Positions 1 through 64,000 of a stretch of DNA of 64,000 nt are shown here, in pieces. A program made the translations under genes and the position numbers. Position 1 is the first letter of the stretch; every line of letters begins with the position of its first letter. The stretch is taken from contig NMRA01000564.1 in the NCBI GenBank assembly GCA_002633005.1, positions 89,438 through 153,437 on the forward strand, read 5' to 3'. The notes beneath the pieces were generated by a model. The model searched no databases, had not been told where the DNA came from, and worked only from the letters and a program-made list of their open reading frames with translations. The DNA is from Phoronis australis. Its lineage: Eukaryota; Animalia; Phoronida.

Positions 1-30
<30 letters not shown>

Positions 31-33
<3 letters not shown>

Positions 34-132
34 AAACTTAGTGGAAGAGCAACATACTTGGCGAAATTTATTTCGCCAAGTAACAAACATAGTGTCAGAG
101 CAATATACTTGGCGAAATTTATTTCGCCAAGT
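31..132. repeat. Two 51-bp tandem units, each containing a 26-bp hairpin (ACTTGGCGAAAT-TT-ATTTCGCCAAGT), following a poly-A run; probably a transposon subterminal repeat
   Basis: Units 31-81 and 82-132 are nearly identical; the palindromes are at 56-81 and 107-132. Confidence 0.8.
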
Positions 133-214
133 AATAATTATTCACTCTGGCACAAAGTAGTCACGCACAGGCGGTCGCATATCGATGTCGCATGTTGAGT
201 TTCCTTTAGCAAAA

Positions 215-290
215 CTTTCAGCCAATGAGAACAGCGAATAAATTTTGTGCGGAACAACACTTCCGTCAACCAACAGGTGGCAGTATATAC
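215..290 (+). promoter_or_regulatory. Putative EXOG promoter (CCAAT box, ETS-like CACTTCCGT, CTCF-like CCAACAGGTGGCAG)
   Basis: AGCCAATGA at about 220, CACTTCCGTC at about 258, CCAACAGGTGGCAG at 270-283; upstream of a probable non-coding first exon ending at donor GAG|GTAAAT (about 402). Motif matches only. Confidence 0.35.
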
Positions 291-773
291 TTTCTATAGT
301 ACACATGTCAATGTTTTTTCTGTAGGCGGTGTCATCAGTGGTCTACAATGTACCTGGGTCGATGAAATACCTGTTTTACGTTTGAACTGTTGTTATTTGA
401 GGTAAATATTGACAGCTAACACAAGTAGGTTCTCGTTTTTCATAGCAGCACAGTCGTAATCGTCGAGTCCTAATTGATAATCGCACGCAGAACTTGTCTA
501 ACGCCGGGGACAGTGTCGTACATATGTAGATTAGACGCAGTAGGATACCTACTCTCTACAGTATTAGTGGTTATCCCCTGTATGAACTAGACCAACGTTG
601 TGAGCTTATTTCGAGCCTTTATAACACACATCATATAAATAAACGTCTCAATACTCACCCTGGGTGATTTCCTGTGGAATGACCCTATTGTGCAATTTAT
701 TTTTGATTTGTTTTTAGTTTAGGACTGTTTAGGTATCAGTGGCTTGCGTCGCAGGTCAGTCGCCTGTGTCTGG

Positions 774-3700
774 ATGTCTAACGTTGGAGGGTTTTCTAGA
801 GGTTTTGCTTCGGGTGTTGTGGTATCAAGCATTCTCTACGGGATCTATGAATATCTTAATGGAAGCTCATCACATGTGGACGAAGACTCTCAAAGGACAA
901 AACAAGGTATGCTCATGGTGCAATTGCTGAGAGATTGAGGAGTTGTGCCTCGCGACTCATTTCCACACCATTGATTGTTTGGATGTAACTGGTACGTGTA
1001 TAGTATATTTTAACGTTTGAAAGCCACTGTTTCTGTTTGGTGATTAATTTCAGTGAGCATCTGAAAAATCAAATAACTATACAATTTCGGCCATTCTTTT
1101 TGTTCCAATTTTAGGAAACTTTGCCGCACACACTCTTTGTGATGACAAGAAGTATGTGACCTTTTCGAATGCATTGATTTGGCGCAATTGTAATGAAAAT
1201 CTGTAATTTTTTACATCAATCTGCTATTCGTTATTTAGCTGGCAAAAACTGAAACATGCCTTTTACTCTCATAAATCTGATCTCGTAGTATTCCTTACCG
1301 TGATAGGGTCCTATTTTCATTGCCAATGAGAACGTTTCTCCATCAGCAATGCTTCAGAGTTTATGGGATTAACCAACCCTATATTTGCAAATCGAAAGTG
1401 GTGGGCGTGTACGCCTTCGCTGTGACTTAAGTTGGTCACCAAAGTTGAATCACTGACAAATACTGTGGAACTGGTTTCATGAGAGTAGTGAAAGGCCTAT
1501 TTCAATTTATTAGCCAGCTAAACCAATTGCAGATTTAAGGGGGGGGCATGGCCCCCCTAAAATTCTCCGAGCTTCCATTTGGCAGTTCAGGGGTGCGAAT
1601 GTCTGATGGGTAAAGTCCTGGCTAATACTCTGCCCTGCCCCCCAACTCAAAATCCTGGATCCTGGGNAAATACCAGTCTGCACTAGTTCACATCTGCTGT
1701 GATGGTATGTCCAATAAGCAATTTCCTACACCTTATTCACGCAGTCACCATTTTAAAAGTGAGCCTCTTTTTAAGTTTTAAAAGCAATGCCTTCTGCGCT
1801 TAATAGCACTGCTAAGCGTGATTTTTTCGCGTGTCTCGTTTTATTTATGTCTCAAATGCTTTTTTTTAACCTAAAAAGAAGCTTACTGTTAAAATGGGAC
1901 TGTGTGAACAACATCTATATGTAATAGTTTTAAATTCTGTTGATGATCAAATGTCTCTGCATTTTAATTTCTGTAGTTGCTATTAGTTCAGTCTGCTGTC
2001 ACTTGCTAGTGTCAGTGCAAACTTGGCAGCCTAAAGCAGTTCTGTGTTATGTTTTACAGATGAGTTAAATAAGGTGCGAGGTAAAGAGATACTGAAGTAT
2101 GGTATCCCAGACCGAGGCCCCGACGTTATGTACTACAGGTATGTCCAGTCCAAAGGACCATTGCTTTTCTACGTCATCTGAAGCATGAAAATTGTGGCAT
2201 AGTTCAATAACTCCAAGAAAGTGATTTCTAACATTTTCTTGCTGGGATAGAAATTGGTTTCTAACGTCAAAACATGGTTTCTGCTGTTTATAGAAAGTGT
2301 GGACAATCACAAAATGTCTAGTTTCCAATATCACCACGAACTGAAAGTCACCAATATTAACAATTAAAACAGAAAGTAATGACTGTTAACTGCTGTAATT
2401 TATTTGATGCAGTAGTTTTGGTTGCACTGTGTTGTGCTGTACCCTCTTTCTTGTTTAATTACAGAAACCATGCACTGTGTTATGATCAAGGTAAGCGGAC
2501 ACCGCTGTGGGTAGCTGAGCATCTTACCAAAAGGAGGCTGAAGGGTGAGGCCAATAGGCAGCGCTCCAAATTCAGCCCAGACCCCGCCATTGCCAAGGTG
2601 TTTACAGCTACCAATCAAGACTATTGGAAAAGTGGATGGTCACGTGGTCACATGGCACCAGCTGGTGACAATAAACACGATCAGGTATGCTGTGCAGGGG
2701 TTTCCAAAAACTTTACTAATTTGTTGAAATTTATATAGCTTCTTATGTTTTTCGTTGGCCTCTTGAAGGTGGCAGTATTGTTGTTATTGGTACTGCTGTA
2801 TTTGTAATCGGCACAGGATACAGGAGACATTTTGTCACTCCTAAAGTTCTCAACTGTATTTTGACAACTCCAAAGATTTCAAACTTTGATCTAATAAATC
2901 TGTTACCAAAGCATTTAATTTCTTCAACAGTTTTCTCCGTACAATGGGTTCTAGTGATGTTCACATCATTTTGAGCTTGTGTTTTGTAATCTCATTAATT
3001 TGCATTTATTATCAGAAGAAAACACTTTGTTTGTACTCTGATGTGCATGACACATCACACGGAAGAAAAATGTGATTTGATGAGATATGGCGCAACTTCC
3101 AACGCATCTGAGACATAACATAATCCATCATGCTGCTTGATACCGCAAATAAAAATTCACACAAGCAAATTCTGTCAATAGAATTGTTGTGAATAAACAG
3201 TAATTTACCAGAAAAACTCGCATTGTTTCAAAGTTTAGATAAGTGAAGAGTTAGTCAGTCCAGCCCGCATCGAGGACCTTTTCTAACAGGAGACACTCTT
3301 GCTAAAACAGTCGCCACTAAAACGTGTGACAGGTCATTGACTGCACGCTCTAGCGACCAAACTGGGAAATGTACCACTTCTTGTGTGGGCTTTTGTGCGG
3401 TATATGAGTGAGTTCATATGTAATGGTGTTTGTAAATTCAGTAACTTGCAATTGCATTTCAGTCAAGTATGGATGATACCTTCCTACTTAGCAACATAGT
3501 ACCACAGGATATCAAAAATAACGCTGGCTACTGGAATCGTTTAGAGATGTATTGCCGAGACCTGACAGAGAGGTTTGATGATGTGCGTGTTATCTCGGGG
3601 CCATTGATTATACCAGCTCACTCAGAGGATGGAAATCGCATAGTGAAATACCCAGTGAGTGTGTAGGGACTCTGACAAGTTTGCTGTAGTAAAGAGTGAC

Positions 3701-5786
3701 AAGGATTTCTGTCAAATCAAAGGCAAAGTTTGCATTTTGTAAATATGAGGGTAGCCAACCGCAAACTTATAAGAACCCAAGTACCTGCGGCAGTTTTTAA
3801 TGTAAAAAACAATTTGAATTGACCTTTGACACTATAAGGTTCCTGTCAGTTTGTATCTTACTCAGGAGACATGTACTGTGACTACAAGTGAGTCATTATT
3901 GTTCAAGGCCAACTCAAGAATTCGAAATTCACTGGTTCCCATTCACTTTCTGCAGTGGAAGCAGTGTGACCTAGGGGGATAAGAGTCCACTTCCTTTATT
4001 CAAGATTGTGGGTTCGAGTCCCACTGAGGCACACTGCTAGATCCTTGAGTCAAGTCCCTTGTAGCTGTTCAGCTCGGTTTTATAACTCTGTATTATCAAA
4101 GCATAAAAATAGTTCTAAGTGATCAGTGCACCAAAATTAGTGATCTGGTCGTCAATTGACCTATCGCAACCTCTGCTCCCTTGCAAATAGTCGACAAACA
4201 AACAAAAAGTTTTACCTGACAAGGTTTTGTTTGTCGGGTAAAATGGCTGCTTGAAAACAAAGGTGTGTCAACAATGCAGCATTCTGATTGGTCAATTTAG
4301 CTGTCACTCAAAATCCTGGCAATAGGTCAATTGGAAATAAGTTGTCTTCGTTTTCTGTATGCAGTCCGTGCCAAAATACCCAACAAAATTACCCATAATT
4401 CCATGTATGATGGCTGGCCTCAAATGGAATTCCCATCAGGATGGCTGAGGTCAAACAGTGGTCGCCATCAGTGTAGCTAGAATGACCGTTTCCACCATTA
4501 TGACAGGTATTGATGGTTATAATGGAGAAATGGTATGTTGTATAATTACTGTTGATGTGGGTTGCTGGTAGAGGTACCATAAGGTGTGAAGCAGATACAA
4601 TGTACCTGAGTAATAAAGTCCTCCCAGTGCCACCTTTATGTAACAAATAAGAGTTTCGAAAGAGCAGGTGTGACGTTGCCTATACATGACTGTGTCTGCT
4701 GTGTTACCCAAACTTATGATAATGTAACTGACTTGGTTAATTAATTAATTAATTAAATCAATAAGTTGATTGCAAACGAGGTAGTAAGGTCGTTGACTGC
4801 ATTTAAAAAGTGATTGTGTAAGTGCATTCCCTCCTCATGCTTCTGTGGCACGTCTCTGAAAAATTCATCAAGCCATTTCATCAAAATTCACTGCCAAATA
4901 ATTTCTTATGGAAAACTAAAGTGACCAACGGCGTTGTCTCGGTAGTCAAATCTTTCAGAAAATTCACTGGTGCCGGGGCATTCCATCCACAGACATAGAT
5001 ATGGAGTTTCAGCAAAAAGTGAATGTACAATGAATTTCTTATGGAAAACTAAAATCCCAGTCATGATGGCTGGTTGGAAGTCGAATTCATTATCATAGTC
5101 TTCCCGCATGACTGTGAATAAACTGAAATTGTCTGGAAAATTAGTAAGGTGGGCAAGCCATTCTGTAATTACAAGTTGTCCCCATACTAGTTATTACCAT
5201 TTTGCTGTAAATAGAATTGGGTGTCATTACTGGGAGATGGTATTTCATCTGATTACATTTGTCTTGTACTCTATAATGTATTTGTACCATGTATATTGTT
5301 GATCATTCATTTCTTAACCCTTGTTTTCAGGTACTTGGGAAATCGCTGGTTGCTGTGCCATCTCATCTTTTCAAAATCATCATAGCTGAACGAAAGGATA
5401 TGACAGCGCTCGGTGTGTTTCTTATTCCTAATATGGACATTCCATCCACGAACAGTGACCTGCAAAATTATCAATTATCCATGGAACACTTAGAATCTCA
5501 CGCTGGTCTCAAGTTTGTCCCCCAGCTGAACAGGGCAAAAACCCGAAATCTTTGCCATGTGGATTCGTGTTTGCTAACGTCTCAAGCCAAGCTTGAAATG
5601 TATATGCTGACACGACAATTGGAGAATGCTCAGAGTTTAGACAGCGTGGAGAAAATTTGGATTAGTGCTCAGGAGTTGAAATTGAAGCCGGATAAACACT
5701 TGACACAGCTGTACAATAGAAAACGTGAGGAGTTAAGCTCCGCGTTAACAGAAGACTTGCCTGTTGCTGGCTCAGTTGTCAGTTGA
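774..5786 (+). CDS. EXOG: Nuclease EXOG, mitochondrial (EndoG-family DNA/RNA non-specific endo/exonuclease), about 359 aa, 5 coding exons
   Basis: Exons 774-906, 2060-2138, 2465-2684, 3463-3654 and 5331-5786 join in frame with GT-AG boundaries (1080 nt). N-terminal GFASGVVVSS hydrophobic segment, KYGIP, NHALCYDQGKRTPLWVAEHL, WSRGHMAPAGDNK (SRGH as in EXOG, versus DRGH in EndoG), FLLSNIVPQD..NNAGYWNRLEMYCRDLTERF, VAVPSHLFK and a C-terminal helical extension. Confidence 0.95.
1527..1663 (-). mobile_element. Short (about 140-150 bp) MITE family, copy 1, in an EXOG intron
   Basis: Reverse-complement match to 6788-6942 and 36193-36338 (GGATCCAGGATTTTGAGTT...CAGACATTCGCACCCC...GGCATGGCCCCCC). Confidence 0.75.
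3962..4130 (+). mobile_element. tRNA-derived SINE, copy 1
   Basis: B-box GGTTCGAGTCC followed by a body (CACACTGCTAGA.CCTTGAGTCA...AAAAATAGTTC..GTGATCAGTGCA) shared with 51350-51484. Confidence 0.7.
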
Positions 5787-5820
5787 GAAGGCATTTTGTA
5801 GTGATGTGTGTAAGGAACTT

Positions 5821-6332
5821 CAGGGCTTGGAATTTTCCGCGGAAACGCGGATTTCCGCTTTTTTGAAATGTGCTTTCCGCTTTTTTTATAATATTTCCGC
5901 GTAAAAAATCGGATTTGATATGAAATTTCCGCGGTAAATTCCTTTCTTACTGCGGCGTTGCAGACGACGTTCACCTCGGAAAGCGGAAGTTGCTCTTTAT
6001 GTTTCGGAGGAACGTAAATTGTCAACATTGGCGGGGCATCTGGGTAAAGCGTGGTGTGATTTTCAATGGCGGCTCGTGTTATTGTTAAGCGCGGCGACAA
6101 ATACTACCGCTCTGCAGCCAAATTTGTGTGGGTTGGGAGTGGACGGGCGAGCGAAAAGGATGCAGACGCATGCTACTGATGGTGGTAACGTTTTTTTTTT
6201 CTTTTTTTTTTTTAGTCCTCCCAATTTTTGTCGCGGAAAGGTTCACATTGACCATTTCAAAGGCTGGTTATCGGGCATGATTTGGGCCGTAAAAGTTTCC
6301 GCGTTTTTTGTCATTGGTCATTCCAAGCCCTG
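5821..6332. mobile_element. 512-bp non-autonomous DNA transposon (hAT-like CAGGG termini) inserted just after the EXOG stop codon
   Basis: Perfect 13-bp TIR CAGGGCTTGGAAT...ATTCCAAGCCCTG; 6-bp TSD GAACTT at 5815-5820 and 6333-6338. Confidence 0.85.
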
Positions 6333-6787
6333 GAACTTACAGTACGCGATTTTATTAAATTTAAACTATAAAATGATTTGGTGTCTCAGTGATACAAATT
6401 TAAAAAACTCATATTTGAGGTAAATACATGAACCCCGAAACATTTTCTAGTTTCTCAGAAAATGTATACCCAAGCTTTTAGCTTTCAATTTTTAACTTTT
6501 CTATGCTGTCTTTGATTTAATAAATGACCTCCGTTAGGGTAGACGATCTCCCTGAAATTTTCCATTAAAAGTTATGTCAGACCTCATTTACAGGTTTGTG
6601 CATTTAACTGAATAACTAGAGGAGTATAGCAATTATCTCTGTAAATCTACATTATTATGGAAGGTAGGAAATCTGTAGACTTGAAATGTTTAGCTTGATA
6701 CCAATCTATCATTAATTGGGTCTGGTGAATTTTTGTTAACTTCAGGAATCATTAAAGTCCTATATTTGACTATCCCTCATGCAATAC

Positions 6788-6942
6788 AAGGGCCGATCCA
6801 GGATTTTGAGTTAGGGGGAGCAGGGCTGAGTATTAGCCAGAATTTTGCCTGTCAGACATTTGCACCCCCAAACTGTCAAATGGAATCTGGGATAATTTAA
6901 GGTGGGCCATGGCCCCCTTGCCCCACCTCTAAATTCGCCACT
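6788..6942 (+). mobile_element. Short MITE family, copy 2
   Basis: Matches 1527-1663 (inverted) and 36193-36338. Confidence 0.75.
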
Positions 6943-7819
6943 GCAATAGGCAAACATTTTAAAATAATTCCTAAATTCCTAGCAGCGTGTTGGAGAATAG
7001 TACACAATGTAAAGTATGGGAAACTTTCATAACCTGCATTTTGGGCAGGAGTTATACCGAGTTATAGAGGCGCCAGTATTAGATACCATGTAATTCGCTG
7101 TGGATCGATTGCCATGGCAAAATAATGCATTCTTGGTAATTTACGGATTCAGCATCAATGTTTGTAGTCATGGTAACATCTGTAATCGTATTCCCATTAA
7201 ATTTGTTCAATTCTGAGGTTGTTTGAATGAATTTTACACTGAAATTCCCGTGAAGAATAGTGTACATTTAACTTACATAGTAGCATCAGGACTAGACCCA
7301 GTCATATCAACACAAAGCACTAGGGAACAAGACAGGGACCAATTGAGGCAGAATTTTCATATGTTTGACACTGTTACATCAGTCCGTAAAAGTCATAAAA
7401 TTTGTTGTTATATGTGCTATGGCACACGACAAGCCAGTTGGTGGTCATTACACCTGTATTATGGAAATGGTTTTGAAGTACTGCATCTTTCAGCAAAGAG
7501 TGACGTGAAACTACTAATGAGCACAGACGTCTAATCTGCCCTCTGGAAAAAAATACATGTGAGCACTCTTCAGACATCTAAACCTGCCTTCTCATGGTTG
7601 GACCACAGTGAAATCCATTCGCTTTGGTCATCATCACATTTTTGGGGTCTGAAAATTTCTGGCAACGCATTGACCTAGTCGGTGAAAATCAATAATTGTA
7701 AATAACAGGATGTAGATAAAGTGAAAAGTTTAGAACCAAAGCATTGCCAAGTACATCAACTCTATAGGTAGGCTAGATGAACGTTTAGGTGCAGGGAAGC
7801 AACGCCCAGGCGAATTTTT

Positions 7820-8370
7820 CGTTTAGTTAAATTTCAAAAAGGATGTGTCAACTGCTCGTCAGTTAGTCGAATTTTCTCCCAAAAAGCAAAGCACGTCTCC
7901 TTATTTGGCATGGTAAGACTTACACGAAGCACGCTTCCCTTATATGGAAAATATGACCTTTGACCTTTGATGTTAACAAAACAATGGTGACCTCAAGCAG
8001 CAGCCAGCCCGATGAAGAGGCAATTGATTTAAGTCGTAACTGTTTAAAATTAGCTAGATAAAGTATGTACTATGCAAACATATTCTAAAATGCATTTGGA
8101 ATTATTTTTAGAAATTTGCTTGCGTGCGTCACTGGATTGTCTCATACTGTGCTGTTGACCTCAGTCAGAGTTCGATGACACTTGATCTGCCGTTAATATC
8201 CGTCTTATCAGTCAGCTGTTTGTCGAATGACTGTGAGCGCATGCGTGCCGCGTTTATCATAAGTGGGAGGAAGATTACTAGACACTCTGTGGTGAATACA
8301 GAGTTTTTCCTTCGTACGTTTCAAAAATCGTGAAATTATTGATTTTTTCTGGAAATCCCCTCCTATTGGA
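7820..8370 (+). repeat. Dispersed repeat family (TGACCTTTGACC-containing), copy 1
   Basis: CAACTGCTCGTCA...AAAGCACGTCTC...GGAAAATATGACCTTTGACC and downstream blocks are shared with 57150-57430 and 63480-63780. Confidence 0.7.
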
Positions 8371-10316
8371 AAGTGAGCTTTCGCGTTATATGCCTCTTTA
8401 AATTATCAATTCTTTAAGCTTTAAGGCAGTGTTTGAAATGAGAAGGCACCTTCAATTTGAGTTGAAGTTTGTTTAGATTATTTCCTTAATAACTTAATTT
8501 TACCTACATTCGATTTTTTATAAATGCTTTGAAAGTCGTGGAGCTCTATTTTATTGTTATTGAAGTCGTATATGCTCATGCAATGTGATGTTCAAGGAAT
8601 CATTATTTAACACATGCATGTAAATTAAGTTTAGTTCTCCTTGTGTGTCATTGGTGGCGCAGTGTGCAAGTGCTCGGCTCGGTTTGCTCCGTCAGGGTAT
8701 GGCACGAGGTCTACTCCTGCAGGTGACTTCTGTTTTATTGTTTTTTATTGTTATTATGAAATTCATGGCCATGGCCCAAAAATTGGACATGGACTCCTGT
8801 CATTCAAACTTAAATCAGTTTCATACATATTCCTATCATAAATGTCAATTTCAAGTCGCTAGCTTTTGAGATAAAAGATTTTTTGTTGTACATGTATGTT
8901 GTTTTTGTGTTTCACAAATTTGAGAACTGATACCATAAATTCACAAAATTTGAAGTCTCTAACAATAAAACTGTAAGAGTTGTGGCGTTTTAAAATTTGA
9001 TACTTTAAGACCGCCCTCCTTTTTTACAAATATTGCAGGTTCACGCAGAAAGATCCCATACCCTAGAAAAGAATTTTTTGAAGCGAGCATGCCCGTGGCT
9101 TATAATGTGCAAGATTAAAGCACTCCACTAGAAAATTGTCAAAGAAGCATTTTAAAGACATTGTTTTTTAAGCTTCCTTGTGCATTGTTGATAATAAATA
9201 GAGTATCGCAAACTATTAATTTTACGTGCCGTACTGTGTATATGAAAATTCAAGTTTCTAGCATTGGCAGTTTAAGAGTTATTGAATAGAAAAGATAGAA
9301 ACCCTAAAAGAACAGTAGAGTATGAGCAGGGAAACAAACCTTTGTCCCAAAGCGATCACGTGATCTGCCATTTTAAATTTGTTTCCGGAATTCTTTTGGG
9401 AAGTGACCCCAGAGCGGTAAGCTGCTCCCCTATGACGTTGTGTTATCTGCCAATTACTGTAATTTGATTTTTATTGGTGGTTTGTAAATTGAAGCCGTTC
9501 TTGGAAAACAATTGAAAACATGTGTGTCAACAAATGAAAAAAAGAACACGGGCACGAATTTTATTTAATTTTTGAAAATTGTTTTAGAGAACGACACTTC
9601 GCCGCACAGATACACGCCCAATTGGTCTTGGATACGGACATAATATCGTGTTGAAAGTGGAAACACATAGGAAATATGTAGGTCTGGGCAATTTGAGCTT
9701 GTAAGTATCAAATTATTCTTCACACAAGGCGCAGAACATCAAATTCGTAGGGTTGAAAATTTGCATTTTGCATGTGACCTCGGTAAGTGAAAACCTAGCT
9801 ATGGTGACAGTCCTCTGGCTGAAACTTGGACCGTGTTCCGTAGTGCAAGTTTCTTGCTAGAAAAGTGAGATCGTGGAAGTTTTCTGTATGCATTACGAGC
9901 GAAGTACGTGATCACACTGGCTTTGAGAAGGAGCTGCCTTGTAGCGGAACAGGTCCTAGGTTAGCACCATTACGTCTACGGAACTCGGACAAAAATCTAC
10001 GTTGCTTGTACATGTACCTCACAGAAGGTCGCCATCTGTTGTGTGTAATTACGTGTGTGACTGGATATGTTAATTTTCAGGCGGAACTATTTCAGAAAAT
10101 TTGAACAAATACCGTTCTACAGAACTCGAGTGACTGTCTACACATGAGTGTTTACCTTTGTATTTATCTGCCCGCTGTCAAACTGGCCCCTGTTTCTTCG
10201 CATTATATTTTGAAAATTTGTTTTTATCCTGTATTAATTTTACAGTACAACATTGAAGAGATCTCGTAATGACGCTGAAGGTTATTTTGAACTAAAATTC
10301 GGGTACAGACGGTGTA

Positions 10317-13300
10317 ATGGCGCACTTTCAAGCTGTACTGAACTTTGTACTGTTGGGAGTAACAATATTCATATGCCCGTCGTTGCCGTGTGACTTGCGT
10401 CAATGGACGTCTTGGAGTGACTGCACTGCCCAGCCTTGTCAAGGAGGGGTCCGGTCGAGATCTCGTGATTTATCAGAAGTGACTAGAGACTGCCATGGCT
10501 TGAGATGCTGGGAATGTGGCAAATGTGACCACGCAGTGCACACGTGTCTGGAACACCAGATTTGTTTTAGGGACTTACAAAGTGCAGTTGTTCTTCAAAC
10601 TCTTCCCGGGGAGTGCTCTGAAAAGTCTTTTGAAGGTAAATATGGTTAATCTACTTATTCCTTTTTCGTTAAACAAAACTGGAAAATGTGAATGCCTTCA
10701 CAAAAACCCTGTCGAATTTTGACTGATAAAACTGTTGCTTTGAGTTCGCATAATTTTAATACGAAACTGGAAACAAGTCGACCGTTACTTTCTGTTATAG
10801 GGTCTATGTAGCCAATGTTTCGAAAATTGTCAAATTTCTTTTGAAACGTTTTTGTGCGGATCTGCAAAATTAAATAAATCTTGACTGAGTTAGGAATATA
10901 AGTGATTCCCTGCTTGGCCCTCGGACCAATGCCAGGCCTTTAACCTCCAGACAATGCCAGAAACACCTCGCTAACCACTGAAGGCTGCTGAGCAATGTTT
11001 TGGTTTCGTTCCAACCTTGGTTCCGTGAGAATGTACAAGTGATTCAACCACAAGTTAACGAATGACGAAATGTTGATGTATGAATTGTAACGATCTGCTT
11101 ACATGTAGGATTTTAAATCTTGTTTTGACAATTGCATCCCAAATAGGTCCTTGTGGGTGTATTTTAAAAACCCTTATCCAAAGACCTTTCTTTCTAAAAT
11201 GATACGTTTCTTCAAGCATTCTGAACATAAATCAATACGTATCAAGCCCTCTGTTAACGATAAATAAAGATGTCTTTATGGGACGTTTTTCGTGTGTTTA
11301 TTCCCATTCTTAGTGCGTTGGTTAAATAGTTCCTGTTGAATTGAAAACACGTCGGTATTTGCCGATTTGTAACGAAAACGCCATGTTCATCCACGAGGCG
11401 CTCTTTGATGCTACTTAAGGTGTCTTTCATTTAGCCACATGCTGTAGCTTGCAGAAAGGGAGAGGGGCGCGATGTCACCGGGCATCCACATCGGGGGAGG
11501 GCATCCGATCACTATGAATATTTATTTTAATTCTGACTGATTTGTAGTTTAAATGAATGAAGTTTAAATTTTCTGTTTCACCTTTTTTACTTTTCTTAGT
11601 ACTAGAGTTATACATACTCTCAGAGTGCCTTCCCTGATTGTGAATGGGTCCCGAGTGGCAGGAGTTATACATACTATGTTCAGAGTGCCTCCCCTGATTG
11701 TGAATGGGTCCCCAGCAGCAGGAGTTATATGTAATCCCCTTCAGAGTGCCTCCCCTGATTGTGAATGGGTCCCCAGCAGCAGGAGTTATACATACTCTGT
11801 TCAGAGTGCCTCCTCTGATTGCAGCAGGAGTTTAAAACTAAGTTCCCTAAGTACTGTTATGAGGCATTTGGTTTTGACGATTTTCACCTCACTCGTGTTG
11901 AAAATTCCTGTGTTTAAAATTGCCAATTTCCGTGTAACTTGATAACAAAATGATAAGAGGCTGAAACTCAGAGTTCTTGTTCATTGTGTCATTACTAAAC
12001 AAAAAATGTCTCGGACACATTTAAACGGTCAAATTGAAACAATAGAAACCAGTGAAATAGTAGTAAAAATAAGCTTTTTCAAAAAATTCATCATCACCTA
12101 GTGGTAGAATATAATATCACANGAGCGACGAGGTTGGTTGTTGTCACAAAATATGATAAAGTGACAATCGTGAGGTAACAAGTAGACAAAAGTAGGCCAA
12201 ACACAGACATCAATTCTGGATCAGTTCCCGTCGACTTTTACCAGAGTCGCTCACACCCTATCACAAACAATACCCATCACACGGCAGGCTTGTATAAAGA
12301 TGCCAATTCAACAGAAAATTCAACCTCATCAAACCCTGTCCTCCTGTTCCGCCAGGGCGTCTTACCTCCCTTCAATACAAAAGTCATCTACGGTCGACAG
12401 TAACACTTTTGAAACACATTGGGTGAATCTCGGTAAAATGTAAGAAATGTTGAGTTGTGTTAGTCTCGAGTTTACAGGGCATGCAAGAACCAAACATGGC
12501 TTGTAGAGCAATACACCAAAAAACTGAATTCCTCATTTTTGCTCAAAGTTTCAATGACATACAACAAAGTAGTGAAAATTGTTAGAAAGGATGATTTTTT
12601 AAATTAAAAAAAAAATGTTGGCAGTTTATAATGTCATCCTCATATAAGGGGTGCTCTCCATACCAAAATATGTTTTCAGTGATATTTTTAAGTTGTCTTG
12701 GTGTGCGGTTTGATGACCAAAAAAGCATCGCCAGCATGTTATTTTAGAGCTTACGCGAACATTTTCCTTCAAAAACTTTTTGGTTGCCCCTGGTTACATC
12801 CTAGCTTCGCCTTAACATTCACTGCAATACATGTATACATGTATGTTGATTGTATTCGACAACAAGAAAGTGGTCTCAGACTGGCTTTATTTTATACATA
12901 CCAAAACAATTACAGTAATTGCCTGCATTATGTACATTCCAAACAATAAATGTGATTATGTTGGACTTGCATGTACACTCAGGACCCAGTTTGGTATATC
13001 TCCAGTTAAAGACAAAGTTCTCTTTGGTGGACAGTTTAGATCAGATTCATAGAAACAGCTCTAAACGTTGTTTTAACAATAGTACTACGTATGAAATTGA
13101 AAAACTTAGCACTTCCGTTTCACCCGCGCTCTGTTCAGATCACCCCTGTTGCGCTACGGTTGACAACTGAAGGTGAAGTCGGATATTAAGTGCTAGTCCA
13201 GTGCATGTTTTTATGTGAAGTGTTAAGTGTGCTTGTGTGGAATGAGTTTTCGTAAATCTTTCTCGCAAAATAACTAATATCCAAAACCTGTATTTATTCA

Positions 13301-16300
13301 GAACGGTGGTACCAACTGCGGAAAGCACAGACAGTGTTGTTTCCAATCAAAACATTGAAAAATGACATAACAGATCTGTTATGAAAAATGCAAAATTAGC
13401 AACTGCTGAGATATTCGACTCACTTATGATTTTGTTTGTCTATTTATCACAGGTTACTGGGTGAAAGAAAGATACGGATGGTATCTGTTCGTCAATAAAA
13501 GCTACAATTGGACAAAAGCATATCATTATTGTCATTCCATGAATATGTCATTACTAACCCCTAGAGACGAAGGGGAAAATAAATTTGCCATAGGAGTTCT
13601 ACATCAGTTAGTCGGTAAGTGAATATGCCTAACTATGCGTTCATAGTGAATCTCGAGTTTCCAATCAGCAGGTTGAGTCGAACTTTTAAGATCATAATTG
13701 TTTGCGTGCATAGAGTGGACAGAGCAGAACTGCTAAGCAAGAAAATGTCACAGCCACACAGAATGCCGTAACCTTCGAATTGCAGCAACTCGCGCAGTGC
13801 ATCGGATCACCAATCTGGTGCCGCAATTTTGGTTTGAGACACTAAGGTAAAAAAGTGAAACCAACACGGTGTAACAGTTTGTGCAGACTCTCTTGCCAAA
13901 AGTTTCGCAGAATCCTCAAATGGCCATTTGGTGTACTGAGGGTTTGTACAAATCTTGGGAGTTATGAAGAGTGGAGCCCTGTCCCTTAAAAGTGGCCGAT
14001 AATGAGGGGAATTATTTAGAGGGGGGAAGGTTCAAGCCGACCGGTGGACAGAGGCAGCTTTCCTCCAACGTACGAGCCAGTCGGGCTTATGAGTGGCCAA
14101 TGTGTATCTATTTGTTTTGTTGACAACTGTTGCGGACGTTGTGGACTTCAGATTTTAAGGACCCGGTCACAGTTCAAGTCAGTGTTGTTTTGAGTTCTCT
14201 GTACCCTTACTGATAAAATTCAATACAATATGATCTGCGACAAATTTTAGCAACAAAACTTAGAGTGCACTCGTTTGTCACTTAAGTCGAGGGTTACTGC
14301 ATTTGTGCTGTTCTTGAAGTTTCTATTCTGACATAGCTTCAACTTCCGGAATGACGTGGCTGTACAGTTTCTTAGTCCGAAGGTCCATTGTATATTTCGG
14401 CAATAACAGTGTCAGTGATTTTTGGGCTATCAATCCTTTAAAGTCCTTGATAAGGTCACGTAGAAATAATAAATTTCAAACTCAAATAAGTCATTTCACC
14501 AACCAAAAACATAAAGTTGAAGCACAATCAGGGGAGCGCTACCTCACCGCAGTAAAAATCAAAACAAAGATTTCTTCCACAAAACGAGCCAAAACATTCT
14601 CTTCCAAAGATGGCGTGGCGTGGGCCTTTAGGTCCCCAAAATCTTCGGTGGATCACGCTTGAAGGGTACAGTACTGCTCAAATGTCACGCTTCAGTCCAC
14701 AATACAGCGCCCAGGACAGCTCTTTCAACATGACCCATTAAGCCAATGCAATCACGTTTTATTCTACAGGTCAAGACCGAAGCTTCTGGGAGAAGTCGTT
14801 GAGGCCTGGCTACTGGTCCGGGGGAAACGACTTACTGAACGAAGGAACGTTTATGATGGATGACCTTAAAACTCCTGTAAACTACACGAGTAAGTATACG
14901 GATTCTAAACCCAGCGTATTCCTGATATTGATGCAGAGTATATGACGAATTTAAGGCACTTTTTCATGGTCCGTTAGCTTAGATACAAAATAGTTCTGTC
15001 ATCCTGTCTGGCTGTCTTTCGGTGAGGCTGATTGTCGATATGTCTGTCACTCTGCACAGCTGTGTCGCCCCTCATTATTGCAATCACAAATTTGAGAGCT
15101 CATCTTTTTCGTGTATGTTTTTGATAGATTTTTTCCACGGTGAACCGAACGATCCAGCATTTGGAAGTGAAGACTGCATTGAAATCGAAGGAGACGGTCG
15201 ATGGAATGATTTTAACTGCGTTGCCAACTTGCCCTTCATCTGCCACAGTAAGTCGATGGTCATTTTCAATTTTGAAACAGATGTCGGAATTTTTTATTAT
15301 TAGAATACTTTTGCTGTCAATCAAAACATTCTGTTATCTTAGAATTGAGATTGAGCCTAACTTGTCAAGGCGGATCATTGTTGACGCCGAGTCAATATTC
15401 TCACGCAGCAATGCATTGTCAGCTGTGTCCGAGCACAAAACTCACTTCTCATGTGAATAAAAACACAAGCTGGGACCAGTTGAGTAGCAGTGCACAAAAT
15501 CAAAGTTGGTTTCTGAGTGGAAGATGGCAGTTTATAGCCACTTTTCTTTAGCAAATTGTTTCTAAACGCATTGAGTGTTTTGCTCGTCTGTTGCAGGGCC
15601 GTGCACATGTTACTCTCAAGGCCATTGTGATAGGCACACAGGCAAATGTCGATGCAGGTTACAGGGTAACCCAAGTTTGGGAAACTACAAATGTGTAAGT
15701 AACATTAATTCATTATTGATCGGAAAATTTCTCGTCGTTACACGTTTAACAGCTTATTATTTAAAATAACTTATTCTTATAAAAATGACATAGGCAAAAA
15801 TTGAATTTCGGGCCTCAAAAGCGAGGCTCCGATATTAATATAGGGTGCCTCGCCGAATGGCGGTCGAAAAGCCGGGCTCTCTTATATTAATATAGGTGTC
15901 TCGGCGAAAGGCGGCCGGAGAGCGGGGCCATCTATATGAATATAGAAAGGCCTCGCTTTTGACACCCGAAATTCGATTTTTGCCTTTGTCATTTTAATAA
16001 GAATAAGACATTTTAAATAATAAGCTGTTATTTACTCTTCCGCAACTTGTTTTCTATTTGTCTTCTACTTCGCCTTCGTTCCACATGTTATCCAATTACA
16101 TCACAAGAAATGGTTCTGTTTTGAAAAAAGTAAAAATGTAGAAGTCTTCTGTTCTAGAAACCCTACATCACTTCCATAGACCCTACGTTTGGTCCGTTGG
16201 CCGGAGGGACTCAGATAACAGTGCGAGGCGGCTACTTGGATCTACAGGAAATCAAATTACAGAACAAAAATTGCACAGTCGTTTACAGGTTTGCTTATGT

Positions 16301-19300
16301 GCTTTTCGCAGTGTATTAAATCAAACCTAATACGTAAATTACATCAATATACTTGGCCCCGTTGCAATAGGGTCGTCCCGGATTACATAGCGACACTCGC
16401 TGTATTTTCCCACAATGCCGTAAACATCCGTCAAGCACATTTGCTGCCTCGTTCTTGAGCCATTGGAGTTTCACATGTTATTTGTCGTTGTCTGATTTTT
16501 TACAAGTTTTTCTAGTTTGCAATACTCTGTTCGTCTTTCCAATGACAAAGAAGTATATATATATATTTATATATTAATGTTGCGCTGAGTGCTTCAACTC
16601 CGACGTAAGAAAGTTTGATAAACTGTTCAAATACCCGTGGAAGCGTGATGTGAAATTCTTCGCCTTCCCGGCATCAACGAGCTGCATGAAAATGTGCCTA
16701 TACTTTCTAAAATGAGGTCACGCACTTTCTTATCTCTGGAGCAAAGGAAAGTTCTAACGCCGTGTAATCCGGGAATGGACTGTTTATTTGCTGTATGTAC
16801 ATGTACACAATCAGTCTATATAAATGTGAGTGCAAGATTTCGTAACTCAATTATTTTCTATGATAATCCCTTTAACAGAATGAGCAATTGTATTAAGGAG
16901 ACTCTCTAGGACTTACGGAATGACTTTGGCCTGAATACCATCTTCGAATGACATTAACATCACATTTCCTCGATCGTATACCGAACTACACTATACTGAT
17001 ACTATTACGCTTTATGCTTTCAGCAATGACTCAACGGTTGTCTTCAAGACAATCCAATCGGAAGTGACTGGAACTTGGCCTGTAGTCTTTGACTTCCGTG
17101 GCGAGCACCAGATAAAACCCGTCAGCTTTACTTACATGAAGAATCCGGAAATAGACAACGTGCGCCCTCTAGAGACTTTTCTTCGGTAAGCAATGTTTCT
17201 GAACATTTCAGTCTTGCCTGTCAGTCATTTCAGTTTTGCCCATTTCGCTTATGTAATTTGATGAAGTCAAGTGTACAGTCGCGAAACTCTCCCCTTTCAC
17301 TCGCGTGATTTTTTGATGTTTTTACGAGATCGCATTTTTGTCTCAAGAAACGTAAACTGGGGCATTATTTCATCGATTGGCAAATGTTGCTCACGTACCG
17401 TTCGCTTATCCTGATACGTCTATGAATGACGTAAAGTGTACTTTCAGCGCAATATTTAGGATGTAGTCACGTGCACCTAGGCAGGAGAGGGGTGACAGCA
17501 GCATGTTTGATATAGTCGTATTATTGCCGTTAGATTATTTGTAGTTATGATATTAACGTACGGGGCAGTCGCAGAACGGGCGTGCTAAAATGAGACCTCT
17601 GCACCACCGTCGTACGAGTAATGCAAGGCATTTCCCGTCCGTCAAATTTAAGGTTTTCAAAAGAACCGAGCTTTCTAAGACATGCGTACGTTTGTCTCCC
17701 AATATCGGACGAAGTTCTGGCTCCCCGTAGAAAATGTTTTGCGAAGATGAAGCAATTTTTGCTTCTAGATTGAAGTCTTCCCGCCGTCATTGTAAAAAGC
17801 ATTTTTATTTGGCGTGTTACAGTACCATCACAGACACAACAGCCTCACAACGGACGTGGCGATATTCCCTACTTTTTCGTGACAGACTAATCGCATACGC
17901 CATGAGTTACAAGCCGCAGGTTACATTTGTTTTTAAGTCAATGAAGATAAATGTAACTAGATTATTATGTTACTCTATGTATAAGTCAAGCGTTGAAAGC
18001 TGTGCCTCGTGTACCCGGCTCTGCAGCTTTCCGTTTATTTGTTTTTCCATCAAGAAATGTTTAATTTAATAATTGTGCTATAATTCAACAGTGAATGTTA
18101 TTAAATTTGATATTTTCATTTCAAGGGGTGGAGTGCTACTTACAGTGACTGGAAAAGACCTGGACTCAGTCAGTTCTCCATGGATGATTACCAATATGAC
18201 GTACAGGGGTGACTCTACACTATTTCCCACAGTAAGTATCAGTGCGTTCCCTAGTTCCGTTGTGCTGACGCACTATTCCATTATAAATGTGATCGTATGT
18301 GCGTATTAATCAGTTTAGTTCCATTTTACCAACACAAATTTTTGATTCCGTACGACACACATGGTAAATTAGAAGTTTATGCGGAAGCTACATATTTAAG
18401 TTCGGCAATTGTTCTCGGTGATATAAAAAGACAAGCAGCTATTAACAATTTTCTGATATGAATCGATAAAGAAATGACATAACGACATTTTTATCAGTAA
18501 GAATTATTTGCCTACGTTGGTCACATTACGTGACTTAAAGATTTCTGCCCCGATCGGGACTCGAACCCGGGATCTTTTGCTAACCTTGCAGACTCTCAAG
18601 CTTAAACGTAAAGCGTGCATGAGGCTAATAAATCTTACTTATATATGTCTGCACGCTGTTTCATAACAACACAATGATATGTCCTTCTATCAATTTAGAA
18701 ATGCACACCCAAAGCTTCTACTGTCATCCTCTGTCCAACTCCTAAGATAGAGCTCCCGTCTCTGCTGGAGAAAAGATCGCGAAGAGAAATAAAAATCAAG
18801 CATCAATATAACGACGAAGACCTGAAATTCACTATCGGTTTCATTTTGGATGGATATGTGAAGTATAAGTAAGTTTGGAACTCTAGCTGTCGTAAGATCG
18901 ATGTTACATTGAATATTAGCTTAACTTCAATGATAGCGTTGACCTCATTGGTTCACATTTTAGTCAACTGTCAAGAACTAGCCCAGTACGCATTGGGTTT
19001 TGTTTGTTCACACGCTTTAATTTGTTATGAGACAATTTATTAATACCTTGTGCTTTGAATAGAAAACCGAAAAATTTATCCCTGCAGGAAAATGAGCGAA
19101 TCGCTGCCAGAATACTCTGTGCTGACAGTTTATGACAATCCTGAGATCTTAGTATTTGAAGAACAAGATGGCGTGCGGGCGTTCGACCACTCTGTTCGAC
19201 CCTTCATCGACATCAAGGTAAGCATTTTAAGTGCACGGAATATAGTATATAATTTCAAATGGCGTCGTTTTATGTCCTCAGCTGATTCACTTGCAGTAAA

Positions 19301-22300
19301 ATGGGACAAATTTAAGACTGTGACCTAGATTTAAAATCTCCTTAAGTCACTTCTCAATCCCATACCTTATCATGCTGGAATAGAGATCCGTTTAAAGGTG
19401 TCATGAATAAGTCACTCAATATATTTTCATTATAAAGGGCCGAAGACTTGACCATGATTGGAGAGATCAAGTTTGGATTCAGATTGGCTACAATGGTACA
19501 TGCGTCGTCACATCTGTGACTTGGAACCAGCTAACATGCCGACCACCGGAAGTGATACCCATTGTTGATCCAGACAACTATGGCCCACGAACCACACCTC
19601 CGGTGATTGTGAGTAATATTTTGTTATATCTTTTGTAAACTTTACAAGTTATCCAGTGGATAAGTTAAACTGCTGCATGAAGTCAATGTCATGTGTCAAT
19701 CAAGTGTATAACTTTTATGTAACTTACCCCATTGTCTCGTTTCATTAAAGGTCGCAAAGAAGTTTGAAAGACAATTCATTACACCTGCTATGAAAGCTTT
19801 ATTGCTCGACACTCGAGTTGCGTATCGCAGACCTGAGACACTCGCAAGACTGCTAGTGTAGTTACAGGGTTTGGTTGTAATGCAAGATATCTCGCGGAAT
19901 CTTGGAGTTTAGGGAATACATGATATGCTTTACAAGTCGGCTCGATTCTGCTGGATATTTTGTGCTCTCTACCAGCATCTGTCATGCGCGCACCCAGGGG
20001 GGGGCTCGGGGGGCCCGAGTGAGCCCCCCCCCCATTTGGCGAAGTGGGCAAAAAGGTCCTTGTGTGAGAAACAAAAAGTCCGAGTAAGTGAGACAAAAGT
20101 CCACTAAACAAACACAAACGCGCAATTCACAGTGGTGTACCCGTTTTTTTTTTTATTTTTTTAGTCCGTCGGCTATTTTGTAACCAAAAGGTCCACAACG
20201 TTAGGAATTCGAGCCCCCCCCCCCCTCCATATTGAAGGCTGGGTGGGCGCATGTGTATCCTCAAACACAATTGAACTGTCGGACTTCCCCTAACTCAAAA
20301 CAATAACACACGTGTATTTGATTCCTATACGCGTCACTACGAACACACGAATGCCATAAATTGCCAAATGTTCCTTTCAGTACTGATGGGACTATATGGA
20401 CACTCCTACAGGTCTAACGTAAGAAAAGTGCGCTCAAGTAAAGCTGTAACTGAGCACTAAATCGCTTGAGTCTCGTTTATCTTAAAGAGCAAAAGTACAG
20501 AAACGAAAACCTTCTAAAATTCAAGAGGATTTCATCACGCTACTGGTTCAATTATAAGGGAGACTGTGTGATGATGTTAAATCACCATTTGAGATCAATG
20601 GTGACAGTGTAGACGAAGAGCAAGCAAAATAGGCAGTGATTCAGATAACAGTCTATCAATTTAAGGCCCCTGAAAACGATTTGGGTTTGTGGTCAGTTGA
20701 GAGGTTATGGTTAGCGTTGGATAAAGATCGCTTGCAACCCTTGTTTAGCTACAATGGACTACAAAAACATGAGCGTAAACAGAAACGTCGCTTTATCACG
20801 TCATTGTTTCACTGATCAGCTTTTCAAAATGATGGGAAGACTGTGAAGAAAGATGTTTTATTTTATCTACAAACTTTCTTCCGGTAGTCAGTGCTTTTCT
20901 GACCGGAAACCGTCAGGGATCTCACCTATTTTCATTTGTTACCGTCAGTAGGGTCTGTTTCATCCGCAGGTCTGGGAGTTTTTAGATAAGAGGTATTATT
21001 TCTTTCCCACTTGCTGTATTATTTCTTATGGACAAAACAACTGAAAAATCGGAAGGGTTCTAAAATCAGAATGTAAACACCGAGGGTTTGTATAGTGAAT
21101 TATTCCCACTTGTCTATATTGAATTTTATTAGATTTGCGTATAAAATTGCATGATTCCATTGCTCACATTTAGTAGTATAGATAAAGCACTATGACACGT
21201 GAACATAATTCCAATGGTTGCTCTTGCAAATGAGGGTCAGACCTTGAACTCTGTCTTGGTACCTGGAAACAGTGAATTCGCCATTGTTCTACATGCAGTT
21301 GTTTGGTTCTTCATGCGTACATGTATAGGGTATTGGTTATTCTGTTTAATGTTTCTGTGCTATAATCTGCCACTTACAGTTTCCCTGAAGTATCTTAGTT
21401 TCTCTTTGCTTAATGACGACATTTCTTTACCATTTGTTTATGAACCAGGTTCACGTTGGCAGCATATCTACCCACGTTGGATTCCTTGAGTGGCCAGCTC
21501 CCCAGCAGTGGTGGCAGACAGACACCTTTACTATATCTGTCGCATCCTCGGGTGGTGCCCTGCTTCTTTTGTGCATCGTGCTGATCGCGCTACGTCATGG
21601 TCGACGCAAGAAAGTCCGCCGAGAACTTCCGCAAGTTTTAGACCGTGAAGTGGCAGAGAGAAATAATTACGAAAAACTGTTTGGTGAGATTTTGTATAAC
21701 TAATTATAACTGAAACTTGTAAGTCTCTGACTTGAAAAATCAATGTAAAACGGGAAGTAACTACAAGATCTATGTTGTTGTAGAATAATTATGTGAACAG
21801 TTATTATTGAATGTTAATTGCCACTCTTTAATTGGATCTATCCTGCAAAGGAGAAAGTTTCCCGTTTAGCAATTTAGTAAACAACTTGCTATGCCAAATG
21901 TGTCGCGCTTTTTCCGTTTGAGCACAGTTTGGGCAGCAAATCTGCCTGGAAGAGCCTAAAAAGAGCGGGCCCTTTAATGATTTTATATGATATACCTATG
22001 GCATCTGTAAGCCTCAAGCTACAATGCACGTCTATTCCAGGTCAACCTCAGCAAAACATCGATGAACTTCTTTCGCTTCTGGACGAGTCTTTACTAAGTC
22101 AAGTGAAACGGTGTACACTGGAATCAGACAGGTTAACAGTTGGCGCGGTCATCGGAAGAGGTAATGTTGAGGACAGAAATAATCACCGTACTTCTTATGG
22201 TATTATCCACGTAAGCAACACCTTGTAACGATTTTGTAAAATTATCCAACTTCTCAAGTTTGAAGACTGGTGACCCTTGTTTCTTTGTTAAGATCGGATG

Positions 22301-25300
22301 TCAAAATCAAGCACGTTTCCTAACAGAAATAAGGAAATACTAGGTTTAACATTAGTGTAGCGAATATGTGTTGAATTTTAGGACACTTTGGTAAAGTATT
22401 GCAAGGCAGTCTTACCGACGAAAGCAACAATGATACAAGGAAGGTGGCTGTCAAGTCGTTGAAAGGTAATGAATTTCAATACATCGACGTGGTGAAGGGC
22501 AATTCAGTCGCCTGTTTTACAAGTGCTTAGAAACAACAGGAAGAATAACAACGCTCTTACATTGATCTATGATGTCTAGAATTCACTGTATTTGTTAGAG
22601 GCGATAATGATCTACAAATTGGGTCTACTTCCTTGTAGGCCAAAAACATTCTACAAAGTTTGACTAAAGAGCGTTAACGTTTCATAAAAATAAGTCTGTA
22701 ACTTAGAAACAAATAGTCACGGATAGGTTCATTGGAAATACGGATTTATATTGCATCCCATTAGGTGACAGAAGCATAACCGTGGACGAACTCAAAGCAT
22801 TTCTAGAGGAAGCTACAATCACCAACCATTTAGAGCACGCGAATGTTCTCTCCGTTTATGGCGTCGTGATAACGAAAAACACGCCCTATGTTGTGCTGCC
22901 CTTCATGGAAAATGGCGACCTGAAGTCATTTATTGCGAACCCGTACAATGTGAGTTTGATAAAATCAAAAATTGCACACCGTCTGCGAGCAAAATTGCAG
23001 TAGACATGTAAACAGTCTCTTCACAACGCTGTGATGTCTCACAATCCCGGCGTGTTGACCATGGAGCAAGTACAATGAGAAGTAATTATAGTATGCATCC
23101 ATGTTCAACAAAATTATCCTTTCGAGCATTGTCCCGGTGTTGCATCAAAGGGTTACGTTGGGCTCAGTATCCTACGTGTACGTATTAAAGTGCTTGTTGC
23201 CACTGAATGTCTGGTGCTTCAATGACATTGAAATACATACAAAGTAGACTATTAGATCAAAGAGTGTTCACAGACGAAGACGAATGGAAATTGGCTTAGC
23301 TCATAGCTCGCGCGTGCCGTAAAATGAACTGTGATGATTTTGCCTTGCGAGCCCTGAGGTGAATGTCTACTTCGGTTACTTCCTTTTACCTGGCGTGCGT
23401 AAAACCTCACAGCGTGCGGCCGAGGTAAGCTAAGTGCTTCGTCAGTTACCTTCGACACTCTCTCACTAGCACATAGTAATCGTGTGTACTACATTTAGGC
23501 TGAACTTCTTATTCCACTAGCAACCTCTATTTGCGGCTAATTGGCATCGAGTTATGTATTTGACTTACCGTTGTTTGAGGCAGCTAGCCGAGCGAGTATT
23601 TCTTTATGTTCGTCGAGCCGCATTGGCAAAGCAAGTGTCTATAGGTTTAAGAATCTGCGCAGCGAACTTGCGTCCACACCCCCTGGAGGACTCCAATTCA
23701 GCCCAGTCCCTATGTCGCAATCAACGTTTTCCTGTGCCACCAATATTCTGCCTCCAAACATCATCCCCATGTCATCGCCTGTCTTGGTCTGCTTGTCGTT
23801 CAGTTGCAAATTGTCACCCGTTGTCTTCCTGGACAAGCAGCCCGAAACTACTGCTATTTTACTCTCATCCTGTCGCCGTCGGTTTTCCCTGCATAAAACA
23901 AATTTGCCTAACAAGCCAACAATTAAGTTGAGCGTCACGCGCCTGTAGAGGTGTAATTTAATTAAGCCAAGGGACAGTTTAATACTTGTTGCCATTTGTA
24001 CGTTTATTGTGTTTATTGGCAGCCATACGCATGTCTCTTTTTTTATCTGGAGTTTTGTATACCAAACTTTTGTCTGTGGTTCCTAGATTGCTGAACTTTG
24101 CCAAGACTGTCGATTTCATTTAATAACTTATAAAACGTCATGCTTTTCAGATATTCAGCGTGAGAGAGTTGCTGGGGTTTGGTCTCCAGGTGGCGCGAGG
24201 CATGGAATACCTTGCAAGCCATAAATACATTCACAGGGATCTTGCTGCACGAAACTGCATGTAGGTATTACGACAGTCACTCCAATCACATAATTATATC
24301 AAACCAACCTCCCTTGATGTGCACGTTTTGCGGATCTCAAAGTCATTTGAATTTAAACGCCATCGATTAACACGCACTATATTTGGAACAGTCTTCGCCA
24401 GTTATGATCAAGGACACAGCAAGGGCAACGTAATTGAAATGAAACAGTAATGGCGGGTTTAATTGCCTGTGTACCGCATTGCCGCCCCTTTAGACCCATG
24501 GGCCTACATCCGCATTAATGCCTGTTTTCGCTGTTTTTTTTACCCAAGTGGTTCGCATATTGGCGCATGCTCCTAAGTTTCCCATATAATCCTTGGTATA
24601 TGTAATGTCCCCTGCATAGCCGGTTTTGACTACTGGGGTGCCAACCAAACGCACCTTTTTTACGTTTGCCTCTGTATATTTGGAACGCCTTGGCATAGTT
24701 CCAAGAAACTTGGTAAATAATTTTGTGTAACCGTTTGTCGCGCATTTAGGCCCGTGGTCCTACATCGGAATTAATTCCTTTTTGTGGTCTTTTTTCTAAG
24801 TGATTTGCGTATTGGCGCATGCGCCTACATGTAAGTTTCGCTTATAAGCGCAGTTTCTCACATACGCCCATGGGTCTAATGGCGCGGCCAAGCGGTACAC
24901 AATTCGAATATCGTATATCATTGTCGTGTTCAACTTATCGGAGTTTGTAGACAAGTGTTCCTACATAGTGTTTCGAGTTCAAGAGATATGTATGATTTGC
25001 CGATTGAAACGCATATCCGGTCTTTCGTCTAATCATGAAATCGTGGCCATTCTCTGGGTTTTATGAATCATATGACGCATTGACACACTGATGGGATCCA
25101 TGAATGGAACTTAATTCCCAGCGATCCACAAAAAGCGCCAAATTAAATACGAAATCGGAAATAGGAATGTGTATATAGGGCTACAGAATGCTTCAGCAAA
25201 TAGACCTCTTTGGCATAACTAAGAGGCCTACAGGCAAGTTTCGAAATCTAGACTAGAGTTCCATAGACTGCAAGACATTAACGTGCACTTGAGGGGAAAA

Positions 25301-27176
25301 TCTTTATTTATGGAACAGATGCAGTGAAATCCATTATACATTGTAGCACTCCAACCACGTGACCACGCTCTTTAGTGGTCGGCATTTTGCTAGATAAGCA
25401 CCCGAGCATACTCGAGAAACCTACCCGTTTCATGCGCGTAATTTTCCGAGATCTTGCACAACGAATGAAGTGAACACGTGATTCATGCACATCTGGAAAG
25501 GAATACTTCGCGATGTGTTTTTGCAACAACTGCGTTTAATGCGGAAGGTGGTTAATGAGGCAATTTTCCTTTACCCAGATTCGGGTAAATTAATGGGAAA
25601 TTGTGGCAAAGCAAGAAAATTTAACGGAAAACTAAGGGCAAGATATTAGAGAAGCCGCGTCAACGGCGACGTTCACTGAAATATATGAAATATTTTCGCG
25701 GGAAGAATAGGTGACAACCTGGTGTACAAATTTCCAGCATTTGTCTTCGAGTAGGCAAGACTGATGGTGTATATATTTTAGGGTCGACAAAGACTTGGTC
25801 GTAAAAGTTGCAGACTTCGGTTTGTCACGTGACATCTACGAGAAAGAATATTACAGCGTCAGTGATGAGAAACGCCCTCTTCCGATAAAATGGATGGCCA
25901 TTGAAAGTTTGAAATCTGGGATCTTTACAACGAAAAGCGATGTGGTAAGAGTATTTAAATGAAATCACGTACCTAAATCTACGACATCACTCCCACCAAC
26001 GCGTAACTGCTTCTGCTGGATAAATATATGTCCGGCGAGTACGGGCTGTTTCTGTAGGTCTTGCGGTGACTGTGCAGGATCAAACTCCCAAATTAAATTG
26101 CCACCGGACGACAAGCTTAGTGTTTTCACATAAAGACGTTTCCTGCAATTATATCTCGGCGTCTTGGCTTTGTAGAAGTTCGCTCTTGTCCGTCGTTTAA
26201 TTTTAATTTGTTTTGTCGTAACGGCACTTAGGAAATGGGGACGAGCTCCTCCTCCAGTGAAGCTGTGTGCGAAGGGAGGGGGGGCAGGGGGCGCACCTCC
26301 TTTCCACTGAGGAGACCAGAAAAACTAATTACAGCTCAACCTTGTTCTTCATTAATAGTGGGCTTATGGAGTCGTCCTTTGGGAACTCATCACCAGAGGC
26401 TGTGCTCCATATGCTGACGTCAGCAATTTTCAAGTCAAAGATTACCTGACTGAGGGACGACGATTGTCCAAACCAGAGTATGCTCCGACGAAAGTGTAAG
26501 TTAAGAGATCTATGGCTCGCTTTTCGTGATTAACTGGAGACATCAAAATTTAGAAGTGGTTTTGCTCCCACAGCGAAATGCACAGAATAAGCACACTGTT
26601 TTTCGGTTTTTAAAGGGTGTCGCACCCGGTTTTGACTTATTAAGCGGTGACAGACCAACATTCTCCTAACACGGCTGGCAATTTTTAACATTTATAAGCA
26701 TATTTATGTGGTAAATTCACCGATTTTAAATTCAGCGAATGCCTGGAGACAACGGTGAAATTGGCGATTTAGGTTTTGCTGTTTTACAAGTCTGGTCAAA
26801 GCTAATAACTTCAACGCGTCTATCCCATCCAATGATGTTCCCAAGACTATGTTTCTTGACCGTAAAACTGGTGATGTCCCTTTGATATGAGCTGAAATGA
26901 TTGGGATTATTAAGATCATTGTCCTCATTATCGTTATTATTCTGTCAGTTTGTCAACATTGTCGTATTGTATTGTAGATATCAGCTGATGACACAATGTT
27001 GGCTTGAAGAGCCCGATAGTCGTCCTCATTTTAAAAACATTGTCCCTCGCCTCATGCTCATCGTGAATAGCCAATCACAGGCTAAGATTAAGGACGTGCC
27101 AATCATGAAAGTGGAGGACTACTTACAACCATTAACGATGGAACATGTACAAAAAGCTCAGTCCAGTGACGTGTGA
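10317..27176 (+). CDS. MET/RON (HGF receptor)-like receptor tyrosine kinase with ectodomain signal peptide-TSP1-C-type lectin-EGF-IPT x3, TM helix and intact tyrosine kinase; about 973 aa (1027 aa with one optional exon)
   Basis: In-frame GT-AG exons: 10317-10635 (signal peptide, [21 protein letters not shown]1); 13453-13614, 14770-14889, 15128-15247 (CTLD: [32 protein letters not shown]); [15343-15504 optional]; 15597-15694 (EGF-like); 16158-16288, 17024-17185, 18126-18231, 18699-18868, 19088-19217, 19438-19608 (IPT: [37 protein letters not shown]); 21449-21683 (TM + RRKKVRR); 22041-22160; 22382-22465 (GRGHFGKV, VAVKSL); 22765-22949; 24151-24260 ([10 protein letters not shown]); 25782-25944 ([27 protein letters not shown]); 26359-26495; 26978-27176. 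Confidence 0.92.
11605..11832. repeat. Minisatellite, about 60-bp unit x 3.8, in RTK intron 1
   Basis: Repeating GAGTTATACATACT..TTCAGAGTGCCTCCCCTGATTGTGAATGGGTCCCCAGCAGCAG. Confidence 0.9.
13870..14298 (+). mobile_element. Possible solo LTR
   Basis: TGTAAC...GTTAC termini around a slightly GC-richer 430-bp block; no convincing TSD seen. Confidence 0.25.
15747..16030. mobile_element. Foldback MITE with about 95-bp imperfect TIRs
   Basis: TAACAGCTTATTATTTAAAAT..CTTATTCTTAT.AAAATGACA.AGGCAAAAAT.GAATTTCGGG is mirrored by CCCGAAATTCGATTTTTGCCTTTGTCATTTTAATAAGAATAAG..ATTTTAAATAATAAGCTGTTA. Confidence 0.85.
18546..18625 (-). mobile_element. tRNA-derived SINE head (degenerate)
   Basis: The minus strand reads CCCGGGTTCGAGTCCCGATCGGGGC (B-box/T-arm); no full cloverleaf. 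Confidence 0.45.
19983..20253 (+). mobile_element. About 270-bp MITE (CATGCGCGCACCCAG TIR), copy 1
   Basis: TIR CATGCGCGCACCCAG...CTGGGTGGGCGCATG; internal AGAAACAAAA.GTCCGAG and TCCACTAAA are shared with 38463-38729. Confidence 0.75.
24469..24900. mobile_element. MITE with imperfect TIRs and internal direct repeats, in a kinase intron
   Basis: GTGTACCGC.TTG.CCGC...TTAGACCCATGGGC at left and GCCCATGGGTCTAA...GCGGCCAAGCGGTACAC at right; CCTACATC.G.ATTAAT and TATTGGCGCATGC each occur twice internally. Confidence 0.75.
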
Positions 27177-30100
27177 ACCGGTGACACCATTGGTGTGACG
27201 TCATTCTTGACTTGTGGAGATTTGTATTGTCAACTGAAGATAAAAATGTGATGAGTACGGTTTGCACGATCACAGAAATGCGCTGCCCATAATTTTAATC
27301 TGATGTTTCACCTGTTTTTTTAAAAGTATGAGTCTACGATTTGCTCTTGAGAGAACTGAGCGATGATGACGTTGGCTAACTAGGCCCTAGGCTTTTTAAC
27401 AAGTTGGAACTGATTTCAGCACTTTTGGAGAGTGCGGTTGAATTGTGTTCACGCAAGTCCGTGCGCGTGTGCATTTAAAGTTGTGAGTTCAACGTCTTGG
27501 TCTCAAGGCTCTGCAGTTCACAATTGCCATTGGTTTCCCATCCACTTTGAGAGCGTCAAGTATGGAACAAAAGTTCACATCCACACGTTTTGGGAACTGT
27601 AGCTGTGAGAGTCAGCTCTGAATTAAGTAGTCTTGGATAAATTCTGTGTGCATTTGCGATTTCTATGATAATTTGTCAAATAAACGTCAAAACGGTTGAA
27701 TTGTCTTGTGCTCTACACTCGATTTGGTGGGTGAACCAGTTGCTGGCTGTTTATGTTCCTTTAGCACTGTAGTTTAATTTATTAAAGTCATGACGTCATC
27801 ATTCATTTGTTCAACTTATTACAAGATCAAATTTCTAATAATTCAGAAAACAAAACGAGGGAATTACATCGAGATCACAAGTTACTCAAATTAATTGGAT
27901 TGGGTGTGACTGTTTTTTCAGCCTATCGAAATGCAACCAGCCATTGTCCGTCTGCTTTCAGTAACTGTTCGTGATACTATACTTGAAATTTAACATTGGT
28001 GGTCTTTCCTCTATGCAACCACTCACCATATTTCAAAATGTTAAAGAAACAACTGGTAAGGACCGACAACAGGATTTGCACGCAAGTGGACCAGAAAGCG
28101 TTCACTGTTCACTGTGGAGTATCCGGTGAATTCCTTGGCACATCAAAGGCTTGATTGCATCCTTACAGATTGAAGTGAGCTAGTCGTTATGGCCGAATGT
28201 GTATTGGATTAGATAATTGCGGTCGTACACCTGTTTAGCGTACGACTCAAATTAAAAAAACTAACAATATGCAAGACAAATTACCAACATGACCCTTTTT
28301 TAGTGCCAAGTAAATCTTAGCCGTTTTTGAATTTTTAAAATCAATGCCTCATAACAGAACTTAGCGAATAGGTTTTCTTCAGTATCGCGGCTAAGCCACG
28401 CACATTAATATGTGAATAGATTAGGACATGTTAATCACACTCTGCCTTGAGCTCGCTTAGGCGTTGGGATAACATTGCCTCAAATGTTGCGTAGGAGTTG
28501 CCTCATGGTATTAGCAGTTTCCTAAGTTGTCGTCCAGTTATTTTAAATTAAATTAAGTGAATCGCGCACACAGTGGAGTAAGCTAGTAATCAAATTTAAA
28601 CTATCGTGCAAGATGAAATGCACATTTCCATTAATTTTGAGTTTCTATTGAAATCTATGTCATCGTACAGATAATTCGACTTTAAGGTAAATATCCAGCT
28701 TTACATGAGCATATCGAATCAGAGGCCTTGTCAGTTTTCAAGTGAAGGTGAACCCCTTGTGGGGTTCTTTGGATTTTCGCTGGCTCCGAAATACTTTTGC
28801 TGGAGCACTTTTTTCATCGTCGCAGCTTACAAATTCCCAAGTCACGAATCTACGATTTTAAGCTGAAAAGTGCCGCCTGATGTCTTTGTCAAAGCGTTTA
28901 CGGAAAGTGCAAAAAAACGCTCATCAATTCCACCAGGAACGTTGTTTAGCGACTGTGTATTTGCCTCTGACATCTTGCTTGTTTGTCGGGTGTCACGTGA
29001 CTTTTCGCAATGAGGCGGAGCTTGCGATAGGTCAATTGATCAACGGCTACCACTGATGACATCACGTGGCGGGAAATCAAAAAAATCATTAACTTTTATT
29101 TAAAATTCAAAATTATTCAATTATTTCCCAAAATAAGTGCTTGTTTAGCTATATTTTGGGTCAAAAATTTATTATGCCGAGACTAAAACCTCAAAAGTGG
29201 AGCAACCATTGTAGGACCGCCTTAACGTGCAAATAGAAGATTTGCATGAATCGTACGTTGTTAGATATTGTGCCAGACAGTGACGAGTCATCGTCACAGT
29301 AGTCATAGCGTCCGAAGTTAATTACCTTTATCCTATTTAAGTCCAACGATATCAGAATGCGTCGTAATCTCATTCAGCTGCGGTTTATGATGCATGTAGT
29401 CTTTGTTAGCTCCTAACAGATGTCATGTTCGTTTTGTATCCAGGTTTTTTACATCATTCCCCGTAGTTTTCAGAATAGATAAAAAGTTCAGTTTACAAAT
29501 GCAAATAAAACGGTGATATAAGTGCAACTCTACCTACTCTCTGTAAGACCTGCATTCATCACCTATTTAAATGCGGGATAATTTGAGATCAACTTCGTAA
29601 AAATTAATGGTTTAATTCAAAAAAAAGTTTTGATTTATTTTGAAAGTGAGTTTTCATAAAACATGTGATATTTTGTTTTTTTTTAGATTTAGTATATTGA
29701 GTTGAATAGTGTCATGTCGCTTCTAAGTTACGTTTACAAGTAGGATACAGTAATGTAGTTAACCACGTTTAATTAAAATAGTGTACGACCTAGTTAGCTT
29801 TTTTCCCTTTTCTAAGTACTCTTCTGTTCTTGTAGAACATTTTAAATTGCCATCTCATGTTCATCAAGCTCGAAAACTGACAAGGAGTATAATCATTTGT
29901 TGTGTTCTCACGTTCTCAGTTTCATAATTCAAGATCTATTGCCGCAAGCACTTCGAGGGAACCCGCCCCGCGCCAGGTGTCCAACGATGGGGGAAGAGGC
30001 AATTACGGCTCTCCGACGGATGTGACGTGTATTGCCCTATTATGACGTGATTTGGATGAAATAAAAAATAACATTGAATTGCCAATGATTTCACAGATTT

Positions 30101-30512
30101 CTTGGGTTTTCTAACATCCAGGAAACCAAGGGCGTCTTCAGTACCTGTTACTTTACAAAATTGTTTGTTTTAGATCGGTGTTCGCCGAAATTGTCGGCCC
30201 CTTGGCACCGTATGCTCTCTTGTGAATTGAGATTAATTATTATCATTTTCAGAGCGCTAAATAATTCGCTGTATAAAAACTGGCCAGGTTATTGGTATCG
30301 TTTTTATTTTTGGCATTTGAAATTTAATGTTACTGGGTCCAACGAATAGGAATATGGGTAGTTGTAATGTAAATGAATCAGAAAAACACAAAAGTATTTT
30401 GGCATTCACTGTATTTCTTGTGCTATACAAAGAAACAATGGAAAGCAGCCAGCAACTTCCAAATTTCAAAACACAGGCGTGTTGTTTAGCATACTTTGGA
30501 ATTTTTTGTTTT

Positions 30513-32539
30513 TTAAGGAGTATCTACGACTGGTGGCAGATACTCGCAACCGCAGCACAGCACCTTGATGGAGACCTTGGCTTCCACGGGATCGATAGAT
30601 TTATCCTGGAACTTGTTGCATTTTGCTGGTAAAACCACCTCGTACGATTTATTGATACACTGGCCCATCAAGTTACACCCATAGTTGACGCAACGCTTCC
30701 TAGGTAGAAAGAAACGTTAAAGTAATTACGGGAGTGCCATACGGAAAACAATATTACATGGCACTATTGCGCTCAATTTATTCAACTTGTATGGCATAAA
30801 CACTTTTAGACATGTTAGGTTCGAATTACTTCTTTTTCCTGCGCTTATCAAATAATGGCTCTTAATTTCAAATATTTCCTTTGGCATAAACTTAAACCAG
30901 CTCTTGTTGGAGTTTGTAGAGGAACCTGGGCTGAGTTCTGTAGAACTTCGATATTTTATGTAGTTGAGCGACCTCAATGCTCAACAATGGCCTCGTCACA
31001 AGCGTTTTGCGATATCCTATTGTTATCCAGCGCGCTATTATTACTAAGCAAACGGGTCTGGATGGATTTTTACTGAAACGCATTTTATGGGAGTTTTAAA
31101 TACTTTTAATTTGTTGTCGACTTTTTCAATTTTGATATTTTGTGTTTTCAACTTAGTCCACTGAAAAACAAAAAGTGAAAATTCCACACCTTGTTGGAAA
31201 GCCTCATCAAATTAAACTAACGATCGAAATACTTTGAAAACATGCTGATATCTTTGCACGTACTAAGTTAGTTTTATGTTTTGGCTTCAGCTATTTATCA
31301 AAGCGGCGTAGGTAAAGGTTTTATTGATTATCGTTTTGACCTTGAAACAAAAACTAAACTTGTAATGAACTCTCTTTAAAGTTTTAATTTTTTTATTCCC
31401 TTTTGTTTGCTACGAAGAAACAAACATCACAGGGATATATTTTTAGCTATTTTAACTCAAACAACGTCACATAGATATGTGCCATTTGACCTTCTCAAAA
31501 GCGTACATGTAGTTTCTGAAAGTACCCTATTGAATAGCGTGTGGTAATAGGTGTATCAATGTTAACACGGGTATGCAAACTCAATTTGTCTCTCTTTATC
31601 TTTTTGCCTCTACTAATTGAAGATTTGTGAACTCAAATGAAATATCAGTCCGAACGAGTTTTCACTCACTATGTATATTTTAGAAATTGCAGCTTCAAGT
31701 AAAATGGCAGTTGCGGTGCCTTGGCCTACGAATGGACAAAGCTGTAAACATTTAAGTTTGTTTGATACTAGTCATTTTGCTGACGCCCGCGTGGTCTTTT
31801 TCGGAAATCAAATTTGTGTTGTGGAAAGATATGGGAAATAAACTGTATGGTTAAGTAACACTGCCCAGTTTTCGTGCCATAGGCAGCAGGTATGGAGAAA
31901 ATTTTCTTTTAATTTTGCTTTAGTTTGTTGAAATCTGGAAAAATCTAAAACTCCCCTCCAACCCCCTTTCCCTTCCTCCACTCATTAAAAGTGAATTCTA
32001 AATAACACCAAAATTGACAATAATAAACTTACTTTGGTTCCACGCAGTGCCAACTTATCAGTTCATGTTCCTTCGAGATAAAACAGTTACCAAGTTGATC
32101 GCTGGTGTACGGACCGAGGGGCAAAGATTCCGGTTTGACTTTACAGTTGTTACAGGCGCAATGGTACGCCCCATTGTCCATCCCGCTACAAACTACGGCG
32201 AGGACAAGTGCAGTTGCGACCGTCTGAAATAAAGATACACGTTCGCAATTCTACTTGCATATTTAAAGAGATCGTGTACTTGCTTATAAATATTGACATA
32301 TATCTCTCGACGTTTTTAGTACGAAGATATATATTTCAATTAGTCAAAAAGCAGTTGGCTCTACCCATTTACGACAAGGCAGTTCAACCAATCACGACTC
32401 GTGAGGTAACAACAGGTAATTGGAACATAGTTTTTGAAAATTCCTTACCAAGAATAAAAAATAAAGATCATTGAGAACAGCTAGCGCAGTTGAAATAAGT
32501 CAAAGCAAATTATAATCAATTAATTACCAACAGCTTCAT
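30513..32539 (-). CDS. Secreted 12-cysteine protein, Spaetzle/neurotrophin-like cystine-knot candidate, paralog 1 (129 aa)
   Basis: Exons (minus) 32539-32528 (MKLL), 32223-32033, 30699-30513, canonical splice sites: MKLLTVATALVLAVVCSGMDNGAYHCACNNCKVKPESLPLGPYTSDQLGNCFISKEHELISWHCVEPKKRCVNYGCNLMGQCINKSYEVVLPAKCNKFQDKSIDPVEAKVSIKVLCCGCEYLPPVVDTP*. Exon structure and all cysteines are conserved in two paralogs. The fold assignment is inferred from Cys spacing. Confidence 0.88.
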
Positions 32540-32589
32540 CTTGCTCGGTGCTCACGGGTTGCTTAGACACGAAGTGCGGGTCTACCAGA

Positions 32590-32670
32590 TGCGTCAGTGA
32601 AATGAAATTACAGGAGCTGAGTGCCGTTGATAAATACGTGGATAGCGTTCACGCATGCGCGTCTGTGCCG
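32590..32670 (-). promoter_or_regulatory. Proximal promoter of paralog 1 (TATA-like TATTTATC, GCGCATGCG element)
   Basis: About 90 nt upstream of the ATG and conserved in position with paralog 2 (TATTTATA, CGCGCATGCGCG). Confidence 0.5.
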
Positions 32671-33159
32671 TCGGCATGAAAAAAGCTGAGAATGAATAAA
32701 CAAGGATTAAAACTATAGAATTGCAAATTTTAGTATTTAATGTTGAATCATTTACCGTTATTAGTATGATTTAGAGGGCGGAGAGTAAATGAAAAGAGAT
32801 TAGCTAACACAGGTGGCGAAAATACATGCGACGTGTCATATTTGGCATGATCGGTCATAACCGATTTGTCGGCTAAATTAAAGCGACATGATAGGCAAGA
32901 ATGGAACACGCATCTCCAAAATTTAAAGAGGAAATTGCAAGGTCCAAGCCAATCTGAACAACAATATGGTCTAAATTCTAGTTTATAATTATCATTGCTA
33001 TATTCTTAACATTAACTGAATTGTACGCCGCTATACAAAGTTATTTAAATATTTAGTGCCGTGGTGTTGTAACGCCATCGTTGTAACGGAGAATAGAAAC
33101 GGCGCCATTTTCGTTCGTTACACATCTGTGACGTGGTGTTGGGGAACACAAAGGAAGCA

Positions 33160-35112
33160 ATGTGTGTCCAAGTGAGTACAGCAGCGTAGATGAGAAATAC
33201 TTTGAACGATACAGGGACGGATAGGTGGACTTTTCAGATGATTCCGACCTTTCGGACGTGGAGGTAGAGGTGACAGATTCCAGAGGAACAATATGTGTTC
33301 ACAGCTTTTCTGTAGTGGAGCCGTTCTCCCTCGATCCCTTTCACGGCCCTTTCTCTGGTCGCCGAAGACTCACTCCCAGTGGGTTCGTCCTGTGAACGTC
33401 AACAGGCTGAAGGTGCGCAGGAGTTGCGATTAGATGTTAGTGATTGGTAAGTCAAGAATGTATCCTACAACCGCGAATTATAACTTGGTCTTTTTTAATT
33501 CAAAAGTAGGTGCTTTACCAGTCAGTCCCAGGCGCCTATATCCCCATTGGTGAATCGTGTTTCAGCCGTGGATAAATACCAGTTTCAGTGATAAAACTGG
33601 GATTTTTTTTGCATTTTAGCAAGTCACTCAAAAAGTGTTAGGTCTCTGATTATTTGTGGACAGTGTGGCTCAGTGGTTTGAGCTCGTGAGACTCAGGTTC
33701 GAATCCTGGGTTTCACTGGCATGCAATTGAGCATTCAACAAAATTGTCTCTTACTTCTCCGAGACTGAGCGGGGTGTTATTAGTGAGTGAATAAATGTAT
33801 GCAAGGGAATGAATGAGCACCACTTTGGAATAATCGACTGTGAATTGTAAAGAAGAGGATGAAAGAATTGCAATTTTATAATTTAGACTTTCTCACCTTG
33901 GTGCTGGGGGAGGGCATAATTCTATTGGTTATAGAACAAGTCATTTCATTTTCGTACTCAAGTCAACTCGGACCTATATCAATCTACGAATGTGTTCCAA
34001 AACAGTTTTATTTTGTAAGGCGATGCTTGAAATGGAAACAACCATTTCATGTCGATGTACATTGACCCAATGTTGCCATTATTTATAAATGAAATATGGT
34101 ACATGGCTTGGTTACGAGTCGACTTGGGTAGGAACCGCCTGGTAAAGTTTCTATAGAGTAAAGAGAGCATACCATTGGATTGGTGATTGCCATACAGCAT
34201 ATCAAGAAGTTTTAATGTATACTGTAATATTTAAAATATGGGCGACCCTTTGAGTGGCAACACTGCTTTTCAAGTTGGCTTGTCCCATTGTCATTGTCTA
34301 GTTTGATTAATGGTATGTGGGTGCCGATAGGATTCAGATTGGGAGAACAGGTCTCACGACTACATACAAAACAGTCCCCTACATCAATGAATCAGGGCAA
34401 CTACCTTTTGTCTTAGGGTCAGCTAAAAATCAAACAAGTAATGTCCATTACTATATCCCCCGGGCATGATCTACCACTGCCTTGGGTGTAGCACTATTCA
34501 TTTGTATGAAAAAGTAAATATCTTTACTATATATGATCAATTTGTACAAAAAATAAATAGGTTGTGATGTTCCAACCAATTTTCCTGAAAACTGAAGTCG
34601 TATGCAGACCCCTCACATTGGTAGAGGCACTCTTGGTAATTTTTTCAATTCGAAATTTTGATGTTTACTGAAATAATGTATTATTGTTGACACATCTTGC
34701 AGGTGCACCTGGGGCAACTGTCAGACAACCTCAGTTGTTGAAGAAAGAGTATGTTGCCAAGAGGTTGACAAGGTTGTTGCAAAACTTGATGAAGAAATGA
34801 AGCGTGACAACTAACACAGAAGAAAAAATGTATTGTGGAGCATGGGGGTTTAAACCTGTATACATCAATCGTGGTGTTTTGGAGACTGCGTGGTTGCAGT
34901 CAGTACAAAAGCCAATATCCTGATGGCTATGACAGACCCTTGGATAAAAGGATTTGACCCGTGGCTTACAGACACTTCCAAAGATGGGTACGCGGTCACT
35001 TAGGACGAACAGTCCGTGTTGTCATTCCAGCATGCACAGTAGCCTGCATCAGAGCTTTCTACCCTCCGCCAGAAAATGAGGAAGACTTTGAGTTCCAAGG
35101 ATTTTCTTAATA
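33160..35112 (+). pseudogene. KolX-like accessory gene remnant (cysteine-rich, P2X7 C-terminal-like) inside the Kolobok element
   Basis: Acidic N-terminus ...VVEPFSLDP...RLDVSDW, an intron, then (from about 34703) CTWGNCQTTSVVEERVCCQEVDKV...CIVEHGGF...INRGVLETAWLQ...AYRHFQRWVRGHLGRTVRVVIPACTVACIRAFYP...FQGF, with stops and frameshifts. Confidence 0.75.
33661..33715 (+). mobile_element. tRNA-derived SINE head nested in the Kolobok element
   Basis: A-box TGGCTCAGTGG and B-box GGTTCGAATCC without intact tRNA arms. Confidence 0.5.
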
Positions 35113-36192
35113 GTTTCATCCATTTATAACCCTGGAATGCCAACTCCTCCACATGACCTATGTATTCTGTTATAAAAACTTGTGACTCGGGGACTAGTTT
35201 TATGTAATTCAAACGAGTTGCAAAAAGTTGTAATGACAAATTACGTAGAAAGATCAAACATCATAACAAACGAATGCAATCGCAGTGCAACCTCAGCGGC
35301 ATGAAATTGAAGTAGGCATTCCATCAATAGACTTCTGTGGTTTCAGAATGGTAAATAATTAACACAGCGAGCAGCATTTATTGATGCTCATCAATCTGGT
35401 TACTTATAATAACATGGTCATGACAAGTGTAATTTAACTAGGACTACATTATAAACCTCTAAACTCAACATCAGTTGAACTTATGGTTTACCTAGGTAAA
35501 CAGAGGAATTGGTCTCATTGGTGTCCAGTTTGTGTGGTTGAAGCGAACACATTGAACAGTATGGCTGTTACATAAAAAATTAAAAGTTTTGAATCAGGGC
35601 CATAGTCTGAAGTCGAGACTGAATCTTCTGCCCTCTTCTTATATAGTAGAACTCTTTAAATTGGTAGCGCTTCAGTGGGAACTTTAGAAAGGTTAGCATT
35701 AATTCCGCAGTAATGCCTCCAAATAACTCTAACTTTGATGAAATATCTCAGTCTCACTGGATACAGCTTAGCGAGTTCTACTGTAATTCAATGAGAAATC
35801 AAATAACACGACACAGCAACCACTGAATCTCAACCCAAAAGCTCCAGTATGCAATAGCTTTAGATGTCTATGACATGGTGTGAAAACACAAAAAGTATGC
35901 ACATGAGTAGGAATTGGGAACTCTTGAGGGAGTGCTTATACCACTCACTCAAAAATTCCCAAGACAATGTTCGAATACTGTGCAAGTGATTATTCTGTGT
36001 ACAATTTAGATGAGATTGTCGCACGAAAAGACTGACTACCCAAACAAGTACCTTTTCACCCCCACTTAAGAAAGTCTTCCTTTACCGACCCACTGTATGG
36101 GACAGCAACAGTTTAGTGCAAATCAAATATACTTAAAAAAGCTATGCTGCAATATTTATAGTCATTGTATTGAACAACTAGTGAAATGTTTC

Positions 36193-36338
36193 CAGGTGCG
36201 GATCCAGGATTTTGAGTTAGGGGGGCCATGGCACGGTATTAGCCAGGATTTTCCCGTCAGACATTCGCACCCCCAAACAGTCAAATGGAACCTGGGAGAT
36301 ATTAAGGGGGGCATGGCCCCCCTCTAAATCTGCCACTA
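36193..36338 (+). mobile_element. Short MITE family, copy 3, nested in the Kolobok element
   Basis: Matches 6788-6942 and (inverted) 1527-1663. Confidence 0.75.
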
Positions 36339-37129
36339 GTTTCAATGTAAGAACATAGTATATCACTGGGTTTATCTATACAAATGGGACAGCCAAATAC
36401 CACACACAAAAGCTTTTCACAATTTCCACTACTGGTACTATAAACACTCTGGCATTGCTATCTATACCACTATCAAAACTTTGATCTAAAACATTGGTAG
36501 TTACTGTTAAATATGTGACGGAAAGAAATTCCAGTGCTGTCTATTGACAAAGCACCAAGTCTGAGTTTATCTGTGCCACGGCATCCTTGGACACATCTGG
36601 AGCACCAGCAGTCGGCATTGGAGGGGCATCAATTTCTAAGCGAATTTCAAGATCTCCAGCTTCTCTTTTGTTCCGCACTAGTGGAAGGTGTTCTCCTTTC
36701 ATTTACATACTCTGAAAAGCACAACAGCGGCAATTCAAAAGTAAAAAAAAAATTTTAAATCCAGAGTTGTCCATGATTAAAGTAAAACACGATGATATCT
36801 AATTGCAAGTTTTCGCCTTCTTTTATAACCTTCAAGCAAATGCCAAAACTAGATTTTAATCCTGTTTTTTTTGAAACAGACTACTTTGCCATCCTGTTTT
36901 ACTTTATTCATAGTCTGCATTCTTTTCAAAATACATGCATCTTTTGAGATCAGCTTTATTTGTTGTGGCTTTTAGTTTTACTGATCCATTTATAACTAAA
37001 TCTTTCACGGAAAAACAGCAGATTTTAAACACTTGAGAACTACGGTGATTGTGAAAAAAGATTGTTATTGTTCAGGCCCGGCGAAAGCGTCATGAATTAT
37101 TAGACATCAAAATTCTCAAGGTAACTTAC

Positions 37130-37375
37130 CTTTTTATAAGACCAGCTTCAACCTTCATGATGTGTTTGTCGTCAAAGCAGCCGTCCTCAAAATGGTCGGA
37201 GCATATTTCGGCTCCGACAGATGGCTGACTCGACAGTCATTTTCAAAAGACGAGCAGAGCACACGAAAACCTGCCATTACGCAGCCAGATGCTTGTCTTT
37301 TTAGAATTTAAATGGGCTCAAGCCTTCCACCTGGGTGGAGTTGAAATAGTTAGCATACACACACCGATGCACCAT
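37130..37375 (-). pseudogene. THAP-domain exon remnant (presumed transposase N-terminus) of the Kolobok element
   Basis: MVHRCVYANYFNST...FKF*KDKHLAA*WQVFV..., frameshift, AEICSDHFEDGCFDDK, then a GTAAGT donor; two in-frame stops. Confidence 0.75.
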
Positions 37376-37872
37376 GGCTAAAACACGCCAAGGTTGAACG
37401 GTCTTTGTTCTTCGTGTACTGTGATCTAATAGCAGTGAACTGCATTGTGGTATATGATCTGGTTTGTGTTCCCCGACATCATGTCACGGTGTCAAAGGTC
37501 AACTTTTCGCGCATTTTCTTATTTTCGCTTTTTTTAAATATCTAAAGATACAATAATACGATGATTTGAATAAAATACATCCAAATAGCAATACCTTGAA
37601 GATATTATTGCAATTCAACATACTTGGACCTTGCAAATTACACTTTAAGAGGACCATGCAAAATTGTCTCAGACAACACTTAATCATTGTCAAGAGCTTT
37701 ATGAATTAAAATCCCTTCGTGACTGTGTTTTTGCATTCTTCGTAAAACTCTGCGAGGCCATCGACAATCGACTTCCTTAGCTGGTGAAGCACATGACTTC
37801 CAAACTTAGTACTTTGCCCGGCGTGTAAATTTAGACATGATGTCCAACATTCTCAGCTACGGAAGTGAGAAC

Positions 37873-38024
37873 CAGGCGTGCTTTCAGTAACGCTAGGACT
37901 TGCGCTAGGACCTAGCTAAAATCTAGCCAAAGCCACGTGTTCTCATTTAAAATACACGGCAATATCTCACGTAATCCCGCGAAGTCTTGCTTTTTAGCGA
38001 GGTCCTAGTGTTAATGAACGGGAG
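37873..38024 (+). mobile_element. About 150-bp MITE, copy 1
   Basis: CAGGCGTGC.TTC.GTAACGCTAG...CCTAG.GTTA.TGAACGGGAGG; close match at 53651-53803; self-complementary ends. Confidence 0.75.
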
Positions 38025-38462
38025 GCAGGTTTCTAGCTTCCCCATTCCGATCGCGACGTCACACATCCTGGTAATCAACAGTCATCAGTTCGAGGATGGC
38101 CGCCGGAACAAGGAGGCCGAAGACATTCGCGAGGTAAAATTTCCGTCGTCTATGCCAGAAGGATTTTAGCAGTTTTTTCAAAAATCAATTTTAGGTTGAT
38201 ATTTGAAATCAATCAACAGTAAACATGGTGTGGCTGCGTCCGCTACAGGGATGAAAAACAGAATACTGTCAGGGCGTTTGCATAACACACTTTAATAGGT
38301 ACTTAGAACGATACAAACAACCGTTTAAAAGCGAAGGAGTTACAAGCGAAGTCAAGCGATGAAAAAGATGATACTGAACAAGCGGTAATCTGTAACAAAG
38401 ACAAAAGCGTAAACAACTAACAAACAACACATAGCTGAGCGCTAGAAAGACCCACGACAATA

Positions 38463-38729
38463 CGTGCGCGCACCCAGGGGGGGGGGGCTCCGGAGGCTCG
38501 ANCAAAAAGGGCCGCCCCAAAGAAACAAAAGTCCGAGAAAACGAGCCAAATTCCACTAAAAATGCAGGATTTCGGCGCGAACGCACAAATCATAGCTCTG
38601 AAACGTAGTACCCCTTTTTTTATTTAGTAGTCCTAGTTTTTGTAGTCCCCGTTTTTGTTTTTTTTAGTAAAAACTACACATTCTCAAAAATTCGACACCC
38701 CCCCATATTTCAGGCCGGGTGCGCGCATG
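38463..38729 (+). mobile_element. About 270-bp MITE, copy 2, with 5-bp TSD
   Basis: CGTGCGCGCACCC...GGGTGCGCGCATG flanked by CAATA on both sides; same family as 19983-20253. Confidence 0.8.
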
Positions 38730-39487
38730 CAATACGACACTATGATACAGCTAGGCAAAACAAATATTAGCTACACCAACGATATACAATTAACTGGAAC
38801 CCATACTATCTATTCTACAACTAGGATCCATGGCCATTCACAAACAACAGTCTGACTGAGGCACGTAGCTATATATCCTACGGACAGGGTATCGCGCAAC
38901 ATAGCATATTTCGTGAAATGTTCAACGGATCACCTCGTACAGCAGTCCTGCGTTCGATTTTATTCCCAAATACTTGTTCTAAAGCAGTTACTCGTCCTCA
39001 CAGTCACACAAAGTGATACCACGACTTTTGTTGACGAGGGCTTTGATAAGCGCTGCACATTACCGGCGCAGCCCTATTCACAGAGCTCTGCAACGATTCA
39101 GCTGAGGCAGTGTCCGCTGTAAGTCTTTGTTAGGAATAGTTTAAGAACACAAAAAATGCAAAACCGTTTAATATTTTTACAGTATTATAGCTCTGGTCAA
39201 ACCCAACTGGTCAATAATAATGTTACAGAAAAATAACCACAAAATGATAAGATGGTGCAAATTCCCATTCATTCAAGCAAAATACTAAACACACATTCTG
39301 GAACTTCCCAAGCAATAGTTCCCGACGTAGCGGAACCGCCTCACTTTCTACAGTGGATTGATTTCGCCCAGGTTCCCGCGAAAATTGTGTCGCCCTCTGT
39401 CGATGTTTGTAAACAGCATTTGAAGAATTCTGTACCGCGAGGCAGGCAACTGTTGCTGTCCCGTACGCTAAAATCTTTCTGAGGAGC

Positions 39488-42167
39488 CAGGGGCGGATCT
39501 ACGTTTTCAGTAAGGGGGGGGTTTAGGATTCCCGCAAAGGTCGAATCCTAGGCGCGTGGCGCCGAGAGGGGGGGGGGGGTCGGGAGGGGGGGTTTCCCCC
39601 CCTCCGTGTAAAACAATTTTTTGTTTTTGTAGCCAAATAGTGAAATTTCCATGCATCCTGGTAAGTTTCTGGCACTTAACATGTCTCTTGAGTTTTTCTT
39701 AAGATAATTTAAAATCCTTCTCGATTTCGTCGCATGAACGTGGCTCATAAGTTTCGTGAAACCATATTTGTGCACATCTGGGTATGAGTCGCGCCACCAG
39801 CAAAAATTTTTGTTGGAACATCTGCTTATACACACCTTTTTAGCATGCGAAAAGTCGTATATGAAAAAGTGTGGTGTGTGTGTGGGTTTAGCCAACTACC
39901 AAATATTCAAGAGCATAAGAAGCACCGACGGGGAGTAAAAAATTGAATATCAGATGATCGCGTAACAGCAGCCTCAAGTTGTTTAAGAACAAAGACCTGT
40001 ACTGTTAGTCTCGAAATAAACATGTGTTCTGTCTCGTTATGAGAAAAACTGGCAAACGATGGTGCTCTCAACACATAGTATATTACTAAAAGCGACAATA
40101 AACAATTAAGTATCACTTTATTAAGCTGAATCACGTTGACAACAATTGAAAAACGTCAAATGTATTTGGAAACGAATCATATGAAAACAGTTTCACGAAA
40201 CCAAAACATTCTGTACATCGTGGTGAAAAGATAATCAGGACCAGTTCGCAGAGGGACCAGATGTACACTGAGAGTACACAAAAACGCCTGGTCCATCACG
40301 AGACCAAAAGTACACCTGTGCTTATTATCCCTAGAAAAATAGTCGATCTGTCGCGGGACCAAACAGTTCTGGCTGAGATGAATAGTTTTACAAAGCACAC
40401 TTTGGTAAAAAAACATCACAAGACTAGTTCGCGAGACCTAAAGCGTACTATGCAAAAACTTTTGAATTGAAAACCTCTCTCTAGACACTTTTAAATTCCC
40501 AGTGGTTGCTCATACATGTACGTGTATTTTATACATTTGGTCGTCAACTGCTGCGAGAGGTTGTCTAGGAAGGGTTTTCGCACCGTTCTGTAATACTCAC
40601 TGGAAGAAACAAGTATTGAGTACAAATTTAACTACGCACTACGTGAAATTAATTTTGGATATGAAGCAGACAGAGCCAAGTGGAAATACAAACCAGAATC
40701 AGTTTTTGTGCACTCGTAGACCCTCTGCTGTATTGGGTAAATTTGGCATGACCAAAAATAATTTCTATTTCGTTTTCATTGTATACAAGCATAAAAACCG
40801 ACATTATGTACAAACTGTGTAGAATTATATCTTATTACGTGGGTATGTATCCAGGAACGTTAGTCCTATTCTGCTGTTGTCTGGACTGCCGAGGAATCTG
40901 TATATCGCGGGATCCAATGGTTTGCTCGTCTTGGAACCATTCTACCCAGGCATCTTTGATGTTTGTTCCCAACGCTTGCACTTCGTCAACTGCTGTGTCA
41001 ATGAGCTTGTAAGCCTCTACAATGTCGTTTGGCAGCTCAATTGGCACTATGAAACCCCCTGAGGTTGCCAAGTCCATTCAAAAGACTTACATGCGCAACT
41101 AAATTTGATCCGTTCATCATGAACTACTTCAAACCTAGTCGATGTATCCCAGGACCTATTTGCATCTCTTGCCATTTTCGGAATAAACGTCCCAATGTCT
41201 GAACGCTTGAAACCCCAAGTACTAACATCAAATAAATGCCCATGGTCATGGGCGTTTCATCGGGTGGGAATTTCTGCGGAAATTGCCAGTATAGAAGACA
41301 GCAGTGGTGCTTATTGCAGGTAGAAAGACGGTAGGTATTGAGGTCGGAACTAGAGCTCCTTAGGAGGCCTATTGAACATCGCACGAGTCCCTCAAGACTT
41401 TGCTGTAAAAATACAGCCTCCCCGCAATTTCTGGTACTGTACACTGTTCGCGAATGCGGTCACTTTGTCAATGTGAGTGCCCCCTTGGTCATTTTTTGTA
41501 TAGACATAGCTTGTTAGAGTGCATCTTCAAACGGTTCCGCGACCAGACCACGGCGCCCGCGACAATAGTAATTCTTCGGAAAACGAGTTCTTTTCAAAAA
41601 TACTACATGTACATGTAGGCTACACTGTATGTATTGCGCAAGACAACTTTACTATACACCAGTCAAATTCGAGTTACAAACGTGTAGGGTATAATGGAAT
41701 GACAGATGAGGTAAAAACGTTGCACGTCAATTTGCCTGAATATCAGGGTTGCGGCACCACAGTATTTCCCCTAATCAAATCAAATTATATCTTAGAGTAA
41801 AGAAGCTAGTTATCTAAAGAAATCAGCTATAGAGCTGCTCTTTCAGCGGTGAATCCATCTAAAATGCTTGGCAACTTCAGAAGTGTCGACGGAAGCGCGC
41901 CCACAATTGATCTCCGCGCGTTTTGCCGATGATCCACGAAGACTCAAAATGCGTTGATTTTCATAACAGCAATTTGCAATTCAAAAATTTATTTTTTCAG
42001 AGTGAACCCCCCCTCATTTTTTTCCAAGTTGGTTTACTTGGGGTTTACACACGCTGGTGGTGTCGTTTTTGTTTTGGTGACGACGTTTTTGTTTTTTTTT
42101 TAATTTTGGGTCCTGGCCCAAGGGGGGGGTTTAAACCCCATGAACCCCCCCCGTAGATCCGCCTCTG
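39488..42167 (-). mobile_element. 2.7-kb defective hAT-type transposon with a transposase fragment
   Basis: TIR CAGGGGCGGATCTACG...CGTAGATCCGCCTCTG; 5-bp TSD GGAGC; ORF 40835-41077(-) DIVEAYKLIDTAVDEVQAL...WVEWFQ...IPRQSRQQQNRTNVP resembles the PRxxxRQxxRxNxP segment of THAP12/ZMYM1-type hAT transposases. Confidence 0.8.
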
Positions 42168-44025
42168 GGAGCTATGCATAGTTTTTTATACGAAGGGTAG
42201 TAGAATAACGCACAAGCCTGTTGAAATGCTCAGGAGCAGTTTAGTGCACTCTAAGGATAAACTTCCCCGAGCGTGAGGAAGGACGTCTGAGAGGAAAATA
42301 GTCAACACCAAGTCTGGTAATACGTTCAGGGACTTTCCGATTTTTTCAAGAGGACCGGACTTAATACAACTTGGCTTTGTTAATTACTATACACAAACCG
42401 TTTAATTCCTCGCATAACCAACTGGTCAACTTCAAGGGTAGAGCTCCGACGGAAACAAAATGCCATTTAGATTATGGAGTGCGACGTAAAGAGCCCCTTT
42501 GCACGGAAAACCATGTGGGTTATACAAAACAGCCTAGAAAAACCCGCTTCTCAGCATAAGCGTCCGAGTTACGAAGATTCATACGATTCTGCTTATTTTA
42601 GTCACCCTGTAGCATAGGACGTTTTGATGCAAGTGAGACGGACATTTTGGATTATGAGAAAGACAGGCTATAGGAAAGAAGATTTACACGAGTGGACAGA
42701 ACAGCCGTTATTGATTGGACATAGCGGTCTCGGGTTCCAGTTATGGGATACTAGAACCCTTGCTGATTTGCCGGGTCGTCTTACTAAGATCGTAACATCA
42801 GTTGCTTACCAGTGAAGCTCGCGGGATGCGAGCGCAACCTCATTAAATTGAGTTAATAGTTCCAATATTCGTTTTGAATGTTTTCTTTTTTCTTTTTCAT
42901 CCTGATGTCTCAAAATCAACACGCTTATTTTCGCATTTAAATCATGGATAAACCCGCCTTTCATCACAAAATACAACCAGTACTCCTAGCATGATTTTTG
43001 TTAGGATTGGCTGCGTTTGACCTGAAGGTGCAGTTGAAAACCATTCAATGAAGAACTCTGCAACAGTGTAGTTATTTTCTAGACAAACTCATTTTCTGAG
43101 CAATTTATGTGTTCCCAAAATTTGTCAAATCCACAAATCATTAAAGGGGATTTGGAATTTGGTTGCTAGCGTAGGGCTCCATTTTAAGCAAGGATGGGGC
43201 TTTGCGTTGGTTCTTTGATATTGAAATCTCAATTATTTCGCTACCTTGTACATTCGTCCCTCACATTACTCTGTTTAAGTTTTCGTGAGTTGCACGCTGG
43301 GATGTTGCTTGGTGCTGGCTGGATTGGCTCTCAGACTCTTCTTTTTTCATATGTCGTTTTCTATTAGCTTACTTTTGTGATGTACCTCAGTGGTCGTCGG
43401 TCTGTGAACAATATCATTTGTATGAAATGGTAGTTATCTGTCATCTCTACATTACGATGTCTTACTCTATTATATATTGCACCAGTTTCCCTGACCATGT
43501 GTAGAACTCTGGAACCAAGCATCCTTATCGTCTGTTCATGATGCAATCATTATCATTATACCCTATGTTTCAAATCAATTTCTGGTGACTACCTCGTTTT
43601 TTGTTCATAGTGGTCATGTGTTGTGATTCCATGTTTGATGTTTATTATGTAGCTGTGCCTGTGTTTTTGTGGGTGTTTTGTTGTCATCATCTTGTTTGTT
43701 CTTGCTCTGGGTACCATAATCGAATAGGATTTTCTTCACATTTTATACTCAGCAATGTCTATTAATTAAATTCAGCCACTTTACACTGTACATCATGACA
43801 TATTTTAATGTATCTATGACTCGTTGATTCGAGAATTCTAAACCAATACTTAAAGGACAATGCCACCCGATTTAATTAGTCTTTTTTACCGTCTTAATCG
43901 GTCTGTGGCCGCATCGGCTCGTACTCGGTCGATCTTACCTTGCCGAGAGGTGTCGCGTTAACCTGTGCGGAAGGTGAGAAACTCCGCAGCGACGTCAGTG
44001 GTTTATCTGCAGGGTGAATGCCACC

Positions 44026-44346
44026 ATGGTGTGGTGTGTCGTTCTCGCTTGTGCGATCTATGAAGCTGCGAGGAAAGCAAGTACATCGTTTTTTTTGATT
44101 TCCTCGGGAGCCGAAATGCTTCGAAAATGGCGCGCGGCAATGAAAAATGAGAAGTACGGCGTTCATACCAAGTACGAGGCCGTGAAACATCTCCATGTCT
44201 GTGGCCGGTATTTCGTGGACAGTGATTTCACTGACGAATCCCGGCTTGCCAAACAGTTCATGCCAGGGCAGAAAAAGCGACCGAGGCTGAAGTCAGATGC
44301 TGTGCCTAGTGTGTTCGCGTTCAGAAGGCTCACCCCTATATTTTAG
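44026..44346 (+). pseudogene. THAP-domain ORF of Kolobok copy A (truncated; metal-binding His replaced by Tyr)
   Basis: MVWCVVLAC...FFLI....MLRKWRAAMK...LHVCGRYFVDSDF...RLKSDAVPSVF follows the THAP pattern CxxxxC...W...CxxHF...AVPxxF, with CGRYF in place of CxxHF. Confidence 0.75.
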
Positions 44347-44434
44347 GCTGGGTGTGAGCATGTTATATAACTTGTTTGATGACTTACTCGTTCGTCAGGC
44401 TTCTGTTTGGTCCTCTGGGTGTAGGATGGTTTTG

Positions 44435-44790
44435 TCAGTTCTTTTTCCCAGCCCTAAAAAACGTCGTGAGCACACATCTGTTCAGATGCGGGGCAAAATC
44501 AGGGTGATCCGTGAGACACATTGCTGCTTCTCCAAGAAGGACTTTCATATGTTGAATTTGGTGGCAACAAGCGTCAATCGTTTCCATTATGGTGCAGTTA
44601 GCGCACTGACGACACCATGACAAGTCATTGAGACGATTTAAGGAACTGTCCATATGCTCCATTGTCATTCACGGCGCCTCTCTAGTATTTCTTGATCAGT
44701 GTATTCTGGTTCGAACTGATATCCTGAGAAACCTAGCGATCTACCTGGGAAGTCTTCGTCAGATGAGTACTCCTCCAAGTCGGAATTGCG
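44435..44790 (-). pseudogene. KolX-like (P2X7 C-terminal-like) fragment of Kolobok copy A
   Basis: GYQFEPEY ... RLNDLSWCRQCANCTIMETIDACCHQI...MCLTDHPDFAPHLNRCVL; truncated. Confidence 0.7.
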
Positions 44791-45959
44791 AGTTGACACG
44801 TTGACGTTTGTTACCGTATTGAGCGTTCTGTTTCAAAATGAATTATTCTCACCCTAATCAATACTTATATAAAACTGAAACAAAGTGTGTCTCATTAGAT
44901 GCAATTTGTAATGCCTTTAGAATATTCGTGAGTGCAAATGATTTGAGAAGCCAGCAAGGAATTAATCACTGGGTTACCGACTTTAGGTGCAATAAAACTA
45001 ATTGATCGGACACCGAGGCCGTGTAAGCACTTGGTAATTCAGTGTTTGCTGACAGAAACTGTTGTGGAACAATAACTCGATTTTCTATCCTGCGACCAGG
45101 TGTTAGGAGAATCTTTATGTACATGTACATTATTCAAATAATGATTGTCAATGTACAACTTCTGCCCTGACGGTTCTGTGACCAAAGGGAAACCTGAATT
45201 CGACGCGGCACCCGACGAGTAAGTAGATTTGCAGTTTCGTGGCTAATTCACCAACCACGTGCACATTACTTCTTTGTCTCACTAGTATAGTATTTTCTTG
45301 ACTGGTAGTTTAGTTTCCAACTTTGGTTGGTTTATGTTCGTGATGTCTTCAGTCCGGCCGCGACTGGCCTGATCGGGTTCCGAGCCACTGGTCGGGATAA
45401 CAAGTTTTTTGTGTATTTAGAACTCAAAAAATCACAAGCTTAAACAACACAGATATAGGTTCTCCTGTCTGTATTTCACGGAAGAATACTTTGAATTTAT
45501 CTCCGAACAGACCCCAACTTCTGCTACGGACCTTGGTACATGTAAATTGGCCTGCCGAACTTTGTAGGCGCCTACGGTGTGTCCAAATACCAATAAATCT
45601 GTAACTGCGAAATACAACACGTTTTTATAAGAACTCGGTGTATTTTTAAGGGTTTTACATCGAAGTTAGATGATTTATTGGTGTTAAACGATGAATTCAA
45701 GCGATAAGCTGACACCAGTAACCCGTGTTGTGAACTGCTGAACAGACTGCGTGTGAAACCAATGACGTCATTGGATAATTTCAACACCTCCGTCTGCCGT
45801 CAGGTGTCAGGTAACGCAACCGAACGTGCCGTTATCGAGTAGATTTTCTAATTGATAGAAAAATAAGTTGTTTTTTGGGTGGCATTACTCTGCTTAACAT
45901 CAATAACTTTGTAGTTGTTCTTCACATCTTGCAGCAGCATTTGAGACATTCGGACCAAG

Positions 45960-47230
45960 TTGTAACAAGATATTTGCGGAATTTATTATGAACCGTTTCT
46001 ATGACATTGGTTTCATGGAAATCTCGTTTTTTTTAACCATATAACAAAATTGGCAAAATTTTAGAGTCAAATAATTTCCACCATAGTGAGACCTGCACGT
46101 CAACGAATTTTATCACGTTACTTTTCAAAATTAATAATGCTTTTGATGCTTTTTCAGAAAATGTTTGCGAAGATACGTTTGGTAGAGAATGGTACGCCTT
46201 AATAATTGTATTCAGATGCCAATTGTTTTACCGATTATCTTCCATTCTTCATGACGTCTCAAGTAACCACCCCTTCCAAAAACAACATTTCTTCTTTGAC
46301 ATGTTTACGAGAAATTTCCACCTGTTACAGTAATCTTCTAGTTTTCTAATCAGTCTTTGCATAGCCACAGCTGTTTCAGCAAACATAACAGAACAGAACC
46401 AGATCATCAGCAAACAATGACATATACAAATTAAGTAGTCTTACGCTTGCGCATGATCCACTAACATTTTAAAACATCAAAAGTAAAAATGGTAACAGCT
46501 GGCAACCCTGCCGAATTCCTGATTTCCATTAAAAAAACATCAGTTACAAAACTTTTATCACCAATCAGAACACATGCTTTAACATTGTCATATATATTTT
46601 TCAATACATTGTACATTTTACCTTTGATTCCATGTTCAGTGCTACGTTCGTGATCATTAACAAAATTTACAGCATATTCATGAAGTTGCGAATAATGCTG
46701 TCCCACAGCATATTGAGGGGCGTTATATAAATCTGTGAAACTCCTACATGTATACCACCGCATGCCTGTAATTGCAGGACGAGTCGAATTTTTACTGTTT
46801 TTCTGTCGAGATAACTGTACCAGCGTCGCAGTGGCATTCTTCTTTTAAGTTTAAGAACTTCTTATTCTTGCATTTTATTAGTTATGTTTTTTTTCATTAC
46901 GGTTTCTACGCGTGTTTGAATGTTCAATATTTCGGTTTCTCCTATAATTTCTAAGGTGACTACGCACCTCCAATTTACATTCTTGACACTCTTTGTCAAA
47001 CCAGTTATCGCAACGCCGTCTCTGTGAACAAACTGTCATACCTGAGCTCAAAGCTGAGCGTTCACGTTCATCAATATTACCAGGAAGAGATAACCTTCCT
47101 GATATTACTCAAGTCATCCTGCAGTGACAGCTAGCTCCATTGTCTGTAAACAGTTAATGCTCGATCACTGACGACATGATTTCCACATAAGTGTTTTAAT
47201 TTTGTTCATTCTACTTTATTTGTCTATTTA
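45960..47230 (-). mobile_element. Degenerate non-LTR retrotransposon (LINE) ORF2 remnant
   Basis: Minus-strand fragments NWFDKECQECK, HGIKGKMYNVLKNIYDNVKACV, GIRQGCQL, LFADDLVL and QRLIRKLEDYCNRW are reverse-transcriptase-region motifs, with frameshifts. Confidence 0.75.
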
Positions 47231-48269
47231 ATTTGCATCCCGCGTAGAGAAGATGGCTTCCAGATTCATCATTCATCACTAGTTGTTTTTCAAAATACTC
47301 CAAGCTTATTTTCAGTTCTACAGCACCACCTACCGGGCGTGTGGGATGAGGAAGTACGCGAGGCGTAGACGCAATCATGTCTACTTTTGTGTTGTCATAT
47401 TAAAAATAGTGATGTTCCTTTTGTTAAAAATATTAAGAATATAAAATGTGAGCGGTGTATTGGAAAAACATACATATAGGCAAAAACTCGAGTAAATCAA
47501 GAAAAAATTCGGGTAGCGAAGACAATGAAAATTTCGAAAATTGCAAGATAACCAAGAGGATGAATAATCAGTGGTTACCGGGGGAATCTGACGATTGGAT
47601 TGTGAGAGAGTACAGATGCTGCAGGATTTTGTCCAAAGAGTGGCCGGCGTAGTAATACATATAGGATAGTCTTGCTTAAGACACCGAGCAAAAAACTCTA
47701 CACTTCTTTACAGAAATTATCCTCATACGACATCCAAACAAAGTTCCGAACCCTTTTTCGAAGATTTGCCTATTACTACACCTTACATTAGAGCAGCGGT
47801 TGTCTATAGTAGACCCCCTGGTGAGATCTTAAATGGCGTGCTATTGGGGCGGGGGGTGGTCAGTGAAATTGCGGGCTACTGGGTGGAGGGGGTTGAAAGT
47901 CGATGACGGGGGGAATTCCTGCCTGCAGCCCAGTAACCTACATGGTATGTCCACCCTCCTCCCACATCCACCCCCCAAATAGCCGAGTCCACATGCCTAC
48001 ATGTATCTATTTGTGTCCTTCAATTCCTTTAATTCAGCACTATTAAATATTTATTGTCTTTAGGTTCTGAATGTATTAAGACTTAAGTGAATTGCAGAAA
48101 CAAGTAAAACAAAATTAAATTTAGGTCCCACCACGGAAGCATTAATGCACTTAGGATTAAATAATCAGTAGTGCCCAAAATCATGCAAACCTTTTCACCA
48201 CTGTCCTCCTTCACGTTTAGGTGACTTGAAATCAGTATAGTTCGGTAGTAGCCATTCGTTTACACAAAC

Positions 48270-48385
48270 TTCGTTAAAGACACGACTAGACGTTTTGTTA
48301 ACGAGTTTGATACTGGTACGTCCGAAATTACGAACGTACAAGTATCAAGCTCGCTAACAAAAACTCTAGTCGTGTCTTTAACGAA
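48270..48385. repeat. About 115-bp near-perfect palindrome (foldback MITE-like)
   Basis: TTCGTTAAAGACACGACTAGA..TTTTGTTA.CGAG.TTGATACT.GTACGT / ACGTACAAGTATCAAGCTCGCTAACAAAAA..TCTAGTCGTGTCTTTAACGAA. Confidence 0.85.
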
Positions 48386-48699
48386 ATTTTAGGTGACTGT
48401 GAACCTTCAGTTGTTTACCAAGTTATACTTATTTGTAAATATCTTAAATTCCATTATCTCCAACCTCTAAAAAGTATATATTTTTTGAAAGGTGCGTAAA
48501 TTTTATAACACAATTTATTATTATACTTATCGTACACAACGATAACAAATTAATGATCGGTGTTTAAATGTAGTCTCCATGGGGTATTTTTGAATGGGAA
48601 AGTAATGATTCCTATCAGACTGTGATTTTTCAAATGAGGAAGCCAATTACGAATGTATATCATCGGCTAACCGCGTGCTGTAGGCTTGAAGGAGGTTAA

Positions 48700-50351
48700 G
48701 GGAGAATGCCACCCGATTTAATTAGTCTTTTTTGCCGTCTTAATCGGTCTATATCCACATCGCCTCGCATACGGTTGATCTTACCTTGCCAAGAGATGTC
48801 GCGTTAACCTGTGAGGAAGGTGAGAAACGACGCCAGCGACGTCAGTGGTTCATATGCAGAGTGAATGCCGCTATGTTGCGCTGCATCGTTCCCGCTTGTC
48901 CGAACTAAGTAGCTTACTTCCTCGAGAGTCCGAAATGCTTAGGAAGTGGCTCATGGTAGTGAAGAATGAAATGTACGCTGTAAATAGCATGTATGAGGCC
49001 TTGAAACATCTCCGTGTCTGTGGTCTGCAGACGTCGACAGTGCCTCTGACGAATGCCTGCTTACCAAATAACTCCATATGTTCCGTTGTCTGAGCTTGTT
49101 CACGGCGCCTCTCTAGTATTTCTTCATCACTGTATTTCTGTTCGAATTGATAGCCTGTAAAACTTAACGATCCACCAGCGAAGTCGGCACTGATGAGCTC
49201 TAGCTCGTCCTAAGTCGGGATTGCGAGTTGCCATGCTGGCGTTTATTACTGAGCGTTCTGTTTCAAAATGAATTATTCTCACCCTAACCAATACTTATAT
49301 AAAACTGAAACAAAGTCTGTCTCATTAGATGCAATTTTTAATGCCTTTGGAGTGTTCGTGGGTGCAAATGGTTTGAGAAGCCAGCAATGAATAAATCACT
49401 GCGTTACCGGCTTTAGGGTGCAATAAAACTAATTGACGGGACATCGAGGCCGTGTGAGCTCATGCTTATTTAGTGTTTGCTGGCAGAAACTTTTGTGAAA
49501 CAATTCGATTTCCATCCCAAGGCCAGGTTTTAGGGGAATCTTTACATTACTCAAATAATGATTGTCAATGTACAACTTCTGCCCTGACGGTGCTGTGGCC
49601 AAAGCGGAACCTCTGAATTCGCGGCCCCCGACGACTAAGTAGATTTGCAGTTTCGTGGCTAATTCACCAACATAATCACGTGCACATTTCTTCTTTGGCT
49701 CACTAGTATAGTATTTTTTTGACTGGAAGTTTAGTTTCCACTGAACTTTGGCTGGTTTATGTTCGTGACGTTTGATCAGTTTCCGATCCACTGGCCGGGA
49801 TAACGAGCCAGTCCAGCCGGCCGCGACGGACCTGATCGGGCTCTGAGCCACTGGCCAGGATAACAAGCGTTTTGTGTTTAGAACTCAAAAAATGACAAGT
49901 CTAAACAACATAGATCCATGTTTTCCAGTCTGTGTCTCACGGAAAATACTTCGAAATTATCTCTGAACAGACCCCAAACTCCTACTACAGACCTTATTGG
50001 CCTACCAAACTTAATTTGTGGGCAACGGTGTGTCCAAGTACTAATAAATCCGTAAGAGCGAAATAAAACAACACGTTTTTATAAGACCTCGGTGTATTTT
50101 TAAGGGTTTTACATCGAAGTTTGATGATTTATTGGTGTTAAACCATGAATTCGTGCGATAAGCTGACACCAGTAAGCCGTGTTGTGAACTGCTGAACAGG
50201 CTGGGTGTGAAACCGATGACGTCATTGGATAATTTCATCACCTCCGTCTGCCGTCAGGTGTCAGGTAACGCAACCGTACGTGTCGTTATGGAGTAGAACT
50301 ACTCGATCTAAATTGATACAAATTAGGTTGTTTTTTGGGTGGCATGCTCCT
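48700..50351 (+). mobile_element. Kolobok-type non-autonomous element, second family, copy B (1.65 kb, internally deleted)
   Basis: TTAA|GGGAGAATGCCACCC...GGGTGGCATGCTCCT|TTAA; colinear with 43854-45891 but lacks about 44255-44645 of copy A; degenerate THAP (MLRKWLMVVKNEMY..LKHLRVCG). Confidence 0.85.
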
Positions 50352-51349
50352 TTAACTATTTCAGTTGGTCAAACAGGTTAATCTAATGAGAGGCGAAAAA
50401 TTGGCATCAGTGGTCGACTACGGGACAAATATAGACTGAACTGTTGGTCGTTTCACGTCACACGGACCTCAGGAAAGTTATGTGGTACCTCGGGCCATGT
50501 GACCTGATACCACCCTCTGGTTCGGTACATATTTGTATTGCTGATTGGGGATGCATGTGACCGCGTGCTTTAAAATAATCCTACTGAGTTTTAGACATTG
50601 TGTCATGTAGTGACGAGTCCTCACGTCGCAATAGTCGTAATCTTCGGTGTTAATTACCTTTATTCCGTTTTATTTCCATAAGTCCTAAGGTATCACATTC
50701 GCCGTAATTTTATTCACCTGTGTTTTATGTAGCACATAGTCTCTTTCCTATCAGATTTCATTTTCATTTTGTATCCAGGTTCTTCTACAGACTTCATCTC
50801 TTGCAGTTTTCAGAATAAATAAAAAGTTCAGTTTAAAAGAGCAAAACAAAATGTTGATATGGGTGCACCTCCATCGACAAAGCTAACCGTGGGTACATGC
50901 ATTTATTTCTTTCGGGTATCACTAAGAAAAACTAAATGCATTACTTGTAGCGAAGTTCTTAAACCCCATACTTATCACCTGAGGATGAATAAAAACACTA
51001 GGCCTCAAATTTTGAGTCCTGCCAACCTGAAGTCACGAAACAATCACATTGCTCAAAATTCAACAAAAAAACGTGCAAATCTTGCCCAAAAATGTCATTG
51101 AATACTAAAGACAAATTTGACCACCTGTTCCTCTCTTTGCGAGTTCGAGTGTCCATCATTTTTTATATCCTTCATAATTCCCTGCTCCAAAGTGAGAGGT
51201 CTCAGGGCCACGGTTAGTCGCGGTCACACCAAAGCTGCGTTTTTAGTTTTGGTTTGATTACACGAACTTAAGCTCGTTCGTCAGTTCTCCAAACTGTTAA
51301 AACAGGCTTCACATGTTTAGAAGCTACATAGAATTGGCATTGTCACTTT

Positions 51350-51484
51350 GCAGCAAAGCTGAGGTCGTGGGTTCGACTCCCACTGGGCCACACTGCTAGA
51401 CCCTTGAGTCAGGTTTCTTGCTCCTCAACTCGGTTTTAACTACATATTAATAAAGCACAAAAATAGTTCCAGGTGATCAGTGCA
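51350..51484 (+). mobile_element. tRNA-derived SINE, copy 2
   Basis: GGTTCGACTCC B-box plus a body matching 4010-4130. Confidence 0.7.
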
Positions 51485-52948
51485 ATGGGCCCACATGCGC
51501 ACGTCTGGTACAACGTGTGCCAGACCGCCTGCAATTATTTTTTTATTTTTGCAGCAAAGTAACGTTAAGACTTCATTATTGGTTTAATGACTGGTAATTT
51601 GCAATACTTTCTGGATAGTTTGGTAATTGTATTTATTTTCTGATATATAGGACAAAAGAACATTCCACTGGTTAAAGTTAGGGATTGACGAAAAACCCAT
51701 GTGAAAGATCACAGACTTTTGCAACTGTTCAAGCTGTTCAAATTTCTTCAAATTGCGACAGTTTGTGTAGACCTCTGAAGCACAAACTGTCGTATTTTGT
51801 TGCAACAGTTTGAAGTGTGAATAATTGCACAATCGGTCGTAACCCACAACTTGCAACAAAAGGTACAGACGACAATTGGGGAAACAAAACGCAACGACGT
51901 CAAAAAACGGCGTTACTCACAGACAACATGCACGTAGAGTTCCGTCCAAGAAGTGAAAATTTGTCTCAACTTGTTCTTTGCTCGTATGAGAAGCGGTTTT
52001 TGATGTTGCAAAACAACTGGCAGTTCGTTATTTTCTTAAAATGACACGCCGTGGCAAGTCTAATTGTAGAACCTAGAACAATGACCAGCTGCCAGTTCTC
52101 TGACTGGAAATCATCTTCAGTTTGACCACTTTATAATATGAGACCAACTTCGTAACGCTATATGGTCCAAATGAAAAAGACTTTGTGTCATTTTAGTTGT
52201 GAGTTTTCAAAAATCATTGACTTTTGTGTTCTGGTATAATCAAATGAATTTAAAATGTGTCAATTTCATAAGTAGAACCCTGTACTGTAGTTCACAACGT
52301 TTACTGTTTATTAATCAAAATAGTGTCCGACCTCGTTAGCTTTTCCCTTTTCTCAATACTCTCCTGTTCTAGTGAAACATTTTAAATTGCCATCTCATGT
52401 TCATCAAGCTCCAACACTGACAAGGAGTACAATCATAAGTAGTGTTCTTACGTTCTCAGTTCCATAATTCATGATCTATTGCCGTAAGTACCTCGGGGTA
52501 TTGGGTGTTCAACGATGAGGGAAGAGGCTCTCCGACGGATGTTTATTTAGTGATGACATGTGTGGTATTATTATGACGTTATTTAGACCGGAAAAGAGTA
52601 ACAGGTGAAATCATATTCATTCGATAAGTTCTTCCATTTCCGTGTGACCTCATCATCTACATTACTTCTTGTAACGTCGTACGGAGAATGACGAATTGTA
52701 CCGAATGAGAAATGCACGGCAACATCACATTGTCGACATTAGTTCATAAGTAACCAAGGGCGTCTTCAGTATTTAATGCTTTACAAAACTGCTCATTTGT
52801 GATCGGTGTTCACCGGAAATATTTGCATCTGGCATTGTATACTTGGACATTCATTGTATTGTATTTGCAATCCATAGAACCAATGAACAGAAGCCAAATT
52901 TCCAAAAATAGGTGTACTGTTTAGCGCAATTCAGAAATAGTTTGTCTT

Positions 52949-55900
52949 CTAAACTTTATTTGCGACTGGTGGGTGGTTCGCGCAGTCGCAGCACCACACC
53001 TTGATGGAGATAGTGCTATCGACAGGCTCGATAGGTTGTTCGTGGAGTCTGTTGCATTTTGCAGGTAGAACCACTTTGCGCGGTTTGTTGATACAGCGCC
53101 CCCTAATGTTACACCAGTAGTTGATGCAAGGCTTGCTGGAAAGAAAGAAACGGGAATAATGTATTCTATAAGCTCCAGATTCTAAATAGCATGAAACAAG
53201 TCAGCCAATTATGTCAGTGAGTAGCTGTTTAGAGTTACAGTAGAGTTGACAAAATTCAGATTTCGCAAGGAAAACTCAAAAATGACAACAAAGTTTGTGT
53301 TTCCTGTTGAATTTCTGTTTCATAACTTAAAATGTTCGTTTTGTTAGCAAATGCCCACCACGGAGATGGCGCACGAGCTTTTCCGTCTATGGAGAAGCGA
53401 CGAGCCAAGTTAAACTAATAAAATAAATCCTTTTCAAAACTGATTGACTTCTTTGCGCGAAGTCGATTTTATGCTTTAATTGCTTCAATCATTTTTCAAA
53501 ATGACGTAAATAAAGGTTGTTTGTTATTGATTTTGAGTACTTCGGTTCTTGCATTTTGGCTTTTACACAAAAAGATATATTAGTAATGTTTTTAAGTATT
53601 ATTTTAGATTAATTTCCTCTTACTTGCTAGAAAGAAATAAACATCATGGCCAGGCGTGCGTTCGGTAACGCTAGTACGTTTGCTAGGACCTAGCTAAGTT
53701 CTAGCCAAAGTCACGTGTTCTCATTCAAAATAAAAGGCTTACTCTCACGTAATCTCGCGAAGTCTTGCTTCTTAGCAAGGTCCTAGCGTTACTGAACGGG
53801 AGGTTGGTCTTTCGAGCACGCTGGTACTCTGCGTGCCGCTAGGTGGTAGCCAGCAAGCAGCTGGGTACCAGCGCACGCGCTTTATCACTGGTTGATGTAA
53901 CCTCGGCAGTCATTCGGGTTAGCTTTATAACAAGGTGAAATAATGGTGCACTATGAACGATCTTTAGCCTTGATGCAAGTGGCCGCGTAGCAGCAACTAT
54001 TTCGTTTCTGCAGTAATGTTTAATGGACGCGTTCTTGAAGGTCATACATGTAGCCTACAATAAACACATCGTCATCTGGCCGATTTAACTAGTGTTCTTC
54101 ATACTGTATGAATACAGGAAAGCAACGTAAACAAAAGTCAGTGACAGTAGAAAGACGCACTCAGAAAAGGAGCAACAACAATTTTCTGGGATTCACATTT
54201 CTTGAACATGAATTTTAAGCACCGATTTCTCTGTACAACAGGCTACATTTAAACTTCCTCAATCAGTCATGCCCGTTTGTTTGCGTAAAGCGCTGCCTAT
54301 TGAGAATTCGACCAGCCAATCAGAAACGCCGGTGTCAAAAAAAAATCCCGAGGAAAATTAAATGATACCTAGCTCCGTGCTGGCTACCACCTAGCGGCAC
54401 GCAGGGAACCAGCGAGGTCTTTCGAGTCCCACCTTTATGTTAAATCTCAGAAATTTGTCAATAATTAACCACAGAGACGTAGAAAAATACATTTGGGAAC
54501 AAGTCAATGCACCAAAGAGTTGTTTGTTGAAAGGGTGTAAGTTTTTTCGGAAAACTAGGTTCGAAACATGAAAAGTAAATATGACTAAATTGCTGCGATC
54601 GTGTTACGGATTAGGTATATGCTGAATGCAGGTTACGTTTCTCCTTGTAAATTGTAATGAAAATACTTTCTGCACGAACCAGGTCATCTGCTCGTAGTTG
54701 TAGAGTTGAATATATATTTGACAGTGGTGGTTATCACGTTTCTTCAGGGGCTTCGTTCATCCGACGGTAAAGGTTTCTGTGCTTCAGAGAGGGGAATTTT
54801 TCGCCAAGTGAGGGGGAAATTCTACCTCCCGATCACCATCAATAGCAACCGCGCCCTGTTGCAAACTCTCTGTTTCAAGTAACATTTTGTGCTCTTTCAA
54901 ATTGTCACTTGTGTGGTTACAGGTGGTTTGAACTTCGCTGAGAAATTTTCAATTATTTTAGCGAAATTTTTATTCCTCGTGGGGGGAATTGCGCGTGATT
55001 TTTCAATATTGAGAGGGAATAGGGTCGATATTAAGCCCCAAAATCGAGGGGTTAAGGGCCCTGTCCTATTTGGAAAGACATGCATCATGTTTCAACCCGT
55101 AGTCATGGCTGGCCGAGGATTCACCGGTCGTTGCTATGACGCTCGGCAAACGAGATCCTACAAAATGTGATCAAACTTTCGGAAAATAATCAATTTTAAC
55201 CGGAAATATTTTCCTTCGTCGCGGCGTATGGAACGACCCAACGTTTCCGAATCTCAACGTCTTTAAGTATTGTAAAAAAAGGGTTGTTGGATGTCCGTTT
55301 TTTCTATCGCCGTCCGAGTAATGCCGATTAGCCATTTAACGGAGCAATCGAAGTGAGCTTCGTTTTGAAGCGCGCTTTTTGTGTACGTTTCAGAAAGTAC
55401 CCTATTGTGAATTGCGTAATGGCGATATATATCAAAGTTCACACGATACCCATTGGTGTCCCCTTCCCAACCGGCACCTAAACAGTGAAGTCTAAATAGC
55501 CCCAGGACTGACAATAACAAACTTACTGTGGTTCCACGCAACGCCAGCTGATCAGCTCATCGTCCTTTGAGATAGAACAGTTACTATATTTGCCGTTCCT
55601 GTAAGGACCGAGAGGCAAAACGTTTGGCTCAACCTTACAGTTGTTACAGGCGCACGTGTCGCTGCCCATGTCTGGCTTGCTATAAACCGCGGCGAGGCTA
55701 ATTGCAATGAAGATTATCTGAAATAAAAATGCACGTTTTTATGAACGTTTTTTATTCCACATGCATATAAGTAAAGTTTACAGAGATTGTGAACTTGGTA
55801 ATAAATATTTTACAAAATTGACATATGTACTTCAAACGTTTTTATTACGGAAAATGTCACATTCAACTTTTCGAAGAAGTGGATGGCTCCATACCCATTT

Positions 55901-56451
55901 CCGTCAGAGCAGCTCAAATAATCACGACAAAGGGTGCAACAATAGATAATTGAAATCAAGTATTTGAAAATTATCAACATCAATGAAAATAATGTGAAAC
56001 TAAGTATCACTGAGAATGCCTGGCACAAGTCAAAGCAAACCTAAGCACGGAAAATGATAATCAATTAATTTCCCATAGTTTCACCAAAACATGTTGACTT
56101 GCATGCGATCAGCTCAAACAGTCTTTTCAAAAGGTTAAACTACGTTCCTAGGTGGTTGCTGCATTTTATTAGTCGTCCTGTCTGAATACACAATTTGTTT
56201 TCTGTTTGTGAAATGCGCTTGCGTGACGCTGTTTTTCCATAGTAAAACGTCCAGGCCTTGTTAAAATAGCAGCGTTGGTTATAAGAGTTAGCAAAGGTTT
56301 CTCTGCCAATTTATATAAATGGGATAGGAAATTTTAAAAACAGTATTTCTCGGTTCGAGCTGACATAGAACAGATGTTTTAGTATGCAGATGTAAGAAAT
56401 TTGTAAATTGTAATGAGAGAATGATGATAAATTAATTACCAATAGCTTCAT
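52949..56451 (-). CDS. Secreted 12-cysteine cystine-knot-like protein, paralog 2 (129 aa)
   Basis: Exons (minus) 56451-56440, 55717-55527, 53135-52949: MKLLIIFIAISLAAVYSKPDMGSDTCACNNCKVEPNVLPLGPYRNGKYSNCSISKDDELISWRCVEPHKPCINYWCNIRGRCINKPRKVVLPAKCNRLHEQPIEPVDSTISIKVWCCDCANHPPVANKV*; exon sizes 12/191/187 are identical to paralog 1. Confidence 0.88.
53651..53803 (+). mobile_element. About 150-bp MITE, copy 2 (intron of paralog 2)
   Basis: Matches 37873-38024. Confidence 0.75.
53817..54416. mobile_element. 600-bp Mutator (MULE)-like non-autonomous element
   Basis: About 40-50-bp TIR C.CGCTGGT..C.CTGCGTGCCGCTAGGTGGTAGCCAGCA; 10-bp TSD GTCTTTCGAG at 53807-53816 and 54417-54426. Confidence 0.85.
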
Positions 56452-56499
56452 CTTGCTCAATGATCACAGGAAGCTTAGACACGGAGTTCGGGTCTTCCA

Positions 56500-56580
56500 G
56501 ATGCGTCAATGGAAATAAAATTATTGAAACTGCAGAGTAACCGCTATAAATACGTGATATCGTTCGCGCATGCGCGTTTG
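56500..56580 (-). promoter_or_regulatory. Proximal promoter of paralog 2: TATA box (TATTTATA, 56552-56545) and NRF1-like palindrome CGCGCATGCGCG (56565-56576)
   Basis: About 95 nt upstream of the ATG and conserved with paralog 1. Confidence 0.55.
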
Positions 56581-57149
56581 TGCCTTATGCATGAACTAAA
56601 CGGTCAGAATGACTAAAAACATAACCATAAAATTTAAAAAAGCAAATTTTAGTGTTTATTTCTGAATCATTTTCAGGTATAAATATGGCTTAGTGGGTGG
56701 ATGACAAATAAAAAGTATATAAGCTAACACAAGCCGGAAAATAAAATACGACTAATGTCATGTTTGGCGTAACCGTTCATAACCTTCCGCCGGAATTAAG
56801 CGACGTAATTGACGACAATGAAGTATGAATTAACTGTGCAAAATTGAACAGAACTACGTAAAATTGCCTGAGACAACACTTCAACTGTTGTCAATAGCTA
56901 TCTTCATCAAAAATACTTTTAACGCGTCTGCGTGAATGTGCTTTTCTTTAATTTCGCAAAATCTGCGACCCTCGACTTCCTCTGAAAATAAGTTCATGAC
57001 AATTTTAAAGAGGCCTTGAACGCGATAAACAGACTAAATTGCAATATTGAAAGTGGTTCTCTTTTACTGAAACACAACCTGCTAACCAGGCATTTTTAGG
57101 GTTTGTTCGTAAAGATTTTTAATTTCTGTTGATATCAAAGCATTTTCTT

Positions 57150-57430
57150 TTAGTTTCAAATTTCAAAAAACCATCTGTCAACTGCTTGTCACACTGCAAA
57201 GCACGTCTCATTATATCGTATGACAAGACATAGACGTAGCACATTTCACTTATCTGGAAAATGTGACCTTTGACCTCAAACGACTTCAAGCAACTGACTC
57301 TGAGCGCATGTTCGCATTTATCATAAATGGGAGGGAGATTAGAAAGTCTGTGGTAACCACAGAGTTGTTCCTTCGCGCGTATTTCAAAAATTGTGAATTT
57401 CGGATTTTTTTCTGGAAATTTCCTCAAAAA
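57150..57430 (+). repeat. Dispersed repeat family, copy 2 (internally deleted)
   Basis: Matches 7820-8370 and 63480-63780. Confidence 0.65.
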
Positions 57431-58109
57431 AGTTTTTTCGAGGAGAAAAGTTTTCTCCGCCGAGAATTTTTTTTCTGGAGGAAACCTTTCCGCTGCAGAG
57501 AATATTTTTTCGTAATAATAATAATGATAACTTTATTTAAAGAAGGGGCCACCGGCCGACAGTTCACAATAGTATATACAAACTTTATGCATGGATGCAC
57601 AGTCATTAATAAATGATTAAACATTTCATTTCTAATCACCATTGCCCTTTGTAGATACATTGAAATGAAATGTTTGTTGTTCTCGAGTTAAAAAGAGACC
57701 GGTTGCATGAAACAGTCCCCTCCCAAATAGGGACTCAACTTAAATCCCTAAATCTTTTGTGTATTTGTTTCGTTGTTTATTCACAGATGCAATACTTTTC
57801 TATCATTTTATCTTTATTATGAGCTTCTCTTTGACTAATGACATTTTCCAATAATATAATTAAAACCTGAGCACTTAATTCAATCAAAACAATTTTCGAC
57901 GTAGTCCTTAAATTAGGGCGTTGCATGAAAAACCCCTAATTATTTTCAGTAATATTGCGAATTCAATGTTAACTTCACTTTCCATTTGTATCAAGCCAAA
58001 AATTCATCAGCCGTTTTCAGTTTCTCATGTGTGAGTTGAACATCGAATGTTCGCTGTGTAAAGTATCTGCTGCTGCGTCATCTCCCCACATAAATACTTT
58101 TCACAAGAC

Positions 58110-58565
58110 AACCCGTTTATGGTATTCACTGTGAAGGAGAGCAATGTGATCAGTTTTATATGGGCGAGGCTGAGCAACCGCTCAAGAAACGCAGGTACCA
58201 ACATAGGTGGGCTGCGGGGGAAGGAATTTTCTCAGCACGCACGTACTCATGAGTTTAGTAATGAAAATGTAGAGATCCTGTGCAGAGAAAAGAACTGGTT
58301 TAATAGAGGGTGCAGTAGGCTTTTTACATCACAGCTCTACAGTATTCTCTAAACAAACTAGGTGGCGCCAGATTCAAATTGTCCTTGTCCTGGAACGAGA
58401 GTATAGAGGCAGTTTCGAACAGAGCTCCCGCGACTCATCACACTCAACATCCCATCGAAGGAGATGAGAGGTCTCCCAAGATCTGAGAGATCAAAAAGGT
58501 AATCCAGCAAAAGATTTTTAACTGTAAAAATCATGAACATTCCTGGATGACCCAAAGTCTACACT
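58110..58565 (+). mobile_element. Penelope-like retroelement 3' remnant (GIY-YIG endonuclease region)
   Basis: VYGIHCEGEQCDQFYMGEAEQPLKKRRYQH...HARTHEFSNENVEILCREKNWFNRG...SLNKLGG matches the Penelope endonuclease pattern, with frameshifts. Confidence 0.7.
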
Positions 58566-59626
58566 TTATTATTCCGCTGTAAAATTCGCACTTATTTGCA
58601 TTTTGACTACCGACAACCAACTTAACAAGTTAACATCTCTCAGCCTTTGTTTGAAATACGACAAAAAAAGTGTTCATCACCAACTCCCTGGTTCAACGAT
58701 ACATGACCAAAACCAGTTGTATACAACAAATTTCAATACGGGTACAATGTTTTGACCATGCAGTTGCCTTTAATATAACGTGAAAAAAAACATTATTTTG
58801 GAAGTTTGTCGTTTTGAATTTTCAATATATTTGAAAAAATATTATTTCGACCTACACATATAAGACGCAGATAAATCATGACGGCCGCATTCTCCTTTGC
58901 CATGGCGTTGGTCGTCTTAATAGTAACCATTTACAGAATTTTGTTTAAATATTTTCAATTTATATTCTATGCGTAGTGCCCCAAATTCATACTCCATAGA
59001 TTACTGTGTGTGTCATTGTCTCAAACAATTTAAAAAAACATTTTTAAATTTTTAAGAAACTAACAATGCCTTTCTTCTAGGTTACATTTGACACAGAAAA
59101 TGTTTCACCAAATTCATTGCTTTGCTTTTTGAATTTGGTGCGAGTGTGGTTCTGCACGTTCTCCAACATATTCTACTAGGGGGTTTCTGATTTTTCTGTG
59201 TGTGTTTGATATATTTGACTTATGGAAGTTTACAGACGTATTCCACCTTGAAGCCTAACTTCAACGGAATTGTGTTATTTAAGATGTATTGGGCTAACCA
59301 GTTAGCTCTAGCAAAGCCTTAGCAAAATAAGAAAACGCGAATTCAATCACGCAAATGAAGGCCAGTCAAACGATAGATGAAACTGCATTTTCGTGCCATA
59401 TTGCGTCACAGCGAGATCCCAGCAAAAATAACACCGATATTAGTTGTGCTGAATAGGTGTCTGAATAAGACACCATTGCGGGCGGGTGTTATTCGCAGCT
59501 GTTTGAATTAAAAGGTGATTCTCGCGGTGACGTAGGCAAAAACAAGCCAATACGCCTAACAGTTTGTAACGTTTGACAATTTATGGCACTATGGGCGATG
59601 TCAGCATTCCCGTGCTGCCATTATGG

Positions 59627-60347
59627 CGTTTTGTCCATGCCCATCTTGCAGAGTCTTAGTTAGTTTTATCTATTTACGTCATAATAAATGATAATATTCG
59701 CAATCCTCCTCTTGTTTTACTCTGCAACATAGCTCGTGGCGTACCCCGGGCAAAATAGATTACGATAAATTAAATTTAACTTGTTAAATGCATTTATCGT
59801 CATTATTTTGACACTTGTCTCTTTATTTTGATACCAGTCCTTAGGGTTTATTTTGCATTACTCATCTCTATTTATANCTGTTTATAGCCTCAAGGGCCTA
59901 CTTTTGTATTCATACATTTCACTACGCGACTTCTGATTGGTCGCCCATATTTCCTTTGTTCAGTTCAACGTGGTCTCTCATTCAGTCACCTACCTCGTCG
60001 TCTACAAGACCTACGTTCGTTCTCTGCATTTTTTCCCCACCCCCCATCCCGGGTGTCGGTTCCACTTTCTCTTTGCTCATATACATTTCCTGTTAGGTTT
60101 TTTCAAGTTTTATGTTCATGTTCTGTACTTTTCCTTTAAGCTCTTCAGGCGGTTCTTTTGTTTTGCTCCCTCTTTCCGGGCTATTCATTGTACACGCCGG
60201 TGGCCGTTTTGTCCATGCCCATCTTGCAGAGTCTTAGTTAGTTTTATCTATTTACGTCATAATAAATGACAATATTCGCAATCCTCCTCTTGTTTTACTC
60301 TGCAACATAGCTCGTGGCGTACCCCGGGCAAAGAAGATTACGATAAA
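59627..60347. repeat. Pair of about 142-bp near-identical direct repeats (59627-59769 and 60206-60347)
   Basis: CGTTTTGTCCATGCCCATCTTGCAGAGTCTTAG...GTGGCGTACCCCGGG.CAAA..AGATTACGATAAAT occurs twice, about 580 bp apart. Confidence 0.9.
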
Positions 60348-60980
60348 TATATTTGTAGTAGGCTCAGAGCGATAATCTTAACTTACTGTAGGAACCAATT
60401 TTTCTGGTGTTACCCTTTAAGATAGGTTTTAAACAATTTTTTCTCACACATCCAATCGTCGACAATAAAAAGACACGATCCAATGACCCAATTAATAACA
60501 GATTGGTAAAACGTCAAAAGTCTAAATTTTCAGGCTGTTTGAGAAACTATGTACTTTTACTGAATTAAAATTTACTGTTTCCATGGTATTTTGCTAAATG
60601 CACAGCCGTGTCGATTACGTCATACATATCTTTAACGAAAGATTGAAGTATATCGTTTTTTCGATGAAGCCAAGTATTTTCAATCTTTCAAAAATACATT
60701 TCATTTATAAACGTGCGTTTGCCTCTATGGCGTCAATGTTATTATACGTTTAATGAATGTAACGTGTTAGACAACGAAAAAAATCAATTGCGTATATTGG
60801 TATGTGTGCGTTTTTCTTCTTACAGAGAAATTTGAACTAACCATTTTGATGATTGTGAGAAACGTTCCTTTGTGGTCGACAAGGAAATGTCTGTATTTCA
60901 TGAATCAAAAATCGATGAAATTCAATTAATCAACTTCGAAATTTTTCTTGCAATTTTTATCATCTTTAGTTGGAAGGTTT

Positions 60981-63926
60981 TTATGTTTGCTTCTCCAATT
61001 TCACGGCGCATTCGCAACAAAGCAGTTTGAACCTGAGTTCAACTGGAAAGGGCATAGCGAGCTTCTTCGCGGAAAGTGTTCGACATTGTGCCGGCACCAC
61101 GACTTCATAGGGTTTGTTGACACATCGGCCCCTCATGTTGCACGCGTAGTTGAGGCATGGGCGACTGAAAAGAGAGAATAGATCGAGGATTGTTTATTAC
61201 GTCGGATTTCGTAAGCAGGTGAAATCTCTTGAGGGTTGTTGACGGTTACAGAGCATCGTTCAGATTCTACATTGCGACACACAATTAAGATCCCGTTGTA
61301 ATTTTCTTTTTCAAGGGACAAGGGCCCACCTACTGTCCGTGCAATAGCTCGTGAAGGACTCAGAAAATTGACTTAGGTAAGACGATACTCTTAAATTTCA
61401 TTTAATTTTAACATAAAACTTAAATTTTTCACAAGTTCGTTTCAGGAAAGTGAACTTAAGTTTGACCTAAGTTTTTGACTTGAGTTTTGTCTAAATTTTG
61501 ACTAACTTATCTAATGCGGAAATTTCAAAGTTTGGAAGCTGAGACAAATCTTAGACTTAAGTAAAAAATGAACTTAAGTCAGTTTCAAGGAAAGGGACCT
61601 AGTACGTTAGCCGCTACACTACGAGGTCTGTGCTTCTGTAGAATTTCCGTGTAACCATTTTGGTTTGACCTAAGTTTTTGACTTGAGTTTTGTTTAAATT
61701 TTGACTAACTTATCTAATGCGGAAATTTCAAAGTTTGGAAGCTGAGACAAATCTTAGACTTAAGTAAAAAATGAACTTAAGTCAGTTTCAAGGAAAGGGA
61801 CCTAGTACGTTAGCCGCTACACTATGAGGTCTGTGCTTCTGTAGAATTTCCATGTAACCATTTTGGTTTTATAACTTGTTCATACATACTGAGGTGGGCC
61901 AAATCTGTTTGGGAGACTTAAAGGCCATTGTTTTGCAGTTGAAGATTTGACTTGGGATATACTTATTCATTATTAATCCGTAGTTGGTTTAGCGGGTGTT
62001 TCAGTCTGCCTCAGGGTGTTTAGTTTCTTCGACAACAATAAAAATTTTTGATATCAACATCGTGTTTTGCCTGGCCCAACCTGTTGTACTACATATATCG
62101 GTTTGATTTTTTTTGTTTGTAACTGAAACCATAAATCAAATTTTACAATTTATTTCCAACGTTTGCATGTGCGTGTCCAACAATAAGCAGTCCGAACTCA
62201 ACTTACGTCAGTACTGAAGTAGAACAGAAAACCAGAACGTTTACCTGCAGTTTGATTTCAGAGGTATTACCTCTGGACAGGCGGCAACGAGGAGTACTGA
62301 CGTGTTGATGTGATTGCAACAATACAACTAGAATTCAATATTAAAAATCTTTCCATGCAGCTCGTAAACGGCGGTGCTACGATTAACAGGTTATTAAGCA
62401 ATCTCTGCTAAAGGATAAAAATTCTGGCAATATTTACCGTAAATTATCAACTTAACTTTGTGCAACTGAAAAATGATGAATGCTGCTGCATAAGTCTTGT
62501 TACTATGGTAAGACGGTTTTTTAGTAACCGTTGCTTAGGAACTGTCGCTCCCAGTTAAAAATCGCCAGCATAGTCTAAAGTACCAATATGCCAAGTTTCG
62601 TGCTTTTGTCACAATTAGAGCAATTTTACCCCTTTTGCACCTTACCTTGCATCCAGACTATCCAATCGTGCCTATACTGTTAATTTAAATCGTTCTGATG
62701 ACCAAATTTGATTGCGACACTCGAAACGCATTCCGACATACTTACTCAGGCTCGATGCAGTGCCAGCTGATGAGTTCTTTGTCCTCAGTGAAGTAACAGT
62801 TATTATAGTTACCGCTGGTGTGGGGACCGACAGGAATGATTTCTTGCTTAACCTTGCAGTTGTTACATGCGCATATGCTGGGATGCATGTCTTGACCAGA
62901 GCAAGCAACGACAAGGCATAGTGCAGCGATGAATGTCTGTAATAACAATATTTAACTTTTTTCATAAATGCTTGCATTTATCGGGAATTTCCTAAAAGAA
63001 GCCCACCCAAACGTACGTCCACGGGCGTACCTTTGAATTTTTTTCCAAAAATATGTTCATGGGCGTATTTTCGGTATCTTCGTATCTTCGGATAGAAAAT
63101 ACGCCCGGACGTATATTCGCTTTTAATTGACGTTACTTTTCGAAATGTCGTTTTCTGCATAGCCGATCATTTCGAAAATTCCGGGTACTAAAGTTACATT
63201 CGCACTGGCAACTTTAAACGTTTTGGCTAAATCGTGTAATCTGAAAACGCCTTAGCAATAAAGGCGAAACGTTGTTTTTTATCTGCGCTATATAGTTTTT
63301 CGTTGCAACCGCCTAAACAGAGACACATCAGCCAAAAAAATGTTCATGCGTTACCGAAGAGCCACCTTTAGATTAAATTGGTGATTGTCATCCTCGTGAA
63401 AACGACTTGAATTTAGTCGTTGCAAGATTTGAGCTTTGCGCTTTTTAAAATGACTTTTTAACTACTGTATATTTCGATGTTTTCTGATCAAAAAACAATC
63501 TGTCAACTGCTCGTCACTTTGTCAATTTTTCTGCTAGAAGGCAAAGCACGTCTCTTTATTTGGTATGGCGAGACATAGACGTAGTACAGTTCCCTTATAT
63601 GGAAAATATGACTTTCGACCGTTGCTGTAAAAAATCTATGGCAATTTCAAGCAATTGATGCAAGTCCTCACAGACTGTTTAAAATTAGTTATAAAAGTAT
63701 AGTAGTATTCAACTTTATTCTGAAATGCACTTGGAATTATTTTTGGAAATTGATTGCTCCACTGGCTTGCTGTGCTCCTCGGATTCAGAGTGTGAACACA
63801 CGTGATAATCTGCCGCTAAAGGCAACACAATCGAAATATAGCAAACCAATAACAAAAGCTTTTAGACGTTCATCGCAAAATACGGTGACTGAAAAGCTTT
63901 CAGTCTATATTTACCTGCATCTCCAT
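60981..63926 (-). CDS. Secreted 12-cysteine cystine-knot-like protein, paralog 3 (128 aa, most divergent)
   Basis: Exons (minus) 63926-63915 (MEMQ|GTAAAT; less certain), 62936-62746 (191 nt), 61164-60981: MEMQTFIAALCLVVACSGQDMHPSICACNNCKVKQEIIPVGPHTSGNYNNCYFTEDKELISWHCIEPDRPCLNYACNMRGRCVNKPYEVVVPAQCRTLSAKKLAMPFPVELRFKLLCCECAVKLEKQT*. Confidence 0.85.
61461..61866. repeat. 203-bp tandem duplication in intron 2 of paralog 3
   Basis: 61461-61663 and 61664-61866 differ at only a few positions. Confidence 0.9.
63480..63780 (+). repeat. Dispersed repeat family, copy 3 (intron 1 of paralog 3)
   Basis: Matches 7830-8140. Confidence 0.7.
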
Positions 63927-64000
63927 GTTTCTGGCTGTCTCTGACGAACTTTTGTCCTTCTGATGTGACTAACCAAAAATGACGTCGTTTCTGCAGGCAA

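Follow-up and report, generated by a model that had tools for sequence, protein, structure and literature searches.

A 64-kb stretch of the Phoronis australis genome (hereafter the window) carries three neighbouring minus-strand paralogues, gA, gB and gC, whose spliced transcripts encode short, likely secreted proteins with 12 invariant cysteines, for which a growth-factor-type cystine knot is the likely fold and best reading, though an unproven one. We favour, tentatively and at slightly under an even chance, the view that the trio acts as short-range, cytokine-like signals that would require no proteolytic activation. Cystine-knot ligands are drivers of animal immunity, development and endocrine control, and their diversity in invertebrates is underestimated, as genes that are short, split over several exons and fast-evolving evade annotation and profile search. 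The exons of gA, gB and gC are absent from the 41 open reading frames of at least 100 aa in the window.

The initial annotation had described a three-gene minus-strand family with exons of 12, 191 and 184-187 nt, and this is confirmed by open frames, GT-AG borders at all six introns and spliced reads (Table 1). Coding exon sizes are 12/191/187 nt in gA and gB and 12/191/184 nt in gC, giving products of 129, 129 and 128 aa with zero internal stops. The evidence for splicing and expression comes from raw reads of runs none of which is listed as RNA on record, and in these all six introns were found joined as predicted. For gC, the two junctions were covered by 119, 259 and 1 and by 135, 300 and 2 reads in X2, X3 and X4 respectively, and for gA by 2, 27 and 4 and by 2, 57 and 9, while for gB the joined introns come solely from X1 contigs, and that this run is RNA is a guess. 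Nine molecules in X3 end at position 32588, upstream of the gA start codon, and a gA poly(A) tail lies near 30395. Expression differs strongly, and in a paralogue-specific manner, between samples. By rough estimates, in mates per million per kb, gC stands at ~77 in X2, 171 in X3 and 1 in X4, a difference of ~170-fold between runs, and gA at ~2, 28 and 4; gB is almost confined to X1. Contig depth in X1, a poor measure, is ~2,200-11,000 over the exons of the genes.

Table 1. Positions of the gA, gB and gC coding exons and of the gA duplication unit in the window.
Feature	Coordinates	Strand	Evidence or content
gA duplication unit	29260..32862		blastn; families D2, D4, D6, D13, D17
gA exon 1 coding part (4 codons)	32528..32539	-	transcript 5' end near 32588; junction 32223/32528
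gA exon 2	32033..32223	-	remaining leader and C26, C28, C31, C51, C64
gA exon 3 coding part	30513..30699	-	C71, C76, C82, C95, C116, C117, C119, stop
gB exon 1 coding part	56440..56451	-	X1 contig joint 55717/56440
gB exon 2	55527..55717	-	X1 contigs and cysteine spacing
gB exon 3 coding part (187 nt)	52949..53135	-	X1 contig joint 53135/55527
gC exon 1 coding part	63915..63926	-	transcript 5' ends 63962-63969
gC exon 2	62746..62936	-	junction reads and cysteine spacing
gC exon 3 coding part (184 nt)	60981..61164	-	poly(A) tail near 60852

The three proteins are 43-56% identical, and this likeness is not due to chance since tblastn between the copies gives E values of 1e-11 to 1e-21 per exon. 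In all three, the 12 cysteines follow a hydrophobic leader with spacings of 1, 2, 19, 12, 6, 4, 5, 12, 20, 0 and 1 residues (21 instead of 20 in gC), exactly the pattern first reported, and alignments of the paralogues contain an invariant C-N-x-x-G-x-C motif. The predicted signal peptide finds support in a hydropathy scan, a heuristic for secretion: the 9-residue Kyte-Doolittle average peaks at 2.8-3.3 within the first 17 residues of each protein and has no later peak, with maxima of 1.3-1.8 beyond residue 25. The first cysteine is residue 26, ~8-9 residues past a cleavage site placed by eye at 17/18, and the mature proteins would be 111-112 aa long (~12.5 kDa). In-frame stops lie 5' of the ATG in all three genes and exon 1 is joined directly to exon 2, leaving the main transcript without a prodomain, as had been proposed; thus the protease-removed prodomain of Spaetzle and neurotrophins is absent, and no dibasic cleavage site is common to the three proteins. 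Such an absence is not out of the ordinary within the cystine-knot superfamily, as N-terminal regions are also short in bursicon, the glycoprotein hormones and Norrin (PMC4079206).

The superfamily is defined by rings of 8-10 residues and 1-4, 2-5 and 3-6 pairing (PMC3224965). At the sequence level, the paralogues have the order of six cysteines expected for bonds I-IV, II-V and III-VI, with a V-x-VI terminus (the terminal C-x-C), a small ring, and 34-35 residues between the putative knot cysteines IV and V. Two registers fit this order, with a ring of 9 residues (C71-x4-C76) or 11 residues (C64-x6-C71). The original proposal of a Spaetzle/neurotrophin-like knot finds partial support, in that a growth-factor knot is the most plausible reading; the register that it implies, C64-x6-C71, is one of the two. 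Structure models were of single exons and of low confidence (pLDDT 50 and 54), the knot spanning two exons, and each contains one hairpin. In the exon-2 model C51 pairs with C64 across a turn at 57-58, which makes C64 unlikely as knot cysteine II. The exon-3 model is a single long hairpin (strands 88-98 and 101-113) whose register, extended by arithmetic, sets C82 opposite C117. With this model IL-17A/F made up 8 of 14 Foldseek rows, including the top four, at E values of 4.7-9.6, none of them significant; as exon 3 lacks C64, any IL-17 match must take C71 and C76 as the ring. Taken together, the IL-17-led list and the C51-C64 pairing are weak evidence that leans towards the 9-residue register.

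The 11-residue register would make these proteins Spaetzle/neurotrophin-type knots acting as pre-activated Toll or Trk ligands, which we judge to be improbable. In its favour, the paralogues have the C-x6-C segment and end in CC-x-C, extra cysteines occur in Spz3 and Spz4 (PMC2586362), and intron 2 would fall inside the knot, where several spz genes also have an intron (PMC8296651), a likeness in the presence of such an intron. However, the prodomain is missing, C64 is paired with C51 in the exon-2 model, and none of the 14 and 34 Foldseek rows is a Spaetzle, NGF or coagulogen chain. The glutamine that is conserved in neurotrophin knots alongside the six knot cysteines (PMC2586362) is absent here, there being no invariant Gln column in alignments A1, A2 and A3 of the paralogues.

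Comparison with other knot families yields partial likenesses. The C-x4-C ring segment of T1A-type IL-17 would be present here under the 9-residue register alone, and relative to gA, gB and gC, finger 1 of IL-17 is about half as long and its III-IV segment much longer. A short III-IV segment in which Gly closely precedes Cys IV occurs in PDGF/VEGF, noggin and coagulogen, and the invariant C-N-x-x-G-x-C here is of this kind; PDGF/VEGF would also share an extra Cys 5-6 residues ahead of Cys II and C-N-x-x-G between Cys III and IV, but its ring segment is C-x-G-x-C and not C-x4-C. In coagulogen ~38 residues separate Cys I from Cys II, with an additional Cys ~6 before II. With coagulogen (PDB 1aoc) and Spaetzle the trio would have in common many extra disulfides, a long finger 1, an additional Cys closely preceding Cys II, a III-IV segment of 5 residues with Gly-x-Cys at its end, paired cysteines towards the C-terminus and an N-terminal C-x-C, but it has no prodomain or helical N-terminal half and no conserved Gln, and single-exon searches gave no hit to them by sequence or structure. 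The N-terminal half of coagulogen is helical and contains a peptide released by the clotting enzyme.

A rival reading, with this resemblance in spacing in its favour, is a knot used as a bulk effector, in the manner of horseshoe-crab coagulogen: a plentiful protein of glands, blood cells or wounds that forms cross-links or polymers via its spare cysteines. Coagulogen, whose knot resembles that of Spaetzle, functions without forming a dimer (PMC2586362), the paralogues have six cysteines in excess of the knot, and both the high expression in some samples and the X1 contig depths, poor measure as these are, would suit such a role. We nevertheless consider it rather unlikely, as the mature proteins, with cysteines from residue 26 onwards, have neither a helical N-terminal half nor a removable peptide, share no dibasic site and gave no Pfam match with single exons.

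A further comparison is with the invertebrate six-cysteine IL-17 proteins (T1A type) and the Trunk/PTTH/CFSH clade. These are secreted cystine-knot cytokines of small size that have the full set of three knot bonds and, in some invertebrates, have expanded to multiple copies (PMC11087794), whereas twelve cysteines are present here. Glycoprotein hormones, bursicon and DAN/Norrin, like the trio, have no prodomain, a short N-terminus and 10-12 cysteines, with one spare per finger (PMC4079206; PMC3224965). However, they are defined by an 8-residue ring with a conserved Gly, C-x-G-x-C (PMC3224965), and an x3 cysteine spacing occurs nowhere in gA, gB or gC, where the ring would have 9 or 11 residues. 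Molluscan CRNF, a secreted 123-aa protein with 11 conserved cysteines and a proposed knot (PMC3966541), has C-x6-C-x3-C in a 23-residue epitope against C-x6-C-x4-C here, and that stretch is otherwise unlike by eye.

All homologue searches were run with single exons and not with the spliced protein. Such queries gave no match in Pfam, the IL17 and PDGF domains included, and no homologue in the PDB; none of 34 and of 118 candidates scored in the homologous-protein search, which covered proteins longer than ~110 aa, and pattern matches were confirmed for 0 of 46 and 0 of 496 metagenome contigs and 0 of 22 and 0 of 67 viral contigs. Against 1.84 billion protein representatives the exon-2 profile gave four matches; each is a long, repetitive protein that lacks the cysteine pattern, and all were rejected as summed-repeat artefacts. 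Foldseek against BFVD returned 128 rows, none significant. A keyword search of the literature did not find the family described, but keywords cannot match sequence and a prior description is possible. The earlier view that this is not a named family thus agrees with every single-exon search.

That profile, sequence and structure matches all fall below significance would also be expected of a different disulfide-rich fold, such as a secretory protein of an unnamed defence, inhibitor or toxin-like type, with the knot likeness arising from spacing judged by eye. Secretory effector families typically consist of tandem duplicates with such identity (43-56% here) and with high expression that varies by sample. 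We regard this explanation as less likely than a knot signal: a long hairpin from C82 to C117, a C-x-C terminus and a Foldseek list headed by IL-17 argue against it, and the cysteine pattern is not known to match the spacing of three-finger, VWC, antistasin, TIL, prokineticin or pacifastin proteins. In either case the trio is RNA-validated, strongly and differently expressed, and without a relative in the very large protein collections searched with single exons; it would be an added knot subfamily with a new disulfide pattern or, if not a knot, an abundant orphan secreted family of unknown fold.

For a cystine-knot signal in the 9-residue register (gA numbering), the knot would comprise C31-C82, C71-C117 and C76-C119. 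Finger 1 would be long, at 39 residues, with C51 and C64 facing each other in its terminal hairpin, finger 2 would run from C82 to C117, and the spare C26, C28, C95 and C116 would either fasten the N-terminus onto the core or join two chains in a dimer. As there is no prodomain, transcription and secretion would determine activity, a mode of control that fits the strong paralogue-specific differences between samples, with signals from particular tissues or states ready-made upon secretion. It is possible, if doubtful, that the family is an undescribed cystine-knot branch combining an IL-17-type 9-residue ring, a long finger 1 of coagulogen/neurotrophin type and three extra disulfides in ready-made, sample-specific paralogues; this would link the IL-17/Trunk and Spaetzle/coagulogen/neurotrophin clades structurally, with a receptor yet to be found. 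The idea that an adjoining MET-like kinase gene encodes the receptor for these ligands was set aside, since proximity was its sole basis and the kinase gene is barely expressed in these runs.

The flanks and introns of the gA unit are 68-81% alike to a gB unit at 50591-56784 (blastn), and no fourth copy or relic was detected in the window by tblastn or nhmmer. Mature-region dN/dS values are 0.55, 0.25 and 0.37, and the paralogues are under purifying selection.

The minus-strand paralogues gA, gB and gC constitute a real, expressed orphan family of small, likely secreted proteins, which is probably a new cystine-knot variant. A six-frame scan recovered the three N-terminal and three C-terminal Cys blocks at the positions assigned in the initial annotation, with a 12-nt first coding exon upstream of the blocks in each gene. 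All six introns have GT-AG boundaries, and the reading frame is closed by a stop upstream of the ATG in each of the three genes. The mature Cys fall at residues 26, 28, 31, 51, 64, 71, 76, 82, 95, 116, 117 and 119 (gA numbering; the last three come one residue later in gC), in exact agreement, for all three models, with the 12-Cys spacing proposed earlier.

Coordinates of the paralogues and of other features in the window
Feature	Positions	Strand	Length
gA exons	32539-32528 / 32223-32033 / 30699-30513	-	129 aa
gB exons	56451-56440 / 55717-55527 / 53135-52949	-	129 aa
gC exons	63926-63915 / 62936-62746 / 61164-60981	-	128 aa
Transcript 5' ends, gC; gA	63962-63969; 32588	-	
Poly(A) tails, gC; gA	near 60852; near 30395	-	
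AATACA, gA; gB; gC	30415; 52865; 60897	-	
Proximal promoter, gA; gB	32580-32665; 56495-56580	-	
CRE-like site, gC	63980-63990	-	
Receptor tyrosine kinase gene	10296-27200	+	
EXOG/endonuclease G-like gene	2361-5786	+	
THAP-domain element, two copies	43850-50300		
gA downstream region matched by X1 contig	29944-30190		
RNA-covered segment	57716-58109		

Comparison of four sequencing runs (contigs in X1, raw reads in X2, X3 and X4) with two stretches of the window bore out the predicted junctions. Introns 1 and 2 of gC were joined in 119, 259 and 1 and in 135, 300 and 2 reads of X2, X3 and X4 respectively, and those of gA in 2, 27 and 4 and in 2, 57 and 9. For gB, where raw-read depth in X2-X4 was about 0-2, both introns were joined only in X1 contigs, the RNA origin of X1 being a guess. 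Strandedness indicated minus-strand RNA, with 5' ends 36-49 nt 5' of the ATG in gC and gA. In all three 3' UTRs the earliest poly(A)-like signal is the non-canonical hexamer AATACA, which in gA lies 20 nt ahead of the observed tail. Rough levels from depth tables were 77, 171 and 1 mates per million per kb for gC and 2, 28 and 4 for gA in X2, X3 and X4; the paralogues are therefore regulated differently.

The junctions, 5' ends and upstream stops together indicate that the main mRNA runs directly from leader to Cys domain with no prodomain, in agreement with the earlier claim; minor isoforms may exist among 51 further joints. That this absence is unusual held less well: the region ahead of the knot is short in bursicon, glycoprotein hormones, Norrin and the knot hormones of cnidarians (excerpt of PMC4079206), and molluscan CRNF, secreted, with 123 aa, 11 Cys and a proposed knot (excerpt of PMC3966541), is comparable, making it less surprising. 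In contrast, Spz1 has a prodomain that is cleaved off (excerpt of PMC9427763), and Spaetzle and neurotrophins share a conserved glutamine (excerpt of PMC2586362), whereas the paralogues have neither a prodomain nor an invariant glutamine. By the sequence features tested the family is thus not Spaetzle or neurotrophin, and we consider a pre-activated Spaetzle or neurotrophin quite improbable. The 8-ring hormones carry C-x-G-x-C, which the paralogues lack, so they are not of this class. Invertebrate IL-17s include a full six-Cys type, with >10 copies in amphioxus and some molluscs (excerpt of PMC11087794).

Every homologue search used single exons as query, which lowers sensitivity. With these, no Pfam family was matched, PDB sequences gave nothing relevant, a word-indexed protein search scored 0/34 and 0/118 candidates, and metagenome and viral contigs held no relatives; literature keyword searching found no description of the family. 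Among 1.84 billion representatives, an exon-2 profile picked out 4 proteins, all of them repetitive and discarded once inspected. The family looks lineage-restricted in these collections, which are weighted to microbes.

Two registers of the six putative knot Cys (I-VI, paired I-IV, II-V and III-VI) share I=C31, IV=C82, V=C117 and VI=C119. Register A, the Spaetzle/neurotrophin-type ring of the initial annotation, has II=C64 and III=C71 (spacers 32, 6, 10, 34, 1; ring 11), while register B has II=C71 and III=C76 (spacers 39, 4, 5, 34, 1; ring 9). Spaetzle and NGF rings are larger than 8-10 residues. We prefer register B for four reasons. Ring classes of 8, 9 or 10 residues have been described (excerpt of PMC3224965). 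Non-significant Foldseek matches of a low-confidence exon-3 model to IL-17 (E 4.7-9.6) arose from a piece without C64, which in the likewise low-confidence exon-2 model is taken up by C51. Finally, and more tentatively, the invariant C-N-x-x-G-x-C spanning C76 to C82 is suggestive of the stretch between III and IV in PDGF/VEGF, noggin and coagulogen, the last of which also separates I from II by about 38 residues and carries an extra Cys shortly ahead of II. That the proteins are knot-based bulk components of clots, glands or matrix, as coagulogen is, seems rather unlikely. A different disulfide fold is somewhat less unlikely, and the three knot readings taken together are likely. The reading we tentatively place first is that the proteins would enter the secretory pathway, lose a leader of 17-18 residues and adopt a knot fold stabilised by as many as three further disulfides, some perhaps inter-chain; once released they would need no activation, and transcription would be the point of control.

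Protein identities are 72/129 (gA-gB), 59/127 (gA-gC) and 55/127 (gB-gC), and the three pairwise dN/dS values for the mature region are 0.55, 0.25 and 0.37. Flanks and introns of gA and gB are still 68-81% alike, which marks them as the younger duplicate pair. No fourth copy was found within the window, at whose edge gC sits. A conserved proximal promoter common to gA and gB contains a GC-rich palindrome and, close to the start, putative TATA-like and CRE-like (half-site) elements; a presumed CRE-like site also occurs in gC. One X1 contig of 596 nt, with a depth of about 460, aligns to the gA downstream region only piecemeal (9 differences/67 nt); it may derive from the 3' end of gB, or from that of another paralogue beyond the window.

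Elsewhere, the exons of a receptor tyrosine kinase gene include one that is TSP1-like (E 0.0017), several of C-type lectin type (E 0.0006-0.0015), a transmembrane exon and some that are IPT-like by eye; in PDB its kinase domain is closest to MET (E 1.3e-8), and the gene showed no Sema domain. Its expression in X2-X4 is low, with one junction seen. The combination of a lectin/TSP1 ectodomain with a MET-like kinase is perhaps unusual; the excerpt of PMC6374515, found by keyword for it, makes no mention of lectins. The EXOG/endonuclease G-like gene combines Endonuclease_NS and Exog_C, and with the receptor kinase gene it identifies the source of the DNA as an animal. Between gA and gB, the diverged copies of the THAP-domain element, about 4.4-4.8 kb apart, are probably transposon relics. 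Strand-biased RNA coverage of about 25x, similar in X2, X3 and X4, marks one further segment, where many reads continue into sequence unlike the window; this is probably a repeat within another transcript.
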